Assembly: GCA_964035545.1 (NCBI GenBank)
Contig: OZ037765.1
Coordinates: 34,806,080 to 34,870,079 of the forward strand
Length of the DNA stretch: 64,000 nucleotides
Direction of reading: 5' to 3'
DNA from: Bugula neritina
Taxonomy: Eukaryota; Animalia; Bryozoa
Part shown: one piece after another, positions 1-64,000 of the stretch
Layout: each line of letters opens with the position of its first letter
Position numbering within the stretch: the stretch's first letter is position 1
Made by a program: the position numbers and the translations under genes
The notes under the pieces: generated by a model
The model's database searches: none
Seen by the model: only the letters and a program-made list of their open reading frames with translations
Told to the model about the DNA's origin: nothing

Positions 1-734
1 GGCTGATCCTGTGTTCTCCTCGCGTCATGTTCTTGCACTCATAATATTCTTACAGACAAAGCTTTCTGTACCAGAATCTTTGTATTAGAAAGTTTAAAAT
101 TTGCTGCAACAAGATTAGGGAGGGCCATGAGTCTGTAGAATATAGTGGTACAGTGTACAAGCTGTCAGTGGGCTTAAAGGTCTGTCCACAGTGTGGAAAT
201 CTTTAGATAAAACTGGGCAGCTCTGATTGGATGATGAGTTTAGATATTTAGAGATTCTCAGCCCAAGCACAATTCTTCTCAACACTCGCTACAAACATGA
301 CATGGCGTGTCTGAAGAGGTCTCTTTGGTCCTTCTTAGCTTTTCCACTACGTGTCCATTTTGTGATGGTTATTTTCAATAATTATGTTTTTCACCTGGAA
401 ACTCTCCAACGTGGCAGGCATTTAACCATACAATAAAGTGCAGATGGAAAAGGGCTCTCACAGAGCTGTGTTGATTCTATCATTCTATTCACTGAATCCA
501 TTATTTCAGTTGCTATTTTCTTAGTCAGTTTCTACAACTCTCCTTACAATAGCCAGTGTTCTTGTGTTGTTTCCGTTATTTTCACTTTCAATCTCAGTAT
601 CAGACCACTTTTGAGCTTTTTAAAATCATATTATAATCATGACTTCATTGTATGCTGCTATATCTAGAATGTTTGGAGTTGTTTTACCTCATAATTATTA
701 TTTTATTATGCTTTTAATATACAAGACGAATGGA

Positions 735-2064
735 TGTATATAACTAGTAGCAACTATTACTCTGTATATAACTAGTAGTAACTATTACTCTGTGTATATC
801 TAGTAGTAACTATTACTCTGTATATATCTAGTAGTAACTATTACTCTGTGTATATCTAGTAGTAACTATTACTCTGTATATAACTAATAGTAACTATTAC
901 TCTGTATAGTAACTAGTAGTAACTATTACTCTGTATATAACTATTAGTAACTATTACTCTGTATATAACTAATAGTAACTGTTACTCTGTATATAACTAG
1001 TAGTAACTATTACTCTGTATATATCTAGTAGTAACTATTACTCTGTATATATCTAGTAGTAACTATTACTCTGTATAGTAACTAGTAGTAACTATTACTC
1101 TGTATATAACTATCAGTAACTATTACTCTGTATATATCTAGTAGTAACTATTACTCTGTATATATCTAGTAGTAACTATTACTCTGTATATAACTAGTAG
1201 TAACTATTACTCTGTATATAACTAGTAGTAACTATTACTCTGTATATAACTAGTAGTAACTGTTACTCTGTATATAACTAATAGTAACTATTACTCTGTA
1301 TATAACTAGTAGTAACTATTACTCTGTATATAACTAGTAGTAACTATTACTCTGTATATAACTAGTAGTAACTATTACTCTGTATATAACTAGTAGTAAC
1401 TATTACTCTGTATATAACTAGTAGTAACTATTACTCTGTATATAACTAGTAGTAACTATTACTCTGTATATAACTAGTAGTAACTATTACTCTGTATATA
1501 TCTAGTAGTAACTATTACTCTGTGTATAACTAGTAGTAACTATTACTCTGTGTATAACTAGTAGTAACTATTACTCTGTATATAACTAGTAGTAACTATT
1601 ACTCTGTATATAACTAGTAGTAACTATTACTCTGTATATAACTAATAGTAACTATTACTCTGTATATAACTAATAGTAACTATTACTCTGTATATAACTA
1701 GTAGTAACTATTACTCTGTATATAACTAGTAGTAACTATTACTCTGTGTATATCTAGTAGTAACTATTACTCTGTGTATATCTAGTAGTAACTATTACTC
1801 TGTATATAACTAGTAGTAACTATTACTCTGTATATAACTAGTAGTAACTATTACTCTGTATATAACTAATAGTAACTATTACTCTGTATATAACTAATAG
1901 TAACTATTACTCTGTATATATCTAGTAGTAACTATTACTCTGTATATAACTAGTAGTAACTATTACTCTGTATGTAACTAGTAGTAACTATTACTCTGTA
2001 TATAACTAGTAGTAACTATTACTCTGTATGTAACTAGTAGTAACTATTACTCTGTATATAACTA
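735..2064. repeat. Intronic minisatellite, 28-bp unit (TATATAACTAGTAGTAACTATTACTCTG), about 47 copies
   Basis: Directly visible tandem array ending just before the MED16 acceptor at 2076. Confidence 0.95.
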
Positions 2065-2076
2065 TGCTGACTCTAG

Positions 2077-5000
2077 GTGTATCTTGCAGATTGGAATGGC
2101 AATGGCCAGTGAGTCAACTTTGACCTCGTGTGCTGACAGACTGACTGCTCTTCTACTTCAACATGTCAGGAACTCTTTCATGTCTATTCTATCAACTTCA
2201 GAGTATGAGGAGTGTGAACAGGTGAGTTACAGTGTCTACAGGTGAGTCTATAGGTGAGTCACAGTGTCTACAGGTGAGTCACACTGTCTACAGGTGAGTC
2301 TACAGGTGAGTCACAGTGTCTACAGGTGAGTCACACTGTATAGGTGAGTCTACAGGTGAGTCTACAGGTGAGTCACACTGTCTACAGGTAAGTCTACAGG
2401 TGAGTTACACTGTCTACAGGTGATTCACACTGTCTACAGGTGAGTCACAGTGTCTACAGGTGAGTCACACTGTCTACAGGTGAGTTACACTGTCTACAGG
2501 TGAGTCACACTGTCTACAGGTGAGTCACACTGTCTACAGGTAGTCTGAGAGTAAACTGCCAATTTGAAGAGCATTTCCAATGTCAATACTGTAAACTTGC
2601 TGCAGAATTTATTAGAGAAGACAACTCATAAATATGATCCAACAGCTACATATTCCCCAGTTTTGTAATTACTTTATATTCATATTGATGAGTTGAACTC
2701 AACACATCAGCGTGTAGTGGGGGATGAATAATCTGATAACTAATAGAATTTGATTTGATATCCACTGTGAATAATAATCAACTATTACAGTACAGAAAAG
2801 ATAATTATATTGAGTTAATATAATGTAATTCCTTCATTAATTAAGTTGTAATTCTAGTAACTACAGTTTATTTTTATTATCCTTAGTAATTCAATAGACA
2901 GAAAATGAGTAATTCTCAATAATTTAATAATTCTACTGTTCTGGTTAAATGAATAACAAGTGGGGATAACTTTTAATGTTTTCTTTTTGTGCCACATCTC
3001 GTATTACTGTATAACCGTATGTATTACAGAGTATACTATATACAGTACACTGTGCTACATATCGTATTACTGCATAATCGTATGTATTACAGAGTATACT
3101 ATATACAGTACACTGTGCTACATATCGTATTACTGTATAACCGTATGTATTACAGAGTATACTAGATACAGTACACTATGCTACATCTCGTATTACTGTA
3201 TAGCTGTATGTATTACAGAGTATACTATATACAGTACACTGTGCTACATCTCGTATTACTGTATAGCTGTATGTATTACAGAGTATACTATATACAGTAC
3301 ACTGTGCTACATCTCGCATTACTGTATAGCTGTATGTATTACAGAGTATACTATATACAGTACACTGTGCTACATCTCGTATTACTGTATAGCTGTATGT
3401 ATTACAGAGTATACTATATACAGTACACTGTGCTACATATCGTATTACTGTATAGCTGTATGTATTACAGAGTATACTATATACAGTACACTGTGCTACA
3501 TATCGTATTACTGTATAGCTGTATGTATTACAGAGTATACTATATACAGTACACTGTGCTACATATCGTATTACTGTATAGTCGTATGTATTACAGAGTA
3601 TACTATATACAGTACACTGTGCTACATATCGTATTACTGTATAGCTGTATGTATTACAGAGTATACTATATACAGTACACTGTGCCACATATCGTATTAC
3701 TGTATAGCTGTATGTATTACAGAGTATACTATATACAGTACACTGTGCCACATATCGTATTACTGTATAGCTGTATGTATTACAGAGTGTACTATATACA
3801 GTACACTGTGCTACATATCGTATTACTGTATAGCTGTATGTATTACAGAGTATACTATATACAGTACACTGTGCTACATCTCGTATTACTGTATAGTCGT
3901 GTGTATTACAGAGTATACTATATACAGTACACTGTGCTACATATCGTATTACTGTATAGCTGTATGTATTACAGAGTATACTATATACAGTACACTGTGC
4001 TACATCTCGTATTACTGTATAGCTGTATGTATTACAGAGTATACTATATACAGTACACTGTGCTACATCTCGTATTACTGCATAGTCGTATGTATTACAG
4101 AGTATACTAGATACAGTACACTGTGCCACATATCGTATTACTGTATAGCTGTATGTATTACAGAGTATACTAGATACAGTACACTGTGCCACATATCGTA
4201 TTACTGTATAGCCGTATGTATTACAGAGTATACTATATACAGTACACTGTGCTACATCTCGTATTACTGTATAGTCGTATGTATTACAGAGTATACTAGA
4301 TACAGTACACTGTGCCACATATCGTATTACTGTATAGCTGTATGTATTACAGAGTATACTAGATACAGTACACTGTGCCACATATCGTATTACTGTATAG
4401 CCGTATGTATTACAGAGTATACTATATACAGTACACTGTGCTACATCTCGTATTACTGTATAGTCGTATGTATTACAGAGTATACTATATACAGTACACT
4501 GTGCTACATATCGTATTACTGCATAGTCGTATGTATTACAGAGTATACTAGATACAGTACACTGTGCCACATATCGTATTACTGTATAGCTGTATGTATT
4601 ACAGAGTATACTAGATACAGTACACTGTGCCACATATCGTATTACTGTATAGCTGTATGTATTACAGAGTATACTAGATACAGTACACTGTGCCACATAT
4701 CGTATTACTGTATAGCCGTATGTATTACAGAGTATACTATATACAGTACACTGTGCTACATCTCGTATTACTGTATAGTCGTATGTATTACAGAGTATAC
4801 TATATACAGTACACTGTGCTACATCTCGTATTACTGTATAGTCGTATGTATTACAGAGTATACTATATACAGTACACTGTGCCACATCTCGTATTACTGT
4901 ATAGTCGTATGTATTACAGAGTATACTATATACAGTACACTGTGCCACATCTCGTATTACTGTATAGTCGTATGTATTACAGAGTATACTATATACAGTA

Positions 5001-7701
5001 CACTGTGCCACATCTCGTATTACTGTATAGTCGTATGTATTACAGAGTATACTATATACAGTACACTGTGCCACATATCGTATTACTGCATAGTCGTATG
5101 TATTACAGAGTATACTATATACAGTACACTGTGCCACATCTCGTATTACTGCATAGTCGTATGTATTACAGAGTATACTATATACAGTACACTGTGCCAC
5201 ATATCGTATTACTGCATAGTCGTATGTATTACAGAGTATACTATATACAGTACACTGTGCCACATCTCGTATTACTGCATAGTCGTATGTATTACAGAGT
5301 ATACTATATACAGTACACTGTGCTACATCTCGTATTACTGTATAGCTGTATGTATTACAGAGTATACTATATACAGTACACTGTGCTACATCTCGCATTA
5401 CTGTATAGCTGTATGTATTACAGAGTATACTATATACAGTACACTGTGCTACATCTCGTATTACTGTATAGCTGTATGTATTACAGAGTATACTATATAC
5501 AGTACACTGTGCCACATCTCGTATTACTGCATAGTCGTATGTATTACAGAGTATACTATATACAGTACACTGTGCCACATCTCGTATTACTGTATAGTCG
5601 TATGTATTACAGAGTATACTATATACAGTACACTGTGCCACATCTCGTATTACTGTATAGTCGTATGTATTACAGAGTATACTATATACAGTACACTGTG
5701 CCACATCTCGTATTACTGTATAGTCGTATGTATTACAGAGTATACTATATACAGTACACTGTGCCACATCTCGTATTACTGTATAGTCGTATGTATTACA
5801 GAGTATACTATATACAGTACACTGTGCTACATCTCGTATTACTGTATAGTCGTATGTATTACAGAGTGCAGAAGAGAAGTTCACTGAGATACTCTCAGCA
5901 CCAGCTAACATCTCCGAACAGGATATTGATAAGTTGATCTCTCTTCTAGAACCTTCTTCTGACTTCCTGCCTGACGAGTGTACGTCTCACGTCTATAATA
6001 TATACTTACTCTTTGTATTGTATATAATACATACTTACTCTTTGTATTGTATATGATATATACTTACATTGTGTATTGTATATAATATATACTTACATTG
6101 TGTATTGTATATGATATATACTTACATTGTGTATTGTGTATAATATATACTTACATTGTGTATTGTATATAATATATACTTACATTGTGTATTGTATATA
6201 ATATATACTTACATTGTGTATTGTATATAATATATACTTACATTGTGTATTGTATATGATATATACTTACATTGTGTATTGTGTATAATATATACTTACA
6301 TTGTGTATTGTATATAATATATACTTACATTGTGTATTGTATATAATATATACTTACATTATGTATTGTATATAATATATACTTACTCTTTGTATTGTAC
6401 ATAGTATATACTTACATTGCGTAATGTATATAATATATACTTACATTGCGTATTGTATATTTGTACAAGATGTTGTGGTAGTTGTCTTCCCACACATTCA
6501 TAGACTCAGTTCTAAGGATTAGAGTTGCAGTTATCTCTAAACACTTTATTTGTGTTTCATTACTGCCTTGTGTAGACATCTATGTAAAATATCTGCAGTT
6601 TTCCACAAGTGACAGAGAAGACAACTTACAAATATATTTCTGCTGACACAAACTAATTATTTGTAGCTGTGGGCGTCACGTTCCAGCCAACGGTGCAGTG
6701 GGTGTGTGAACTGACAATAACGATCCTCAGTAGTATTCCCGACTACACATCTCCCGCCACCAGCGGCTCCTGGCTAGCCAAAGATCTGAAGTCTGTAGAT
6801 AGCCTCAGAGAGCTGCTCGTGCTCATCAGGTTGTGGGCAGGTGCCAACACCCTCCCCAAACTACGGCCCACACTCTCCTGTAGTGCTGAGTTTGACGCTC
6901 TGGCTAAGCTGTTCAGACTGGTGACTATGCTCAGCACAGCTGTGAGGGAGGGCAACTCCCTGCCCGACACGCTTGTTGAGGAATGTAGTCTAATCAGCTT
7001 CCAGGTACCTACAGCTGACTCTTGTGAGTGGAAGATACGAAACTGAACTCTTCACACATAATATACTGTGTTTATTTCTGTAGCCTCAGCTCTACTGTGT
7101 TTCTTAGCTTGTGATCCCACCGTTTGAGAAGAGTATATGTTGGAGTCAACTGCCAGCACTGTTAGCCTTGGAGTCCCAGTCTACGTACGCATTCGGGGAG
7201 GGGACGGTGAGTGTGGGGTGCCTCAAGCTGCCCTTTGGACAATACTGCAGTAATGGCAAGAAGGACATCTTTACGCAGATCGCTGTCAACAGTCTGGATG
7301 AGTATAAGAGATGTGTGAGGTTAGTAAGTTCACTCTGTGAGGATATGATGTCATAGTGTCTGCAACATAGTCTAAAAGATCTGCAATGTGGTTTCATCTA
7401 CCTGTTAGAAATACACGTCTGATAAATGTCATTCAGCCATGAATCTCGTGTTATCTTCTTCTGGAACAAGTTAATACTGTTGTTAAAGCTGTTCTTATTT
7501 CTGCAGATCTTTTTCTGTTGATTATATTGAATATTTCTTGCAGTGATATTTAGGAGTTATCTCACTTGTATATACACTGTTTTCAGATGCCATGCCATGA
7601 CTAACTTCAACAGACACACACCAGAACAACCTAAGACCAGGGCAAACATGGCCCCTCACTATTGTATATGTGGAGGACTTTGGTTTGTGGTACCATCCTG
7701 A
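2077..7701 (+). CDS. MED16: Mediator complex subunit 16, 3' part (exons 2077-2221, 5865-5979, 6667-7004, 7108-7319, 7587-7701; upstream exons not identified in the window)
   Basis: GT-AG exons join in frame: CILQIGMAMASES...LLLQHVRNSFMSIL / SAEEKFTEIL...DIDKLISLL / FQPTVQWVCELTITILSSIP...LRELLVLIRLW / KRCVRC...CICGGLW-stop. The DIDK, QWV, LRELLVxIRxW and RCxRC...CxCGGLW motifs match my recollection of the MED16 C-terminus. Confidence 0.85.
2222..2541 (+). repeat. About 20-bp tandem repeat (CAGGTGAGTCACACTGTCTA) built on the splice-donor consensus
   Basis: Directly visible; starts at the MED16 donor at 2222. Confidence 0.9.
2988..5868. repeat. Intronic minisatellite, 63-bp unit, about 45 copies
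   Basis: Directly visible; explains the 21-aa periodic ORFs on both strands. Confidence 0.95.
5995..6460. repeat. Intronic minisatellite, 29-bp unit (TATAATATATACTTACATTGTGTATTGTA)
   Basis: Directly visible tandem array. Confidence 0.9.
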
Positions 7702-8024
7702 TTCTATAGACGGCCCACTGCTACAGGATCTACCTGATCATACACTTATTAGGACTGTATTTCAACTAAGAGTCTCTTCTAAAAGGAATAATGTTGAATG
7801 ACAGGTTTTGTGAGACTTTTATTTATTAAAAAACAATTTTTCTCAGCTGTGAACTAAAGTTACCTCCCCTTTTCTGCAAAATGGCTGCAATGTGTATAAA
7901 CATGACGATGTGTTAATATTCCCTTCTCATGGCAACAGGTGCAATCAGTGATGTATTTGTATATATTATGTATATAAAATTTAGTTTGTATGTATCAGAT
8001 TATTGGACTTGTCTACTATATGGT

Positions 8025-8242
8025 AGTGATTAGTAGCACTCACTAGTAATTAGTAGCACTCACTAGTAATTAGTAGCACTCACTATTAACTAATGAGTGC
8101 TACTAGTAACTAGTGAGTACTATTAGTTACTAGTGAGTACTACAAGTTACTAGTGAGTACTACAAGTTACTAGTGAGTACTACTAGTTACTAGTAAGTAC
8201 TACTAGTTACTAATAAGTGATGCCAGTTACTAGTAACTAGTT
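8025..8242. repeat. 20-bp tandem repeat in head-to-head (inverted) arrangement between convergent genes
   Basis: TAGTAGCACTCACTAGTAAT x3, followed by reverse-complement-like GTTACTAGTGAGTACTACTA units. Confidence 0.75.
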
Positions 8243-8540
8243 ATCTAATAACAGTAACTCATAATAATTCGTATACTGACTAATGTTAATTTTCAATTCA
8301 GTTAAGCCATTTTTATTCTACTGATTTTTTACATTATATAATTTTTATTTTGCGCTGTAAATATGAGAAAATAAATACAATATTGATACAATGCACTGTG
8401 AAGCAACTAATTTTCAAACTAAATATAGAATAGTATTAATAGATACAATACAATGTAAACACACATGTAAATAGACAATGGACGCAATATAAAGGATGGA
8501 GTATGAGTATAATCTAGTTGTTGCATTGTGGGATAACATC

Positions 8541-11500
8541 CTATTCCTGCTTATCACTCGACTCCTTCTTGTTTTTTCTTACCGTCTGCACATGAATAGC
8601 CTGCGAACATAATGAGTGAATATTACACCGACTCCACACGTGGAACACCAACAGTATTATACAGCTGTGCAACTTGTGTTACCAAACAATAGTGATGGCA
8701 ACTCACGTGTTCCTTAAGTCTTTCCAGCAGCTGATTCGTCTGCTCTTGTCGGTTCCTAAAACTAGTCTCTAACCTCTCCATCTGTTTCTCCTCGATCTCT
8801 TCAGCATGAGCAGCGTTTGCCTCTTCAACACTTTTCTTAGCTTCCATAATCTTGGAGTCCTGCCAACAGTTGCTACGTCAGCTTACTAACACTATACAGA
8901 GTACACAGTATACTAACACTATACAGAGTACACAGAGTACACAGAGTATACAGAGTATAAAGAGTATACAGAGTACACAGAGTATACAGAGTACACAGAG
9001 TATACAGAGTATACAGAGTATACAGAGTACAAAGAGTATACAGAGTACAAAGAGTACAAAGAGTATAAAGTACGTCTGCTACTCACATGCTCTTTGATTC
9101 TCTCAAGAAGTCCACTCAGCTGTTTATTCCTTCTGTCCTCCGCCAGTTCCAGCTCTTCTGTGACCCTCTCACTCAGCTGTTTCCTGGCGCTCTCCAGCAT
9201 TCGGTTCATTTCCTCAAAGTTTTTCGACTTGATATATGAAACAAAGAGTGGTGCTGACACTACTTCAAGTTCTACAGTAACTATTCTATGACATGTTTGG
9301 ATACAGTGACAGCAGCCCTCTCAACAAGGTCACCAACTGATAGACTTAGTGCTGGCACGGTCATCAGTTTCTCACATATTTAGGGCTGTAATGCCACCTC
9401 AGAACAACTCACATGATTCTCCAGCCTCTCTCGGATTTTCTTTCTTTTTTCTTCCAAAAGGAGTTGTCTGTTCATCTCCTTTGCTTCCAGATCTGCCACC
9501 AGCTCCTCCTCTAATTGCTTCTTCTTCTTCTCCGTCTCTTCCTGCAGCCGCTGGGCTTTCTCTTGAGCTCTTTTGAATTCAGTGGCAGCGGCCTCCTGTT
9601 TCTGTGACTTGAGGCTCTGAAATTACAGCATATAGTAGGTAATATACAGTAGTTACAGTGTATAGTAGGTAATATACAGTAGTTACAGTGTATAGTAGGT
9701 AATATACAGTATTTACAGTATATAGTAGGTAATATACAGTAGTTACAGTGTATAGTAGGTAATATACAGTAGTTACAGTGTATAGTAGGTAATATACAGT
9801 AGTTACAGTGTATAGTAGGTAATATACAGTAGTTACAGTGTATAGTAGGTAATATACAGTAGTTACAGTGTATAGTAGGTAATATACAGTAGTTACAGCA
9901 TATAGTAGGTATTATACAGTAGTTACAGTGTATAGTAGGTAATATACAGTAGTTACAGTGTATAGTAGGTAATATACAGTAGTTACAGCATATAGTAGGT
10001 ATTATACAGTAGTTACAGTGTATAGTAGGTAATATACAGTAGTTACAGTATATAGTAGGTAATATACAGTAGTTACAGCATATAGTAGGTAATATACAGT
10101 AGTTACAGCACATAGTAGGTAATATACAGTAGTTACAGTGTATAGTAGGTAATATACAGTAGTTACAGTGTATAGTCGGTAATATACAGTAGTTACAGTG
10201 TATAGTAGGTAATATACAGTAGTTACAGTGTATAGTAGGTAATATACAGTATTTACAGTGTATCGTGGGTAATATACAGTAGTTACAGTACATAGTAGGT
10301 AATATACAGTAGTTACAGTGTATAGTAGGTAATATACAGTAGTTACAGTATATAGTAGGTAATATACAGTAGTTACAGCATATAGTAGGTAATATGCAGT
10401 AGTTACAGTGTATAGTCGGTAATATACAGTAGTTACAGTGTATAGTAGGTAATATACAGTAGTTACAGTGTATAGTAGGTAATATACAGTATTTACAGTG
10501 TATCGTGGGTAATATACAGTAGTTACAGTATATAGTAGGTAATATACAGTAGTTACAGTGTATAGTAGGTAACATACAGTAGTTACAGTGTATAGTAGGT
10601 AATATACAGTATTTACAGTGTATCGTGGGTAATATACAGTAGTTACAGTGTATAGTAGGTAATATACAGTAGTTACAGTGTATAGTAGGTAATATACAGT
10701 AGTTACAGTATATAGTGGGTAATATACAGTAGTTACAGTGTATAGTAGGTAATATACAGTAGTTACAGTGTATAGTAGGTAATATACAGTATGTACAGTG
10801 TATAGTAGGTAATATACAGTAGTTACAGTGTATAGTAGGTAACATACAGTAGTTACAGTACATAGTAGGTAATATACAGTAGTTACAGTGTATAGTCGGT
10901 AATATACAGTAGTTACAGTGTATAGTAGGTAATATACAGTAGTTACAGCACATAGTAGGTAATATACAGTAGTTACAGTGTATAGTAGGTAATATACAGT
11001 AGTTACAGTGTATAGTAGGTAATATACAGTAGTTACAGTATATAGTAGGTAATATACAGTAGTTACAGTGTATAGTAGGTAATATACAGTATTTACAGCA
11101 TATAGTAGGTAATATACAGTAGTTACAGTACATAGTAGGTAATATACAGTAGTTACAGTGTATAGTAGGTAATATACAGTAGTTACAGTGTATAGTAGGT
11201 AATATACAGTAGTTACAGTGTATAGTAGGTAATATACAGTAGTTACAGTGTATAGTAGGTAATATACAGTAGTTACAGTGTATAGTAGGTAGTATACAGT
11301 AGTTACAGTGTATAGTAGGTATTATACAGTAGTTACAGTACATAGTAGGTAATATACAGTAGTTACAGTGTATAGTAGGTAATATACAGTAGTTACAGTA
11401 TATAGTAGGTAATATACAGTAGTTACAGCATATAGTCGGTAATATACAGTAGTTACAGTACATAGTAGGTAATATACAGTAGTTACAGTATATAGTAGGT

Positions 11501-14500
11501 AATATACAGTATTTACAGCATATAGTAGGTAATATACAGTAGTTACAGTATATAGTAGGTAATATACAGTATTTACAGCATATAGTAGGTAATATACAGT
11601 AGTTACAGTACATAGTAGGTAATATACAGTAGTTACAGTATATAGTAGGTAATATACAGTAGTTACAGTATATAGTAGGTAATATACAGTAGTTACAGTA
11701 TATAGTAGGTAATATACAGTAGTTACAGTATATAGTAGGTAATATACAGTAGTTACAGTGTATAGTAGGTAATATACAGTAGTTACAGTGTATAGTAGGT
11801 AATATACAGTAGTTACAGTGTATAGTAGGTAATATACAGTAGTTACAGTGTATAATAGGTAATATACAGTAGTTACAGTGTATAGTAGGTAATATACAGT
11901 AGTTACAGTGTATAGTAGGTAACATACAGTAGTTACAGTACATAGTAGGTAATATACAGTAGTTACAGTGTATAGTCGGTAATATACAGTAGTTACAGCA
12001 CATAGTAGGTAATATACAGTAGTTACAGTGTATAGTAGGTAATATACAGTAGTTACAGTGTATAGTAGGTAATATACAGTAGTTACAGTATATAGTAGGT
12101 AATATACAGTAGTTACAGTGTATAGTAGGTAATATACAGTAGTTACAGTATATAGTAGGTATAATACAGTAGTTACAGTGTATAGTAGGTAATATACAGT
12201 ATTTACAGTGTATAGTAGGTAATATACAGTAGTTACAGTATATAGTAGGTAATATACAGTAGTTACAGTGTATAGTAGGTAATATACAGTAGTTACAGTG
12301 TATAGTAGGTAATATACAGTAGTTACAGTATATAGTAGGTAATATACAGTAGTTACAGTGTATAGTAGGTAATATACAGTAGTTACAGTATATAGTAGGT
12401 AATATACAGTAGTTACAGTGTATAGTAGGTAATATACAGTATTTACAGTGTATCGTGGGTAATATACAGTAGTTACAGTGTATAGTAGGTAATATACAGT
12501 AGTTACGGTGTATAGTAGGTAATATACAGTAGTTACAGTGTATAGTAGGTAATATACAGTATTTACAGTATATAGTAGGTGTTATACAGTAGTTACAGTG
12601 TATAGTAGGTAATATACAGTAATTACATTGTATAGTAGGTAATATACAGTAGTTACAGTGTATAGTATGTAAAATACAGTAGTTACAGTGTATAGTAGGT
12701 AATATACAGTATTTACAGTGTATCGTGGGTAATATACAGTAGTTACAGTGTATAGTAGGTAATATACAGTAATTACATTGTATAGTAGGTAATATACAGT
12801 AGTTACAGTATATAGTAGGTAAAATACAGTAGTTACAGTGTATAGTAGGTAATATACAGTATTTACAGTGTATCGTGGGTAATATACAGTAGTTACAGTG
12901 TATAGTAGGTAATATACAGTATTTACAGTGTATAGTAGGTAATATACAGTAGTTACAGTGTATAGTAGGTAATATACAGTATTTACAGTGTATCGTGGGT
13001 AATATACAGTAGTTACAGTGTATAGTAGGTAATATACAGTATGTACAGTGTATAGTAGGTAATATACAGTAGTTACAGTGTATAGTAGGTAATATACAGT
13101 AGTTACAGTATATAGTAGGTAATATACAGTAGTTACAGTGTATAGTAGGTAATATACAGTAGTTACAGTGTATAGTAGGTAATATACAGTAGTTACAGTG
13201 TATAGTAGGTAATATACAGTAGTTACAGTGTATAGTAGGTAATATACAGTAGTTACAGTATATAGTAGGTAATATACAGTAGTTACAGTGTATAGTAGGT
13301 AATATACAGTAGTTACAGTGTATAGTAGGTAATATACAGTAGTTACAGTGTATAGTAGGTAATATACAGTAGTTACAGTGTGTAGTAGGTAATATACAGT
13401 AGTTACAGTGTATAGTAGGTAATATACAGTAGTTACAGTATATAGTAGGTAATATACAGTAGTTACAGTGTATAGTAGGTAATATACAGTAGTTACAGTG
13501 TATAGTAGGTAATATACAGTAGTTACAGTGTATAGTAGGTAATATACAGTAGTTACAGTGTATAGTAGGTAATATACAGTAGTTACAGTATATAGTAGGT
13601 AATATACAGTAGTTACAGTGTATAGTAGGTAATATACAGTAGTTACAGTGTATAGTAGGTAATATACAGTAGTTACAGTGTATAGTAGGTAATATACAGT
13701 AGTTACAGTGTGTAGTAGGTAATATACAGTAGTTACGGTGTATAGTAGGTAATATACAGTAGTTACAGTGTATAGTAGGTAATATACAGTAGTTACAGTA
13801 TATAGTAGGTAATATACAGTAGTTACAGTGTATAGTAGGTAATATACAGTAGTTACAGTGTATAGTAGGTAATATACAGTAGTTACAGTGTATAGTAGGT
13901 AATATACAGTAGTTACAGTGTGTAGTAGGTAATATACAGTAGTTACGGTGTATAGTAGGTAATATACAGTAGTTACAGTGTATAGTAGGTAATATACAGT
14001 AGTTACAGTATATAGTAGGTAATATACAGTAGTTACAGTGTATAGTAGGTAATATACAGTAGTTACAGTATATAGTAGGTAACATACAGTAGTTACAGTG
14101 TATAGTAGGTAATATACAGTAGTTACAGTATATAGTAGGTAATATACAGTAGTTACAGTGTATAGTAGGTATTATACAGTAGCCATTGTTACTGTATTAA
14201 ATTGTCAATAAAAAATCCATGCCATTTCTTTGTATATTATTGATTGAGATAATTAGTTGCACCAGGTGGAAATGTCTAACTAGTTGCACCAGGTGGAAAT
14301 GTCTAACAATAGCTAAACAAGACTGTAAAGACCTCAAAGAGTGTATTAGCCATGGCTAGCTGCGAGACATCTGCTCTAGTCTAGACTTATACTAGATAGC
14401 TAAAGCTACTCCCATACAACAACATTTATACCAACAATGTTGAACTTTCACTGTTGAGCAGAAATAAAGTGAAATGAGACTTGTACTCACCAGACGGCGC

Positions 14501-15696
14501 TCCTCTGCCAGCTCCTGCTTCATTTTGATGGACGTCTCACTAACAGCTTTCTTGTTCTCAATAGGCTTGAAGGGAGACGACTTTTCTGCCTCTTTGATGG
14601 TGACATCGAAGGCCACAGCCCTGGGAGCTGGTGGTAGAACATACTTACTCAGCGTACATACTGTACTTACTCAGTGTATATACTGTACTTACTCAGTGTA
14701 TATACTGTACTTACTCAGTGTACATACTGTACTTACTCAGTGTACATACTGTACTTACTCAGCGTACATACTGTACTTACTCAGTGTATATACTGTACTT
14801 ACTCAGCGTACATACTGTACTTACTCAGTGTACATACTGTACTTACTCAGTGTACATACTGTACTTACTCAGTGTACATACTGTACTTACTCAGTGTACA
14901 TACTGTACTTACTCAGTGTACATACTGTACTTACTCAGCGTACATACTGTACTTACTCAGCGTACATACTGTACTTACTCAGCGTACATACTGTACTTAC
15001 TCAGCGTACATACTGTACTTACTCAGCGTACATACTGTACTTACTCAGCGTACATACTGTACTTACTCAGCGTACATACTGTACTTACTCAGCGTACATA
15101 CTGTACTTACTCAGCGTACATACTGTACTTACTCAGCGTACATACTGTACTTACTCAGTGTACATACTGTACTTACTCAGCGTACATACTGTACTTACTC
15201 AGCGTACATACTGTACTTACTCAGCGTACATACTGTACTTACTCAGCGTACATACTGTACTTACTCAGCGTACATACTGTACTTACTCAGTGTACATACT
15301 GTACTTACTCAGTGTACATACTGTACTTACTCAGTGTACATACTGTACTTACTCAGTGTACATACTGTACTTACTCAGCGTACATACTGTACTTACTCAG
15401 CGTACATACTACACACTGTGTTTATGAACACTGTTTTTGTGCATTTTATATGGAAAAGAAAAAAACTAGACAAAATAACTGGTTATCCATGAAAGAAATG
15501 TACACAACAATAAATGTCACCCTACTTAAGCAATTAATGCTTTTTGAACTACAAAAACTGTATTGTTAAATCTAACATATAAGAAGTATACTATTAAATA
15601 TAACATATGATAACTAAACAGATGATATGGAGAAGTTGTATAATGAATATATAGAGTTTATAGCCACTAACTTGAGGGGTTGCTGCTGGTGTCCAT
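8541..15696 (-). CDS. Stathmin-family protein with several tandem tubulin-binding repeats (exons 15696-15672, 14627-14491, 9616-9413, 9227-9087, 8859-8707, 8600-8541)
   Basis: In-frame splice model: MDTSSNPSTPRAVAFDVTI...SIKMKQELAEERRL-SLKSQ...EMNRQLLLEEKRKKIRERLENH / ...AEDRRNKQLSGLLERIKEH / ...NRQEQTNQLLERLKEH / AIHVQTVRKNK-stop. AF[DE]V, AEERR, NR..L..L.ERLKEH and VRKNK are stathmin hallmarks. The 9227 acceptor is the least certain boundary. Confidence 0.85.
8890..9070. repeat. 9-bp repeat (TACAGAGTA) in a stathmin intron
   Basis: Directly visible. Confidence 0.9.
9622..14182. repeat. Intronic minisatellite, 30-bp unit (TATAGTAGGTAATATACAGTAGTTACAGTG), about 150 copies
   Basis: Directly visible; source of the 1524-aa pseudo-ORF. 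Confidence 0.97.
14643..15410. repeat. Intronic minisatellite, 22-bp unit (TACTTACTCAGCGTACATACTG), about 35 copies
   Basis: Directly visible. Confidence 0.95.
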
Positions 15697-17570
15697 CCTA
15701 ACTGATACTTCTGAATGAAGGCTGCAAGGAGAAGAATGGCTCTAAACTCAATAGTAATTAGCAGAAGACAAAAACCTTTTGTTAGTCTATAGCAGCTGGT
15801 AAACAACAGAGAAATACAATTGCAAGTCTTCACTTCAACAATGCTGGTGATAAGTTTGATTGGCTGCAAAATGTAAATACACCTATTCAAATTTCCATAA
15901 ACAAAATACATATTTTGACAATGTACATTCATATTTGAATAAAATGACGTAGCAATGCAAAACTTGGACCCATAAACACTGGAAACCAGATACACCCAAA
16001 TGATATCACTGAGAACTTTCTAGAAGGACGAAGTTTCGCAAAAGCTGCATGCATGCAGCCTCCTATAAATGTAATAGCCACAGAATCTAAAACAAAACTA
16101 TTATAAGATGCAGGGCTGAACATTTGCTTACTTAAATAAATTATATTTTGGAGCTAAATTTCAACTAACACTCTCACCACAGCATAGCCTCCTATTGCAA
16201 ATATAGTTCAGTAACTGTCACTGATTACTAAAGTATTAATGCTAGTAGTGTTTATGTGCTTTTACTGACTACAAACTAATTACTCAACATTATTAATTTT
16301 AGATTTGTAAATAATCATAGGTGATAGCAAATTGATGATTATATTTGCCACAAATTCAATATGCTAAACCAGAACAATTACTGGACATTCTGTAGAATGA
16401 CAAAGGCGAAGAGTGTAAATTGTTGTATATTAAAAACTGTTTCAGTGTATTGAATTTATGAACTTAGAGTTTAAAACCAGAACATTAAGAAGAAATAGAA
16501 GATAACTGAAATCAGCAATATAAAGCAAAGGACTCTATACAAACTGACATGAACCAGTCATAAAAACACAAGTATTAGCAGCCGAAAAGACCACCCTGGA
16601 GACAAAGATTATCCTACATATTCACTACCATGCGTTTCAAATTATAGTATCTAAATTCACTTCTTGATTATCAGTCTTGATAATTGTGGTTTACAATAAA
16701 TGATTACTCACTATGAGTAATATCAATGCGACTTTCATTTTCAATTACAGTAACTATCAATTTTTAGCATTGTAAGTTATAATTATTAACAATAAAGATA
16801 AAATTCATTCGACGACTTACAATGACAATGTATGATGATGCAATCACAGTGTGTCATATAACTGATAAGTTCTAGTTCTCCAACCACAACAGAACTGTAA
16901 GTATAAATGTTACAGCCACAGGCAGAGTTTTAAAGTATTGGTATTTTTATCCATTATTTTTATTTGACCATTATAAACCTAATAAACTGCAAGTCATTGC
17001 TTTTTGCATTATAATTAAGATTCACTATACCAATATATTAATAATTCATTAATTGTCAAAATGAAAATGATAATCATCAAATATTATTATCATTAGTTTT
17101 ATGATTATTAAATTTAATTTAAATTGATATAAAAATTTAAATTATTATTATAATACACATTTTACAAAATTCTTAAATTTGTAATTTATCAACTATATTT
17201 ACATTAATGATTAGAATACTAATATACTTGAAGTTCAACTTCAAATCATTAAGATATTCATAGTGATAATCATAATGATTATCATAATTAATATTAATTA
17301 TTATTAACTCAATGATTTAAATTAAAATACTAATTACTAGAAGTCAAAGTAAAACTAAATAATTACATTTACAATATTAATATTATTATTAATAACGGAC
17401 ATGTGATAATCATTATCATTATGATTATGTAATGTATGTCAATGTTGAGTTTATAATACAATGTGTTACTGTTAGTGACACTGCGACTGTAAAATAGCTT
17501 CTTGCAAAGCTTTAACGATTTAAAATTATCTAATGCCAATAGAGTTATTCATAGCCAACACTCTCATTAC

Positions 17571-17745
17571 CTGATTTAGTCAAGGAACTGGAAAATACTT
17601 TTTCTAGTCACTTCTAGTTCTAGTTCAGTGGTTTTAGTCCTCAACAGTTGAAGTTCGTACGCGGACCAAAGGTGACCAATGATTAGCGCTTAAATGTAAC
17701 ACATGACCGGACTGCTGCTTGACACGTGACAGAAAGTACACGTGG
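17571..17745 (-). promoter_or_regulatory. Putative stathmin 5' UTR exon and promoter
   Basis: Minus-strand donor CAG/GTAATG at 17570; local CpG-containing patch with CCAAT and two CACGTG boxes (17723, 17739) in very AT-rich surroundings. Inference only. Confidence 0.35.
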
Positions 17746-18254
17746 AGTTGCTTTCCTTATTATACATATAACTATGACTCTTCAAAAGATGTTCAATCTT
17801 TTCAGAGTGAGAGCCACTGAAATGGAATATTCCGGACATCATAAAATTTAGTTTTAGCTGCAAACCACAGCATCAGCTTTTTTGAATTACTTAAATTCCT
17901 ATGAATCATTTATATACAATAAAGTCCCAATAAATACTGCAGGCTGCATGTTTTGTAGCAAGGTATTTAAAAGGGTTTTTTCTGTTCTAATTCATATTTA
18001 CATGTACAGAACAACTTTATGTGTGATGCCTTTAACAGGCGACCCCAGGCCCAGAAGTGGCCCTCAGCCTACATCTATGTTGCCCTCAAACAGCCCTGCT
18101 TCAAAGCCATACTCAACAGCTAGGATGTATACAATTTAGGAAAAAACTTTGAAATAATGAAAATTAAAATATTTTTATATTTTTATACTTGTTTGACAAA
18201 TTTTGACTAAACTATTGGCTCTACATAAATACGGCTTTACGATGTGCTGAGATT

Positions 18255-18790
18255 AGAGTAGAGGGTAGAGTAGAGACTAGAGTAGAGGGTAGAGTAGAGG
18301 GTAGAGTAGAGGGTAGAGTAGAGGGTAGAGTAGATAGTAGAGTAGAGGGTAGAGTAGAGGGTAGAGTAGAGGGTAGAGGGTAGAGTAGAGGGTAGAGTAG
18401 AGGGTAGAGTAGAGGATAGAGTAGAGACTAGAGTAGAGGGTAGAGTAGAGACTAGAGTAGAGGGTAGAGTAGAGGGTAGAGTAGAGGGTAGAGGGGAGAG
18501 TAGAGGGTAGAGTAGATAGTAGAGTAGAGGGTAGAGTAGAGGGTAGAGTAGAGGGTAGAGGGGAGAGTAGAGGGTAGAGTAGAGGGTAGAGGGGAGAGTA
18601 GAGTAGAGGGTAGAGTAGAAGGTAGAGGGGAGAGTAGAGGGTAGAGTAGAAGGTAGAGGGTAGAGTAGAGGGTAGAGTAGAGGGTAGAGGGTAGAGTAGA
18701 TAGTAGAGTAGAGGGTAGAGTAGAAGGTAGAGAGTAGAGTAGAGGGTAGAGTAGATAGTAGAGTAGAGGGTAGAGCAGAGGGTAGAGTAA
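18255..18790. repeat. Purine-rich simple repeat (GAGTA/GAGGGTA)n
   Basis: Directly visible. Confidence 0.93.
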
Positions 18791-18799
18791 AGGGTTTAG

Positions 18800-18894
18800 A
18801 CTATAGAGTAGATGGCGGAGAGACGGGTACATATGACTTCATGTTTATTGATGCTGATAAGAAGAGTTATGATACGTATTATGAACAGGGACTG
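18800..18894 (+). pseudogene. Orphan exon fragment of a COMTD1/CCoAOMT-type O-methyltransferase
   Basis: After a TTTAG acceptor it translates [31 protein letters not shown], matching the family motif GT[FY]DxxFIDADKxxYxxYYE. It is cut by the LINE tail and I found no other exons. Confidence 0.7.
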
Positions 18895-19492
18895 TGTGTG
18901 TGTGTCAGCAATCCCTCGTGTGACGAGTATGATGTCTGCTTGCAAGCCCTAGTCTGTGCCGTGATCCGTAATCCGTTTCAGTTCGAAAATCCGTAAAATC
19001 GTACTAGAGGTTGTGAGCTCTGAGGTGACTCACAAGCCCAATTCGAGATCGGCATAATTTGCCACAGTGAGGACAAATGTTACTAGAGTCAGTCACTGGT
19101 GGGTGTGTAACAGAGCATAACTCCCTGCTTTTCCTTAACAACCGTTTGTGCTCTCGTTTTTGGCGTTGTTGTTGTTCAAAAATCGCTGTCCCTTGATGCA
19201 CAACAGTTCTCCAATTTTTTCTGTCCAAGGCCTGAACTTCCCAGGTCTGTGGTCGAATAAAACACTGCTTAAGGCTCTCGTGTAGAGTGTCTTTATACCT
19301 TTTCCTCTGACCACCCTGTGAACGATTTCCAGTGTTCAGCTCAGAGTACATGATCTTTTTTGGTAGCCGGTTATCATCCATTCTTACCACATGGCCAGAC
19401 CACTTCAGTTGTCTCTTCACAATCATGGTAGTAATACTTGTAGTTTGCGCTTTATCGAGGACACTGTTAGTAGTCTGCCTGTCTTGCCAGTT
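18893..19492 (-). mobile_element. 5'-truncated RTE-type LINE (3' end) with (CA)n tail
   Basis: ORF 19004-19426: QLKWSGHVVRMDDNRLPKKIMYSEL..G.R..GGQRKRYKD and C-terminal C2H2 finger CPHCGKLC..RIGLVSHLRAH. Confidence 0.9.
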
Positions 19493-21958
19493 TCGTCAGG
19501 GGGAATCATCGCTGTTGATAATGCTAGTCTTATAGCAAATATTTGCGTCCATTGAGTAATAAATATTATATTTTTGCATTATAAACTTCTGCCAGAATAC
19601 ATTTAAATACAATCCTACTGTAGAAGGCGGTGTCCAGTTCAAATGGCACAGGTAATAAATAATAGCACAGGTAATAATGGCACAAGTAATAATGGCACTT
19701 CGGCTAGAGTACAGTTAACTAAAATCATGTACTGAGGAAGGCATAGTAATAAAAATTAAGCTACACAATATTTAAGCTCTATCACTAACAATACAGTGTT
19801 TTTCTGTTTTAAAATTATTCTCCCAAGTTAGCTCTACACATTATTTATATGAACAGTTTCACTGTAAAGTAGGTATAACGTATTGCTGTACAGGAGGTGA
19901 TAACTCCAACTTATTCATTGACACGGATCTCTCAGGGAACAAACCCTTGTAATATATGAAAGGAGATGTTGAAGTACACTATGCTGTAGCTGTGAGAGAA
20001 AGCTACCATAACACTCCTTAACCAAATTATAGAACATTTACCATACAAGTATACTAGGCACACTAGTTTTAATTAATTAAAAAAACTTTGTATTTATGAT
20101 AGGAGGCCAAGAATTGTCACCTAGCAACCAGTAAACAAATATGCAATGGATAGTATCCTACATTAACACAACTTAGATGACATTTGCCCTTCCTGACATG
20201 CTCAATGGCCCTACCAGACTTGGTATACACTAGGACGGTGCTCTAACCAATAGACTACAGGTGCTCCCTGCAACACTAATTAAATTAAATATTATGGAAC
20301 TTAGGCTATACAAGAGACTTTTTAGACAGCTGGTCTGTTTGTATGCAGCATGCTTGCTATCTTCAGACTTTATTTATGATTATTGGTATTACAGTAGTTT
20401 ATGTAATAAGAAAGTAATAATCTACCTGAGAGTTATAATACCTGTGAAACAACACCCTGAGTCATGGTTTCAACGTGTGACTAAACACACTTCTATTCAT
20501 AATACTGAGAATTCTCACAACACGACTTTATTTTTTTAAATATGATGACACGTGTTTACTGAGGAATAAATTAAACAAAGCTAATTACATAAATTGTCTT
20601 ATTTTGGTTCTATTGATTGTAATACTTGGAAACTGCTGAAGAAATAAACATAAAATAAAGAAGTTATGTTGGTTAAGAAAAAAATGAAGCAAATATTTTT
20701 TTATTCAAATCACAGAAATTATTAGAAACAATATAAAAAACAACAAATTTAGAAACCATATAAAATCATAAGCATATGACAAGTCTGTTTATAGTTAATA
20801 TGGCAGGTCTGTGTCCGTTGCGTTGTAGCCACGTGCAGTGCTGCAGACGTCACTCGCCGTAGAAGCTCCCTGCTATGAGAAAGTGAAGACAGGATTCCTA
20901 AGGTGAGTGAGGCTACGTTAGTACTTTTATAGTTTGCTACACAATAAATGTAAAACTTTCAACTTACCAAAAGCAACCCTTCAGAGTTTGCAGAATTTTG
21001 TCATTTATTTGAAATTGAAATATGAATGGTTTAGTTTGGAGTTAGTTTGATATTATAGTGTGCAGAAAATCAATGAAACCCTTTAGTTTTTCTTTTACAT
21101 GATTTGCTGAGTTTTCTTTTGTATTCCTATAATAAAATTTTCTTAATAGAGGCCCCAACACCTCCTCAATTTGCTATTAAAAGGTGTTTCCTCCTGGTAG
21201 AGATTTAGTTAAACAATAATGATATAGAGAGCAAACTATAATAACTAACTCTCTTGTAAAATTTAAGTCAGTATTATACTTCGATTGAACTTTTTAATTG
21301 GGAATTTCTTAGAAATGCGTAATTGAATTCAATGGCAGACAACTCCCACAGTGAGTGCCATATTAGCTAAATACTTGCAGCTGCTAGAAGCACTTGTCAC
21401 ATGCCTCTGATTTTGTTATGATGTGTAATTCTTCATCTTTGTGTGACTAATACATATATAACTTCTTTGTGTGTTTTTCTGCGTTTACCTTCAAAAAGCT
21501 TATATAGGCATATTTATACCTATAGTGGTTGTGTACACTGTAAAATAATTAGGTTATTAGAATTGCATAATTTTTAAATAAAATTTAACAAAAATATATC
21601 CTAGCTTTAGATAATAGGATAAAATAGCTGTCTGTTTACTTAAATATAATTCACCAAACTTAGTCACTGTAACTTAAAAGTAAAAATATGGCGTGGTTAA
21701 TTTCATGCTATATATAGGTATGGCCATCCCAGGTGTAGTTCAGTAACTGTAAAGGCAGGTAACAGCATGAGTCTATCTAATGGTTATGATATACTATCAC
21801 AGCTACCAAATTATTCTCATGTATAAATTCATGGATGCCACTGCATTCAGCTATCCAGCTATTATATATAGGCAGTAGCTGCTGCCAACCACAATGTTCC
21901 TGTTGGCTATTTGCCAAATGTAATTCGTAAACTAGTTCAGAGTATATAGAATAATGTA

Positions 21959-21959
<1 letters not shown>

Positions 21960-21997
<38 letters not shown>

Positions 21998-23218
21998 TAT
22001 TACATATCACAAACATGACAACACGTTGCAAAATTCAGTGTAAATACTGGCTATAATAAGTAGGAATGAACAAAAATAAGAGAAAAAATCAAAACTCTGT
22101 TGGATTATTTAAAATAAAAGCTCATTTAAAGTATTTACAAGATGTCGCAAGAAGCTATCTCTGCCCCATGCCCCTCTATATTTGATGGTTCGATATCTTC
22201 CAGAAGGGCATTGACTAAGAAAGTTATTGATGAAATGGTCATTGTCTGTTATATATTTGATGGCAAGTTCTTTAGTGAGTTTCTGAATGTGCAAATCAAT
22301 GTTTAGATACTTAATTCCGAGTTTTGAGCAATCTTTGAGAATTCTTCGAATAGCCTTTTTATCACTGGCATAGATACAAGTAAAAATAGTAGGTAGACAA
22401 TAGGCGATGCGGGACATGATGAAACTTTTGAATAGCATATTTGCTAGAGGTTTAGAGCTAAGATACGCAAAATTCTTCACAATATACATTCTTCTTGATG
22501 CTGTTGTTACTACTGATTGTACATGTTCATGAAATCTCAAATTCTGATCCACTAACACACCAAGATATCTCACTTTTTCAGACAATACAATGTTTGTTCC
22601 ATTCAATACGAGAGTAGGGGTATGAGGTTTAGCACGTTGGGTTGAGAACATCATTTCTTTGGTCTTGCTAGGGTTTAATAATAGATTTAAATCATCACAT
22701 TGCTTAGAAATTCTTTTAATCTCATCAAAGTAAATACTTAGATCAGACTGTTTGCCAATGCAGCCAATAATGCAAGTGTCATCTGCATATTTAATTACAG
22801 TGATGTTGCTCTGGCTTGAGGTAATCCTATTAGTGTAGATAGAAAACAATAGTGGAGATAAACAGCACCCTTGGGGAGTTCCTGTGTTAGTTATGATTGG
22901 ATTTGATGTTATGCCATCCACTACTGTGCGCTGTACTCTGTTTGTAAGAAAGCTGTAAATCCACTCAGTAACATTGGAGTCAAGATGAGTTAGTTGCGTA
23001 ATGAGGTCTGGAATAGATATAGTATTGAATGCAGAAGAGAAGTCTAGAAAGAGGCACCTTGCGTAATTGGATGCTTTCTTATCAATGAAACTTGTCACAG
23101 TTGTAGTTAGACATAACAGCGCATCTTGTGTAGAGCGATTTGTACAATATGCGAACTGATATTTGTCCATAGGTGTATGAGTTATAATGTAGTGTTTGAT
23201 GAGCCTTTCCAAGACTTG
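21960..23218 (-). mobile_element. 5'-truncated non-LTR retrotransposon (CR1/L2/Rex-like RT) with (CAAT)n tail
   Basis: ORF 22109-23212 with QFAY, LDFSSAFNTI, GTPQGCCLSPLLF, YADD, YLG motifs; microsatellite tail at 21960-21997. Confidence 0.9.
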
Positions 23219-23807
23219 AAGGAATTCTGATATTATTTCTACTCAGTAACTCTGTCTCTGCACGATACCAAGTCCTGTCTGACTGTATTGTAGAATACAT
23301 ACACAGCCTAATTGAGGTCATTCTAAGTCATTCTCAAAACTTGTAGTCCTTTCATGTAGCTAATCTATGGGTGGTGTGCATACTTTTCATTATTTGAAGG
23401 CAGTTAAAATATGAACAATAAAATTTTTTGTAACTAAGGCTGTACTTCTTTCAAATATAACCACAATTCACTCAGTGTGAGAATGCTACAGGCCAATCTA
23501 GGGGTATGATACTTCAGCACATGACTATGATAGTGTCACACCTACAAAACTATTCTCATGAATAAATTGATGTATTATTTATAGACACTGCCAATGCATC
23601 TATCACAAACTATTATACTCACTAGTAGGCAGTAGTTTTCCTGTTGGCTAATTGCCAAATGTAATTTATAAACTATACCGAAGAACATAAAACCATTTAT
23701 ATAACTCCGCCCAACCTATCACATGGTCATGTAAACCTGTTCATATTCCTAGTAGCTGGAGTATAAAACTAGGAATTATTGACTAAAAATTGTTGAGAAA
23801 ATCCATT

Positions 23808-24362
23808 AGCTTGTACCTTTCTCATCATAGTGAGAAGTTAGTATATTATCTTGTACCTTTCTCATCATAGTGAGATGTTAGTCTATTATCTTGTACCTTT
23901 CTCATCATAGTGAGAAGTTAGTATATTATCTTATACCTTTCTCATCATAGTGAGAAGTTAGTATTTTATCTTGTACCTTTCTCATTATAGTGAGAAGTTA
24001 GTATATTATCTTGTCCCTTTCTCATCATAGTGAGAAGTTAGTATTTTATCTTGTACCTTTCTCATTATAGTGAGAAGTTAGTATGTTATCTTGTCACTTT
24101 CTCATCATAGTGAGAAGTTAGTCTATTATATTGTACCTTTCTCATCATAGTGAGAAGTTAGTATTTTATCTTGTACCTTTCTCATCATAGTGAGAAGTTA
24201 GTATATTATCTTGTACCTTTCTCATCATAGTGAGAAGTTAGTCTATTATCTTGTACCTTTCTCATCATAGTGAGAAGCTAGTATATTAGCTTGTACCTTT
24301 CTCATCATAGTGAGAAGTTAGTATATTATCTTGTACCTTTCTCATCATAGTGAGAAGTTAGT
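23808..24362. repeat. 40-bp minisatellite, about 14 copies, with internal hairpin TTCTCA-N7-TGAGAA
   Basis: Directly visible. Confidence 0.93.
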
Positions 24363-24541
24363 GAAGTAAGTTTACTGAGGATATTATGTAACATATGCAG
24401 GTGGTGAAGAGTATCACCTGAGGTTGATGACTTCATTCTACTTCACTGCAGGTACAGGTTATTTTAAATTGTGACTCTAGCTAACAGTAAAACTAACAGT
24501 AACTGACAGTGACAGTGACTAACAAGTTAGTTCATTTGTTG

Positions 24542-24700
24542 AGGTAGGTGCAGTAATGGAGAAATTGAGAAAAGCATGTGTTCTAGATTAAAAATGTAGC
24601 AAAAGAAGTTTTGTTCTCGTGAGAAATTCAACCCGCACCCCAAACCAAAATTTTACAATAAAATAAAAAATTTTAAGCTTTCTCAATTTCTCCACTGCTT
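24542..24700 (+). mobile_element. MITE-like element (about 155 bp), copy 1
   Basis: TIR-like ends GCAGTAATGGAGAAATTGAGA ... TCTCAATTTCTCCACTGC; an inverted second copy lies at 25920-26068. Confidence 0.6.
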
Positions 24701-24799
24701 GTAAATGCATTTGTTGTAAAGATGATGTGTCTGGGTTTCAAAGGTCACAGAATATGAGTGTGCTGTTAGCTTATAGTGGAAACTGCTAAAACATGCTAT

Positions 24800-25035
24800 A
24801 ACAGGTGGTTGTGAGGAACAGGTGGTTGTGAGGAACAGGTGGTTGTGAGGAACAGGTGGTCGCGTGAGGAAAAGGTGGTCGCGTGAGGAAAAGGTGGTCG
24901 CGTGAGGAAAAGGTGGTCGCGTGAGGAAAAGGTGGTCGCGTGAGGAAAAGGTGGTCGCGTGAGGAAAAGGTGGTCGCGTGAGGAACAGGTGGTTGTGAGG
25001 TACAGGTGGTTATGAGGTACAGGTGGTTGTTAGGA
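24800..25035. repeat. 17/19-bp tandem repeat (GTGAGGAACAGGTGGTT / GTGAGGAAAAGGTGGTCGC)
   Basis: Directly visible. Confidence 0.9.
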
Positions 25036-25625
25036 AAGATTTGAGTTCATAGCAGATAAAGTATTTACAGTATTTAATTATATCTTATAACTAACATTTC
25101 ATTACTTGTAGATGTTTCTGTTATGATAACTTACCTACAGGGAAGTGCAGAATAATATACAATGATACATCCCTGTGTGTATGGAGCTCATATTCAGAGT
25201 TGATTGTTACTCTCTACTATACAGTAACTTGGTGAGTAAATCGATATGATTATTATTATATTATACATTACTTAGAACTAGTTCAGAGTATATAGAATAA
25301 TGTGATTGACTGTTACTCTCTACTATACAGTAACCTGGTGAGTAAGTCAATTTGATTATTATTATATTATACATATTCTACACTTTAACGTACTGTTACT
25401 AACTACTGTAGTTGTCTCACCATGATCTTATACACTCCTATGTTGATTGATAACTCATAATTATTGTGAGGATTCTAATAAAAACTGGTATGGTATTTAA
25501 ATATTATAGTAAAAGAAAGTTGACTCATTATTTAGTAGATCTGGTTTAAAATACATTGTCATGGTTGTTACAGATGAGAATGAAGACTATTGAATACAAC
25601 TAGAGCTGTAACCTGTGACTACAGG

Positions 25626-25806
25626 ATGGGTCAACGTAAATCTCGACCTCAGCCTACACCTGCACCTCGAACTCCACCTACACCCCCACCTCCACTTACA
25701 CCTACATCTAGACCTGCACTTAGACCTAGACCTACCCCTGCACCTCAACCTCCACCTACACCTCGAACTCTACCAACACCTACATCTAGATCTCAACCTA
25801 CACCTG
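25626..25806 (+). CDS. First coding exon of the LRR-Roc-COR-caspase gene: MGQRKS plus Pro/Thr-rich stalk
   Basis: ATG at 25626, donor G/GTTAGT at 25807; phase 1 fits the next exon. Confidence 0.7.
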
Positions 25807-28800
25807 GTTAGTAAATCAATAACTTATACACAGTGTGTCAAATTAATTCTGTAAGAAGTTAGTAAATACTGAATGAGTTTCAGTGATAAGGAAAGTTTCA
25901 CTGGTTGTATTCCATTTAGGAGCAGTAGTGGAGAAATTGAGATAGCCCAAGTTCTTTAAATTTCTTTATAGATTGTGGTTTGGGGCACGGGTTGAAATTA
26001 TTGCGAGAACATAACTTCTTTTGCTACATTTCTAATCTTTCTCAATTTCTCCATTACTGCACCTACCTCTTGTATTCAATGTAACTGGCCCCGTGTGATA
26101 TATTTATTGTGTACTTGCTGATAAACTTGCTGATAAAAACTAAATAAAATAAAACAAGAGTTATATAAATGATTGCATGCATAAATGGGGTTAAAAATAT
26201 CAAAGTAATGCTCACAAAAACTATGTACAAGAAAAGCCATAAAAGTATTTATTACAAAATAATAATTCAGATGATATAATAATATGGATAAAAGTAACCA
26301 ACCTCTTGGGTCTTTCATACACAGCACCAATATAATTATTATATTGAACAACCAGAATAAAATGATACAGTTTTGCTGCCAACTAATTCTAATAAGTTTA
26401 CCAAGAATTTATATACTATGGCTGCTGTTACTGTACCAGGCAAAAATATTGTCCCTAAAATACCACAATGATTGTGTCCCAAAACATAGTGAACATTCAC
26501 TGGGTAGCCTCAGGGTATCAACTTAGCTTAGTAGAGGTAGGACAAGAATGATAGACACCTCAACCACAACGCCTGACCACATATCTAATAGTCAGCACAA
26601 GGCAGATGAGTAATGCCTGCTGACGTATGTCACCTAAACATAAAGAAGAAGTTAATGGGGTGATGAGGTCAATAGTTATTTATAGTGGGTAATACACAAC
26701 CAGTTACATTCAGTAACCAAAGTTTCTGTCATGTCACAGCTACAGTACATCTTCTGTCTATAGATGTGGTGTGGTGTGAGTTTATGTTGTAAACAAAAGA
26801 AAACGATAAGTTAAAATACATGCACACGCGCACGCACGCACACGCACGCACACGCACACACACGCACACACACTTATATTCATATAAGCTAAAGTTAAGG
26901 TATTTCAACATGATTTACTGGCCAGTGGTATACTGTGTATAATCAGTTAGTCAAACTGATTATTATTATTTATAAAGTGGTGGATATTTTGTAGAGAAGT
27001 ACTGGGTGTGGTTCAACACATCCAGTATAGATGGAGCTGATGATGAGTGGATGGAGAATGATACTACACCCTACACTATAGAAGAGATCAAGAATAAAAG
27101 TAGACATCATACAGTGACTCATGTTATACTGAAGTATGGCATTCCTCCAAATATCAACACACTGTTTCCTCATCTCACACATCTGAGGGTATCTGGAATA
27201 TTCGCATGTCATAACTGGACCAGGTATTATATTGTGTCTAACACATGCATGCAGTATAAGAGAAGAAAATGAGAATTTCTTATCAGTGGTGACTATTCAT
27301 ACTGTTAGCTAGTATTTAGTGACTATTCATACTGTTAGCTAGTATTTAGTGACTATTCATACTGCTAGCTAGTATTTAGTGACTATTCATACTGCTAGCT
27401 AGTATTTAGTAACTATTCATACTGCTAGCTAGTATTTAGTGACTATTCATACTGCTAGCTAGTATTTAGTGACTATTCATACTGCTAGCTAGTATTTAGT
27501 GACTATTCATACTGCTAGCTAGTATTTAGTGACTATTCATACTGCTAGCTAGTATTTAGTGACTATTCATACTGTTAGCTAGTATTTAGTGACTATTCAT
27601 ACTGCTAGCTAGTATTTAGTGACTATTGATACTGTTAGCTAGTATTTAGTGACTATTCACACTGCTAGCTAGTATTTAGTGACTATTCATACTGCTAGCT
27701 AGTATTTAGTGACTATTCATACTGCTAGCTAGTATTTAGTGACTATTCATACTGCTAGCTAGTATTTAGTGTCTATTCATACTGCTAGCTAGTGTTTAGT
27801 GACTATTCATACTGCTAGCTAGTATTTAGTGACTATTCATACTGTTAGCTAGTATTTAGTGACTATTCATACTGCTAGCTAGTATTTAGTGACTATTCAT
27901 ACTGCTAGCTAGTATTTAGTAACTATTCATACTGCTAGCTAGTATTTAGTGACTATTCATACTGCTAGCTAGTATTTAGTAACTATTCATACTGCTAGCT
28001 AGTATTTAGTGACTATTCATACTACTAGCTAGTATTTAGTGACTATTCATACTGCTAGCTAGTATTTAGTGACTATTCATACTGCTAGCTAGTATTTAGT
28101 GACTATTCATACTGCTAGCTAGTATTTAGTGACTATTCATACTGCTAGCTAGTATTTAGTGACTATTCATACTGCTAGCTAGTATTTAGTGACTATTCAT
28201 ACTACTAGCTAGTATTTAGTGACTATTCATACTGCTAGCTAGTATTTAGTGACTATTCATACTGCTAGCTAGTATTTAGTGACTATTCATATACTGCCAG
28301 CTAGTATTTAGTGACTATACATACTGCTAGCTAGTATTTAGTGACTATACATACTGCTAGCTAATATTTAGTGAATATTCATACTGCTAGCTAGTATTTA
28401 GTGACTATTCATACTGCTAGCTAGTATTTAGTAACTATTCATACTGCTAGCTAGTATTTAGTGACTATTCATACTGTTAGCTAGTATTTAGTGACTATTC
28501 ATACTGCTAGCTAGTATTTAGTGACTATTCATACTGCTAGCTAGTATTTAGTAACTATTCATACTGCTAGCTAGTATTTAGTGACTATTCATACTGCTAG
28601 CTAGTATTTAGTAACTATTCATACTGCTAGCTAGTATTTAGTGACTATTCATACTACTAGCTAGTATTTAGTGACTATTCATACTGCTAGCTAGTATTTA
28701 GTGACTATTCATACTGCTAGCTAGTATTTAGTGACTATTCATACTGCTAGCTAGTATTTAGTGACTATTCATACTGCTAGCTAGTATTTAGTGACTATTC

Positions 28801-31800
28801 ATACTGCTAGCTAGTATTTAGTGACTATTCATACTACTAGCTAGTATTTAGTGACTATTCATACTGCTAGCTAGTATTTAGTGACTATTCATACTGCTAG
28901 CTAGTATTTAGTGACTATTCATACTGCTAGCTAGTATTTAGTGACTATTCATACTGCTAGCTAGTATTTAGTGACTATTCATACTGCTAGCTAGTATTCA
29001 GTGACTATTCATACTGCTAGCTTGTATTTAGTGTCTATTCATACTGCTAGCTAGTATTTAGTGACTATTCATACTGCTAGCTAGTATTTAGTAACTATTC
29101 ATACTGCTAGCTATAGTATTTAGTGACTATTCATACTGCTAGCTAGTATTTAGTGACTATTCATACTGCTAGCTAGTATTTAGTGACTATTCATACTGCT
29201 AGCTAGTATTTAGTGACTATTCATACTGCTAGCTAGTATTCAGTGACTATTCATACTGCTAGCTTGTATTTAGTGTCTATTCATACTGCTAGCTAGTATT
29301 TAGTGACTATTCATACTGCTAGCTAGTATTTAGTAACTATTCATACTGCTAGCTATAGTATTTAGTGACTATTCATACTGCTAGCTAGTATTTAGTGACT
29401 ATTCATACTGCTAGCTAGTATTTAGTGACTATTCATACTGCTAGCTAGTATTTAGTGACTATTCATACTGCTAGCTAGTATTTAGTGACTATTCATACTG
29501 CTAGCTAGTATTTAGTGACTATTCATACTGCTAGCTAGTATTTAGTGACTATTCATACTGCTAGCTAGTATTTAGTGACTATTCATACTGCTAGCTGTAT
29601 TTAGTGACTATTCATACTGCTAGCTAGTATTTAGTGACTATTCATACTGTTAGCTAGTATTTAGTGACTATTCATACTGTTAGCTAGTAGTTAGTGACTA
29701 TTCATACTGCTAGCTTGTATTTAGTGTCTATTCATACTGCTAGCTAGTATTTAGTGACTATTCATACTGCTAGTTAGTATTTAGTGACTATTCATACTGT
29801 TAGCTAGTATTTAGTGACTATTCATACTGTTAGCTAGTAGTTAGTGACTATTCATACTGCTAGCTTGTATTTAGTGTCTATTCATACTGCTAGCTAGTAT
29901 TTAGTGACTATTCATACTGCTAGCTTGTATTTAGTGTCTATTCATGCTACCAGCTAGTATTTAGTGACTATTCATACTGCTAGCTAGTATTTAGTATTAT
30001 AGTATATAGAATGATACTGTAATAAATATGATATCCTATCACCAAATCATCTATCTAGTTCTCAATCTATCATATATTAGTATTTAGGTTATCTTTAGAG
30101 TTATCTTTGTTTTCATATCTGTATGTTATGTTACAGCATATCTTCACTGGAGAATCTTGAGGTATTGAATATATCATTTAATAGCCTATCTGAAAGTCTA
30201 CCTGAAGGTCTACCTGACAATATATTCACATCCTTACTATCATTGAGAGAGTTGAACATGAGGCGCTGTGAACTGTCAACTCTACCAAACAGGTGTGTAT
30301 TATATTATAGTGTAGAATGATACTGTAATATATATAATATCTCATCAGTAACTCAGCAACTGTCTGTATACATAGCAAAGGTTTCTACAGTTACACTCAG
30401 GTTGAAGATATTCTGTTGAGACTTAAAGAATCCATGACACACTTTACTTATATAGCATGAAAATATTCATCTATACCTTAGCTATCATCTAATCATCCTT
30501 TTAAGGGTGGATGGCTAGACTACTTTGTTTTATAACAAGTTTAGTGCATGCATGTCCAAAAAACTTTCGGATTTCTGAGCTCTCAGTACACACGTATTAC
30601 GCCGCTTCCGGTCGGCTTCGAGTCCTAGTTACTATGTAACTAATAGTAATAATTGCATACTTTCCACAGCGTGTTATTTTTAGCCACTGCAACACATAGG
30701 TCAATCACTGAACTGGCATACAATTTAAAACATAGAGTACAACTATGCCCAATGAAAAAAACAAATGCTACCATTTTATCATTCATATTAAGAGCTAAAG
30801 TTACTTCCGTTAGAAATTTTAAGCATCGGAAAAATCAAATAGCCTCACCTCCACGATGTAATTAGAACGGGTGGTTAGGTACGGCGATAACACGATATTG
30901 TTAAAAGAAATTAGCTAAATCCAACGAGTGGTAAACTTTTCTATAAAACATTACAAATAATTATGTAACTTATTACACTGCCTTACAAATAGATTATCAT
31001 TACCGTAACCGGATATTACCAATATAACGCGTGCCTAGTAGTACTACTAGTAGTAGTCGCTCGCTATCTGTATAAATTCGATTTCATGTTGCCATTGGAC
31101 TCTAACGAACAAACTTATTACTTATATTACTAGTTACACTTACTGTGAACATGACTACACGAGTGGTTTCTAGCTCTAAAGGCAAATGCAAAAGAAGAAT
31201 GTGTGAAGCTGCAATGTGTTCGTACAAAGAAAAGCACCTGTTTAAATGGCCTGCTGATACTCATACTGTGTGTGGTGAAAAATGGACCAAGTTTGTCAAT
31301 GTGAAAAGAAAAGATTTTCTGCCTGATAACAACTCTCGTTTGTGTTTTCAGCATTTTAATGATGAACAATTTACAAACATGGGCATGTATAAAGCAAAGC
31401 TCATTAACATGTAAGTGAATAACTCCCTCAAACTCATATTGATACTCATACTGATATACTGATGCAGTGATTGTGACACTGACTGTGATAGAATTAGACG
31501 ATAATGATGGTTCTTTTGATGTTGATTTTCAACAACAAGTATAACTATAACTATTACGTATTACTAAAAGTTGGTATAAGTCAATAGGATCGTCATGACC
31601 GTGTTGATTCAATTTCATGTGATTATCACTTTGAAAAACTTGCAAGTACAAGTTTGCATTTATGATTTACACGATAACCATTATTGTAAGGGAATTCATA
31701 ATGGTGATAATATGAAAGACTTATAATTATCAGAATGTGTCATAGTCACTTGGATACATACCATTAATATTATTATATTAATATTATGATTCATACGCAC

Positions 31801-34800
31801 CGATACTCATGCTATGAGTATGATACTGGTTATTTGTGCCATCATCAATACCAGTAAATGGTAAATATTGTTCACTTAGCTTATTGAAAGAATGAACATT
31901 CATTGTTTTTTATTTACTCTTTAGATTGCATTTAGAGAAAACAGCAGTCCCAACTATTCATTTAGTGGAAACTGAGGGTGCAACTGGATGTACTCCATTA
32001 ACCCCTAGAAAACAAAGTCAGCAGGCGGCCACTATCACACCTAAAGAAGCTCGCTGGTTAAAAAGATCAGACCCCGATTTCCTGTAAGGATTACAATAAT
32101 TATTGAAAATGCATCTTGAGCAATAAAATTGAAATATGATGGAGACAATTGAGATTTTCTGCAGCTGTTTCAATAATATTTTTCCATTTACCTTCATATA
32201 TAATAATATTTTAGAGCTTTGCCAAGTCAAACTAAAAAACCAGCTCTCAGTCTTAAGCCAGAAAAAAGGGGCCTACAGCAAGGAAAAGGACACAATAAAT
32301 ATGTGCAAACACCTAGAAGAATGCAGAAAAATATTAGAAGCAAAGCTATTCAATGCTGGTATATAGAAATATGGCGAAATAGTATTGTTCACTTAGCTCC
32401 AAAACTGAATTCATAGCTTTTCTCCATATTTATTTTTATTTAAAATGCATGTTCTAATGCAACAAAAAAAACAAATATTTTTTTATTTTGATTAGTATAA
32501 AAAGTCAACTTCTGTGTAATGGAAATAATATTTTTAATTTTCCACCTCAAGGTGTGTCAAAAATGAATTTGGGCAATATATCCACTTGTAGCCTCAGTTT
32601 CCATTGAAGTGTAGATATCCGCTTTCACTGTAGAGCAGCTGTATGTTTGGTTTTATTGGTACTTTATTAGAGCCATAAATAGCAATGTGAAAACTATAAT
32701 AAATAAAACAATATATTGGTAAAAATATGTAAAAATTTATACTATGTCACAAAGTTTCATGAAAACAATAATATTGTTATATATTATATTACATTGCATT
32801 GCATAAGATATTCTAGTACTAGGAATATTGTAATACCTGTTTGCTCTACATAGCTTCTACAAAGTGACTACTAAGTCATGGCTCTAGCACCTGACCTACC
32901 ATGGCTAGGTCAGGTGCTAGAACAATCATGGTGTGCAGCTTCCAAGCATTGATACATAGCTAAATTAAATTGTTTGCAAGGTTTTTACTCACTAATACAC
33001 ATTCATAACATAACAGTAACTTTAACAAAAACAAATTTTATTGGCAATAAGGTTAAAAAGATATTTACTGGGCGTTAATTAAATACATTTCATTACTAAA
33101 TTACTGATTATGTGCACAAACAGGATGTATTACAAAAGGGACATTCTGGCTGTTACATGAATGAATATGAAATCTTGATAAGGTTTATAAAGTGCTACTA
33201 GTATGACTTAGTAAGGACTTTAAGAAGATATGTACTAGCAAATGTTCTGCTGCATGCATATATTTTATTAGTGTCCCAACTTTACAAGTGTGTCAGAGAT
33301 TCTGGAACATGAGTTATAATTTGATTTAAATCTTCATTGTACACGAATTTGCTGAACATCCATTCAGCAAATTCTTCCTCATCTTCAGTTGGGGGAATGT
33401 AGCTTGCACCCAATCATATAAGCAAGCTGGTAAAGGGCGTCTCTCACCTTTTTTAATATCTGGAAACAGCCAGAACACCAAAAACCGGTAGCTGCAGAAT
33501 CTTTTTTTAGTGTTGAGAGAATGGGCCTTCTCATCAAACAAATCATCTACCAAAATAAATGATTGGCTAAATAATCAAGTAAGACTATCTAGAAAAACTA
33601 ACAATAACAGTTACTAATATACAGTAGCAATTGACTAACCATGATATCTTAGGTAGCTGCTGTATGCAACTTCTAATACAGCTGGTTGCGTCAATTGCTG
33701 TACTCCCGGGTGCTGTGTTATACATTCTATGCCGTCATCTAATCGAAGGTTTGCAGCATGATCACGACAACAAACAGACTGTTCTACTGTAGGCTGATTT
33801 TGACAGCGGTGGCAAGTGCACCACTCCTTGGCTGGCCTTATATTTTTCTACAAAACAAGCTTTTTTAAAAAAAACATTGTTACCAGTATCATCCACATTA
33901 AGTCCATTAATTACTGTGTCTAAATTTGTTTCCTGTATTTTTCTTTGTATTAAAAATTGAGTCCAATGAGGCTGAAGTTTGAAAATACTTTAAAATCATG
34001 GGTTTCCAAATATTCCAAGTTTGCATTACTATTCAAACTATGTTTATATTTATAGTTAATAATTAATTAGATTTTTTATATTAAAACAAACTCATAATTT
34101 CTGCTATGAAATAAACCAAATTTTCAAGAATTTTAAAACATTTTATTGTTGTTAGTACTATATGTTATACTATAAAAGCAGAAATTCAGAGAAATGGGGG
34201 GGGGGCTTACAAATAGAATACTAAATGCTATCATCGTGAATACAAGTTTGACATGATTATGTAAGTGATTAACTTATTTTGTTAAAGATCGGTATAGCCA
34301 CAATTACAATAAAAATGAATAATAATTATTATTATGCATTTATAAAAATACAATCCTTCCCTTGACCTAAAATATCAGGTAAATCCAACTACAAATAATT
34401 AATACTAATGGTGTGGTGGTTCGTGGAACTACCAGCAGCACAACATGTAGGGTCGCGCAATTGACCCGGAACAATGGATAACCAATTAGCGTAGTTGATA
34501 GTTAGCAGCAATTGTAGTTTCCCGCTGCTAACTCAGTCGAAGCTAGAGTGTGAAATAGATTAGATGTGTAACTTGTTTGGAAATAATGTATCGTTTTTAT
34601 AATGTATAATTGTGTGTAAAATATACTCGTTCACTCGACTTATCCTGGTGCAGTTCTATAGTAAATAAATAGACTCTCTGGATAGCACATCAACCCTAAA
34701 TCTGAAAATTATAACAGTGGTGGCAGCAGTGGGATAGTGCATCCAAGATGGAGACTGAAAATGCTGGAACTCAACCACCGGCAATCGAAGGTGAGCGTAG

Positions 34801-37800
34801 AGACAATGCTGTAGAGACAATGCCTGTTAACCATGTAGTAGAAGAGCGAAGGGTTCCGCGAGAACTAGCTGAGGACCGCTACAGGTTAAAGGCGCCCACC
34901 TTCACGGGTGAAGAGGAGGTGGAACAATTTATCCAAGAGTTTAGCGACGTAATGGACGTCGCTCAGTGGCCCCCTAGGGTGGCCTTGCTGAAGCTTAGAA
35001 TGGCATTAATGGACAAAGCCAAGCCCTATGGGCTGGGCGTAGACATTGATAATATCTTTGCTTCTCTGCGGGCCCGCTTTGGCCTCTCTGCTACAGATGC
35101 CAGGGCCCGATTGCAGAGGTTGCGGCGTGATCCCTGCACCCCGCTGCGGGAGCATGCCGCCGCGGTCATGAAGCTGGCACAGATCGCGTACAGCGACTTG
35201 CCCCCAGTCAACCGCGAGAGGTACACCCTCGACGCTTTCATAGCATCTGTCGACGATCTGGGTCTCCACCACCAGTTTCTAGCTAGGGGAGTCACCACCG
35301 TTGAAGATGCTCTGACTGAGGGGGAAGCTTACCTCCTAGCTAATCAAATGCATAAAAGTCGCGGAAGCTCCCGCCAAGTGGAGATAGACCGCGCAGACAC
35401 GGCCGCGGGACAAGGGGAGGAAACCTCCGCCGCGGCTGCCGTGTCCCAGTTGGCGACGGCATCGAAAGTCACTCAACTGACGGACATGCTAGCCAAGCTG
35501 ATAGCAAAACTGACACCACAAAACCCAGTGAGTACCGCCCCTGAGCCCATGCGGCCATCGGCGCCGCCACAGGGAGAAACAGTCAGTTTTTGCTGGGAGT
35601 GCGGAAATCAAGGACATTTCCGCCGATATTGTCCCTTCCTAAATCAGGGGTTAAACTACCGCGGCCCGCAGATGTTCCCACCTTCCGCGGGCCGACGATG
35701 AAACCTCCAGGGAAGAAGAAACGCAGGTCACCCAGACGGGTACCGCGTACTGGCAACCAACAGTGGCAACAGCCACGACGGACCAGCAAGGGGCTTCGCC
35801 CCGCAGCTGCCTTTTCTATGCCCCTTCACAACAGATTCACAGGGCTACAAGTCCAAGAATCTGGATGGGAGCCCACAAAGGTAGCTGAGAATCTAGCCTC
35901 GGCACCCCCGAGGCCTACCTACCACCGCCCTAAGAGACCTCCTTCGCGACCCAAAGCGAGGGAGGTACTCCCTGCGAGAGTAAGGCCTGAAGGGAGAGTT
36001 CAGGTGCAGCCCCATGGGAACAGCTATTTCTTGCCCGGTAAACTGGAAGGCAAAGCTGTTACTTTCCTCATTGATTCGGGCTGTACCACAAACCTCTTAA
36101 GCCGCCAACTCTTCGACACCCTCAGTACTAGGGTCAGGGGCGAGATGGAAGCATACGAAGGGGAATACGGCACCCTCGCTGACGGGTCGTGCCTTCCCTT
36201 CTATGGTATAATTGAGCTGACGGGACGAGTCCGCGATCAAACGATCCAAGAGACGTTCATCGTCAGTCAGCTCAAGGAGGATGCTATCCTCGGGATGCCG
36301 TTCCTTAAACGGCACGGATGTCACATAGATTTTAGCAGATCTGCAATGATGATGTCCGGGCGGGAACTCGCCTGCGTCGACAAGTTCGGCCGCCCTTTAG
36401 TGGGAGGTGTGCAAGTGGTACGCAACCGTATCATACCAGGCCGCTCCCGGGCTACCATTCACTGCAGGGTGAATAGTAGCCGGATCTCTGGACTCGGGGT
36501 GGTTGAAGGCGCGCACGAAAAGATCCAACTTGCCAGCAGTCTGAATCACCTGACTGAGCAAGGGGAGATCTTAGTGCAGTGTGTCAACCCCTTTACCGAG
36601 CCTATCAAGCTCCCGGCTGGGTCGATGCTGGGCCGTTTTCACTCTGTTCAGGAGGGAGACGTAGGCCCGTCGCTGGGTGATGCGACGGAGGCACCCCCTC
36701 AGTGCCCTATTCAGGGACGGGGGGCAGTCCCAACACATCTCCGGGAGTTATACGAAACAGCCAGTGGCGGCTGCGCGAGTAACAGAGAACGCCAAGCTAT
36801 GGCTAAGTTAGTACGCGACTACGGTGATGTGTTCAGCAGCGGAGAGCATGACGTGGGACTGACTGGAATTGTCAGACACGAAATACCGCTGACTGCAGGG
36901 ACAGTCCCTGTCCGGCAGCCCACACGCAGGCTGGGGCCGGAGAAAGAGAAGGAGGTTAGCCGACAAGTACGGGATCTTCTGGACCGGGGACTGATAGAGC
37001 CCGCCCATAGTGCGTGGAGCTCGCCAGTCGTACTGGTCCGGAAGAAAGACGGCAGTTGGCGGTTCTGTGTGGACTACCGCAAACTCAATAGCGTAACCAT
37101 ACAGGACGCCTACCCTCTACCTCGTATTGACGAGTCATTGGACGCCCTAGCCGGCAGCAAGTACTTCAGTACGTTAGACTTGCTAAGCGGCTATTGGCAG
37201 GTTCCTCTGAGTCCCGACGCCCAAGAGAAAGCGGCGTTTATCACACGGGACGGTTTGTGGAAGTGGAAGGTGCTGCCCTTCGGGTTAACCTCCGCCCCAG
37301 CCACCTTCCAGAGGCTGATGGAACAAGTCCTTAGCGGACTCCATTGGAAGACACTGCTGGTCTACCTCGATGATGTCATCGTAATCTCTCCAGACTTCGA
37401 GACACATGTCAGTCGTCTGCAGGAGGTTTTCGAGAGACTCCGAGGTGCCGGTCTTAAGCTCAAACCTTCCAAGTGCGCTCTATTGCAGCCGGAGGTCAAG
37501 TATCTGGGGCACGTTGTCGGTCGAAACGGCGTGGCAACGGATCCCGAAAAGGTACGGGCAGTAGAAGACTGGGTCACCCCCCAAGACTTGACCGGACTCC
37601 GGGCTTTCTTGGGGCTGGTAGGGTATTACAGGCAATACATACCAGACTTTGCGGGCATAGCCCAGCCGTTAAACCGGCTCACCGCAAAGGGAGTGACGTG
37701 GCAGTGGACTCCAGTCGAGCAAGAAGCGTTCGACCGCCTCAAGGGCTGCCTACTAACGGCGCCCATCTTGGCCTACCCAGACCCCACTCTGGAGTACATC

Positions 37801-40800
37801 CTAGACACGGACGCCAGTGACCAAAATGTTGGCGCTGTGCTGTCACAAGTGCAGGAAGGCCGAGAGGTAGTAGTAGCCTACTACAGCAAGTCTCTCTCAC
37901 CCGCTGAACGAAATTACTGCACTACCCGCAAGGAGCTGCTGGCAGTAATCAAGTCAGTGAAGCACTTCAGACCATATCTATATGGCAGGAAGTTCCGGCT
38001 GCGTACGGATCATGCCTCGCTGATCTGGTTGTGCAGGAGAGCAGAGCCCTCTAGTCAGGTCGCCCGGTGGCTCGAAATCCTAGCTGAATTCTCATACCGG
38101 ATCGAACATCGACCGGGCAAGAGACACAGCAATGCGGATGGGTTGAGTCGCCGACCTGACGGAGGTTGCAAACAGTGTCTCAACATCGAGAGGAGGGATG
38201 GAGGTCCCCCGCGATGCGAGTTGGAGACGCTGGCTCATCACGGAGCACCGTTTGACTGGGATCAAGGTCAACTCAGGCAAAGAGTTGATGAGTCCCCGGA
38301 GGATGTACAAAACCTCCGCGCCAACCCTGTACTGGCCGGTAATGTTCGAGAGCTGAAGAAGCTCCAAGAAGAGCTGCCTGGAGTCGTGGCAGACATATAC
38401 CGGGCCAAAAGGGAAGGGCGACGACCCAGCGAGGAACGCATACGACAGGGATGCGCCGAGTTCCGGCTATACTGTCAGCGTTGGGACTCGCTGCGGATCG
38501 GGCAGGATGGGTTACTAACCATCTCTCTAGCTGCCAGCGGCAGACACCCGGAGAGGAAGAGGGTAGTCTGCCCCCCAGCCATCCGCCGTGAGTTGATTTG
38601 GGATACTCACAAGCAGGCCCACGCAGGGGTCAAGCGAGTGATGTCCAAATTACGACTTCGGTGGTATTGGCCACAAATGGAGCGTGATGTCCGGCTCAGA
38701 GTCAAACAGTGTGAGATCTGCCAGGCCAGTAAGCATAGCCGCCCCCTGGTGAAGCAGGACGGCGGAGGCTATACGCTGGTAGGCCCTGGCAAGTAGTCGC
38801 TGTAGACCTGGTCGGACCCATGCCCCTGACCCCCAGAGGCAATAATTGGATCCTAGTACTAACCGACCACTTTACTAGGTGGGCGGATGCTCTGGCTATC
38901 CCAGATGCATCAGCCCCAACAGTGGCCAGGGCACTAGACCAACATGTATTCTGTTATTTTGGGCTCCCCGAACAGATACACTCTGATCAAGGCGCTCAAT
39001 TCCAGTCTCAACTGATGAGCGACCTTTGCCGCCTCTGGGGAGTAAATCAGAGCAGGACCACCCCCTACCACCCTCAAGGTAACGGGGTGGTGGAGCGCAA
39101 CAACCGGATGCTAGGTGATGCACTCCGGAGTCTCCTCCTTGGACGAGGTCAAGAGGAATGGGATACGGTGTTGCCACAAGTCATGCGTGCATACCGTAGC
39201 ACCCCACACACCAGTACTGGTGAGACCCCAAACCTCTTGATGCTCGGGAGAGAGACTCGTGTCCCTGACCATCTCACTTATCACGTTCCAGAGCAAGATA
39301 AATCAGTCCACGAGTATGCCAGTGAACTAGTGGAACGGATGAAGGCCGCACACGATATACTGCGCCAACAGCAGTGGAAGGTGCGGCACGAAGATTCCGA
39401 TGAACCACCTCTCTATCAAAGGGGAGATAAGGTGTGGATGGTCAATTACCGTAGGCGCCGCGGACAGGCTGATAAGCTGAAGCCTAAGTTCGTAGGCCCC
39501 TACGTGGTCGTCGAGGCTATGCCCAATCATACGTACAAGATTGAGCGCTCAGGACAGGTGTCTATCCAGAATGAGTCTCGCTTGAAACCGTATTGGGCTA
39601 GCCCCGGCGGAGTGGGAGAAGCCCCCCCGTTGTTAGAGCCCAGGAGGCAAACAACAACGCGCGGGCGACGGCGGCATGGACCTGAATACGAAGTGGTCAT
39701 ACCGCGGGAAGAAAACTTGGTGAGAGAGGAGCGGCAGCTTTTGTCAACAGAAGCGTGTCCGCCACCGCCAAGTCTAATTCCATCACTTCCAGAAACCGAG
39801 CCGGTTCCGGAAGTGCAAACCCCCATGGAGGGAGGGGCTCCATCCGGAGAACAAGAAGAGGTGACCGCTAACGGTGAAGTAGAGACGCCATTAGAGGCCC
39901 CTACTAACGAACCGGCAAGCGTGTCACCCCCCCCTAGAAAGGGGACAGCGTACGAGGCAACCCCCCGCATACTTGAAGGACTTCGTATGTGACTGCGTTA
40001 AAAGCGGCACACATGAAAGTCTAGGGGAAAACCGTACGAGAAAAAAATCGAGCAAATGTGGGAGTTGTCAACACCACGGAAATATCAACTTTTGTATCGG
40101 CGGAAATAGAAACAAAATTCATCCGCCGGGTGCACAAAGTCTTAATCACGCACCCCAACCACGTTGCTCGATCTTTTCATACGCTGATGCAGTCAGGAGT
40201 AGACGTGTTTCTAAGCAGTAGTTCAAACCATTTCACACACTCAGTATGTCTTACGACAACAGATCGTGGGGTGAGTTAACTATATCTTAATACGAAACTA
40301 GATTGCATCGCTCAGCGCTGACTCACTGAGTCAACCGAGCTGGAGATAGGTTAGTGAAATACCGTAGTAAGAACTCAGTTTGACTTAGAGATTTTTATAA
40401 TCTCATTGCAATACGTGTTCTATCTGACTATTCACTACCATTAATCTCTACGAGGTAACTGAATTAGGAGTTGCCAAGCTGTTCAAGCTGACAACACAGC
40501 AGTGTACTGTATTAACACTGTTGAAACTTTTTCAGATTACACTCGACCCGCTGCAACCAGGGTACGGGATAGAACACTTCCCGCTCCGTATCCGGAGGAG
40601 TATGCTAGTGGTGACCGGCCTGAGCCACTACGCCGCCGTTGGCGGTGGGTGTCTCCACAAACAGAGGAAGAAATAGAAACGGCCTGGGGGTCCAGAGGAC
40701 GGACGAGATGCCAGATCTGTGGTGAAGATTGCGCCTCTCACCGCTCCCTTAAACTACACGTCAATGCTCATCTCCTACTAACATTCTGCCCCTGCGGGTA

Positions 40801-43800
40801 CAATGATGTGTATCCCTACCCCGTCACCAGACACCGAGCGGCGGGCTGTTTCCCTGGAGAAAACTACGTGGTCGACGCTAAGCTATACCCGGAGTTCCTC
40901 ACACTTATACGACCTCTGGTGAAGAAGGCCATGCTATTAGCCGTTCTGTCCTCGGGGTTCCAACGTGTGTTAGACAACGCCCGCCAACAATCCCCGTTGG
41001 TGTCTGACCGCCCTCAAATTACATACACCCCCGAAGAAACTACATATCCAGAAGAAGGAGAGATCTCCCCTACCCCGGCGAAGAGACGGACCAGGTCCCC
41101 CAGTCCACCCTTGCGCCGCAGACGGACACCGTCCCCAGACCCAGTACGCCTAGCCACAGTAGAAGAACGCCTCCTACGATTACAAGAAGAGTTCACCCAG
41201 CTGGCACCAGATCTACTTAACACTACAACAGGACTCTTCCAGCTAAAAGGATCCGTATGCCGTATGAAACGGAAACTGCGTACATGCCAAGCCAAGCACC
41301 GGCGTGCCCAACAAGGACTCTAGTTAGACTACCCGGAGTACTCCAACTCCGCCTCTTGGGAGAAGCCAAGATGTCATGTAAATGTTTGACTGCTTAACAG
41401 GTTATCCCCTGTCTAACACCACAGCTAGCTAGTATTCCTCGTCTATCTACAGCTGGCCAATTGTATGCAACGGATCGTTATAATGATTCTGTCTATTATT
41501 ATGTCTCTTCCTGTATATTATGTATTATTTTGTCCACTGATGTATGCGGTTACCAATGAATGTTTTTTTTATATATATATCAGAAAGATGGCTTTCTGCT
41601 GGTGGGGGCGGTGTGGTGGTTCGTGGAACTACCAGCAGCACAACATGTAGGGTCGCGCAATTGACCCGGAACAATGGATAACCAATTAGCGTAGTTGATA
41701 GTTAGCAGCAATTGTAGTTTCCCGCTGCTAACTCAGTCGAAGCTAGAGTGTGAAATAGATTAGATGTGTAACTTGTTTGGAAATAATGTATCGTTTTTAT
41801 AATGTATAATTGTGTGTAAAATATACTCGTTCACTCGACTTATCCTGGTGCAGTTCTATAGTAAATAAATAGACTCTCTGGATAGCACATCAACCCTAAA
41901 TCTGAAAATTATAACAATACCTGTATTGGTAGTAGTAATAATAACATTAGTATTGATCAAATATTGAATTACTTGACTGGAATTTATAATCATTAATGAT
42001 TATCACTTTATTATTATATGAACTGATAGCAATCATCAAATATTTAGCTTGTAACTCGATATCATGCTTGCTCCAAAGCTTTAGTAGCACAAAACTCAGT
42101 TATATTAACTAATTAAGCCAGGACCAATACGAGTATTGGCATTACGATTACAAAATGAAAATTAAATATTATAATTTATAACATACTTAAACTTAAAGTA
42201 TTACTATTACTATTAGTCTATTACTATAACTATTAGTATTAGTATTAGTAACACTATGAATATAGTAATAGTTTATCAAACTAAATGATACTGATACTGT
42301 ACAATTATAAATATTCTAACCTGTTGCTCATCAGTCACATTCAAATCCACATCATGACTATCATCTCTATCTTCATCTTGATATGTGAACGGCTCAAACT
42401 GATAGCCCATTACTTCAGAAATCTCAGTGACAGCATGAGTGTGATTCTCATACTCATACTAATGTCATACTCATAGTCGTACTCATTGCGAATGTGATTC
42501 TCATTCTGCTCCAGGTATTCTTCGTCAGAGCCAGATATGCTCATATTGATATTTATATCGTATTTAAATGTTATTTTTGTATATAATATTATATTAGGTT
42601 TAACTTTATTACAACTACACTGCACAGACACGGTAAGTTGGAAGCTATGTATTTATTGCCGTGAAAATTGTTTATGAAATAAAACCTAAATTCCATAAAA
42701 GACACCAATTGGGGGGCTAGACAGCAGTCCGATACATCAAAAATGTTAAAACTAAGGTTACATGCAACGAAAAATATAGCCTATACTTATTTTCCGAATG
42801 TCTTACAGGCGGCATTTCCATCTATTTCTTGCAACTGCGGTGTAATACGTCACAGAGTGGTGAAAAAAATTCTCGAAGTTTTTTCGGACATGCATGCACT
42901 AAACTTGTTATAAAACAAAGTAGTCTAGACCTAAAACTCTGAAAGAGTGTTAAAATAATAGCTAAGATATAGATGAATATTTTCATGCTACATAAGTAAA
43001 GTGTGTCAGGGATTCTTTAAGCTAAGCTGTCAGCGTGTCAGCATTTAAGCATTTTCCATGATAATTTTTTATTTCTGTGTATTTCCCACCTGCTTTTAGC
43101 TGTGAGTCATTTAGGAAGGCGAATTGCATTTTTGTTGGTTAGAAGGGATAGGATTTCTACTTGATAGCTTACCATGTGTACAGTACTAATTCCTGTGTAC
43201 TCTGAAGCTGTTCAGAGTTATTCTATAAAACTCAGTCTAAATCTCCATTACTGCACTTACCCCATATCTACTGTACATTGAAAACTGATATCTAGATTAT
43301 AGCTTTGGTTATAATTTTTTTAAACATGGTGCATATTTGAGCTGATGGCATGATATAAACATGAAAATTACACTTTGAAATGTGCTGCAAAGGCTTAAAC
43401 TTTAAGCTAAAATAGAAAAAAGTTTCGAGGCGGGAAGGCGCTCTGCCGCCCTTCCCGCACCCTCCCCGGGCCAGAGTTGTCGTTCCTATTGTCCCAGAGT
43501 ACCAGTTGAATATTTTTTACCAATACACTACTGCCTACCTGACAGGGGCTTGAAGTGAATATCTTTCAACCATCGGTTGGTGAGTAATATCTTTGTGCAT
43601 AACACAGATGTTGCAGGATTTAATTAGCCTCGCCATATCTCTACACAGGGCTGGCCACCAAAAGTGGTGCTGAGCCCTCACCCTACATTCATGTACCCCT
43701 TGATGGCCCTTGTGGCACATTTCTAAATATCCTGACCGTATAAAGACTAGGGAATATACACCCTGGACTTGTACATTAGCATATTATTATAAGCTGGTAA

Positions 43801-46800
43801 ATAATGTAGGGCTGTATAAAGTTGTGTTAGCCCACCTGTCAAACTGCTACCATTTTTGGTCGTGCAAATTCTAATGCTATTATACTGGTAGGGTTTGTGT
43901 TTGTAGCTTTTAGTCTCGTTTCTAATATTTATTATCATAGAGGTTAGTAGTCTCTATGATAGAACTTACATATGACTCAATGTCACCATTTGATTCCTCA
44001 CACTGCTTGCAATGTGGGTAGGCCTACTCAGTGTCTCAGCTATGGACATGTCTTTGCCATTTCTTTGCCTTTATCAGTGTCCTCCTCTCCCTAGATAATA
44101 TCTCTTGGTTCTCACTGTGAATATATATCTCTGTTTCTTGAGCTCACTCTAGCACTCAATACCAACCATATGAATCTCAGACAAATTAGTATGTTGCTGT
44201 CCACACCATGTAACAGATCTTTCATACCTGTATGTTATGTTACAGCATGTCTTCACTGAAGAATCTTGAGGTATTGCATATATCAAGGAATAACCTATCT
44301 GAAGGTCTACCTGACAATATATTCACATCCTTACTATCATTGAGAGAGTTGAACATGGAGAACTGTAAACTGTCAACTCTACCAAACAGGTGTGTACTAT
44401 TATATTATAGTGTAGAATGATACTGTAATATATATAATATCAGTAGAGATATAGGGCCCCCTCCAGGCCACTTTTTCCCCACCGACGAGCCTATGGCTCA
44501 TCGGCGTGAAAAAAGATTGCCTTGAGGAGGCCCTATATCTCTACTCTAAATTATTTTATTATCGTTTTATTGAAAGTTGTATTCAAAAAAAGTTATTTTA
44601 TTGAGGAATATAAAACTTGTCTAATCCTGCCTATACCTCCCATTATTTTTCGAAGAAGATAAGTCTAAAGTAATAAAGCCGTGAGGTTTTTGCCAACCTT
44701 TACTTTATATTGTTGTTTCAAGAAAATAAGATTCTAAAACTTAAAGCTTTAATAATTTAATCTTGAATCATTGGTATTGCGGCAGATTCCATTATATTAC
44801 TATCGGACGTCGAGGGGTCACTAGCATTAAAGGATTGCTCTATCTTGTCTAATAAATGGCCATTTAGGTCAAACACACATAATATTGTGTTTTTCCAAGC
44901 ATGCATTGACAAAAAGCATTTGACCAAAGGTAGAAAAAGTTAGTTGAAGTTGAGGGTGTAGATTGGTAACAGCCAAAACGCCGATTTTGAAATGAGCTGG
45001 GAACTGTGACGTAACAGCGCCAGCATTCCTGCTGGTCACGTGACTATACAAATGAATAACTATAGAAATATGACTGTGAGATGTGATCTTTCAGCTTGTA
45101 ATTTGTATATTTATAGAAGTGCAAATGTGAATTATCTTAATCTATAGTTTTTTGACATTTTAAATAACACGTATGTAATAACATTAGGCTATATTTTGCT
45201 TGTAACCATTAGAAAAAAGCATTGCAAAAGCATGCATTCTTTAGGATGAATGCCTGCGATCGATCTAAACTAGGTCAGATTGTGCAATATTACGGGCGCA
45301 CCAAAGTTGACCTATATAGCGCACTGTAACTGCTTGAGCGTTATTGGTTGATATTGTGCTCAGCAACCTTGAATACTAGCGTTATAGTTAGCACGTGCAG
45401 CATAGTTACTGGCGTTCACACGTCACGTATTAGGCTATTCTTTTTCATGGCTGAAAATTTTACCTCCCTCAAAATTGGAATTTTGAAAAGCTGTTTTCTA
45501 GGCACATATCCCTTTGCAAAGTCACAATTGTTTGCATACACATTAAATTATAGTTCATAATTATAATGTGATTGTAATAAACTAAGATTGAGCAATCCTT
45601 TAATAGGTGTCATTCCGATAGACGAATGTTTAGTTTCGTTATATCGTTTTACTAAATCTTTTAATACGTCTATATATCTATAGGTATTATTCGCCGAAAA
45701 ATATTTAAACATTCGCTCTTTCATAGTTCTATTCCACCTTTCTACTACGGTAGACTTTTCTTCATTTTCCGTAGAATATAAGTCTATTAAGGACTTTACA
45801 TCTTTATTATAAAACTCTTTTTCCTTGTCAACCCACAAGTGTCGCGGCTTACGACGGGTTAAAATAGTTTTTAAAGCTAAAGCCGTCACTTTTCCGGTCT
45901 TATTTTTTAAGGGTATCATCCAACCGTATTTAGAAAACACGTCTATTACCGTTAATAAATATTTATAACCGTTATTTAATTTAGCGAATTCAGTCATGTC
46001 AACCAAGTCGGCTGCCCAAGTTTCATCAATACCCGATACCCAAACTCGTCTTTTACGAAAAATTTTTTGTACCGGTTTATGCAATTCTTCGGCTAACTCA
46101 TCCGTCCAGCGAAACCCCCACCCTAAACGCTTTTTCGTTCCTATTATCGCCGAGGCAATACGGCTGTGTCGTTGTTCGGTGGACGTAGGATTCGGTATAG
46201 CCTTTAGTTCGTTCAACATATTTTCATCACATATTTCGTTTCTAGTTTTAGTGTCTTTATTAATCGCGTAACATATGTCGTGTTTCATAGCTATAGCGTC
46301 CTCTCGATCTACCGGTTTACTCCATTCTTTAGGAGTCATGTCGTCATTAAGACGCTTATTTAATTTAGTACCGGGGCCTAAAAAATTATGACCGGGATAA
46401 TGTAATTCAATGGGTAAATTATTTATTAAATTACTCGCTAAACCCGACCCAACGAATGTAGTTTTTTTACATCCGCATTGACTACAATTACCGTAACCCA
46501 TTAGTCTATTATTTTTACTTACTCTCTCTCCGTAATTGAGAGTTTTAGTTTTAATTTTACACTTACAACAATACATTTATTATAGTAAATGGATATAATA
46601 AATTTATCGTGGAAAAACGAAATTAATCGTGATAATAATCCGTCACTCCCTAAAAGTATAAGGGGCGTTATCGTTGGAAAATCGGGGTGCGGTAAAACTA
46701 CGTTACTTTGTAACTTATAATTACAACCTAATTGGCTCGATTACAATAAACTTATGGTTTACGGTAAGAGTCTCGATCAACCCGTATATAATATTATGTG

Positions 46801-49800
46801 AAAAGCTTTCGAGCTCGGACTATCTAAAGAAAATTTTTTAGAAATATTTAAAAACAGTGACACGATAATAAATTGTGGTATAAACGTAAATCATATTTCA
46901 AAAAATTATGCTATTCGTAACGGTAATATAAACGCTGAATTCGTTGAATCGAGTGATAAAGTTTACGACGATTTAGACGCTAATAATAAAAATTTAATAG
47001 TGTTTGACGATTTAATGTTGGAAAAACAAAACGCTTGTGAAAAATATTACGTAAGAGGACGACATAGTAACGTTGATTGTTTTTATTTATCACAAAATTA
47101 TTTTAAGCTACCCAGGCAATCTATTCGTGAAAACGCGAATTTCTTTTGTTTATTTCCTCACGATGGTAAAAACTTGAGTGATTTACATCGAGATCACGTG
47201 ACTGGAGATATGCCTTTACGAGAATTTAAAGAGTTTTGTTATAAAGGTTAGGAAAAACCTCACGGCTTTATTACTTTAGATTTATCTTCTTTAAAAAACA
47301 ATGGAAAATATAGGCACGGATTAGACGAATTTTATATTCCTCAATAAAATAACTTTTTTTTAATACAACTTTCAATAAAACGATAATAAAATAATTTAGA
47401 GTAGAGATATAGGGCCTCCTCAAGGCAATCTTTTTTCACGCCGATGAGCCGGAAAAAGTGGGCTGGAAGAGGCCCTATATCTCTACTAATATCTCATCAG
47501 TAACTCAGCAACTGTCTGCATGCATAGCAAAGGTTTTTACAGTTACACTCAGGTTGAGGAGAGTCTGTTGAGACTAGAGCTAAGCTGTCAGCGTGTCAGC
47601 ATTTAAGCCATTTTCCATGATATTGTTTTAATTTTGTGCATTTCCCGCCTGTTTTAGCTGTGAGTCATTCAGGAAATCGAATTGCATTTTTGTTGGTTAG
47701 AAGAGATAGGATTTCTACTTGATAGCTTACCATGTGTACAGTACTAATTCCTGTGTACTCTGAAGTTAGGATATTTCAGATCAGCTATCAGATTTACAAA
47801 TTGTTAGATGCTACAGAATTTGGGGTTTAGAGTTCAGACAATAGTTTGTATACAAACACTGCACCCCACGACCCCAAGCTATGTGCTGCATTCATCAATC
47901 CCCATCAGATTTTATCCCATGCAGTTGTTGGTTGTTGAGTGCTGATTGGCTCAGTTGTTCTACTTGTATCATGTGCTGCAAGCCTGAATGTTTTCTCTTT
48001 TACTGGAAGTTTATCTATTCAGTTTAAAAAATTACAATTATATACATGAAGGGTGGTTTGCCTTCTTCCATCTATAAGTACAACATGTAATTGGTTGTTG
48101 AATGCAAACAAGTCTGACCCTCCTACCTGTCAGGGACTTGAAGTGAATATCTGTCAACCATTGGTTGGTGAGTAATATCTCTGTGCATAACACAGATGTT
48201 GCAGGATTTAATTCACTTAGCCATATCTCTACACAGAGCTGGCCACCAGAAGTGGTGCTGAGTCCTCACTCTACACTCATGTACCCCCTGATAGCCCTTG
48301 TGACACATTTCTAAATATCCTGACCGTATAAAGGCTAGGGAATGCACACCCTGGACTTGTACATTAGCATCTTATTCATCTTGCTGTCTGTCGTGTCCGA
48401 CTATGACTTCTGGTGTATCATTAGTCTCCATCTGGGTCTGTCAAGTGACAGCATTTGCCATTTGCTGAGAGATATCCCCTTGTCTTTAAGGTTGCGTTTA
48501 ATGGTATCTTTGTAACGGAGCCTCGGTCTGCCAATGTCACGGGAGCCTTCTGTTAGCTGTGAGTATAAAACCTGTTTTGGGATCCTGGTGCTGTCTAATC
48601 TGTTGACATGTCCGGCCCATCTTAGATTTCTTTGGATGAGGGTGTCATATAGACTGGTAATGTTGGTTTTCTGAAGGATCTTCATATTAGATACAAAGTG
48701 CCACCATTTCACTGACAATATCTGTCTTAGTTGATTCATAAGAAAGGCATTCAGCTTGTGTGCCGTGATCTTATAGACTGTCCATGACTCCACTCCATAT
48801 AGCAGTGTAGGTAAAACAATGGCTTGGTAGACTGCACATTTTGTCTTGATTGTCAGGTCCCCGTTATCCCAAACCCTTTCTCGTAGCCTTCCGAAAGTTT
48901 GTGACGCTTTTGACATTCTCAATTGGAGTTCTTGATCAAGTTTGTTGTTGTTTGTGATGGTTGAGCCAAGGTATTTGAAGTTCTTGACTGTGTTGAGGAT
49001 TTCTCCATCTATACTGATCTTTTCTCCCTCATCATATTCTCCTGGTGGTGGTTGATACATCATCTCTGTTTTGGTTATATTTATCTTTAGTCCAAAGTCT
49101 TTGGCAGATTTTGCAAAACGGGTGATGATTTCTTGAGCCTGCTGATGGTAGTGAGCAACAAAGGCAGTGTCGTCAGCAAACATGAGTTCTCTGATGAGTA
49201 CCTTTCTTGTTCTGGTGGAAGATTTGAACTGATTGATATTGAACAAGTCAGCGCCAGGTCTTGATTGAATCCATACACCCTTATCATAGCCATCAAAAGC
49301 ATGGTTCATAACCATAGTGAGATAGATAGAGAACAGGGTCGGAGCCAGCACACAGCCTTGTTTTACACCGTTTGTGATCTCGAATGGTGCTGAGAGACCT
49401 CCTTTTAGATTGACAGAGGCTTTCATTCCCGTATGTAGGGCTGCAATCAGGTTAGTGAACTGGTCTGGGCAGCCAAGCTTTCTTAGAACCATCCACAATG
49501 TCAATCGGTTTACTGTGTCGAATGCCTTGGTGAAATCGATAAAGATCATGTATAGAGGCATATTCTGTTCTATGCATTTTTCCTGGATCTGTCTTAATGA
49601 GAATATCATGTCTGAGGTGCCTCTACCTGCCCGAAAACCGCACTGAGCTTCTGGGAGAAACTGTTCTATGTGTTGCGTGAGTCTATTGAGTAATATACGG
49701 GCAAATACCTTTCCTGGGATAGAGAGTAGTGAGATGCCACGGTAATTTCCGCAGATGCGCCTGTCTCCTTTCTTGAAGATCGTGACTAGCTGTGCATCTT

Positions 49801-52800
49801 TCCAATCCTGTGGTACCTCTTCGTTTCTCCATGACTCTGTGATGAGTTCAGTAAGCCTCAGTATAAGCTCCGCACCACCTTTCTTCAACAGCTCAGGATG
49901 AATACCATCAACTCCTGGTGACTTCCTATCAGAGAGCGCATTTACAGCTCTCATAACCTCTGTGACATCGGGACATTCATTCATCCATTCTTGGGTTGCC
50001 TGTTGGTGTATGTGACTGGTGATGTTAGGGTCCACATTTCCTGTTTCATTTAAGAGTGTTCGGAAGTGCTCTGTCCATCTCTGCATCAAATCATCTGTCT
50101 GGGTGAGGAGGGTGTGGTTGTCCTTGTCATACAGTTGGTCTGGGTGGTTTACACGTGGACCCCAGACTGCTCGCAGGTTTTCGTAGAAGCCTCTCGTGTC
50201 ATTTCGGTTAGCCAGTTCCTGCAGTTCAGCTGCCTTGTCTTGCCACCATTTGTTCTTTAGTTCACGGCATTTCTTTTGAAGTGCTCTGTTACATTCCTTG
50301 TACCTTCCTTTGGTTTTCCTGGTCAATCGGTTCATGACAGCAGAACGTGCTAGGTTCCTCTCACTTATTAGGTCTTGTAGTTCTATGGAGTGTTCATCAA
50401 ACCAGTCCCCGTGTTTTCTGCCAACAGTGCCTAGCTTCTCCTTCGATGTTTCATAAACTGTGTTCTTGAAGCTTTTCCATGCGTCGTCAAGTGTTCCAGG
50501 TGTTCTCAAGCTCAGTTTCTCACTTAGGGCTGTTTTCAAGTCATCAAGTATTTCCTTATCTTTCAGTTTGTTGACGTTGAGCTTTTTACTTGGTTGTTTA
50601 GACTTCTTCATTTTCCTTTTGATGATGAGGCTAGTGCGTGATTTTATCATGATATGGTCTGTGTTGCAGTCTGCCCCACGCATTGCTCTGGTGTCATGTA
50701 TGTCCTTCAGATCACGTTGACGGGTGATGACATAGTCAATCAGGTGCCAATGCTTGGATCGGGGGTGCATCCATGAGTTCTTGTGGGCTGGCTTATGTTT
50801 GAAAAAAGTGTTGGTGATTGCAAGTTGAAATTGGTTGCAAAGGTTCAGAAGACGCTCACCATTAGCGTTGATTTTCCCAGAGCCGTGCATTCCTATGACA
50901 TTTTTCCAGGTAGAAAAGTCGTCACGTACCCGAGCATTAAAATCACCCATAAGGATGATTTTGTCAGAGATATGGATATCTCTCAGCGTCTGGTTGAGCT
51001 GGTCATAAAAGCCATCAATACTTCCAGGAGCATTGGTCATTGTTGGGGCATAGATTGTTATGATGGTACAGTAACGGTCATGTTTCAGTGGTAGTCTCAA
51101 TGTCATAATTCTGTCATTCACAGGTTTAGGATCCTCGCAAAGTTTTAATGTGATGTTGTTGCTGATGGCTAGTCCTACGCCTGATTCGCTCTTCTCTGAT
51201 GATGGTTTCCCACTCCAGTAGATAGTATTTCCACTCTCCTCACGTATACAGCCGCTCTCAGCAAATCGCACTTCACTCAGTGCAGCAATGTCTATTTGGT
51301 AGTTTGACAGCACCTTCGATATAATGGCGCTTCTTCTTTCTGGTCGTTCAGCGTGTGAACGGTCTAGCATCGTTCTGATGTTCCATGATGCCAGGTTAAG
51401 TTTAATATGGGGTTGGACCTTTTTATCCTAGGCGACGTCCGGCCAGTATGAGTATTCTTTCTTTTGTGACTTCATGATACAACATGTGCTGGCAAGAATT
51501 TGTGAGGCTACTGTGTGGTTTGCCAGTTGGCACAGCAGCCCTCTCCACTATGCAGTGTCAATTGAGCTGGCAAGGATTATCCAAGACGAGCTCAGACTCT
51601 GAGTAGTCGCAGTGACCGGCCGGATATAATTCATCAAGTGAAGAATAACCGCCCTTGCAGGATGTCACAAGCCTGTCTTTTCTGTCTGGGTGTAGCTCCC
51701 ATAGATCCCTGAGCCGTTAGCCTGGTAGAACCAGTTACCAGTGGTGACCACGAGGAGGTGCCTCAGAGTCTTGATGATTGGTGACTTCACCAGTTTTTAC
51801 TTCGTCGCCTCAGCATCCTTGGAGTGTCTTCCTTCACTTTAGTAAGTTTGGCAGACATCCACCACCATTATTATAAACTGGTAAATAATGTAGGACTGTA
51901 TAAAGCTGTGTTAGCCCACCTGTCAAACTGCTACCATTTTTTGGTCGTGCAAATTCTATTACTTTGATACTGATAGGGTCTGAGTTTGTAGCTTTTAGTC
52001 TCGTTTCTAATATTTATTATCATAGCACTCACTCTAGCACTCCATACCAACCATATGAAACTCAGGCAGATTAGAATGTTGCTGTCCTCACCATGTAACT
52101 GATATTTCATATACCTGTATGTTATGTTACAGCATGTCTTCACTGAGGAATCTTGAGGTATTCAATATATCAAGGAATAACCTATATGAAGGTCTACCTG
52201 ACAATATATTCACATCCTTACTATCATTGAGAGAGTTGAACATGGAGAACTGTGAACTGTCAACTCTACCAAACAGGTGTGTATTATATTATAGTGTAGA
52301 ATAATACTGTAATATATATATATAATATCTCATCAGTAACTCAGCAACTGTCTGCATACATAGCAAAGGTTTCTACAGTTAACACTCAAGTTGAGGATGT
52401 TCTGTCAACATTTAAAATTATTCAAAGTTATTCTATAAAACTCATTTGTTAACTGGCATTTTAACTTAACCAGTTCTAAGTCTATGATTTGTCTATACAA
52501 GAAACTGCTTTCTCTGTTTGTTAGAGTTATCTTCCCTCTAATATAACCAACTGTCACTCACACTTCTGTTATGTCATATTGGACCTCTGCAGTTCAAACC
52601 AAGCTGTCACACAACTTATTTAAATTCTCTCCAAATTCTCATTTACTACTTGACTACTAACTGACTTCGTTAATTCTCAGTCTATGATTTACCAAATCCT
52701 AGACTACAGAATGAGTTCATACCTGTATGTTGTTTTACAGCATATTTTCACTGAAGAATATTGAGGTATTGAATATATCAGATAATAACCTATCTGAAGG

Positions 52801-55800
52801 TCTACCTGACAATATATTCACATCCTTACCATCATTGAGAAAGTTGTACATGAATTACTGTGAACTGTCAACTCTACCGAACAGGTGTGTATTATATTAT
52901 AGTGTAGAATGATACTGTAATAAATATATATATTGTTCTTGCAAATTATATTACTTTGATACTGGAAAGGTCTGAGTTTGTAGTTTTTAATCTCGTTTCT
53001 AATATATATTATCATATCACTCACTCTAGCACTCCATACCAACCATATGAAACTCAGGCAGATTAGAATGTTGCTGTCCTCACCATGTAACTGATATTTC
53101 ATATACCTGTATGTTATGTTACAGCATGTCTTCACTGAGGAATCTTGAGGTATTCAATATATCAAGGAATAACCTATCTGAAGGTCTACCTGACAATATA
53201 TTCACATCCTTACTATCATTGAGAGAGTTGAACATGTTGCGCTGTAAGCTGTCAACTCTACCAAACAGGTGTGTATTATATTATAGTGTAGAATGATACT
53301 GTAATATATATAATATCTCATCAGTAACTCAGCAACTGTCTGTATACATAGCAAAGGTTTCTACAGTTACACTCAAGTTGAGGATAGTCTGTTGAGACTA
53401 GAGCTAAGCTGTCAGCGTGTCAGCATTTTCCATGATATTTTCTTAATTCTGTGTATTTCCTGCCTGTTTTAGCTGTGAGTCATTTAGGAAGGCGAATTGC
53501 ATTTTTGTTGGTTAGAAGGGATAGGATTTCTACTTGATAGCTTACCATGTGTACAGTACTAATTCCTGTGTACTCTGAAGCTAGGATATTTCTGATCAGC
53601 TATCAGATTTACAAATTGTTAGATGCTACAGAATTTGGGGTTTAGAGTTCAGACAATAGTTTGTATACAAACACTGCACCCTACGACCCCAAGCTTTGTG
53701 CTGCATTCATCAATTCCCATCAGATTTTATCCCATGCAGTTGTTGGTTGTTGAGTGCTGATTGGCTGAGTTGTTCCGCTTGTATCACGTGCTGCAAGCCT
53801 GAATGTTTTCTCTTTTACTGGAAGTTCATTTATTCAGTTTAAAAAACCACAATCATAAACATGAAGGGTGGTTTGCCTTCTTCCATCTATAAGTAGAACA
53901 TATAATTGGTTGTTGAATGCAAACAAGTCTGACCCTCCTACCTGTCAGGGACTTGAAGTGAATATCTTTCAACCATTGGTTGGTGAGTAATATCTCTGTG
54001 CATAACACAGATGTTACAGGATTTAATTCACTTAGCCATATCTCTACACAGAGCTGGCCACCAGAAGTGGTGCTGAGTCCTCACTCTACACTCATGTACC
54101 CCCTGATGGCCCTTGTGACACATTTCTAAATATCCTGACTGTAGAAAGACTAGGGAATGTACACCCTGGACTTGTACATTAGCATGTTATTATAAGCTTG
54201 TAAATAATGTAGGACTGTATAAAGCTGTGTTAGCCCACCTGTCAAACCGCTACCATTTTTTGGTCGTGCAAATTCTATTACTATTATACTGATATGGTCT
54301 GAGTTTGTAGTTTGTAGTGTCGTTTCTAATATTTATTATCATATCACTCACTCTAGTACTCAATACCAACCATATGGATCTCAGACAGATTAGAATGTTG
54401 CTAACCTCACCATGTAACAGATCTTTCATACCTGTATGTTATGTTACAGCATGTCTTCACTGAAGAATCTTGAGGTATTGAATATATCATGGAATAAGCT
54501 ATCTGAAGATCTACTTGACAATATATTCACATCCTTACTATCATTGAGAAAGTTGAACATGAGTTACTGTGAACTGCCAACTCTACCAAACAGGTGTGTA
54601 ATATATTATAGTGTAGAATGATACTGTAATATATATATAATATCTCATCAGTAACTCAGCAACTGTCTGCATACATAGCAAAGGTTTCTACAGTTAACAC
54701 TGAGGTTGAGGATACTCTGTTAGGACTTAAGCTAAGCTGTCAGCATTTAAGCATTTTCCATGATAATTTTTTATTTCTGTGTATTTTCCACCTGCTTTTA
54801 GCTGTGAGTCATTCAGGGAGGTGAATTGCATTTTTGTTGGTTAGAAGGGATAGGATTTCTACTTGATAGCTTACCATGTGTACAGTACTAATTCCTGTGT
54901 ACTCTGAAGCTAGGATATTTCAGATCAGCTATCAGATTTACAAATTGTTAGTTGCTACAGAATTTGGGGTTTAGAGTTCAGACAATAGTTAGTATACAAA
55001 CACTGCACCCCACGACCCCAAGTTTTGTGCTGCACTCATCAATTCCCATCAGATTTTATCCCATGCAGTTGTTGGTTGTTGAATGCTGATTGGCTGATTT
55101 GTTCTGCTTGTATCACGTGCTGCAAGCCGGAATGTTTTCTCTTTTGCTGGAAGTTCATCTATTCAGTTTAAAAAACTACAATTATAAACATGAAGGGTGG
55201 TTTGCCTTCTTCCATCTATAAGTACAACATATAATTGGTTGTTGAATGCAAACAAGTCTGACCCTCCTACCTGTCAGGGACTTGAAGTGAATATCTGTCA
55301 ACCATTGGTTGGTGAGTAATATCTCTGTGCATAACACAGATGTTGCAGGATTTAATTCACTTAGCCATATCTCTACACAGAGCTGGCCACCAGAAGTGGT
55401 GCTGAGTCCTCACTCTACACTCATGTACCCCCTGATAGCCCTTGTGACACATTTCTAAATATCCTGACCGTATAAAGGCTAGGGAATATAAAGGTCTGAG
55501 TTTGTAGCTTTTAGTCTCGTTTCTAATATGTATTATCATAGCACTCACTCTAGTACTCAATACCAACCATATGGATCTCAGACAGATTAGAATGTTGCTA
55601 ACCTCACCATGTAACAGATATTTCATATCTGTATGTTGTGTTACAGCATATCTTCACTGAGGAATCTTGAGGTATTGAATATATCAGATAATAACCTATA
55701 TGAAGGTCTACCTGACAATATATTCACATCCTTACTATCATTGAGAGAGTTGAACATGGAGAACTGTGAACTGTCAACTCTACCAAACAGGTGTGTATTA

Positions 55801-58800
55801 TATTATAGTGTAGAATGATACTGTAATATATATATAATATCTCATCAGTAACTCAGCAACTGTCTGCATACAAAGCAAAGGTTTCTACAGTTACACTCAA
55901 GTTGAGGATATTCTGTCAACATTTAAAATTATTCAAAGTTATTCTATAAAACTCATTTGTTAACTGGCATTTTAACTTAACCAGTTCTCAGTCTATGATT
56001 TGTCTATACAAGAAACTGCTTTCTCTGTTTATTAGAGTTATCTTCCCTCTAATATAACCAACTCTGTCACTCACACTTCTGTTATGTCATATTGGACCTC
56101 TGTAGCTCAAACTAAACTGTCACACAACTTATTTAAAGTTTCTCCAAATTCTCATTTACTACTTGACTAATAACTGACTCCGTTAACTCTCAGTCTATGA
56201 TTTGCCAGATCCTAGGCTATAGAATGAGTTCATACCTGTATGTTATGTTACAGCATGTCTTCACTGAGGAATCTTGAGGTATTGGATATATCAAGGAATA
56301 ACCTATCTGAAGGTCTACCTGACAATATATTCACATCCTTACTATCATTGAGAGAGTTGGACATGGGGTACTGTAAACTGTCAACTCTACCAAACAGGTG
56401 TGTATTATATTATAGTGTAGAATAATACTGTAATATATATAATATCTCATCAGTAACTCAGCAACTGTCTGCATACATAGCAAAGGTTTCTACAGTTACA
56501 CTCAGGTTGAGGATATTCTGTTGAGACTAGAGCTAAGCTGTCAGCATTTAAGCATTTTCCATGATAATCTTTTATTTCTGTATCATGTGCTGCAAGCCGG
56601 AATGTTTTCTCTTTTACTGGAAGTTCACCTATTCAGTTTAAAAAAGTGCAATTATAAACATGAAGGGTGGTTTGCCTTCTTCCATCTATAAGTACAACAT
56701 ATAATTGGTTGTTGAATGCAAACAAGTCTGACCCTCCTACCTGTCAGGGGCTTGAAGTGAATCTTTCAACCATTGGTTGGTGAGTAATATCTCTGTGCAT
56801 AACACAGATGTTGCAGGATTTAATTCACTTAGCCATATCTCTACACAGAGCTGGTCACCAGAAGTGGTGCTGTGCCCTATCTCTACATTCATTTACCCCC
56901 TGATGGCCTTGTGGCACATTTCTAAATATCCTGACTGTAAAGACTAGGGAATATACACTCTGGACTTGTACATTAGCATATTATTATAAGCTGGTAAATA
57001 ATGTAGGACTGTATAAAGCTGTGTTAGCCCACCTGTCAAACTGCTACCATTTTTTGGTCGTGCAAATTCTAATACTTTTATACTGATAGGGTCTGAGTTT
57101 ATAGTTTGTAGTGTCGTTTCTAATATTTATTATCATATCACTCACTCTAGTACTCAATACCAACCATATGGATCTCAGACAGATTAGAATGTTGCTAACC
57201 TCACCATGTAACAGATATTTCATATATGTATGTTGTGTTACAGCATGTCTTCACTGAAGAATCTTGAGGTATTGAGGATATCATGGAATAACCTATCTGA
57301 AGGTCTACCTGACAATATATTCACATCCTTACTATCATTGAGAGGGTTGAGCATGCAGAGCTCTGAACTGCCAACTCTACCAAACAGGTGTGTATTATAT
57401 TATAGTGTAGAATGATACTGTAATAAATATAATATCTCATCAGTAACTCAGCAACTGTCTGCATACATAGCAAAGGTTTCTACAGTTACACTCAGGTTGA
57501 GGATATTCTGTTGAGACTAGAGCTAAGCTGTCAACGTGTCACATTTAAGCCATTTTCCATGATAATTTTTTAATTTTATGTATTTCCCCGAATTGCATTT
57601 TTGTTGGTTAGAAGGGATAGGATTTCTACTTGATAGCTTACCATGTGTACAGTACTAATTCCTGTGTACTCTGAAGCTAGGATATTTCAGCTCAGCTATC
57701 AGATTTGTGACACATATCTAAATATCCTGACTGTAGAAAGACTAGGGAATGTACACCCTGGACTTGTACATTAGCATATTATTATAAGCTGGTAAATAAT
57801 GTGGGACTGTATAAAGTTGTGTTAGCCCACTTGTCAAACTGCTACCATTTTTTGGTCGTGCAAATTCTATTACTTTGATACTGATAGGGTCTGAGTTTGT
57901 AGCTTTTAGTCTCGTTTCTAATATTTATTATCATAGCACTCACTCTAGTACTCAATACCAACCATATGAAACTCAGGCAGATTAGAATGTTGCTAACCTC
58001 ACCATGTAACAGATATTTCATATCTGTATGTTGTGTTACAGCATGTCTTCACTGAAGAATCTTGAGGTATTGAATATATCAGGGAATAACCTATCTAAAG
58101 GACTACCTGACAATATATTCACATCCTTACTATCATTGAGAGAGTTGACCATGAGGAACTGTAAACTGCCAACTCTACCAAACAGGTGTGTATTATATTA
58201 TAGTGTAGAATGATACTGTAATAAATATATCATCAGTAACTCAGCAACTGTCTGCATACATAGCAAAGGTTTCTACAGTTACACTCTGGTTGAGGATATT
58301 CTGTTGAGACTTAAGCTAAGCTGTTAGTAATTTCTATGACATCACAGCTGCCATAAGGCTTTGGTTTACTGGTCATAAAATAATTTAAGCTTTCATTAGT
58401 TTATGTATTTGAATTTTTAATAATTTGGCTCAAAGTTTGGGTATCTAATAAATTTTATCTAGCAAAAATAGAAGCAGAATAAGTGGTAGTAAAATTATCA
58501 TTGAACGTCAACACTGACTCAACCATGTTTTTTTACACTTTCATGCAGCTGGTAGAATTGAAAACACAATTGTTTTCTTTTTTGTTCAATGCAAGACAAC
58601 TTTGTACGGGTTGCATAGGAAGGAGTAGTTTTTTATTCAATTCCATGGAAGAGTAGCACATTGGATAAAGTTATGTTAGCAGATTTAACTAAATACTTTT
58701 ATTCATTTTCACCCTTACTATTGTAAGTTATGTAGATAATACCAAATCTAATTTTAATTAGTGGAGTATTAGATATACTACCCAGCTGCAGGCTAGGATA

Positions 58801-61800
58801 GCTATACAATAACTATTTACAGTGTGCAGTAATATATATATTATGTGGTATAAACAGAAATAATTATTAAGATATGATTATTAGATTGTGTGAACAATGC
58901 ATAGAATACTGTGATATCTGGTAACAACATTTACCAGATATCCACAAAATATATATTTCTATATCAACAAACCCTGCCTTTGTTTGAACTCTCTATTATT
59001 TGTGATGTTTACCAAAGCAGTTCATACAAAGGTCAAGGATACATTCTTTAACTATAATATATAACCATTCTATAACTTTCTATATTACCCATTAATGTAA
59101 TGAATATATTTGCAATGTTAACTTCTAGACATTATCACTCAACAAAGAGGGTGCTCTTATTTTTGCATGAAGTCAAATTTTTGATATAAAAGTTATCATG
59201 TGATAGTAAAGACACTACAACTTGTACTGACAGTGTATAGTGTTCTATTTACTAGCATGCAGAGTCTACAGAAGTTGGAGATACTGGAAATACCAGATAA
59301 TAAGTTCACCAGTTTACCATCTCCTGTGTGCCCACTGAGTAGTCTGCAGAAACTGAATATATCCTCCAATAAGTCCCTGACATCCTTAGATCCTGAGATA
59401 CTACAGCTAACTCAACTTCGTACACTGTATGTATATGGTTGTAATGCTCTCACCTCTCCTCCACCAGAAGTATGTGAGAGAGGAGTAGATGCTGTGAGAC
59501 AATATTACACAGACTTGGCTGAAGGTGCTGGTAGAAGTCTTCCATTTGCTACTATAGCTGTGCTGGGTAATACGATGGCTGGGAAGACCAGTCTAATCAG
59601 AACATTACAGAATGCTGGCCGAAAGAGAGTTCTGACCGACAGAGGACCAGATGCTGTGAGAGATGAGACAACAAAGGTGTTTAATGTTGAAGAAGTGGAG
59701 GTGGATGGTACAGTACTCCGTGTCATTGATATGGGAGGCCAGGAGGTCTACCATATCACCTATCAACTGACACTGAGACAGAACTGTATTCCAGTCATAG
59801 TAGTCAACATGGAACAGTATGAGGAGATTTCAAGTGAATCAACACACAGAGAAGCTGTTAGAAGATTAGCCTTTGATTACATGTCTCACCTCTATCTGGC
59901 TAACCCAACTCTGGGTGCTCCAAAACTTATCTTCACACATAAAGATAAGTTTCAAAATGCAGAATTCCAGAAGCTTCGAAAAAACTTTCTAGAAACTTCC
60001 AATCAACTGTGTGAGGAAATGATTAGAGAAGAGAAAGCATTGGGTGGAAAATTTGCTCAAATCAAACATTTTAGTGAATCAACTGAAGGAGTCTTTCTTG
60101 GTGAGGACATTTATGAGGTGGGGAAAGATGATACGTATGAAGTGTTTGACCTGATCAAGGAGTCTCTTCTTCAAAGCAGTCAACATTTTGTGAAACCTTT
60201 ACCTTTGGTCTGGGAGGAAATGAATGAAAAAGTGCTCTCTATTTCCTCTGTGTACAGCACTTTTGATGAGATACTGAACTATGTGCAAACCGAACTTCAA
60301 CACATTGAGTCAAGTCAGCTGGACATAATCCTCACACACATGCATGACTGCGGCAAAGTCTTGTGGTATAAAGATATCAGCTCTCTCCGGCCATACATAT
60401 TCCACAAAATTTCACAAGTCACCAAACTTCTCTGTGTCTTGTATCATCATGATCCTAGCATATGGCAGAGTAGAGTTGACAAGTTCCAGCCATGTTTTTC
60501 AGAGGACGGGATGCCTGTTGAAAAAGAAGACTTTGAGAGATTTGTTAATCATTTCACTGAGACTGGTTTGATGATGCAATGCCTTCTCATTCATCTGGTT
60601 AAACAAGAAACATTATTTACCAGTCTGGAAGACGTAGAAGTTGCTGTTTGCTTGCTTCGCACATTCCGTTTGTTATATGGTCCTTTACCTGGTGATTCCA
60701 AGGAGCCCTGCTTTATTGTTCCCCAGTTTGCTAACGACCTCTTTGATACCTCTCACTCCTCACCAAAAAACATGCTCCTTCGAGTTGAAACTAAATTCAA
60801 TGGTCTAGCCCTGCCACACTATGTTTACCACCAGATGATTGTTGGGTTGTTGGAGCTGTTTCCAGACGAGTTTGCCGTGATTGAAGTGAGAAGAAATGGA
60901 GCCAATGTCTATCAAGATGGGATCTACACACAGCTGGTACACGACTATACATCTAGAAAGGTGTTGCTCTACGTATCATCTAATGCTGCCAACATCAGCA
61001 GAATGTGGGAGAGACTCATCACCGCCAACAAAAACATCCTTAGACATGTTCTAGAAACTTGGACGGCAAGTAGACCAGTCACTACATGCTACTGTGCTCA
61101 CTGTCTTCTGCTAGGACTTCCTTGTCCTAAGAAAGTGATGAATCCTCCATGGTGTCTTCGTTCCTTGAAACATTCCACACCACGTCCCGGACTGTGTAGT
61201 GGATCTTCAACAACTCTGTGTGGTTATGAGGAGATACCGAGTGCTTTTCTCTATCCATGTATGTTTACATTCAGTTTGAAGTGAATATCTAGTTTTGCTC
61301 GCTTTCAGCAGTCTTTCCACTATTTATGTTCTGATAGTAATAAACATATAACTTCCATGTGGTAACTGACAGTTTTTCATTCTCTAGGCAGTCCTCTCTC
61401 TCCAGAAGAAGCTGATAACATAAAAGAACGCGTCAACAAACTGAGATCTGCAAGAGAAGAGACTGCTTCAACTGTCCCTGGTATGATCAGTTTTCTATCA
61501 TAAACTGTCACTGTTAGAAGTAACATCCTCTGCCTGAGCTCAGTCATATGTAAACAGCAATAGACAAGAACTCATGACACTCAGTTATATAGAACAAGAT
61601 CACTCAGCTTCAGTTATTGTAATTGATCTATATAATTACTGATTAAAAGTGGAAAATATGATTCTGTTCCTGGTTTACAGTCATTTTGATACTTAGTATA
61701 TCTTTTACTTATTAGCACTGAACATATCTCCTTTTTTGTTTATTTTAGTACTGGGTGAAGATGATAACCTCAGTGAATGCTCTGATGTAGAAGAGGAAGG

Positions 61801-64000
61801 ATATGCTGATTTTACTAAAGATGACCTTGAACCTTTCATATCTCTAGTTGAGGGTATGCAGCTGAAACCTACCATCAGTGAACGAGTTAGACAGAAGTTT
61901 GACAACCACCAGCAGGTAAAGCAAATAATATTGTCTCTGACTATTTCCTAAATCATTGAATATTTTTTGAAAAATATTGGGTTACATCACATAATTTCAA
62001 AAAAATGTGATTTTTATTCTATTTATCCACTTTTAGTAAGATAAAATTGATTGGTTTACAGGTTTATGCGATGAGTAACCCTGTTAGAGGTCGTGTCATG
62101 ATCATAAACAATGAGAGATTCTTTAGAGATGATGGCAGTGAACTGACTGAGGCAACCCGAGATGGTTCATACATTGACTTTGTTAACATCAAAACTCTGT
62201 TGAAAGACATGGGATTTGTTGTAGCCAATGAAGCTGATCCTCTGTTTGACCTGAGTAAACAGGTTACTGTATCAATCTCTTATCTTTTTGTGTAGTTCAT
62301 TCTCCCTAGGGCCTATAGACTGTCACTAGCTGTCAAATACTATCCAGTACAGAGATGTATTGTAGTCCAACAAGTCTACACCATGGTGTTCAAATTAATA
62401 GTGTTATAATTTTACAATTATAGTGCGTGGGTTCTATTGTGCGTAGCTAGTATTCACTTCTAGTTAAGCAATCACTTGGGTAGTAGCCGGATAATAGTCT
62501 TTATTATTTAACTCAAACACAATACAAAACATCACTCTAAATTACAATACAACAATAGCCATATAATACGTGCATTCAATCTGAGTCCTCGCTCACGACA
62601 GCCTAACTATACGGAGGAACTCTCACTTGCCAAGAGCCCGCCTTCAAGTCCTTCTCATTGGATGGTTTGCCGTGACCTTTCTCCTATAAATGTGTCCTTT
62701 AGTATTCTCCAAACAGAAGGAAGATAATTCTACATTATTATATTATGCAAATCCACCACAATAGTTTTTGTCAGTTTTGATTTTTAGTTTAGCACTACTT
62801 ATTATTTTACCTTTGTGATAAATATTTCAATATAGCTTTGAAGCAGCTTTGGCTTGGGTGTAGACACATTTACTTATCCTAACTTGCTTTTACACACCAT
62901 TATATGCTTTTATTTTGCCAGGAGATATTATCAGAAGTGAGGAAGGAGACCACCCACAGAGACCACAAAGATCTTGGCATGTTCATTCTAGTCATCATGT
63001 CACACGGAACTTCTGGAAACATCTTCTATGACAGACACTGTAAACCTGTCAACTTGTCAGAAGTCAAAGATTTACTCTCAGCTAGTAAATTTTCTGCCAT
63101 GAGAGGAAAACCCAAACTCATCATCTTCCATGCCTGTTCTGGCAGTGAGTAATGCAGAGTTGTTCCTCATGTTACTAGAACTAGCAGTTATATTGCATAA
63201 TTTCCTATAACTATTACATTAATTAACTTAAGAAATCATTATTTTCAAGATGCCTAATGTTATTGGAGTATGCCTATGTGGAAGTGAGCTACACCTCATA
63301 ACTAGAATTCAATAAACAGTGCTGTGTAATAGAGTTCTGCTTGTGAATCCAGTCCTAAGTTATTACTCACTATCATACCACAGAGTCTACATTATATGTA
63401 TTTCGTATACAGGCAGAGCTGACTTTGGTAATGCTGCACAGTCACAAAGCCCAGACACCGTCTCACCACCAACACCAACCCCTCTACCCTCATCTTCTGC
63501 AACAGCTGGGAGTGAGTCTTCTGCAGGTCAACATGTGTCTCCAAATATTCACTTTGATAGATTCACTCACCTGGATGCTGATGACTTCTACATTGTGAAG
63601 CCAAGTACAGAAAGTTAGTGAGAAGAAAATTATATTTGAGTTGACTGAAACTTATATAATTTGCACAAATTAAAATATTTGTTGCATGTAAACAAAATTG
63701 TTGCAAGTTTTAAATATAAAATAATTTACATAATAATTTGACATTCATATTTAACTGCTCATTTTCATGTGTTACAGCTTACAAGGCTGGTAGGAATGAG
63801 AATTATGGTACCTGGTTTATCAGAGTACTGGTGGCTACATTCTACAGACACAGCTGTCACAGAGATGTTAGTGAGCTGTTTAGGATAGTAAGTACTTCAG
63901 TATTACTCTTTGTATGATACTGTGGAGTGTGTTGAGTCATCAGCTTTATATTTCTCTTCTATTTATACTTACAGATACAAGACAGAGTTAGAAGAGTCAG
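25626..64000 (+). CDS. LRR-Roc-COR-caspase fusion protein (ROCO family with C-terminal caspase), 3' end beyond the window. Exons: 25626-25806, 26995-27223, ten LRR exons (30137-58185), 59256-61258, 61388-61480, 61749-61915, 62062-62262, 62922-63144, 63413-63613, 63778-63887, 63975-64000+
   Basis: All junctions are GT-AG with compatible phases (1, 2, 2...2, 1, 1, 0, 0, 1, 1, 0), giving 4860 nt = 1620 codons to 63887 with no stop seen. Roc G1 GNTMAGKTS, G3 DMGGQ, G4 THKD; caspase RGRVMIINN, RDGSYID, SHG, GKPKLIIFHACSG, GTWFI. Confidence 0.85.
25920..26068 (-). mobile_element. MITE-like element, copy 2 (inverted relative to 24542-24700)
   Basis: Same TIRs; the internal sequence is the reverse complement of copy 1 (ATGTAGCAAAAGAAGTT vs AACTTCTTTTGCTACAT). 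Confidence 0.6.
26995..27223 (+). CDS. Second coding exon (N-cap plus degenerate LRR, LFPHLTHLRVSG)
   Basis: TTTTGTAG acceptor and AG/GTATTA donor; enters in phase 1 and exits in phase 2, matching the LRR exons. Confidence 0.75.
27288..29995. repeat. Intronic minisatellite, 30-bp unit (GTGACTATTCATACTGCTAGCTAGTATTTA), about 90 copies
   Basis: Directly visible. Confidence 0.96.
30137..30292 (+). CDS. LRR cassette exon 1 (156 nt; carries a 12-nt internal duplication)
   Basis: TTACAG/C...AG/GTGTGT, phase 2-2; ISSLENLEVLNISFNSLSESLPEGLPDNIFTSLLSLRELNMRRCELSTLPN. Confidence 0.88.
31151..32358 (+). pseudogene. THAP-domain N-terminus of the Kolobok transposase (exons about 31151-31410, 31925-32082, 32215-32358)
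   Basis: CEAAMC...LFKWP...W...RLCFQHF spliced to LHLEKTAVPTI (THAP AVPTI box); no catalytic domain follows. Confidence 0.8.
34412..34716 (+). repeat. Gypsy 5' LTR
   Basis: TGTGGTGG...TATAACA, repeated at 41612-41916. Confidence 0.95.
34718..34735 (+). promoter_or_regulatory. Primer-binding site, complementary to a tRNA-Leu 3' end
   Basis: TGGTGGCAGCAGTGGGAT one base after the LTR; resembles the reverse complement of eukaryotic tRNA-Leu ...ATCCCACYGCTGCCACCA. Confidence 0.75.
34748..35701 (+). CDS. gag: Gypsy Gag
   Basis: 317 aa; PTFTG motif and CCHC knuckle CWECGNQGHFRRYC. Confidence 0.92.
   Translation: METENAGTQPPAIEGERRDNAVETMPVNHVVEERRVPRELAEDRYRLKAPTFTGEEEVEQFIQEFSDVMDVAQWPPRVALLKLRMALMDKAKPYGLGVDIDNIFASLRARFGLSATDARARLQRLRRDPCTPLREHAAAVMKLAQIAYSDLPPVNRERYTLDAFIASVDDLGLHHQFLARGVTTVEDALTEGEAYLLANQMHKSRGSSRQVEIDRADTAAGQGEETSAAAAVSQLATASKVTQLTDMLAKLIAKLTPQNPVSTAPEPMRPSAPPQGETVSFCWECGNQGHFRRYCPFLNQGLNYRGPQMFPPSAGRR
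35698..39992 (+). CDS. pol: Gypsy Pol (PR-RT-RNaseH-IN), interrupted by a -1 frameshift at about 38745
   Basis: LIDSG protease, YLDD RT, DTDAS RNaseH, HKQAH..CEIC zinc finger; the core VDLVGP...HSDQG...ERNNR continues in the other frame. Confidence 0.93.
40536..41323 (+). CDS. Extra ORF3 of the Gypsy element: C2H2 zinc finger plus coiled-coil protein, probably spliced
   Basis: Open for about 260 codons after a TTTTTCAG acceptor; CQICGEDCASHRSLKLHVNAH; no signal peptide or TM segment seen. Confidence 0.7.
41612..41916 (+). repeat. Gypsy 3' LTR
   Basis: Matches the 5' LTR; I saw no differences. Confidence 0.95.
43535..43860 (-). mobile_element. Decayed Gypsy-type integrase fragment; part of the repeated LRR intron module (other copies near 48050-48370, 53870-54280, 55190-55490, 56660-57080, partial 57710-57870)
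   Basis: HKGHQGVHECRVRAQHHFWWPAL..D....CNIC (IN H2C2 finger); other copies add GSDLFAFNNQLYVVLID. Confidence 0.8.
44246..44389 (+). CDS. LRR cassette exon 2 (144 nt, phase 2-2)
   Basis: MSSLKNLEVLHISRNNLSEGLPDNIFTSLLSLRELNMENCKLSTLPN; intact AG/GT. Confidence 0.88.
45548..46576 (-). CDS. Polinton ORF: Zn-ribbon, parvovirus-VP1-like PLA2 domain and DDE integrase (3' truncated)
   Basis: YCCKC..CSQC; HYPGHNFLGPGT..D.ED..A..HDICY; WAADLVD, LTVIDVFSKY, WVDKEKEF, VERWNRT. Confidence 0.85.
   Translation of the reverse strand: MYCCKCKIKTKTLNYGERVSKNNRLMGYGNCSQCGCKKTTFVGSGLASNLINNLPIELHYPGHNFLGPGTKLNKRLNDDMTPKEWSKPVDREDAIAMKHDICYAINKDTKTRNEICDENMLNELKAIPNPTSTEQRHSRIASAIIGTKKRLGWGFRWTDELAEELHKPVQKIFRKRRVWVSGIDETWAADLVDMTEFAKLNNGYKYLLTVIDVFSKYGWMIPLKNKTGKVTALALKTILTRRKPRHLWVDKEKEFYNKDVKSLIDLYSTENEEKSTVVERWNRTMKERMFKYFSANNTYRYIDVLKDLVKRYNETKHSSIGMTPIKGLLNLSLLQSHYNYEL
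46589..47346 (+). pseudogene. Polinton A32/FtsK-like packaging ATPase with premature stops
   Basis: Walker A GKSGCGKT, Walker B IVFDD, RGRH..SQNYF..P..IR.N; in-frame stops at 46718, about 46799 and 47249. Confidence 0.85.
48376..51866 (-). mobile_element. Near full-length RTE-clade LINE
   Basis: Single APE+RT ORF plus about 400 bp of 5' UTR; interrupts the module sequence ATTAGCAT-ATTATTATAA seen intact in sister introns. Confidence 0.92.
48401..51370 (-). CDS. RTE endonuclease-reverse transcriptase (989 aa from the first Met)
   Basis: LSEVR, MGDFNA, IDY, TDH (APE); QCGFR, DFTKAFD, GVKQGCVLAP, FADD, YLGS (RT). Confidence 0.95.
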   Translation of the reverse strand: MLDRSHAERPERRSAIISKVLSNYQIDIAALSEVRFAESGCIREESGNTIYWSGKPSSEKSESGVGLAISNNITLKLCEDPKPVNDRIMTLRLPLKHDRYCTIITIYAPTMTNAPGSIDGFYDQLNQTLRDIHISDKIILMGDFNARVRDDFSTWKNVIGMHGSGKINANGERLLNLCNQFQLAITNTFFKHKPAHKNSWMHPRSKHWHLIDYVITRQRDLKDIHDTRAMRGADCNTDHIMIKSRTSLIIKRKMKKSKQPSKKLNVNKLKDKEILDDLKTALSEKLSLRTPGTLDDAWKSFKNTVYETSKEKLGTVGRKHGDWFDEHSIELQDLISERNLARSAVMNRLTRKTKGRYKECNRALQKKCRELKNKWWQDKAAELQELANRNDTRGFYENLRAVWGPRVNHPDQLYDKDNHTLLTQTDDLMQRWTEHFRTLLNETGNVDPNITSHIHQQATQEWMNECPDVTEVMRAVNALSDRKSPGVDGIHPELLKKGGAELILRLTELITESWRNEEVPQDWKDAQLVTIFKKGDRRICGNYRGISLLSIPGKVFARILLNRLTQHIEQFLPEAQCGFRAGRGTSDMIFSLRQIQEKCIEQNMPLYMIFIDFTKAFDTVNRLTLWMVLRKLGCPDQFTNLIAALHTGMKASVNLKGGLSAPFEITNGVKQGCVLAPTLFSIYLTMVMNHAFDGYDKGVWIQSRPGADLFNINQFKSSTRTRKVLIRELMFADDTAFVAHYHQQAQEIITRFAKSAKDFGLKINITKTEMMYQPPPGEYDEGEKISIDGEILNTVKNFKYLGSTITNNNKLDQELQLRMSKASQTFGRLRERVWDNGDLTIKTKCAVYQAIVLPTLLYGVESWTVYKITAHKLNAFLMNQLRQILSVKWWHFVSNMKILQKTNITSLYDTLIQRNLRWAGHVNRLDSTRIPKQVLYSQLTEGSRDIGRPRLRYKDTIKRNLKDKGISLSKWQMLSLDRPRWRLMIHQKS
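52133..52276 (+). CDS. LRR cassette exon 3
   Basis: 144 nt, phase 2-2; VFNISRN...LYEG...ELNMENC. Confidence 0.9.
52741..52884 (+). CDS. LRR cassette exon 4
   Basis: 144 nt, phase 2-2; VLNISDN...KLYMNYC. Confidence 0.9.
53125..53268 (+). CDS. LRR cassette exon 5
   Basis: 144 nt, phase 2-2; VFNISRN...ELNMLRC. Confidence 0.9.
54450..54593 (+). CDS. LRR cassette exon 6
   Basis: 144 nt, phase 2-2; VLNISWN...KLNMSYC. Confidence 0.9.
55647..55790 (+). CDS. LRR cassette exon 7
   Basis: 144 nt, phase 2-2; VLNISDN...LYEG...ELNMENC. Confidence 0.9.
56254..56397 (+). CDS. LRR cassette exon 8
   Basis: 144 nt, phase 2-2; VLDISRN...ELDMGYC. Confidence 0.9.
57244..57387 (+). CDS. LRR cassette exon 9
   Basis: 144 nt, phase 2-2; VLRISWN...GLSMQSS. 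Confidence 0.9.
58042..58185 (+). CDS. LRR cassette exon 10
   Basis: 144 nt, phase 2-2; VLNISGN...ELTMRNC. Confidence 0.9.
59256..61258 (+). CDS. Large exon: terminal LRRs, Roc GTPase and COR
   Basis: Three LRRs, then PPPEVCERGVDAVRQY (typical ROCO LRR-Roc linker), GNTMAGKTS, DMGGQEVYHITYQ, FTHKD, W...L..MHDCGKVLWY (COR) and CYCAHC. Confidence 0.93.
62062..64000 (+). CDS. Caspase (peptidase C14A) domain exons, p20 and partial p10
   Basis: YAMSNPVRGRVMIINN, TRDGSYID, MSHG, GKPKLIIFHACSG, DF, YKAGRNENYGTWFI, DVSELF..IQDRV. Confidence 0.92.

What the first reader, a model, noticed from the sequence alone, without database searches (positions are those of the whole stretch)
25626..64000. Single-chain LRR-Roc-COR-caspase: candidate all-in-one sensor/GTPase/protease immune receptor
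Seen: 20 exons splice in frame from MGQRKS through about 23 LRRs, an intact Roc (G1/G3/G4) and COR, into a caspase domain with the His/Cys dyad. No stop, new start, CARD or DED intervenes. Established: ROCO proteins (LRRK2, MFHAS1, DAPK1) carry kinase, death or no C-terminal effector, many dimerise through COR, and initiator caspases are activated by induced dimerisation. Inference: ligand binding to the LRRs gates Roc-COR dimerisation, which directly activates the fused caspase. That would be an adaptor-free inflammasome/apoptosome analogue using a GTPase in place of NACHT/NB-ARC. I do not know of a characterised protein with this architecture but cannot search to confirm novelty.
Basis: partly seen in the sequence, partly recalled or inferred. 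Interest (0 to 1): 0.95.

Follow-up and report, generated by a model that had tools for sequence, protein, structure and literature searches.

The report
Bryozoan LRR-Roc-COR-caspase fusion gene
This is a real spliced gene of a moss animal (bryozoan) that joins a fast-changing leucine-rich-repeat surface, a Roc-COR GTPase switch and a complete caspase protease in one protein. The same design is also in another bryozoan, in amphioxus and in bacteria, but I found no experimental study of it.

Summary
Confirmed. Twenty exons (19 GT..AG introns) give 1,628 codons without a stop: an N-terminus with a myristoylation-type motif, about 23 LRRs, Roc-COR (folds like LRRK1/CtRoco), an 87-residue linker without a death fold, and a caspase with the His/Cys dyad. 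The gene runs off the window. RNA contigs of alleles or paralogues show every junction from the last LRR exon through the caspase. A Watersipora (bryozoan) gene has the same exon chain and intron phases. The architecture is not unique: about 10 Watersipora and 11 amphioxus proteins have it, amphioxus 'LRRs-caspase' was noted in 2008, and bacterial LRR-Roc-COR-caspase in 2021. I found no experimental study. The scan has already reported this family many times on other DNA of this genome. The ten LRR exons are recombined modules, diversified on the concave face (pN 0.26, pS 0.04), as in brown-algal ROCOs. Best reading (0.5): an adaptor-free intracellular sensor-protease whose Roc cycle controls caspase dimerisation. 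The direction of the switch is open, because GTP makes CtRoco monomeric. This copy has HACSG where relatives have QACxG. Exons 1-11 lack direct RNA support.

The parts
25626..25806 (+). Exon 1: start MGQRKS (Gly2/Ser6, myristoylation-type) and Pro/Thr-rich spacer; phase 1
   Evidence: G2xxxS6 also in Watersipora P0152, P0156, P0022; not RNA-tested
26995..27223 (+). Exon 2: N-cap before the LRRs; phase 1-2
   Evidence: 30% to P0152/P0155 exon 2, E 3e-4; same phases
30137..30292 (+). Exon 3: LRR pair (156 nt, phase 2-2)
44246..44389 (+). Exon 4: LRR pair (144 nt, phase 2-2)
52133..52276 (+). Exon 5: LRR pair
52741..52884 (+). Exon 6: LRR pair
53125..53268 (+). Exon 7: LRR pair
54450..54593 (+). 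Exon 8: LRR pair
55647..55790 (+). Exon 9: LRR pair
56254..56397 (+). Exon 10: LRR pair
57244..57387 (+). Exon 11: LRR pair
58042..58185 (+). Exon 12: LRR pair; spliced to exon 13 in RNA contigs
59256..61258 (+). Exon 13 (2,003 nt): 3 LRRs, Roc GTPase (G1-G4), COR-A, COR-B, C-terminal CxHC cysteine cluster
   Evidence: same length in Watersipora
61388..61480 (+). Exon 14: linker helix
61749..61915 (+). Exon 15: acidic linker with conserved SDVEEEGY motif (candidate self-cleavage or autoinhibitory site)
62062..62262 (+). Exon 16: caspase large subunit, first part, with S1 Arg (TRDGS)
62922..63144 (+). Exon 17: caspase catalytic His (SHG) and Cys (HACSG; family QACSG)
63413..63613 (+). Exon 18: intersubunit linker and start of small subunit
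63778..63887 (+). Exon 19: small subunit with second S1 Arg (YKAGR)
   Evidence: 50-69% to Watersipora
63975..64000 (+). Exon 20, cut by the window end

Best explanation
An intact member of an expanded bryozoan family of single-chain intracellular sensor-proteases. SHOWN: one spliced chain of variable LRRs, a Roc-COR tandem with intact nucleotide motifs, a short linker with no death fold, and a caspase with the catalytic dyad and both S1 arginines; the LRR exons are duplicated, recombined and diversified on the ligand-binding face. INFERRED: the N-myristoylated protein sits on a cytoplasmic membrane face. Binding of a non-self or damage ligand to the LRRs moves the LRR-Roc hinge and shifts the Roc nucleotide cycle and oligomer state. 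This brings two tethered caspase domains together, they activate by proximity as initiator caspases do, may cut themselves at the acidic linker, and start cell death or inflammatory proteolysis without an adaptor.
For: Frame and splice sites. RNA joints. Identical exon chain in Watersipora and the same linker exons behind a 62% paralogue. Folds. Concave-face pN 0.26 vs pS 0.036, against 0.055 vs 0.024 elsewhere; 324 of 741 site pairs fail the four-gamete test. About 10 Watersipora and 11 amphioxus relatives keep the dyad. Amphioxus swaps caspase, GT4 glycosyltransferase, OTU, death and trypsin tails on the same chassis, as bacterial counter-invader Rocos do (PMC8195603). The best PDB match of the caspase profile is CED-3, but only narrowly ahead of caspase-3.
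Against: No ligand, no activity and no dimer model were obtained. In CtRoco GTP binding gives monomers (PMC5714945, PMC11052575), so simple 'activation = dimerisation' is not the default. This copy has His for the S1 Gln that all compared relatives keep. Young transposons fill introns 3-4. Pairwise pN/pS among nine paralogous exons is not independent data, and flanking intron sites contribute to the four-gamete count. RNA support is at family level.
Confidence: 0.5

Rival explanations
1. Same receptor, opposite switch. The resting GDP or empty COR dimer holds the caspases apart or docked on the acidic linker. GTP-driven opening or monomerisation, then cleavage at the D-x-S-D motif, frees caspase domains that dimerise and act as effectors.
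For: CtRoco cycle (PMC5714945, PMC11052575). The acidic DSDLSDVEEEGY-type motif is conserved in an otherwise divergent, disordered linker. Caspase-3 scores almost as high as CED-3.
Against: Val at P1' is a poor caspase site (own knowledge). Amphioxus fusions lack the motif. A monomer gives no obvious proximity signal.
Confidence: 0.2
2. A variable receptor for self/non-self recognition between colonies or for programmed polypide degeneration, rather than for microbes.
For: The same diversification signature is expected for allorecognition loci. Bryozoans fuse or reject at colony edges and recycle polypides (own knowledge).
Against: Dozens of paralogues and swappable effector tails fit anti-invader families better. 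No expression data by tissue.
Confidence: 0.12
3. The family is functional but this copy is a weak enzyme, decoy or decaying paralogue.
For: Q>H at the S1 pocket. A 7.5-kb sense-strand LTR element with identical LTRs, a Maverick-like piece and a LINE lie inside the LRR array. No RNA test of exons 1-11.
Against: No stop or frameshift in 20 exons. Dyad, both S1 Arg and all G motifs are intact. Many RNA contigs are 99% or more alike over 58-64 kb.
Confidence: 0.13
4. Two neighbouring genes, or a main short isoform ending after COR (stop 61282-61284, AATAAA at 61339), with the caspase made separately.
For: A read-through stop and poly(A) signal exist. Summed depth is lower over the caspase exons in X1 and X4. 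RefSeq lists stand-alone caspases of this family in Watersipora.
Against: The COR-to-linker joint is seen in two studies. Intron phases are conserved across species. One 'stand-alone' caspase lies behind a Roc-COR gene with a Pao retrotransposon in between, so it is a split model. Contig depth cannot rank exons.
Confidence: 0.05

Closest known systems
MFHAS1/MASL1-type ROCO proteins (LRR-Roc-COR); LRRK1/2; CtRoco
   Same: LRR-Roc-COR order, G motifs and fold.
   Different: C-terminal caspase instead of no effector or a kinase; exon-modular hypervariable LRRs; very divergent Roc-COR (long branch).
Amphioxus 'LRRs-caspase' hybrids (Zhang et al. 2008, PMC2575513)
   Same: At least 11 Branchiostoma proteins are LRR-Roc-COR-caspase; the paper proposed a direct link from recognition to apoptosis; four caspase intron positions are shared.
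   Different: The passages I could search do not mention a GTPase, and I could not match the paper's model ids. In the one amphioxus gene mapped, LRR-Roc-COR is one 3.1-kb exon with no acidic linker; caspases are only 27-30% identical.
Bacterial LRR-AP-GTPase-COR-effector conflict proteins (Kaur et al. 2021, PMC8195603)
   Same: Rapidly evolving LRRs, Roc-COR and a variable C-terminal effector that can be a caspase; predicted counter-invader role.
   Different: Prokaryotic and predicted only; here the protease is an animal-type caspase in an intron-rich gene.
Brown-algal ROCO candidate immune receptors (Zambounis et al. 2012, PMC3341825)
   Same: Exon-encoded LRRs, shuffling, diversifying selection, gene birth and death.
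   Different: One LRR per exon there, two here; no caspase is mentioned in the abstract read.
NLR inflammasomes and the Apaf-1/CED-4 apoptosome
   Same: Logic of sensor, nucleotide switch and caspase activation by proximity (works like).
   Different: No NACHT or NB-ARC domain, no death-fold adaptor, GTPase rather than STAND ATPase, caspase fused in cis.

Membership tests
ROCO proteins | Roc GTPase domain with G1-G4 motifs | tested here: met
   Pfam Roc E 6.5e-7; motifs
ROCO proteins | COR domain directly after Roc | tested here: met
   Pfam weak (E 0.052), but the fold matches LRRK1, CtRoco and isolated COR 3dpt
ROCO proteins | GTP binding/hydrolysis and COR-mediated dimer cycle | not testable with these tools
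   only single-chain models available
Caspases (C14A) | His-Cys dyad in SHG and QACxG | tested here: met
   SHG and HACSG; dyad intact, Gln replaced by His in this copy
Caspases (C14A) | Large plus small subunit fold with two S1 arginines | tested here: met
   TRDGS and YKAGR; fold of relative P0152 matches CED-3 and caspases 1, 9, 3; last strand lies beyond the window
Caspases (C14A) | Asp-specific proteolysis | not testable with these tools
   needs an assay; S1 Gln>His makes it uncertain for this copy
Classical initiator caspases | CARD or DED prodomain | tested here: not met
   87-aa linker, no Pfam hit on exon 15, one helix plus disorder in the relative's model
NLR / apoptosome STAND receptors | NACHT or NB-ARC ATPase | tested here: not met
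   the switch is a Roc GTPase
Diversifying pattern-recognition receptors | Diversification of ligand-facing LRR residues and family expansion | tested here: met
Diversifying pattern-recognition receptors | Binding of a microbial ligand | not testable with these tools
   no data
One orthologous bryozoan plus amphioxus ROCO-caspase family | Single origin of the fusion | tested here: inconclusive
   the free tree separates them but AU p = 0.31; caspase introns are shared but may be ancestral to the caspase lineage

The most novel reading that the evidence does not exclude
Bryozoans use a large, exon-shuffled family of membrane-anchored ROCO-caspases as a main intracellular immune receptor class: a one-protein, GTPase-gated inflammasome/apoptosome analogue. 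It would be a non-STAND route from ligand sensing to caspase activation in animals, possibly as old as the bilaterian ancestor given the amphioxus genes.
Probability: 0.35. Interest if true: 0.88.

Novelty: new variant of a known kind. Interest (0 to 1): 0.68.

Why it matters
The well-characterised animal platforms for caspase activation rely on death-fold adaptors, mostly with STAND ATPases or death receptors (own knowledge). A fused Roc-COR switch would be a different solution. It would also give a direct protease read-out for an open question in the LRRK2 field: whether the dimer or the GTP-bound monomer of a Roco protein is the signalling state, and whether LRRs sense ligands that drive this cycle. 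The shuffled two-LRR exons add an animal parallel to brown-algal ROCO diversification.

Tried and rejected
Split-gene or chance adjacency: rejected as the sole product by RNA joints and conserved intron phases. Hidden CARD/DED in the linker: rejected. Uniqueness of the architecture: rejected. Paper searches for an animal LRR-Roc-COR-caspase study found none; the amphioxus caspase, bivalve caspase and two Roco review papers do not mention it in the passages searched. The model ids of the 2008 'LRRs-caspase' genes are in an image and could not be matched. Origin test inconclusive; row P0048 in the first tree was cut at the wrong place and was dropped with P0226 from the second. The automatic intersubunit-linker count failed for several rows and is not used beyond P0046 and P0156. 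The ESM Atlas gave only generic ROCO/MFHAS1 clusters below 0.9. A search for literature on caspase intron positions gave nothing. The repeat finder was swamped by a 30-bp minisatellite. Following the operators' note, the spliced model was searched exon by exon by reference; the joined protein was only translated in a script to check the frame and was never searched or folded, and the multi-domain fold used the Watersipora relative P0152.

Full report
OBSERVATION. The + strand carries 20 exons from 25626 to the window end. All 19 introns are GT..AG, the phases match, and the joined frame has 1,628 codons with no stop. Ten exons each encode two LRRs (144 nt, one of 156 nt; phase 2-2). Exon 13 (2,003 nt) encodes three more LRRs, Roc (GNTMAGKTS, DETT, DMGG, THKD) and COR. 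Pfam sees Roc (E 6.5e-7) and the caspase (E 1.7e-9) but COR-A only weakly. The AlphaFold model of exon 13 (pLDDT 92) matches LRRK1 (1e-22), CtRoco (5e-20), LRRK2 and the isolated COR domain, so COR is real. After an 87-residue linker come the caspase exons with the first S1 Arg (TRDGS), SHG, HACSG and the second S1 Arg (YKAGR). The gene's last 30-35 or so codons, judged by the Watersipora exon, lie beyond the window.

IS IT ONE TRANSCRIPT? Public contigs laid on 58001-64000 show joints at every predicted intron from exon 12 onward, including 61258>61388. That joint appears in X1, and in X4 as a joint with a loose end matching the end of the COR exon. Introns have zero depth in X3 and X5. Independent support comes from another species. 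The Watersipora subatra gene for P0152 has the same exon chain with every intron phase identical and three exons of identical length (2,003, 223 and 110 nt) at 30-67% protein identity. A 62% paralogue in a metagenome contig has the same two linker exons behind its COR exon. One of the 'stand-alone' Watersipora caspases lies behind a Roc-COR gene with a Pao retrotransposon between them, so it is a split annotation. A short isoform ending at the read-through stop (61282-61284; AATAAA at 61339) is not excluded.

ORGANISM AND DISTRIBUTION. The nearest named relatives are all from the bryozoan Watersipora, so the host is very likely a bryozoan; the species was not identified here. Watersipora has about ten full Roc-COR-caspase proteins that differ by more than 10%, labelled MFHAS1-like or uncharacterised. 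Branchiostoma species have at least eleven, beside sister genes that end instead in a GT4 glycosyltransferase, OTU, death or trypsin domain. Lingula, mollusc and hemichordate hits end in CARD, death or nothing. The searches are word-limited, so absence elsewhere is not shown. In trees of Roc-COR the bryozoan genes form one long-branched clade apart from the amphioxus ones, but a single origin is not rejected (AU p 0.31). Four caspase introns are shared with an amphioxus gene. From my own knowledge such positions may be ancestral for CARD-type caspases, so this does not decide the origin.

THE LRR ARRAY. The LRR exons were duplicated together with their intron flanks (88-95% identical blocks up to 1.2 kb). 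Variation is concentrated at the exposed beta-strand positions: pN 0.26 against pS 0.036 there, and 0.055 against 0.024 elsewhere; nucleotide distance is 0.33 at six such codons and 0.047 in the rest. The two halves of each exon have different nearest neighbours, and 324 of 741 informative site pairs (exon plus flanks) are incompatible with one tree, which indicates recombination or conversion. These pairwise figures are not independent, so they are a pattern and not a formal test. The pattern matches brown-algal ROCO genes proposed as immune receptors (PMC3341825).

OTHER ANATOMY. The start MGQRKS has Gly2/Ser6, as do three of eleven Watersipora models inspected (several others look 5'-truncated). 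This suggests N-myristoylation (inference). The linker keeps an acidic motif of the type DSDLSDVEEEGY in all fused bryozoan relatives inspected, within a disordered stretch after one helix and with no death fold. It could be a self-cleavage site or an autoinhibitory patch. Two Watersipora members have no Asp in the intersubunit linker, so cleavage there may be dispensable, as for caspase-9 (own knowledge). The caspase profile scores CED-3 best (7e-35) with caspase-3 close behind, so its class is not settled. This copy has His in place of the S1 Gln that all compared relatives keep.

MECHANISM. Shown: the architecture, splicing at family level, intact motifs, LRR diversification and family expansion. 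Inferred: ligand sensing, membrane location, nucleotide control of caspase proximity, and cell death. I give 0.5 to an adaptor-free sensor-protease activated by proximity. I give 0.2 to the reverse switch, in which GTP opens a resting dimer and releases the caspase, because CtRoco is dimeric when empty or GDP-bound and monomeric with GTP (PMC5714945, PMC11052575). Smaller shares go to this copy being a decoy or decaying (0.13), to allorecognition or developmental death (0.12), and to split products (0.05).

COMPARISON AND NOVELTY. It is a ROCO protein and carries a caspase by the features I could test. It is not an NLR or a CARD/DED caspase, though it probably works like the two combined. Precedents: amphioxus 'LRRs-caspase' hybrids, proposed in 2008 to link recognition to apoptosis, with no GTPase mentioned in the passages searched (PMC2575513); bacterial LRR-AP-GTPase-COR proteins with caspase among 24 effector types (PMC8195603). 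I found no paper that describes the animal four-part architecture or tests it. The scan has reported this family repeatedly on other pieces of this genome; the counts of 50-69 genes given there were not checked here. Verdict: real; a new variant of a known kind; interest 0.68.

METHOD NOTE. The spliced model was searched exon by exon by reference. Mobile and virus-like elements in the introns were only described.

Noticed in passing
window 34410-41916 (+), intron 3: Gypsy-type LTR retrotransposon in the sense orientation, with protease, RT, RNase H and integrase; its two 307-bp LTRs are 100% identical, so the insertion is very recent.
   Followed up: partly
window about 30422-43021, intron 3: DNA transposon with 146-bp terminal inverted repeats (88%) and a THAP-domain fragment at 31106-31411; the LTR element is nested inside it.
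   Followed up: partly
window about 44426-47492, intron 4: 3-kb Maverick/Polinton-like remnant: inverted ends starting AGTAG, flanked by a repeated AATATC, with integrase plus phospholipase-A2-like (45551-46576, -) and A32-type packaging ATPase (46802-47248, +) pieces. It is inserted about 40 nt behind LRR exon 4. Observed only.
   Followed up: partly
window 48404-51427 (-), intron 4; 22112-23242 (-): LINE with endonuclease and RT in a 1,008-codon open frame; a second RT fragment lies upstream of the gene.
   Followed up: partly
window 27289-29990, intron 2: Minisatellite of about 89 copies of a 30-bp unit, about 97% identical.
   Followed up: no
window 60950-61258 (end of exon 13): Near-invariant CxHC plus further cysteines at the end of COR-B in bryozoan, amphioxus, brachiopod and mollusc ROCOs: a possible zinc site between COR and the effector.
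   Followed up: no
window 25574-25603: Short upstream ORF in another frame, and GT/AG sites at 25100-25340 that may be 5' UTR exons.
   Followed up: no
window 6657-7353 (+): Mediator subunit 16 exons (Pfam Med16_bridge, E 6.6e-13).
   Followed up: partly
window 8626-14670 (-) and 18724-18993 (+): Coiled-coil exons that look stathmin-like, and an O-methyltransferase-like exon; named from memory, not tested.
   Followed up: no
P0161-P0225 (amphioxus): One amphioxus LRR-Roc-COR clade swaps C-terminal effectors (caspase, GT4 glycosyltransferase, OTU, death; trypsin in a related clade), which parallels the bacterial systems of PMC8195603.
   Followed up: partly
L002 1-14073: Watersipora 'caspase a-like' model is the tail of a Roc-COR gene interrupted by a Pao retrotransposon.
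   Followed up: yes

Follow-up and report, generated by a model that had tools for sequence, protein, structure and literature searches.

A tandem array of two-LRR cassette exons in a predicted LRR-Roc-COR-caspase gene of the bryozoan Bugula neritina

Described LRR arrays and LRR-Roc-COR relatives

LRR-ROCO proteins of Ectocarpus and other brown algae have been proposed to act as immune receptors (Zambounis et al. 2012, PMC3341825; Teng et al. 2024, PMC11378527). Their genes share with the ten-exon array described here, which lies in a 64,000-nt stretch of Bugula neritina DNA (the window), a predicted LRR-Roc-COR core, phase-2 LRR exons of equal length and an organization in clustered multigene families. 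Recent paralogues differ in LRR exon number in both systems, and the concave face bears signs of diversifying selection. However, two LRRs are encoded per 144-nt exon in Bugula and one per 72-nt exon in Ectocarpus (PMC3341825), and the Bugula introns lie just after LP(N), whereas an Ectocarpus exon starts at GxxP (PMC3341825). As the intron position differs, the two arrays are probably independent in origin and appear convergent. Reverse-strand or inactivated intronic cassettes of the Ectocarpus type were not seen in eight Bugula loci, and splice variants are documented for Ectocarpus, whereas the Bugula array is known here from genome sequence alone. Unlike Ectocarpus, the Bugula host is an animal and its gene has a caspase fused at the C-terminal end.

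In lampreys and hagfish, the germline VLR gene is incomplete, and somatic assembly completes it with flanking cassettes that lack splice sites. LRR modules are the units of diversity there as in Bugula, but the Bugula gene is complete and its cassettes are ordinary exons, all on the coding strand. The Dscam1 clusters of arthropods are, like the Bugula array, tandem arrays formed by exon duplication. In Dscam, a single structural slot is filled by one of several mutually exclusive exons under the control of competing RNA pairings, whereas the Bugula cassettes are additive solenoid repeats for which no docking or selector pairings were detected at word size 7.

An LRR sensor or scaffold coupled to an NTPase switch is common to the Bugula gene, MFHAS1 (MASL1), LRRK1/2 and NLRs. 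Vertebrate MFHAS1 is single-copy and has no caspase, and NLRs carry a NACHT ATPase and signal to caspases via adaptors; in contrast to this adaptor-based recruitment, the Bugula caspase is predicted to reside within the same polypeptide. For the LRRs-caspase hybrids of amphioxus, a direct link between recognition and apoptosis has been proposed (Zhang et al. 2008, PMC2575513). The Branchiostoma floridae protein C3XQ16 (1609 aa) combines LRR, Roc, COR-A, COR-B and Peptidase_C14 according to Pfam, and its similarity to the Bugula gene is distant (31% identity). Amphioxus genes have the active site QACxG (PMC2575513), whereas the Bugula pentapeptide is HACSG, with the canonical Q changed to H. 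The amphioxus genes come without a described cassette-exon array or diversifying selection, their exon structure being outside this comparison.

Among named homologues, the nearest are proteins of the bryozoan Watersipora subatra (XP_067947674.1 and XP_067948342.1; MFHAS1 homolog/uncharacterized), in keeping with an earlier assignment of the window to an animal. Both proteins, like C3XQ16, unite LRR, Roc, COR and Peptidase_C14 (Pfam), and they belong to the same family as the Bugula gene, the Roc-COR exon being 32-35% identical. The Watersipora gene likewise has phase 2-2 two-LRR exons, an AG/C junction codon, a 2055-nt Roc-COR exon and a split caspase. Whereas its cassettes are old and mutually different, those in the window are 88-98% identical, which points to a recent local expansion. 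We found no description of this family in bryozoans in the literature searched.

Anatomy of the array and of the whole gene

A first-pass annotation of the window had described ten LRR cassette exons at 30137-58185 on the + strand, nine of them 144 nt and the other 156 nt long, each of phase 2-2, encoding two LRRs and lying in near-identical splice contexts. All of this was recovered (10/10 without mismatches). In a pattern search of the window, the acceptor pattern TGTATGTTRTKTTACAGC matched ten times (0 mismatches; chance expectation 0.09), as did the donor pattern CCRAACAGGTGTGTA (0 mismatches; chance expectation 0.22), and the matches, all on the + strand, pair up to give ten exons. The features are, with their basis in brackets:

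25561-25703, + strand: candidate first exon or promoter region, uncertain (conserved block upstream of five paralogues)
26995-27223, + strand: 5' coding exon before the LRR array (acceptor AG 26993-94, donor GT 27224-25, ends in phase 2)
27289-29995, no strand: 30-nt minisatellite, ∼90 copies (Tandem Repeats Finder, 96% matches)
30137-30292, + strand: cassette 1, 156 nt, two LRRs, 12-nt internal duplication (acceptor/donor patterns, open frame)
30423-43019, no strand: nested transposable elements in intron 1 (genomic copies, LTR pair, Pfam)
44246-44389, + strand: cassette 2, 144 nt (acceptor/donor patterns, open frame)
45548-51370, − strand: transposable-element ORFs in intron 2 (Pfam)
52133-52276, + strand: cassette 3, 144 nt, mosaic (open frame, site comparison)
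52741-52884, + strand: cassette 4, 144 nt, the most divergent copy (open frame, cassette comparison)
53125-53268, + strand: cassette 5, 144 nt (open frame)
54450-54593, + strand: cassette 6, 144 nt (open frame)
55647-55790, + strand: cassette 7, 144 nt (open frame)
56254-56397, + strand: cassette 8, 144 nt (open frame)
57244-57387, + strand: cassette 9, 144 nt (open frame)
58042-58185, + strand: cassette 10, 144 nt (open frame)
59256-61258, + strand: large exon with the last LRRs, Roc GTPase and a COR-like region (Pfam, motifs, splice sites)
61388-61480, + strand: linker exon, phase 1 to 1 (AG/GT sites, frame continuity)
61749-61915, + strand: acidic linker exon, phase 1 to 0 (exon-chain reading)
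62062-62262, + strand: caspase exon A, start of p20 (Pfam Peptidase_C14 profile positions 1-46)
62922-63144, + strand: caspase exon B, catalytic His (SHG) and Cys (HACSG) (Peptidase_C14 E=3.4e-10, profile positions 49-130)
63413-63613, + strand: caspase inter-subunit linker exon, Pro/Ser-rich, ending at the start of p10 (exon-chain reading)
63778-63887, + strand: caspase exon D, p10, GTWFI (Peptidase_C14 profile positions 167-211)
63975-64000, + strand: start of the last caspase exon (stop codon ∼133 nt beyond the window end)

Every cassette is open solely in frame offset 1, which corresponds to phase 2 at either end, and the codon across cassette junctions is AG/C (Ser) in every case. Cassette 1 differs from the other nine by its internal 12-nt tandem duplication and groups with the cassettes that open the arrays of paralogues A and B. 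Phase 2 also occurs at the end of the upstream exon 26995-27223 and at the start of the Roc exon (59256), so any subset of cassettes stays in frame. The cassettes are thus interchangeable with respect to frame, as had been claimed; the accompanying figure of 2^10 in-frame subsets holds as an arithmetical possibility but does not describe observed isoforms.

The exon order of the gene is a 5' exon, the ten cassettes, a 2-kb exon with LRRs, Roc and a COR-like region, a pair of linker exons and finally five caspase exons, and all junctions are GT-AG and phase-compatible. From 26995 to the caspase stop, every coding exon has an open frame and canonical splice sites. The 5' exon is kept at 89-93% identity just upstream of the cassettes in 7/7 fetched paralogues, and the block at 25561-25703 recurs, with 86-99% identity, at the equivalent place of paralogues B, C, E, F and G. 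In the large exon, which ends in phase 1 with the donor GTATGT from 61259, Roc (PF08477) scored 30.0 bits against a cutoff of 27 and is accompanied by the Roc motifs GNTMAGKT (P-loop) and DMGG. The same exon matched LRR_4 (32.8 bits) and LRR_8. The N-terminal LRR domain, a ROCO feature, is made up of the ten two-LRR cassettes and these matches. COR-A reached 14.8 bits, below its cutoff of 35.3; in homologues that align over the full length, both COR-A and COR-B were matched.

Profile matches to Peptidase_C14 are collinear across three exons (best E=3.4e-10), and both p20 and p10 are present with a predicted His-Cys dyad (SHG, HACSG); the linker exon at 63413-63613 had no Pfam match. In the downstream chain, the eight junctions are GT-AG and phase-consistent and the coding segments add up to a length divisible by three. 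Together with the Watersipora RefSeq models, which carry LRR, Roc, COR and caspase in one protein, this chain supports the earlier proposal that the gene is wired to a caspase, and with it a gene model in which the Roc-COR exon is joined to the caspase exons in one transcript. In this model, the most likely transcript would hold all ten cassettes, probably included constitutively, and would encode ∼1,590 aa if translation starts at ATG 27051.

Duplication, mosaicism and selection

Long self-alignments within the array reached 91-95% identity, among them those of 52933-54158 with 54260-55487 and of 51977-52933 with 55493-56445, and the duplicated unit is an exon plus its intron, ∼1.2 kb in length. 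The p-distance was 0.080 for exons, 0.054 for introns and 0.037 for the first 130 intron nt. The near-identical splice contexts are therefore explained by recent duplication of exon-plus-intron units and, as the introns are as alike as the exons or more so, splice-site identity is uninformative on regulated exon choice.

Pairwise differences between cassettes of the array range from 1 to 20 nt. Cassette 3 has a mosaic structure: its 5' half resembles cassette 5 and its 3' half is identical to cassette 7. All four gametes were present in 22 of 55 site pairs. Cassette number varies as well: the seven neighbouring paralogues have 3, 7, 3, 5, 4, 2 and 4 cassettes. The splice sites of these cassettes are the same, and each is 129, 144, 147 or 156 nt long, every one of these lengths being divisible by three. 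Across eight genes that are 92-94% identical in the Roc-COR exon, cassette number thus ranges from 2 to 10. The idea of germline recombination that altered cassette number and content is supported by the range among paralogues, the mosaic copies and the pairs failing the four-gamete test. Genome-wide, a cassette core 24-mer had 145 matches, compared with 0 for the reversed control, and of 95 candidate paralogues of the Roc-COR exon at least 40 were scored, the closest ten all being open; the family is clustered on chromosome 1. The search for paralogues and orphan cassettes suggested earlier was fruitful in its first part, with 2 to 7 cassettes in each neighbouring paralogue, but no orphan, minus-strand or splice-site-less complete cassettes occurred in the eight loci examined, where one 29-nt cassette fragment and one cassette copy cut by an assembly gap were present.

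Segregating sites in the array comprise 29 nonsynonymous and 3 synonymous changes (binomial p = 0.03), with pN/pS = 3.96 and pS = 0.026; the p value is modest, and the selection statistics come from 9 to 34 short, non-independent, recombining copies. A crude synonymous/nonsynonymous count across all 34 exons was not significant. The hypervariable codons 11, 14, 34, 36, 38, 39 and 41 correspond to the x positions of LxxLxLxxNxL, the LRR beta-strand motif. These comparisons support growth of the array by recent germline duplication under diversifying selection.

Germline diversification, splicing and transposons

Overall, this suggests a model, to which we assign a probability of roughly three in four, where the ten exons form the sensor arm, recently expanded, of a single intact LRR-Roc-COR-caspase gene from a large chromosome 1 family. 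Phase-2 introns flank each two-LRR cassette at the same point of the repeat and, because they share this position, germline unequal crossing-over and gene conversion can add, delete and blend cassettes with the frame kept. The array grew from ∼1.2-kb exon-plus-intron units, partly in two-unit blocks, before transposons inflated it to 28 kb, and selection diversified residues predicted on the concave LRR face. We infer that the product is a cytosolic one-piece sensor: upon binding of a ligand to the LRR arm, the Roc-COR GTPase switch would draw caspase domains together and so set off cell death in a manner resembling NLRs and inflammasomes, with a role in immunity or possibly in colony allorecognition.

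Large intracellular sensor repertoires in animals are thought to be built mainly from NLRs. In a colonial lophotrochozoan, the Bugula gene suggests another solution, with dozens of predicted LRR-Roc-COR-caspase genes and a fast-evolving LRR arm that frame-neutral exons would allow germline recombination to lengthen, shorten and reshuffle. The family may therefore be a tractable case of how exon architecture promotes receptor diversification, and its one-piece design suggests that recognition may lead directly to cell death, a link open to biochemical tests.

In-frame interchangeability also bears on the main idea of the first-pass annotation, namely that different cells or zooids include different cassette subsets by regulated alternative splicing, which would generate a combinatorial repertoire from one gene. 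Every subset is in frame, the boundaries fall at one LRR point so that any subset would form a regular solenoid, and Ectocarpus LRR-ROCO genes with comparable symmetric LRR exons have up to nine annotated splice variants (PMC11378527). We nonetheless consider such regulation unlikely, as recent duplication explains the splice-site identity and the introns are equally similar. No docking- or selector-type complementary elements were found in the introns either: a full unit intron had no reverse-complement match in 25000-64000 at E<=0.1 and word size 7, a search that shorter pairings could escape. The examined Watersipora RefSeq homologues carry no isoform labels, and the two models of unequal length are paralogues (53% identity) and not isoforms. 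Moreover, much diversity is already encoded by dozens of paralogues, with 2 to 10 cassettes in the eight compared. Alternative splicing could coexist with germline diversification.

Recombination or copying of cassettes in somatic cells, giving clonal diversity as for lamprey VLRs, is a hypothesis that Zambounis et al. proposed for Ectocarpus (PMC3341825). The Bugula array offers a general parallel in its near-identical tandem LRR cassettes with signs of gene conversion, but meiotic exchange explains the mosaicism equally well and the eight loci had neither splice-site-less nor reverse-orientation complete cassettes. Because the germline gene is complete, each cassette having splice sites and an open frame, somatic assembly is extremely unlikely. 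That the array is used combinatorially in a broader sense, with regulated skipping or within-colony recombination giving zooids or cell lineages different LRR arms, also seems rather improbable. If true, the intracellular repertoire of a colonial invertebrate, for immunity or allorecognition, would be individualised and would be based on ROCO proteins, not NLRs.

Germline diversification of an intact gene also has to be weighed against an array that is decaying or artefactual, either expanded in assembly or part of a functionless, transposon-inflated pseudogene. Young transposons account for ∼20 kb of introns 1 and 2. In intron 1, a ∼4 kb interspersed repeat (30423-34409; >40 genomic copies, 88-95% identity) adjoins an LTR retrotransposon (34410-41916) whose 307-bp LTRs are 100% identical by self-alignment and which matches protease, RT, RNase H and integrase in Pfam. 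Intron 2 carries ORFs for an integrase core with a PLA2-like domain (45548-46576) and for a 989-aa LINE endonuclease-RT (48401-51370; both Pfam). Tandem repeats also misassemble easily, and one paralogue cassette adjoins an assembly gap. However, the cassettes are not collapsed or duplicated reads, as their sequences and intron lengths differ; all coding exons are intact, and the combination of pN/pS >1 and conserved framework residues is a sign of selection and not of decay. We therefore regard decay or artefact as very improbable. The minisatellite at 27289-29995 takes up most of the intron that separates the 5' exon from cassette 1, and the two very large introns filled with transposable elements could impair splicing of cassettes 1 and 2.

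Cassette exons within a predicted LRR-Roc-COR-caspase gene

With a probability of about three in four, we read this locus as an intact LRR-Roc-COR-caspase gene whose LRR arm expanded recently, was diversified in the germline and normally includes all cassettes. A pattern search of the window for the acceptor context of the cassette exons gave ten exact + strand matches and no mismatches (chance expectation 0.09), as did a search for the donor context (chance expectation 0.22), and the acceptor and donor matches pair up into ten exons.

Cassette exons
Cassette 1, 30137-30292, +, 156 nt
Cassette 2, 44246-44389, +, 144 nt
Cassette 3, 52133-52276, +, 144 nt
Cassette 4, 52741-52884, +, 144 nt
Cassette 5, 53125-53268, +, 144 nt
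Cassette 6, 54450-54593, +, 144 nt
Cassette 7, 55647-55790, +, 144 nt
Cassette 8, 56254-56397, +, 144 nt
Cassette 9, 57244-57387, +, 144 nt
Cassette 10, 58042-58185, +, 144 nt

The single open frame of each cassette is that at offset 1, so that the 5' end supplies the last base of a codon and the 3' end the first two bases of another (phase 2-2), and two leucine-rich repeats (LRRs) are encoded in all ten, which bears out the first-pass annotation of symmetric two-LRR exons with matching splice contexts. The junction codon is AG|C (Ser) at every cassette boundary, and the 156-nt cassette 1 contains a 12-nt internal tandem duplication. As the neighbours of the array share this phase (phase 2 at the end of exon 26995-27223 and at the start of the exon from 59256), any subset of the ten cassettes would stay in frame, as had been correctly calculated before.

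The exon at 59256-61258 encodes more LRRs, a Roc GTPase domain (Pfam Roc, 30 bits; P-loop GNTMAGKT; DMGG) and a long region that aligns full-length with proteins bearing COR-A and COR-B. It is followed by a chain of GT-AG, phase-matched exons.

Exons downstream of the Roc-COR exon
61388-61480
61749-61915
62062-62262
62922-63144
63413-63613
63778-63887
63975 to ~64133 (past the window end)

Three of these match the caspase profile collinearly (profile positions 1-46, 49-130 and 167-211; best E=3.4e-10), and both catalytic residues are in place, His in SHG and Cys in HACSG. Exons were searched singly and joined only by summing lengths and phases; from the ATG at 27051, the summed length is 4779 nt, or 1593 codons, a multiple of three. 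LRR, Roc/COR and Peptidase_C14 occur together in single proteins of Watersipora subatra (RefSeq XP_067947674.1, 1419 aa, and XP_067948342.1, 1413 aa) and Branchiostoma floridae (C3XQ16, 1609 aa). The link to a caspase proposed earlier is thus supported, and the predicted one-protein LRR-Roc-COR-caspase architecture is independently backed by these models. The caspase active-site pentapeptide (window 63132-63149) reads HACSG where the canonical form is QACxG. A block at 25561-25703, ~1.3 kb ahead of the 5' exon, is 86-99% conserved among five paralogues and may be a first exon or promoter; a proline-rich low-complexity ORF comes after it.

The nearest named homologues are those of the bryozoan Watersipora. 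The homologous gene of Watersipora subatra (in OY755166.1, 63349071-63410713) spans ~57 kb, with very long introns between LRR exons of 141-153 nt, all phase 2-2 and joined by the AG|C codon, and then a 2055-nt Roc-COR exon; divergence among its cassettes is of long standing. With similar exon lengths and the same phases and junction codon in both, the phase 2-2 two-LRR cassette design is old.

Duplicated exon-intron units and inserted transposons

Self-comparison of the window showed that introns were copied along with the exons. Segment 52933-54158 aligns with 54260-55487 over 1230 nt at 93.2% identity, a two-cassette block at 51977-52933 aligns with 55493-56445 over 959 nt at 93.6%, and many further self-alignments in the array lie at 91-95%. 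These alignments point to an ancestral duplicated unit of ~1.2 kb, with the shorter introns as its deletion variants. The splice contexts are alike because they were inherited through this recent duplication of exon plus intron, so that their near-identity is not itself evidence of a mechanism of cassette choice. Regulated combinatorial splicing has a parallel in the alternative splicing annotated for analogous brown-algal genes (PMC11378527), but it is an unlikely account of the Bugula array. A search of a full unit intron against 25000-64000 (E<=0.1, word size 7) for complementary elements that could give Dscam-like docking/selector pairing found none. Two Watersipora models of different length, considered as LRR-skipping isoforms because they differ by 141 aa, were rejected as such, being paralogues at 53% identity.

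The preferred reading remains a recently expanded array whose cassettes are all normally included. Introns 1 and 2 contain transposons, and both giant introns were made by transposon insertion later than the duplication.

Transposons and repeats
Dispersed repeat of ~4 kb, 30423-34409, intron 1: >40 genomic copies (88-95% identity) spread over all nine chromosomes
LTR retrotransposon, 34410-41916, intron 1, adjoining the ~4-kb repeat: 307-bp LTRs, 100% identical
Minisatellites, together ~13 kb of the 64 kb: 735-2064, 2988-5867, 5994-6460, 9623-14182, 14642-15410, 23805-24362, 27289-29995

An ORF scan found no ORF of ≥90 aa inside the ~4-kb repeat. As its LTRs are 100% identical, the retrotransposon inserted very recently; its protease-RT-RNase H and integrase ORFs lie in two different frames, and it has two further, unassigned ORFs (34748-35701 and 40502-41323). 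In intron 2 the insertions are an integrase-bearing element and a LINE. The 342-aa ORF at 45548-46576 (-) encodes a PLA2-like domain (PF08398) together with an integrase core and DUF5679, which is an unusual combination for a mobile element within an animal intron. The window is also unusually dense in long, very regular minisatellites (periods 22-63 nt, up to 152 copies, 93-98% matches), one of which fills the intron just 5' of cassette 1; some give spurious long ORFs, such as 9511-14085 (-). A second haplotype copy of the locus was sought in the assembly, where no allelic contig was found and intron 1 matched dispersed transposon copies only.

Paralogues, cassette turnover and variable codons

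Of the paralogues and orphan cassettes for which the first-pass annotation had suggested a search, the former are abundant. A genome search with the Roc-COR exon gave 95 first-look candidates, of which at least 40 were scored as paralogues; the majority sit at 33.8-35.0 Mb of chromosome 1, in either orientation, and each of the ten closest is open. A 24-mer taken from the core of the cassette has 145 genomic matches, the reversed control 0. Seven neighbouring paralogues, whose upstream regions were fetched and compared with the window's gene, have 3, 7, 3, 5, 4, 2 and 4 cassettes in the interval from their conserved 5' exon to their Roc exon, with the same splice sites and lengths of 129, 144, 147 or 156 nt, each divisible by three; with ten cassettes, the window's gene is the richest of the eight. 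Three cassette-core matches at chromosome 1:33926367-33927963 (-) lie away from the Roc-COR exons of all 40 scored paralogues and could represent an unscored family member or an orphan cassette group. A metagenome contig with the closest public ORF (88% identity) was discarded as a source of cassette counts, as it starts 2.1 kb upstream of the Roc exon and shows one cassette.

In a tree of cassettes plus flanks, poorly resolved with 5 of 34 branches starred, cassettes did not cluster by gene, although for three of the genes the first cassettes did cluster by position. Cassette 3 is a mosaic, its two halves differing by 1 and 6 bases from cassette 5 and by 5 and 0 bases from cassette 7, and all four gametes are seen, within 144 nt, at 22 of 55 pairs of informative sites. 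The simplest explanation is that cassettes have exchanged sequence by unequal crossing-over and gene conversion. Recombination had been proposed earlier as germline or somatic; the varying cassette number, the mosaic cassette and the four-gamete result support the germline form. Somatic rearrangement of the VLR kind is very improbable because the gene is already complete in the germline, all its cassettes are ordinary coding-strand exons, and none without splice sites or in reverse orientation was found in the eight loci.

Unusually, the exons have diverged more than the introns. Across all aligned copy pairs, exon columns differ by 8.0% versus 5.4% for intron columns; the first 130 intron bases differ by 3.7%. 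Among cassettes 2-10, pN is 0.102 and pS 0.026 (ratio 3.96), and 29 of 32 segregating sites change an amino acid, against a neutral expectation of ~76% (binomial p = 0.03). In the 34 intact cassettes of the eight genes, codons 11, 14, 36, 38, 39 and 41 are the most variable, followed by 16 and 34, and framework residues are nearly invariant. Set against LxxLxLxxNxL, the variable codons fall on the x positions of its beta-strand segment, positions that in LRR proteins generally face the concave ligand-binding surface. Outside them, pN/pS is 0.57 across genes, and pooling all 34 cassettes in a crude synonymous/nonsynonymous count gives no significant result. The selection signal is site-specific and strongest in the window's own array. 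As the copies are short, non-independent and recombining, the pattern is only indicative of a recognition surface under diversifying selection.

Comparison with amphioxus and brown-algal genes

A literature search found no account of this gene family in bryozoans. A 2008 paper drew attention to 'LRRs-caspase' hybrids in amphioxus (PMC2575513); their domain chain matches the one predicted here, but they are not known to contain a cassette array. Among known systems, Ectocarpus and other brown algae offer the nearest precedent with their LRR-ROCO genes (PMC3341825, PMC11378527). In common are the LRR-Roc-COR core (the COR part being putative in the Bugula gene), symmetric phase-2 LRR exons, clustered paralogues differing in LRR number and positive selection on the concave face. 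In contrast to the algal genes, the Bugula gene has a predicted C-terminal caspase fusion and an animal host, and no reverse-strand intronic cassette copies were found in the eight loci. Whereas each 144-nt Bugula exon encodes two LRRs, the algal exons encode one per 72 nt. The intron also sits elsewhere within the repeat, and this difference in position argues for an independent origin of the two arrays.

What the first reader, a model, noticed from the sequence alone, without database searches (positions are those of the whole stretch)
44246..58185. Hypervariability concentrated at solvent-exposed beta-strand positions, with almost no synonymous change
Seen in exons 1-10: the residue after LEV[LF] is N,H,N,N,N,N,N,D,R,N and the residue after IS is F,R,R,D,R,W,D,R,W,G. 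In the second repeat xLxMxx reads ELNMRR, ELNMEN, ELNMEN, KLYMNY, ELNMLR, KLNMSY, ELNMEN, ELDMGY, GLSMQS, ELTMRN. The scaffold (DNIFTSL, TLPN) and flanking introns are nearly invariant. By eye I found only about 3 synonymous differences (CCG exon 4, AAG exon 5, GGA exon 10). Established: these x positions of LxxLxLxxN form the concave ligand-binding face in VLRs and plant NLR/RLK LRRs. Inference: diversifying selection or targeted diversification, typical of pathogen or allorecognition receptors.
Basis: partly seen in the sequence, partly recalled or inferred. Interest (0 to 1): 0.85.

Follow-up and report, generated by a model that had tools for sequence, protein, structure and literature searches.

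The report
Hypervariable LRR exon array, bryozoan Roco-caspase
Ten near-identical exons build the leucine-rich-repeat sensor arm of a moss-animal gene that also carries a GTP switch and a cell-death protease, and their amino-acid changes pile up on the predicted ligand-binding face several times faster than silent or intron changes, as in fast-evolving immune or self/non-self receptors.

Summary
Ten phase-symmetric exons (nine of 144 nt, one of 156 nt) each encode two LRRs. Of 48 codons, 21 vary, and only three differences are purely synonymous. One correction: exon 1 lies at 30137-30292, outside the stated range.

The exons form the sensor arm of an LRR-Roc-COR-caspase gene (window 25626 to about 64118). 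It is one of four tandem paralogues that carry 10, 3, 7 and 3 such exons, in a family of at least 66 scored (174 candidate) copies in a bryozoan genome.

- **Selection on the concave-face codons.** At the xxLxLxx codons fixed in advance, dN/dS is about 10 within this gene and 4.5 across 22 exons. The remaining codons are near neutral (1.06 across the 22 exons).
- **Comparison with introns.** Replacement change at these codons runs about 2-5 times (pairwise) to 4-11 times (minimum changes per site) the flanking-intron divergence.
- **Codon models.** They pick codons 5, 11, 14, 16, 34, 36, 38, 39 and 41. All but codon 5 sit at positions 3, 5, 7, 8 or 10 of LxxLxLxxNxL.
- **Recombination.** It inflates the likelihood-ratio test, but the observed values exceed all 14 null simulations.

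Diversifying selection is supported. Targeted or somatic diversification and combinatorial splicing remain untested.

The closest known analogue is the exon-shuffled LRR-ROCO genes of brown algae. This scan has already reported the same gene family on other DNA of this genome.

The parts
25626..25805 (+). Proposed exon 1: ATG, MGQRKS (myristoylation-like MGxxxS) followed by a Pro/Thr-rich tail; donor G|GTTAGT
   Evidence: Read from the sequence. The same MGQRKS start with a Pro-rich tail of variable length stands upstream of all four tandem paralogues. The region is 92% conserved with paralogue B. There is no RNA support.
26995..27223 (+). Proposed exon 2: N-terminal cap of the LRR arm (…IPPNINTLFPHLTHLRVSG…HNWT), ending AG|GTATTA in the same phase as the cassette exons
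   Evidence: Sequence and frame. The region is conserved 85-92% with paralogues B, C and D. The phase fits exon 1 and E1. This is an inferred model.
27289..29995 (.). 30-nt minisatellite in the intron before E1
   Evidence: It stands at the same intron position in all four paralogues, with different lengths.
30137..30292 (+). Cassette exon E1 (156 nt, two LRRs, 12-nt in-frame insertion SLPE)
44246..44389 (+). Cassette exon E2 (144 nt, two LRRs)
52133..52276 (+). Cassette exon E3. Together with E4 it forms a two-exon block duplicated as E7-E8.
52741..52884 (+). Cassette exon E4, the most divergent. It differs from its duplicate E8 at 16/144 sites, against 20/461 in the shared intron.
53125..53268 (+). 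Cassette exon E5
54450..54593 (+). Cassette exon E6
55647..55790 (+). Cassette exon E7
56254..56397 (+). Cassette exon E8
57244..57387 (+). Cassette exon E9
58042..58185 (+). Cassette exon E10
59256..61258 (+). Large exon: about four more LRRs, the Roc GTPase (GNTMAGKTS, DMGGQ, THKD) and the COR-homologous region. Acceptor is tttactAG|C, in the same phase as the cassettes.
   Evidence: Pfam Roc 30.0 bits (cut-off 27) and LRR_4. PDB hits to CtRoco, LRRK1 and LRRK2 over LRR+Roc. Relatives that align over 92-99% of its length carry COR-A. GT..AG joints from a cassette-exon end to 59256 occur in contigs of run X1. Sequence read.
62047..62295 (+). Open frame holding the first caspase exon (start of the p20 part); exon borders not set
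   Evidence: Pfam Peptidase_C14, E 0.0011; tblastn with Watersipora P0046 and P0015
62904..63152 (+). Open frame holding the caspase exon with SHG (catalytic His) and FHACSG (catalytic Cys in an ACSG context)
   Evidence: Pfam Peptidase_C14, 41.1 bits against a cut-off of 21.4; translation
63738..64000 (+). Last caspase part; the match runs on to about 64118, just past the window's end
   Evidence: Pfam; tblastn 63777-64118 on window+L002
34748..41323 (+). GC-rich (about 56%) Gypsy-type LTR retrotransposon (gag, protease-RT-RNaseH, integrase frames) inside the E1-E2 intron
   Evidence: ORFs; composition; read by eye, no family search run
44440..47423 (.). About 3-kb element with long terminal inverted repeats, inserted 50 nt after E2
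   Evidence: (D14)
48401..51370 (-). LINE-type endonuclease/reverse-transcriptase ORF (989 aa, open) in the E2-E3 intron
   Evidence: read by eye

Best explanation
The ten exons are a germline tandem array of interchangeable two-LRR cassettes. They build about 20 of the roughly 25 repeats in the sensor arm of a single-chain LRR-Roc-COR-caspase protein.

**How the array arose.** It grew by unequal crossing-over of units made of an exon plus its flanking intron. One example is the two-exon block E3-E4, copied to E7-E8. The array is still in flux: neighbouring paralogues carry 10, 3, 7 and 3 cassettes.

**What changed after duplication.** The leucine/asparagine scaffold stayed fixed. About nine codons per cassette, at positions 3, 5, 7, 8 and 10 of LxxLxLxxNxL, accumulated amino-acid replacements. 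These positions form the concave beta-sheet face and its adjoining rim. Replacement there runs about 7-10 times the synonymous rate and several times the intron rate. This is positive diversifying selection on a ligand-binding surface.

**Shown:** the anatomy, the excess of replacements, its position in the motif, the copy-number variation, the family size, and transcription and splicing of the family.

**Inferred:** a ligand (microbial, or from another colony) binds the variable face. This releases the Roc-COR GTPase switch, which dimerises and brings the C-terminal caspases together, leading to proteolysis or cell death. An N-terminal MGQRKS signal may anchor the protein to a membrane.
For: - **Anatomy.** There are ten exons with identical splice signals and symmetric phase. 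They lie upstream of Roc (Pfam 30 bits) and caspase exons that carry SHG and ACSG. Watersipora RefSeq models of 1413-1419 aa show the same LRR-Roc/COR-caspase order.
- **Tree-free selection tests.** In this gene, dN 0.33 against dS 0.033 at the ten a-priori xxLxLxx codons, and overall dN/dS 4.7. Across 22 exons the ratio is 4.5 at those codons and 1.06 elsewhere. The bootstrap of pN-pS excludes 0. Fisher test of replacement against silent steps, x-sites against the rest, gives p = 7e-5.
- **Codon models.** M0 omega is 9.1. The M2a vs M1a LRT is 74 for this gene, 16.7 and 49.7 for the two halves on their own trees, and 157 for 22 exons. The selected sites are 5, 11, 14, 16, 34, 36, 38, 39 and 41.
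- **Intron yardstick.** The duplicated block's intron differs at 4.3%, while E4/E8 differ at 11.1%, nearly all replacements. Minimum steps per site are 0.09-0.28 in introns, 0.10 at synonymous sites and 1.05 at x-site replacement sites.
- **Selection rather than a mutational hot spot.** At the hypervariable codons only 2 of 43 steps are synonymous, against about 19% expected.
- **Register.** It was fixed by alignment to solved LRRTM, VLR and repebody chains.
- **Copy-number flux.**
- **Family size.** 174 candidates; 66 were scored and nearly all are open. At least 41 of the 66 have a caspase exon downstream.
- **Transcription.** Run X1 has exon-biased contigs and GT..AG joints, cassette to 59256 and cassette to cassette.
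- **Independent variants.** Metagenome contigs carry 22 further cassette variants with the same variable positions.
Against: - **A single tree is a poor model.** The exons are mosaics or carry recurrent changes: 20 of 45 site pairs fail the four-gamete test.
- **The LRT is poorly calibrated under recombination.** With free recombination and omega at or below 1, 6 of 14 null simulations passed the chi-square threshold, reaching up to 33. The LRT p-values should not be taken at face value. The case rests on the size of the effect: LRT 75 against a null maximum of 33, and M0 omega 9.3 against at most 1.06.
- **dS in this gene is uncertain.** It rests on about 3.5 changes and is lower than the intron divergence, so part of the high ratio comes from a small denominator.
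- **No 3D model of the arm.** The single-exon fold failed, so surface exposure is inferred from the motif.
- **Unknown exon usage.** I have no evidence on which cassettes are included in mature mRNA. The joints have only 20-25 nt on the shorter side and are ambiguous among cassettes.
- **No ligand, no population data and no functional test.**
Confidence: 0.72

Rival explanations
1. Combinatorial use of the cassettes. Because all cassettes share phase, size and splice signals, cells could include different subsets (exon skipping, or Dscam-like choice). One gene would then yield many sensor arms. This would add to germline diversity rather than replace it.
For: - Every exon from exon 2 to the Roc exon is in the same phase and a multiple of 3 nt long, so any subset keeps the frame and the LRR register.
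- Splice signals are near-identical.
- Alternative splicing of LRR cassette exons is reported for brown-alga ROCO genes (PMC11378527).
- Each exon is bracketed by a weakly complementary AT-rich 21-nt pair.
Against: - There is no isoform evidence. The contig joints are ambiguous among cassettes, and database proteins are all unspliced genomic ORFs.
- A cassette-to-cassette joint shows that serial inclusion occurs in the family (table 5c).
- The complementary elements are AT-rich, 76-81% matched, and could be chance carried along by duplication.
Confidence: 0.2
2. No positive selection. The high dN/dS would be an artefact of relaxed constraint on surface residues, together with gene conversion that erases silent differences and with recombination-inflated tests.
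For: - dS within this gene (0.023) is below intron divergence (0.05-0.13).
- There is strong homoplasy.
- Null simulations with recombination inflate the LRT.
- The non-x codons are near neutral across 22 exons (omega 1.06).
Against: - Relaxed constraint caps the replacement rate at the neutral rate. At the x codons, dN (0.33-0.35) is 2.5-7 times intron divergence and 4-11 times intron steps per site.
- E4/E8 diverged 2.6 times faster than the intron they share.
- Conversion would erase replacements along with silent changes.
- M0 omega of 9.3 lies far outside the null range of 0.28-1.06.
Confidence: 0.05
3. Targeted or somatic diversification. A directed mutational or gene-conversion process (VLR-like or AID-like) would write variation into these codons, in the germline or in somatic cells.
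For: - Variation is sharply localised, with multi-nucleotide differences within codons.
- At least 179 candidate matches to an exon-plus-flank probe, the scored ones all on the same chromosome, could act as donors.
- Mosaic patterns are present.
Against: - All 23 cassettes in 174 kb are on the coding strand with intact splice sites, unlike non-coding VLR donor cassettes.
- At the hypervariable codons silent changes are under-represented (2 of 43 steps), which a mutational hot spot would not produce.
- No somatic data exist. Only contigs were available, and they drop rare variants.
Confidence: 0.03

Closest known systems
Exon-shuffled LRR-ROC-COR (ROCO) candidate immune receptors of brown algae (Ectocarpus, Saccharina; Zambounis et al. 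2012, PMC3341825; Teng et al. 2024, PMC11378527)
   Same: - An LRR arm lies N-terminal to Roc-COR.
- LRRs are encoded by small, equal-sized, phase-2 cassette exons in tandem.
- Exons are duplicated and shuffled, and the gene family is clustered and expanded.
- Site models find positive selection at a few x positions on the concave face.
   Different: - The cassettes here are 144 nt with two LRRs each, not 72 nt with one.
- This is an animal gene, so the similarity is almost certainly convergent.
- A complete caspase is fused to the C-terminus; the algal genes are LRR-ROC-COR only.
- No inverted or inactivated intronic cassettes were seen in 174 kb.
- Alternative splicing is documented in the algae and untested here.
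MFHAS1/MASL1 and the animal ROCO family (LRRK1/2, DAPK1)
   Same: LRR followed by Roc and COR. RefSeq names the Watersipora relatives 'MFHAS1 homolog'. PDB hits to CtRoco, LRRK1 and LRRK2 cover LRR+Roc.
   Different: The vertebrate genes are single-copy, have no caspase domain and no hypervariable cassette array. Identity is low: phmmer aligns only the LRR+Roc part.
Plant NLR/RLP resistance genes and lamprey VLRs (hypervariable xxLxLxx positions)
   Same: Replacement substitutions are concentrated at solvent-exposed x positions of the LRR beta-strand. Repeat number varies. The cassette profile aligns in register with solved VLR and repebody chains.
   Different: The switch is Roc-COR, not NB-ARC or NACHT. 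There is no sign of VLR-type somatic assembly from non-coding cassettes. The architecture looks cytosolic, with no signal peptide seen in the proposed exon 1.
Fungal NLR-like STAND proteins with highly conserved internal repeats (HET-E/D/R WD40; Paoletti et al. 2007; recalled, not read here)
   Same: Near-identical tandem repeats, with hypervariability and positive selection at a few surface positions, repeat shuffling by unequal exchange, a link to cell death, and allorecognition in a modular organism.
   Different: The fungal repeats are WD40/ANK/TPR within one exon, with a NACHT/NB-ARC switch, in fungi.
Mammalian NLRP LRR exons (two LRRs per phase-symmetric exon; PMC2747839)
   Same: One exon encodes two consecutive LRRs, so exons are modular and can be skipped in frame.
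   Different: NLRP exons are not near-identical copies with hypervariable positions. The caspase is recruited through adaptors, not fused.

Membership tests
Leucine-rich repeat ('typical' LRR) solenoid | Tandem LxxLxLxxN/CxL motifs of 20-30 residues | tested here: met
   Each cassette holds two motifs: LEVLxISxNxL and LRxLxMxxCxL, with periods of 25 and 23 residues. The profile of 22 cassettes hits LRRTM (E 1e-14), VLR-A and repebodies in register.
Leucine-rich repeat ('typical' LRR) solenoid | Variable positions lie on the concave beta-sheet in a 3D structure | tested here: inconclusive
The AlphaFold2 model of one 47-aa cassette was wrong and low-confidence (two helices, pLDDT 69). The mapping rests on motif register plus PMC2747839.
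ROCO proteins | Roc GTPase domain with P-loop, DxxG and N/TKxD | tested here: met
   Pfam Roc 30.0 bits against a cut-off of 27. GNTMAGKTS, DMGGQ and THKD can be read in the ORF. PDB hits to CtRoco, LRRK1 and LRRK2.
ROCO proteins | COR domain directly after Roc | tested here: inconclusive
   Pfam gives no COR hit on this gene's exon. Relatives that align over 92-99% of its length at 38-42% identity carry PF16095 COR-A, as do Watersipora P0046 and P0015.
Caspases (Peptidase_C14) | p20/p10 fold with a catalytic His (SHG) and Cys (QACxG) | tested here: met
   Pfam 41.1 bits against a cut-off of 21.4 on the exon at 62904-63152, with weaker hits on two more exons. SHG is present and the Cys sits in FHACSG, not QACRG. 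Activity was not tested.
Brown-alga-type exon-shuffled LRR-ROCO receptors | LRRs on equal-sized phase-2 cassette exons, with shuffling and positive selection on the concave face | tested here: met
   Cassettes are 144 nt, phase 2, and number 10/3/7/3 in four paralogues. The resemblance is in how it works; common descent is unlikely and was not tested.
Brown-alga-type exon-shuffled LRR-ROCO receptors | Alternative splicing of the cassette exons | not testable with these tools
   Only short contigs were available, and the joints have 20-25 nt on the shorter side, which is identical among cassettes.
Variable lymphocyte receptors (VLR) | Somatic assembly of an incomplete germline gene from flanking non-coding LRR cassettes | tested here: not met
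   All cassettes are ordinary exons with AG/GT borders on the coding strand of a complete gene. Somatic DNA was not examined.
NLR (NACHT/NB-ARC STAND) receptors | Central NACHT or NB-ARC ATPase | tested here: not met
   The switch is Roc(-COR). Genome-wide there is only one weak partial NACHT match (33 bits, profile positions 3-47).
Dscam-type mutually exclusive exon clusters | One exon per cluster chosen per transcript, guided by docking and selector RNA pairing | tested here: inconclusive
   A cassette-to-cassette joint in RNA contigs argues for serial inclusion in the family. Only weak AT-rich complementary elements flank the exons.

The most novel reading that the evidence does not exclude
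The cassette arrays of this family of more than 100 LRR-Roc-COR-caspase genes may be used combinatorially, through regulated exon choice or somatic exchange among the many near-identical cassettes. Individual cells or zooids would then display different sensor arms. Alternatively, or in addition, the family may be the long-sought fusion/rejection (allorecognition) system of bryozoans, wired directly to a death protease. Either would be an animal receptor system built on a Roco GTPase in place of an NLR.
Probability: 0.15. Interest if true: 0.9.

Novelty: new variant of a known kind. Interest (0 to 1): 0.66.

Why it matters
Hypervariable LRR faces under diversifying selection are the hallmark of plant resistance genes and lamprey antigen receptors. 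Cassette-exon LRR-ROCO genes were known only from brown algae.

Here the same design appears in a colonial animal, fused to a caspase and expanded to a large clustered family, in a genome where I found almost no NACHT signal. I found no paper describing it in the library searched.

If these proteins are receptors, they would be a one-piece alternative to the NLR-adaptor-caspase inflammasome. They would also give concrete candidates for bryozoan immunity, symbiont control or colony allorecognition, none of which has a known molecular basis. The nine selected codons per cassette say where to look for ligand contacts.

Tried and rejected
- **Tandem Repeats Finder.** It found nothing because the period exceeds 500 nt.
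- **AlphaFold2 on one 47-aa cassette with a 22-row alignment.** It gave two helices at pLDDT 69, which is unusable. So no fold of the whole arm was made, and no search was run with a full-length model.
- **Read laying on 55600-61300.** All four runs are contigs, and paralogues at 95% or more pile up. The joints confirm splicing into 59256 but cannot say which cassette is the donor. Run X14, the only certain RNA run, covers only parts of the Roc exon.
- **Protein searches.** The search with the Roc-COR exon returned mostly single-exon ORFs, plus multi-exon gene models only from other bryozoans; the search with the cassette profile returned only unspliced genomic ORFs. No spliced transcript of this gene turned up.
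- **Second fetch of paralogous clusters.** The selection tests therefore rest on 22-23 cassettes.
- **The chi-square p-values of the site-model LRT.** My own null simulations with free recombination show they are inflated. I report them only next to the null range.
- **Assembly artefact.** Rejected: each cassette has its own flanks and TE insertions, and independent metagenome contigs carry further variants.
- **Literature searches.** Searches for bryozoan MFHAS1 and for Roc-COR plus caspase found no description of this family.
- **Organism.** Run ids are coded, so the organism name rests on protein relatives. Bugula neritina is likely but not proven here.

Full report
**1. The observation**

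A motif scan and a splice-signal scan find ten exons on the + strand:

| Exon | Window coordinates |
|---|---|
| E1 | 30137-30292 |
| E2 | 44246-44389 |
| E3 | 52133-52276 |
| E4 | 52741-52884 |
| E5 | 53125-53268 |
| E6 | 54450-54593 |
| E7 | 55647-55790 |
| E8 | 56254-56397 |
| E9 | 57244-57387 |
| E10 | 58042-58185 |

- Nine exons are 144 nt. E1 is 156 nt because of a 12-nt in-frame insertion.
- All begin TTACAG|C and end AACAG|GTGTG.
- Each starts with the last base of a codon and ends with the first two bases of the next. Any number of them can therefore be spliced in series without changing the frame.
- Each encodes two LRRs: LEVLxISxNxL and LRxLxMxxCxL.

Two corrections are needed. Exon 1 lies outside the stated range. 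The introns are conserved only close to the exons: p = 0.05-0.08 within about 25 nt upstream and 45-110 nt downstream, but 9-13% over the 170 nt upstream. Several exons have unrelated flanks.

**2. What the exons belong to**

Directly downstream, an exon starting at 59256 continues the LRRs. It carries a Roc GTPase, scoring 30 bits in Pfam against a cut-off of 27. The motifs GNTMAGKTS, DMGGQ and THKD are readable. A region homologous to COR follows. Three further open frames carry a caspase domain with SHG and FHACSG.

Upstream, I propose two exons:
- **Exon 1 (25626-25805).** It reads MGQRKS followed by a proline-rich tail. The same start stands before all four neighbouring paralogues.
- **Exon 2 (26995-27223).** Its donor is in the same phase as the cassettes.

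The gene therefore spans about 38 kb. Its introns hold a GC-rich Gypsy element, a 3-kb element with terminal inverted repeats, and a LINE.

The nearest named relatives are RefSeq models from the bryozoan Watersipora subatra, 1413-1419 aa long, with the order LRR, Roc/COR, caspase. A Bugula neritina protein is 38% identical. The window's assembly is 216 Mb in 321 contigs. RNA runs that hold the locus are labelled 'symbiont metagenome' and 'organism A'. I take the organism to be a bugulid bryozoan. The species name is an inference.

**3. Family context**

- The Roc-COR exon has 174 candidate copies in the genome. 66 were scored, and 63 of those are open.
- At least 41 of the 66 have a caspase exon 1.5-16 kb downstream on the same strand.
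- The cassette type studied here has at least 179 candidate copies, and the 42 scored matches all lie at 33.8-35.0 Mb of the same chromosome.
- In the 174 kb made of the window plus L002-L012, four tandem genes carry 10, 3, 7 and 3 cassettes. All are on the coding strand with intact splice sites. One has a 15-nt in-frame deletion.
- NACHT gives one weak partial hit genome-wide.

**4. Selection tests without a tree**

Before looking at the results, I fixed the ten codons at the x positions of xxLxLxx in both repeats: codons 8, 9, 11, 13, 14, 33, 34, 36, 38 and 39.

| Set (NG86) | dN | dS | dN/dS |
|---|---|---|---|
| This gene, ten x codons | 0.33 | 0.033 | about 10 |
| This gene, other 38 codons | 0.057 | 0.021 | 2.7 |
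| This gene, all codons | | | 4.7 |
| 22 exons of four paralogues, x codons | | | 4.5 |
| 22 exons, other codons | | | 1.06 |

- Codon bootstrap of pN-pS: 95% CI 0.036-0.124 for this gene and 0.007-0.094 for the 22 exons.
- Replacement against silent steps, x-sites against the rest, in the 22 exons: 41:2 against 32:20, Fisher p = 7e-5.
- Only 2 of 43 steps at the hypervariable codons are silent, against about 19% expected. This points to selection rather than a local mutational hot spot.

**5. Introns as a yardstick**

The block E3-intron-E4 was duplicated to E7-intron-E8:

| Segment compared | Differences |
|---|---|
| Shared intron | 20/461 (4.3%) |
| E3 vs E7 | 5/144 |
| E4 vs E8 | 16/144 (11.1%), 11 amino-acid differences |

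Minimum changes per site:

| Site class | Changes per site |
|---|---|
| Alignable intron flanks | 0.09-0.28 |
| Synonymous sites | 0.10 |
| Non-x replacement sites | 0.19 |
| x replacement sites | 1.05 |

The replacement rate on the variable face is therefore above the neutral rate by any yardstick available here. It is not merely above a depressed dS.

**6. Codon models**

PAML and HyPhy were not installed. I wrote a Goldman-Yang-type maximum-likelihood implementation (F3x4 codon frequencies; models M0, M1a and M2a) that runs on IQ-TREE topologies.

| Data set | Result |
|---|---|
| This gene | M0 omega 9.1; M2a vs M1a LRT 74; 18% of codons at omega about 30 |
| Half 1, own tree | LRT 16.7 |
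| Half 2, own tree | LRT 49.7 |
| 22 exons | LRT 157; 19% of codons at omega about 16 |

In the 22-exon run, the sites with posterior above 0.99 are 5, 11, 14, 16, 34, 36, 38, 39 and 41. In motif numbering these are positions 5, 8 and 10 of the first repeat and 3, 5, 7, 8 and 10 of the second. The one extra site, codon 5, lies two residues before the first repeat.

**7. Recombination control**

The exons are mosaics or carry recurrent changes. 20 of 45 informative site pairs fail the four-gamete test, and Rm is at least 5 within 144 nt, with no dependence on distance. Upstream and downstream flanks group the exons differently.

I simulated 14 null data sets with omega at or below 1 and a separate random genealogy for every codon.
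- The LRT ranged up to 33, and 6 of 14 passed 5.99. The chi-square p-values are therefore not trustworthy.
- The observed LRT (75.5 under the same procedure) exceeds every null value.
- The observed M0 omega (9.3) exceeds the null range of 0.28-1.06.

The conclusion rests on effect size and on the tree-free tests.

**8. Structural placement**

A profile of 22 cassettes aligns in register with the repeats of solved LRRTM, VLR-A/B/C and repebody chains, with E down to 1e-14. In such repeats the aaLxLaa stretch is the concave beta-strand, followed by the C-terminal side loop (PMC2747839). The selected sites are x positions of that stretch and of the loop just after it.

A fold of a single cassette failed. 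The whole arm was therefore not folded, and the placement is by motif only.

**9. Expression**

In run X1, labelled RNA-Seq, contigs cover the exons heavily and the introns hardly at all. GT..AG joints link a cassette's 3' end to 59256. One contig passes from a cassette end directly into a cassette start (tables 2, 5, 5c).

The shorter side of each joint is only 20-25 nt and identical among cassettes, and paralogues map together. This shows that the family is transcribed and spliced, with cassettes joined in series. It does not show which cassettes of this gene are used.

**10. Reading**

The best-supported reading is a germline cassette array. [quoted passage not shown] The immune or allorecognition role, and activation through Roc-COR dimerisation bringing the caspases together, are inferences from the domain order and from what is known of ROCO proteins and caspases.

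**11. Comparison with what is known**

- **Closest described system:** the LRR-ROC-COR genes of brown algae. They have one LRR per 72-nt phase-2 exon, exon shuffling, positively selected concave-face sites and alternative splicing (PMC3341825, PMC11378527). The bryozoan genes differ in cassette size (two LRRs), in the fused caspase, and in being animal genes.
- **Not VLRs:** there are no non-coding donor cassettes.
- **Not NLRs:** there is no NACHT or NB-ARC domain.
- **Literature:** I found no paper describing this family in the library searched.
- **Earlier scan notes:** other reports of this scan describe the same family elsewhere in this genome. I used them as leads only. My NACHT search and cassette counts agree with them.

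Noticed in passing
window 44440-47423: A roughly 3-kb insertion 50 nt after exon E2 has long terminal inverted repeats: the same 46-50-aa frame can be read inward from both ends. It carries an integrase-core ORF whose N-terminal part has a phospholipase-A2-like YxGPG...HDxxY motif, and a P-loop ATPase frame (GKSGCGKT). It may be a small Maverick/Polinton-like or other integrase-bearing DNA element.
   Followed up: no
window 34748-41323: A Gypsy-type LTR retrotransposon with long open gag and pol frames is 56% GC in a 35% GC genome. This suggests a recent arrival or a foreign composition.
   Followed up: no
window 27289-29995; also big-contig 76979-77096 (L003), 126425-126699 (L008), 159312-160372 (L011): A 30-nt minisatellite sits in the intron just before the first cassette exon in all four tandem paralogues. 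Its length ranges from about 0.1 to 2.7 kb.
   Followed up: partly
window 2960-5911, 9511-14085, 14474-15569: Three long minisatellite blocks lie upstream. The middle one has a very strong GC skew (+0.46 to +0.53) and gives spurious open frames of up to 1524 aa on the opposite strand.
   Followed up: no
window 57123-57143 / 57410-57430, 57921-57941 / 58208-58228, 53002-53022 / 53291-53311 and others: Each cassette exon is bracketed by an AT-rich 21-nt element about 120 nt upstream (ATATTTATTATCATATCACTC) and a 76-81% complementary element about 23 nt downstream (GAATGATACTGTAATAAATAT). The pairing is weak and may be chance carried along by duplication. It could also loop out exons.
   Followed up: partly
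window 25626-25643; big-contig 69937, 125264, 158242: All four paralogues start with MGQRKS, a consensus N-myristoylation signal, followed by a proline-rich tail whose length varies greatly, from about 10 to more than 70 residues.
   Followed up: partly
L008:6375-6503: One cassette of the third paralogue has a 15-nt in-frame deletion that removes the NxL part of its first repeat. Its splice sites are intact.
   Followed up: no
G000:C6:312551-312682: This is the only NACHT (PF05729) match in the whole 216-Mb assembly at E <= 1e-5, and it covers only the P-loop part. Canonical NLRs seem rare or absent, with the caveat that the search runs exon by exon in six frames.
   Followed up: partly
window 43534-43833, 48122-48421, 53937-54236, 55266-55565: The longer cassette units carry a fragment of a retroelement integrase zinc-finger region, read on the minus strand as ...HHFWWPALCRDMA.... 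The TE fragment was therefore duplicated together with the exon.
   Followed up: no
window 56369: Contigs of three runs read A instead of T at the first base of hypervariable codon 39 of E8 (Tyr to Asn). This is either an allele or a cross-mapped paralogue.
   Followed up: no
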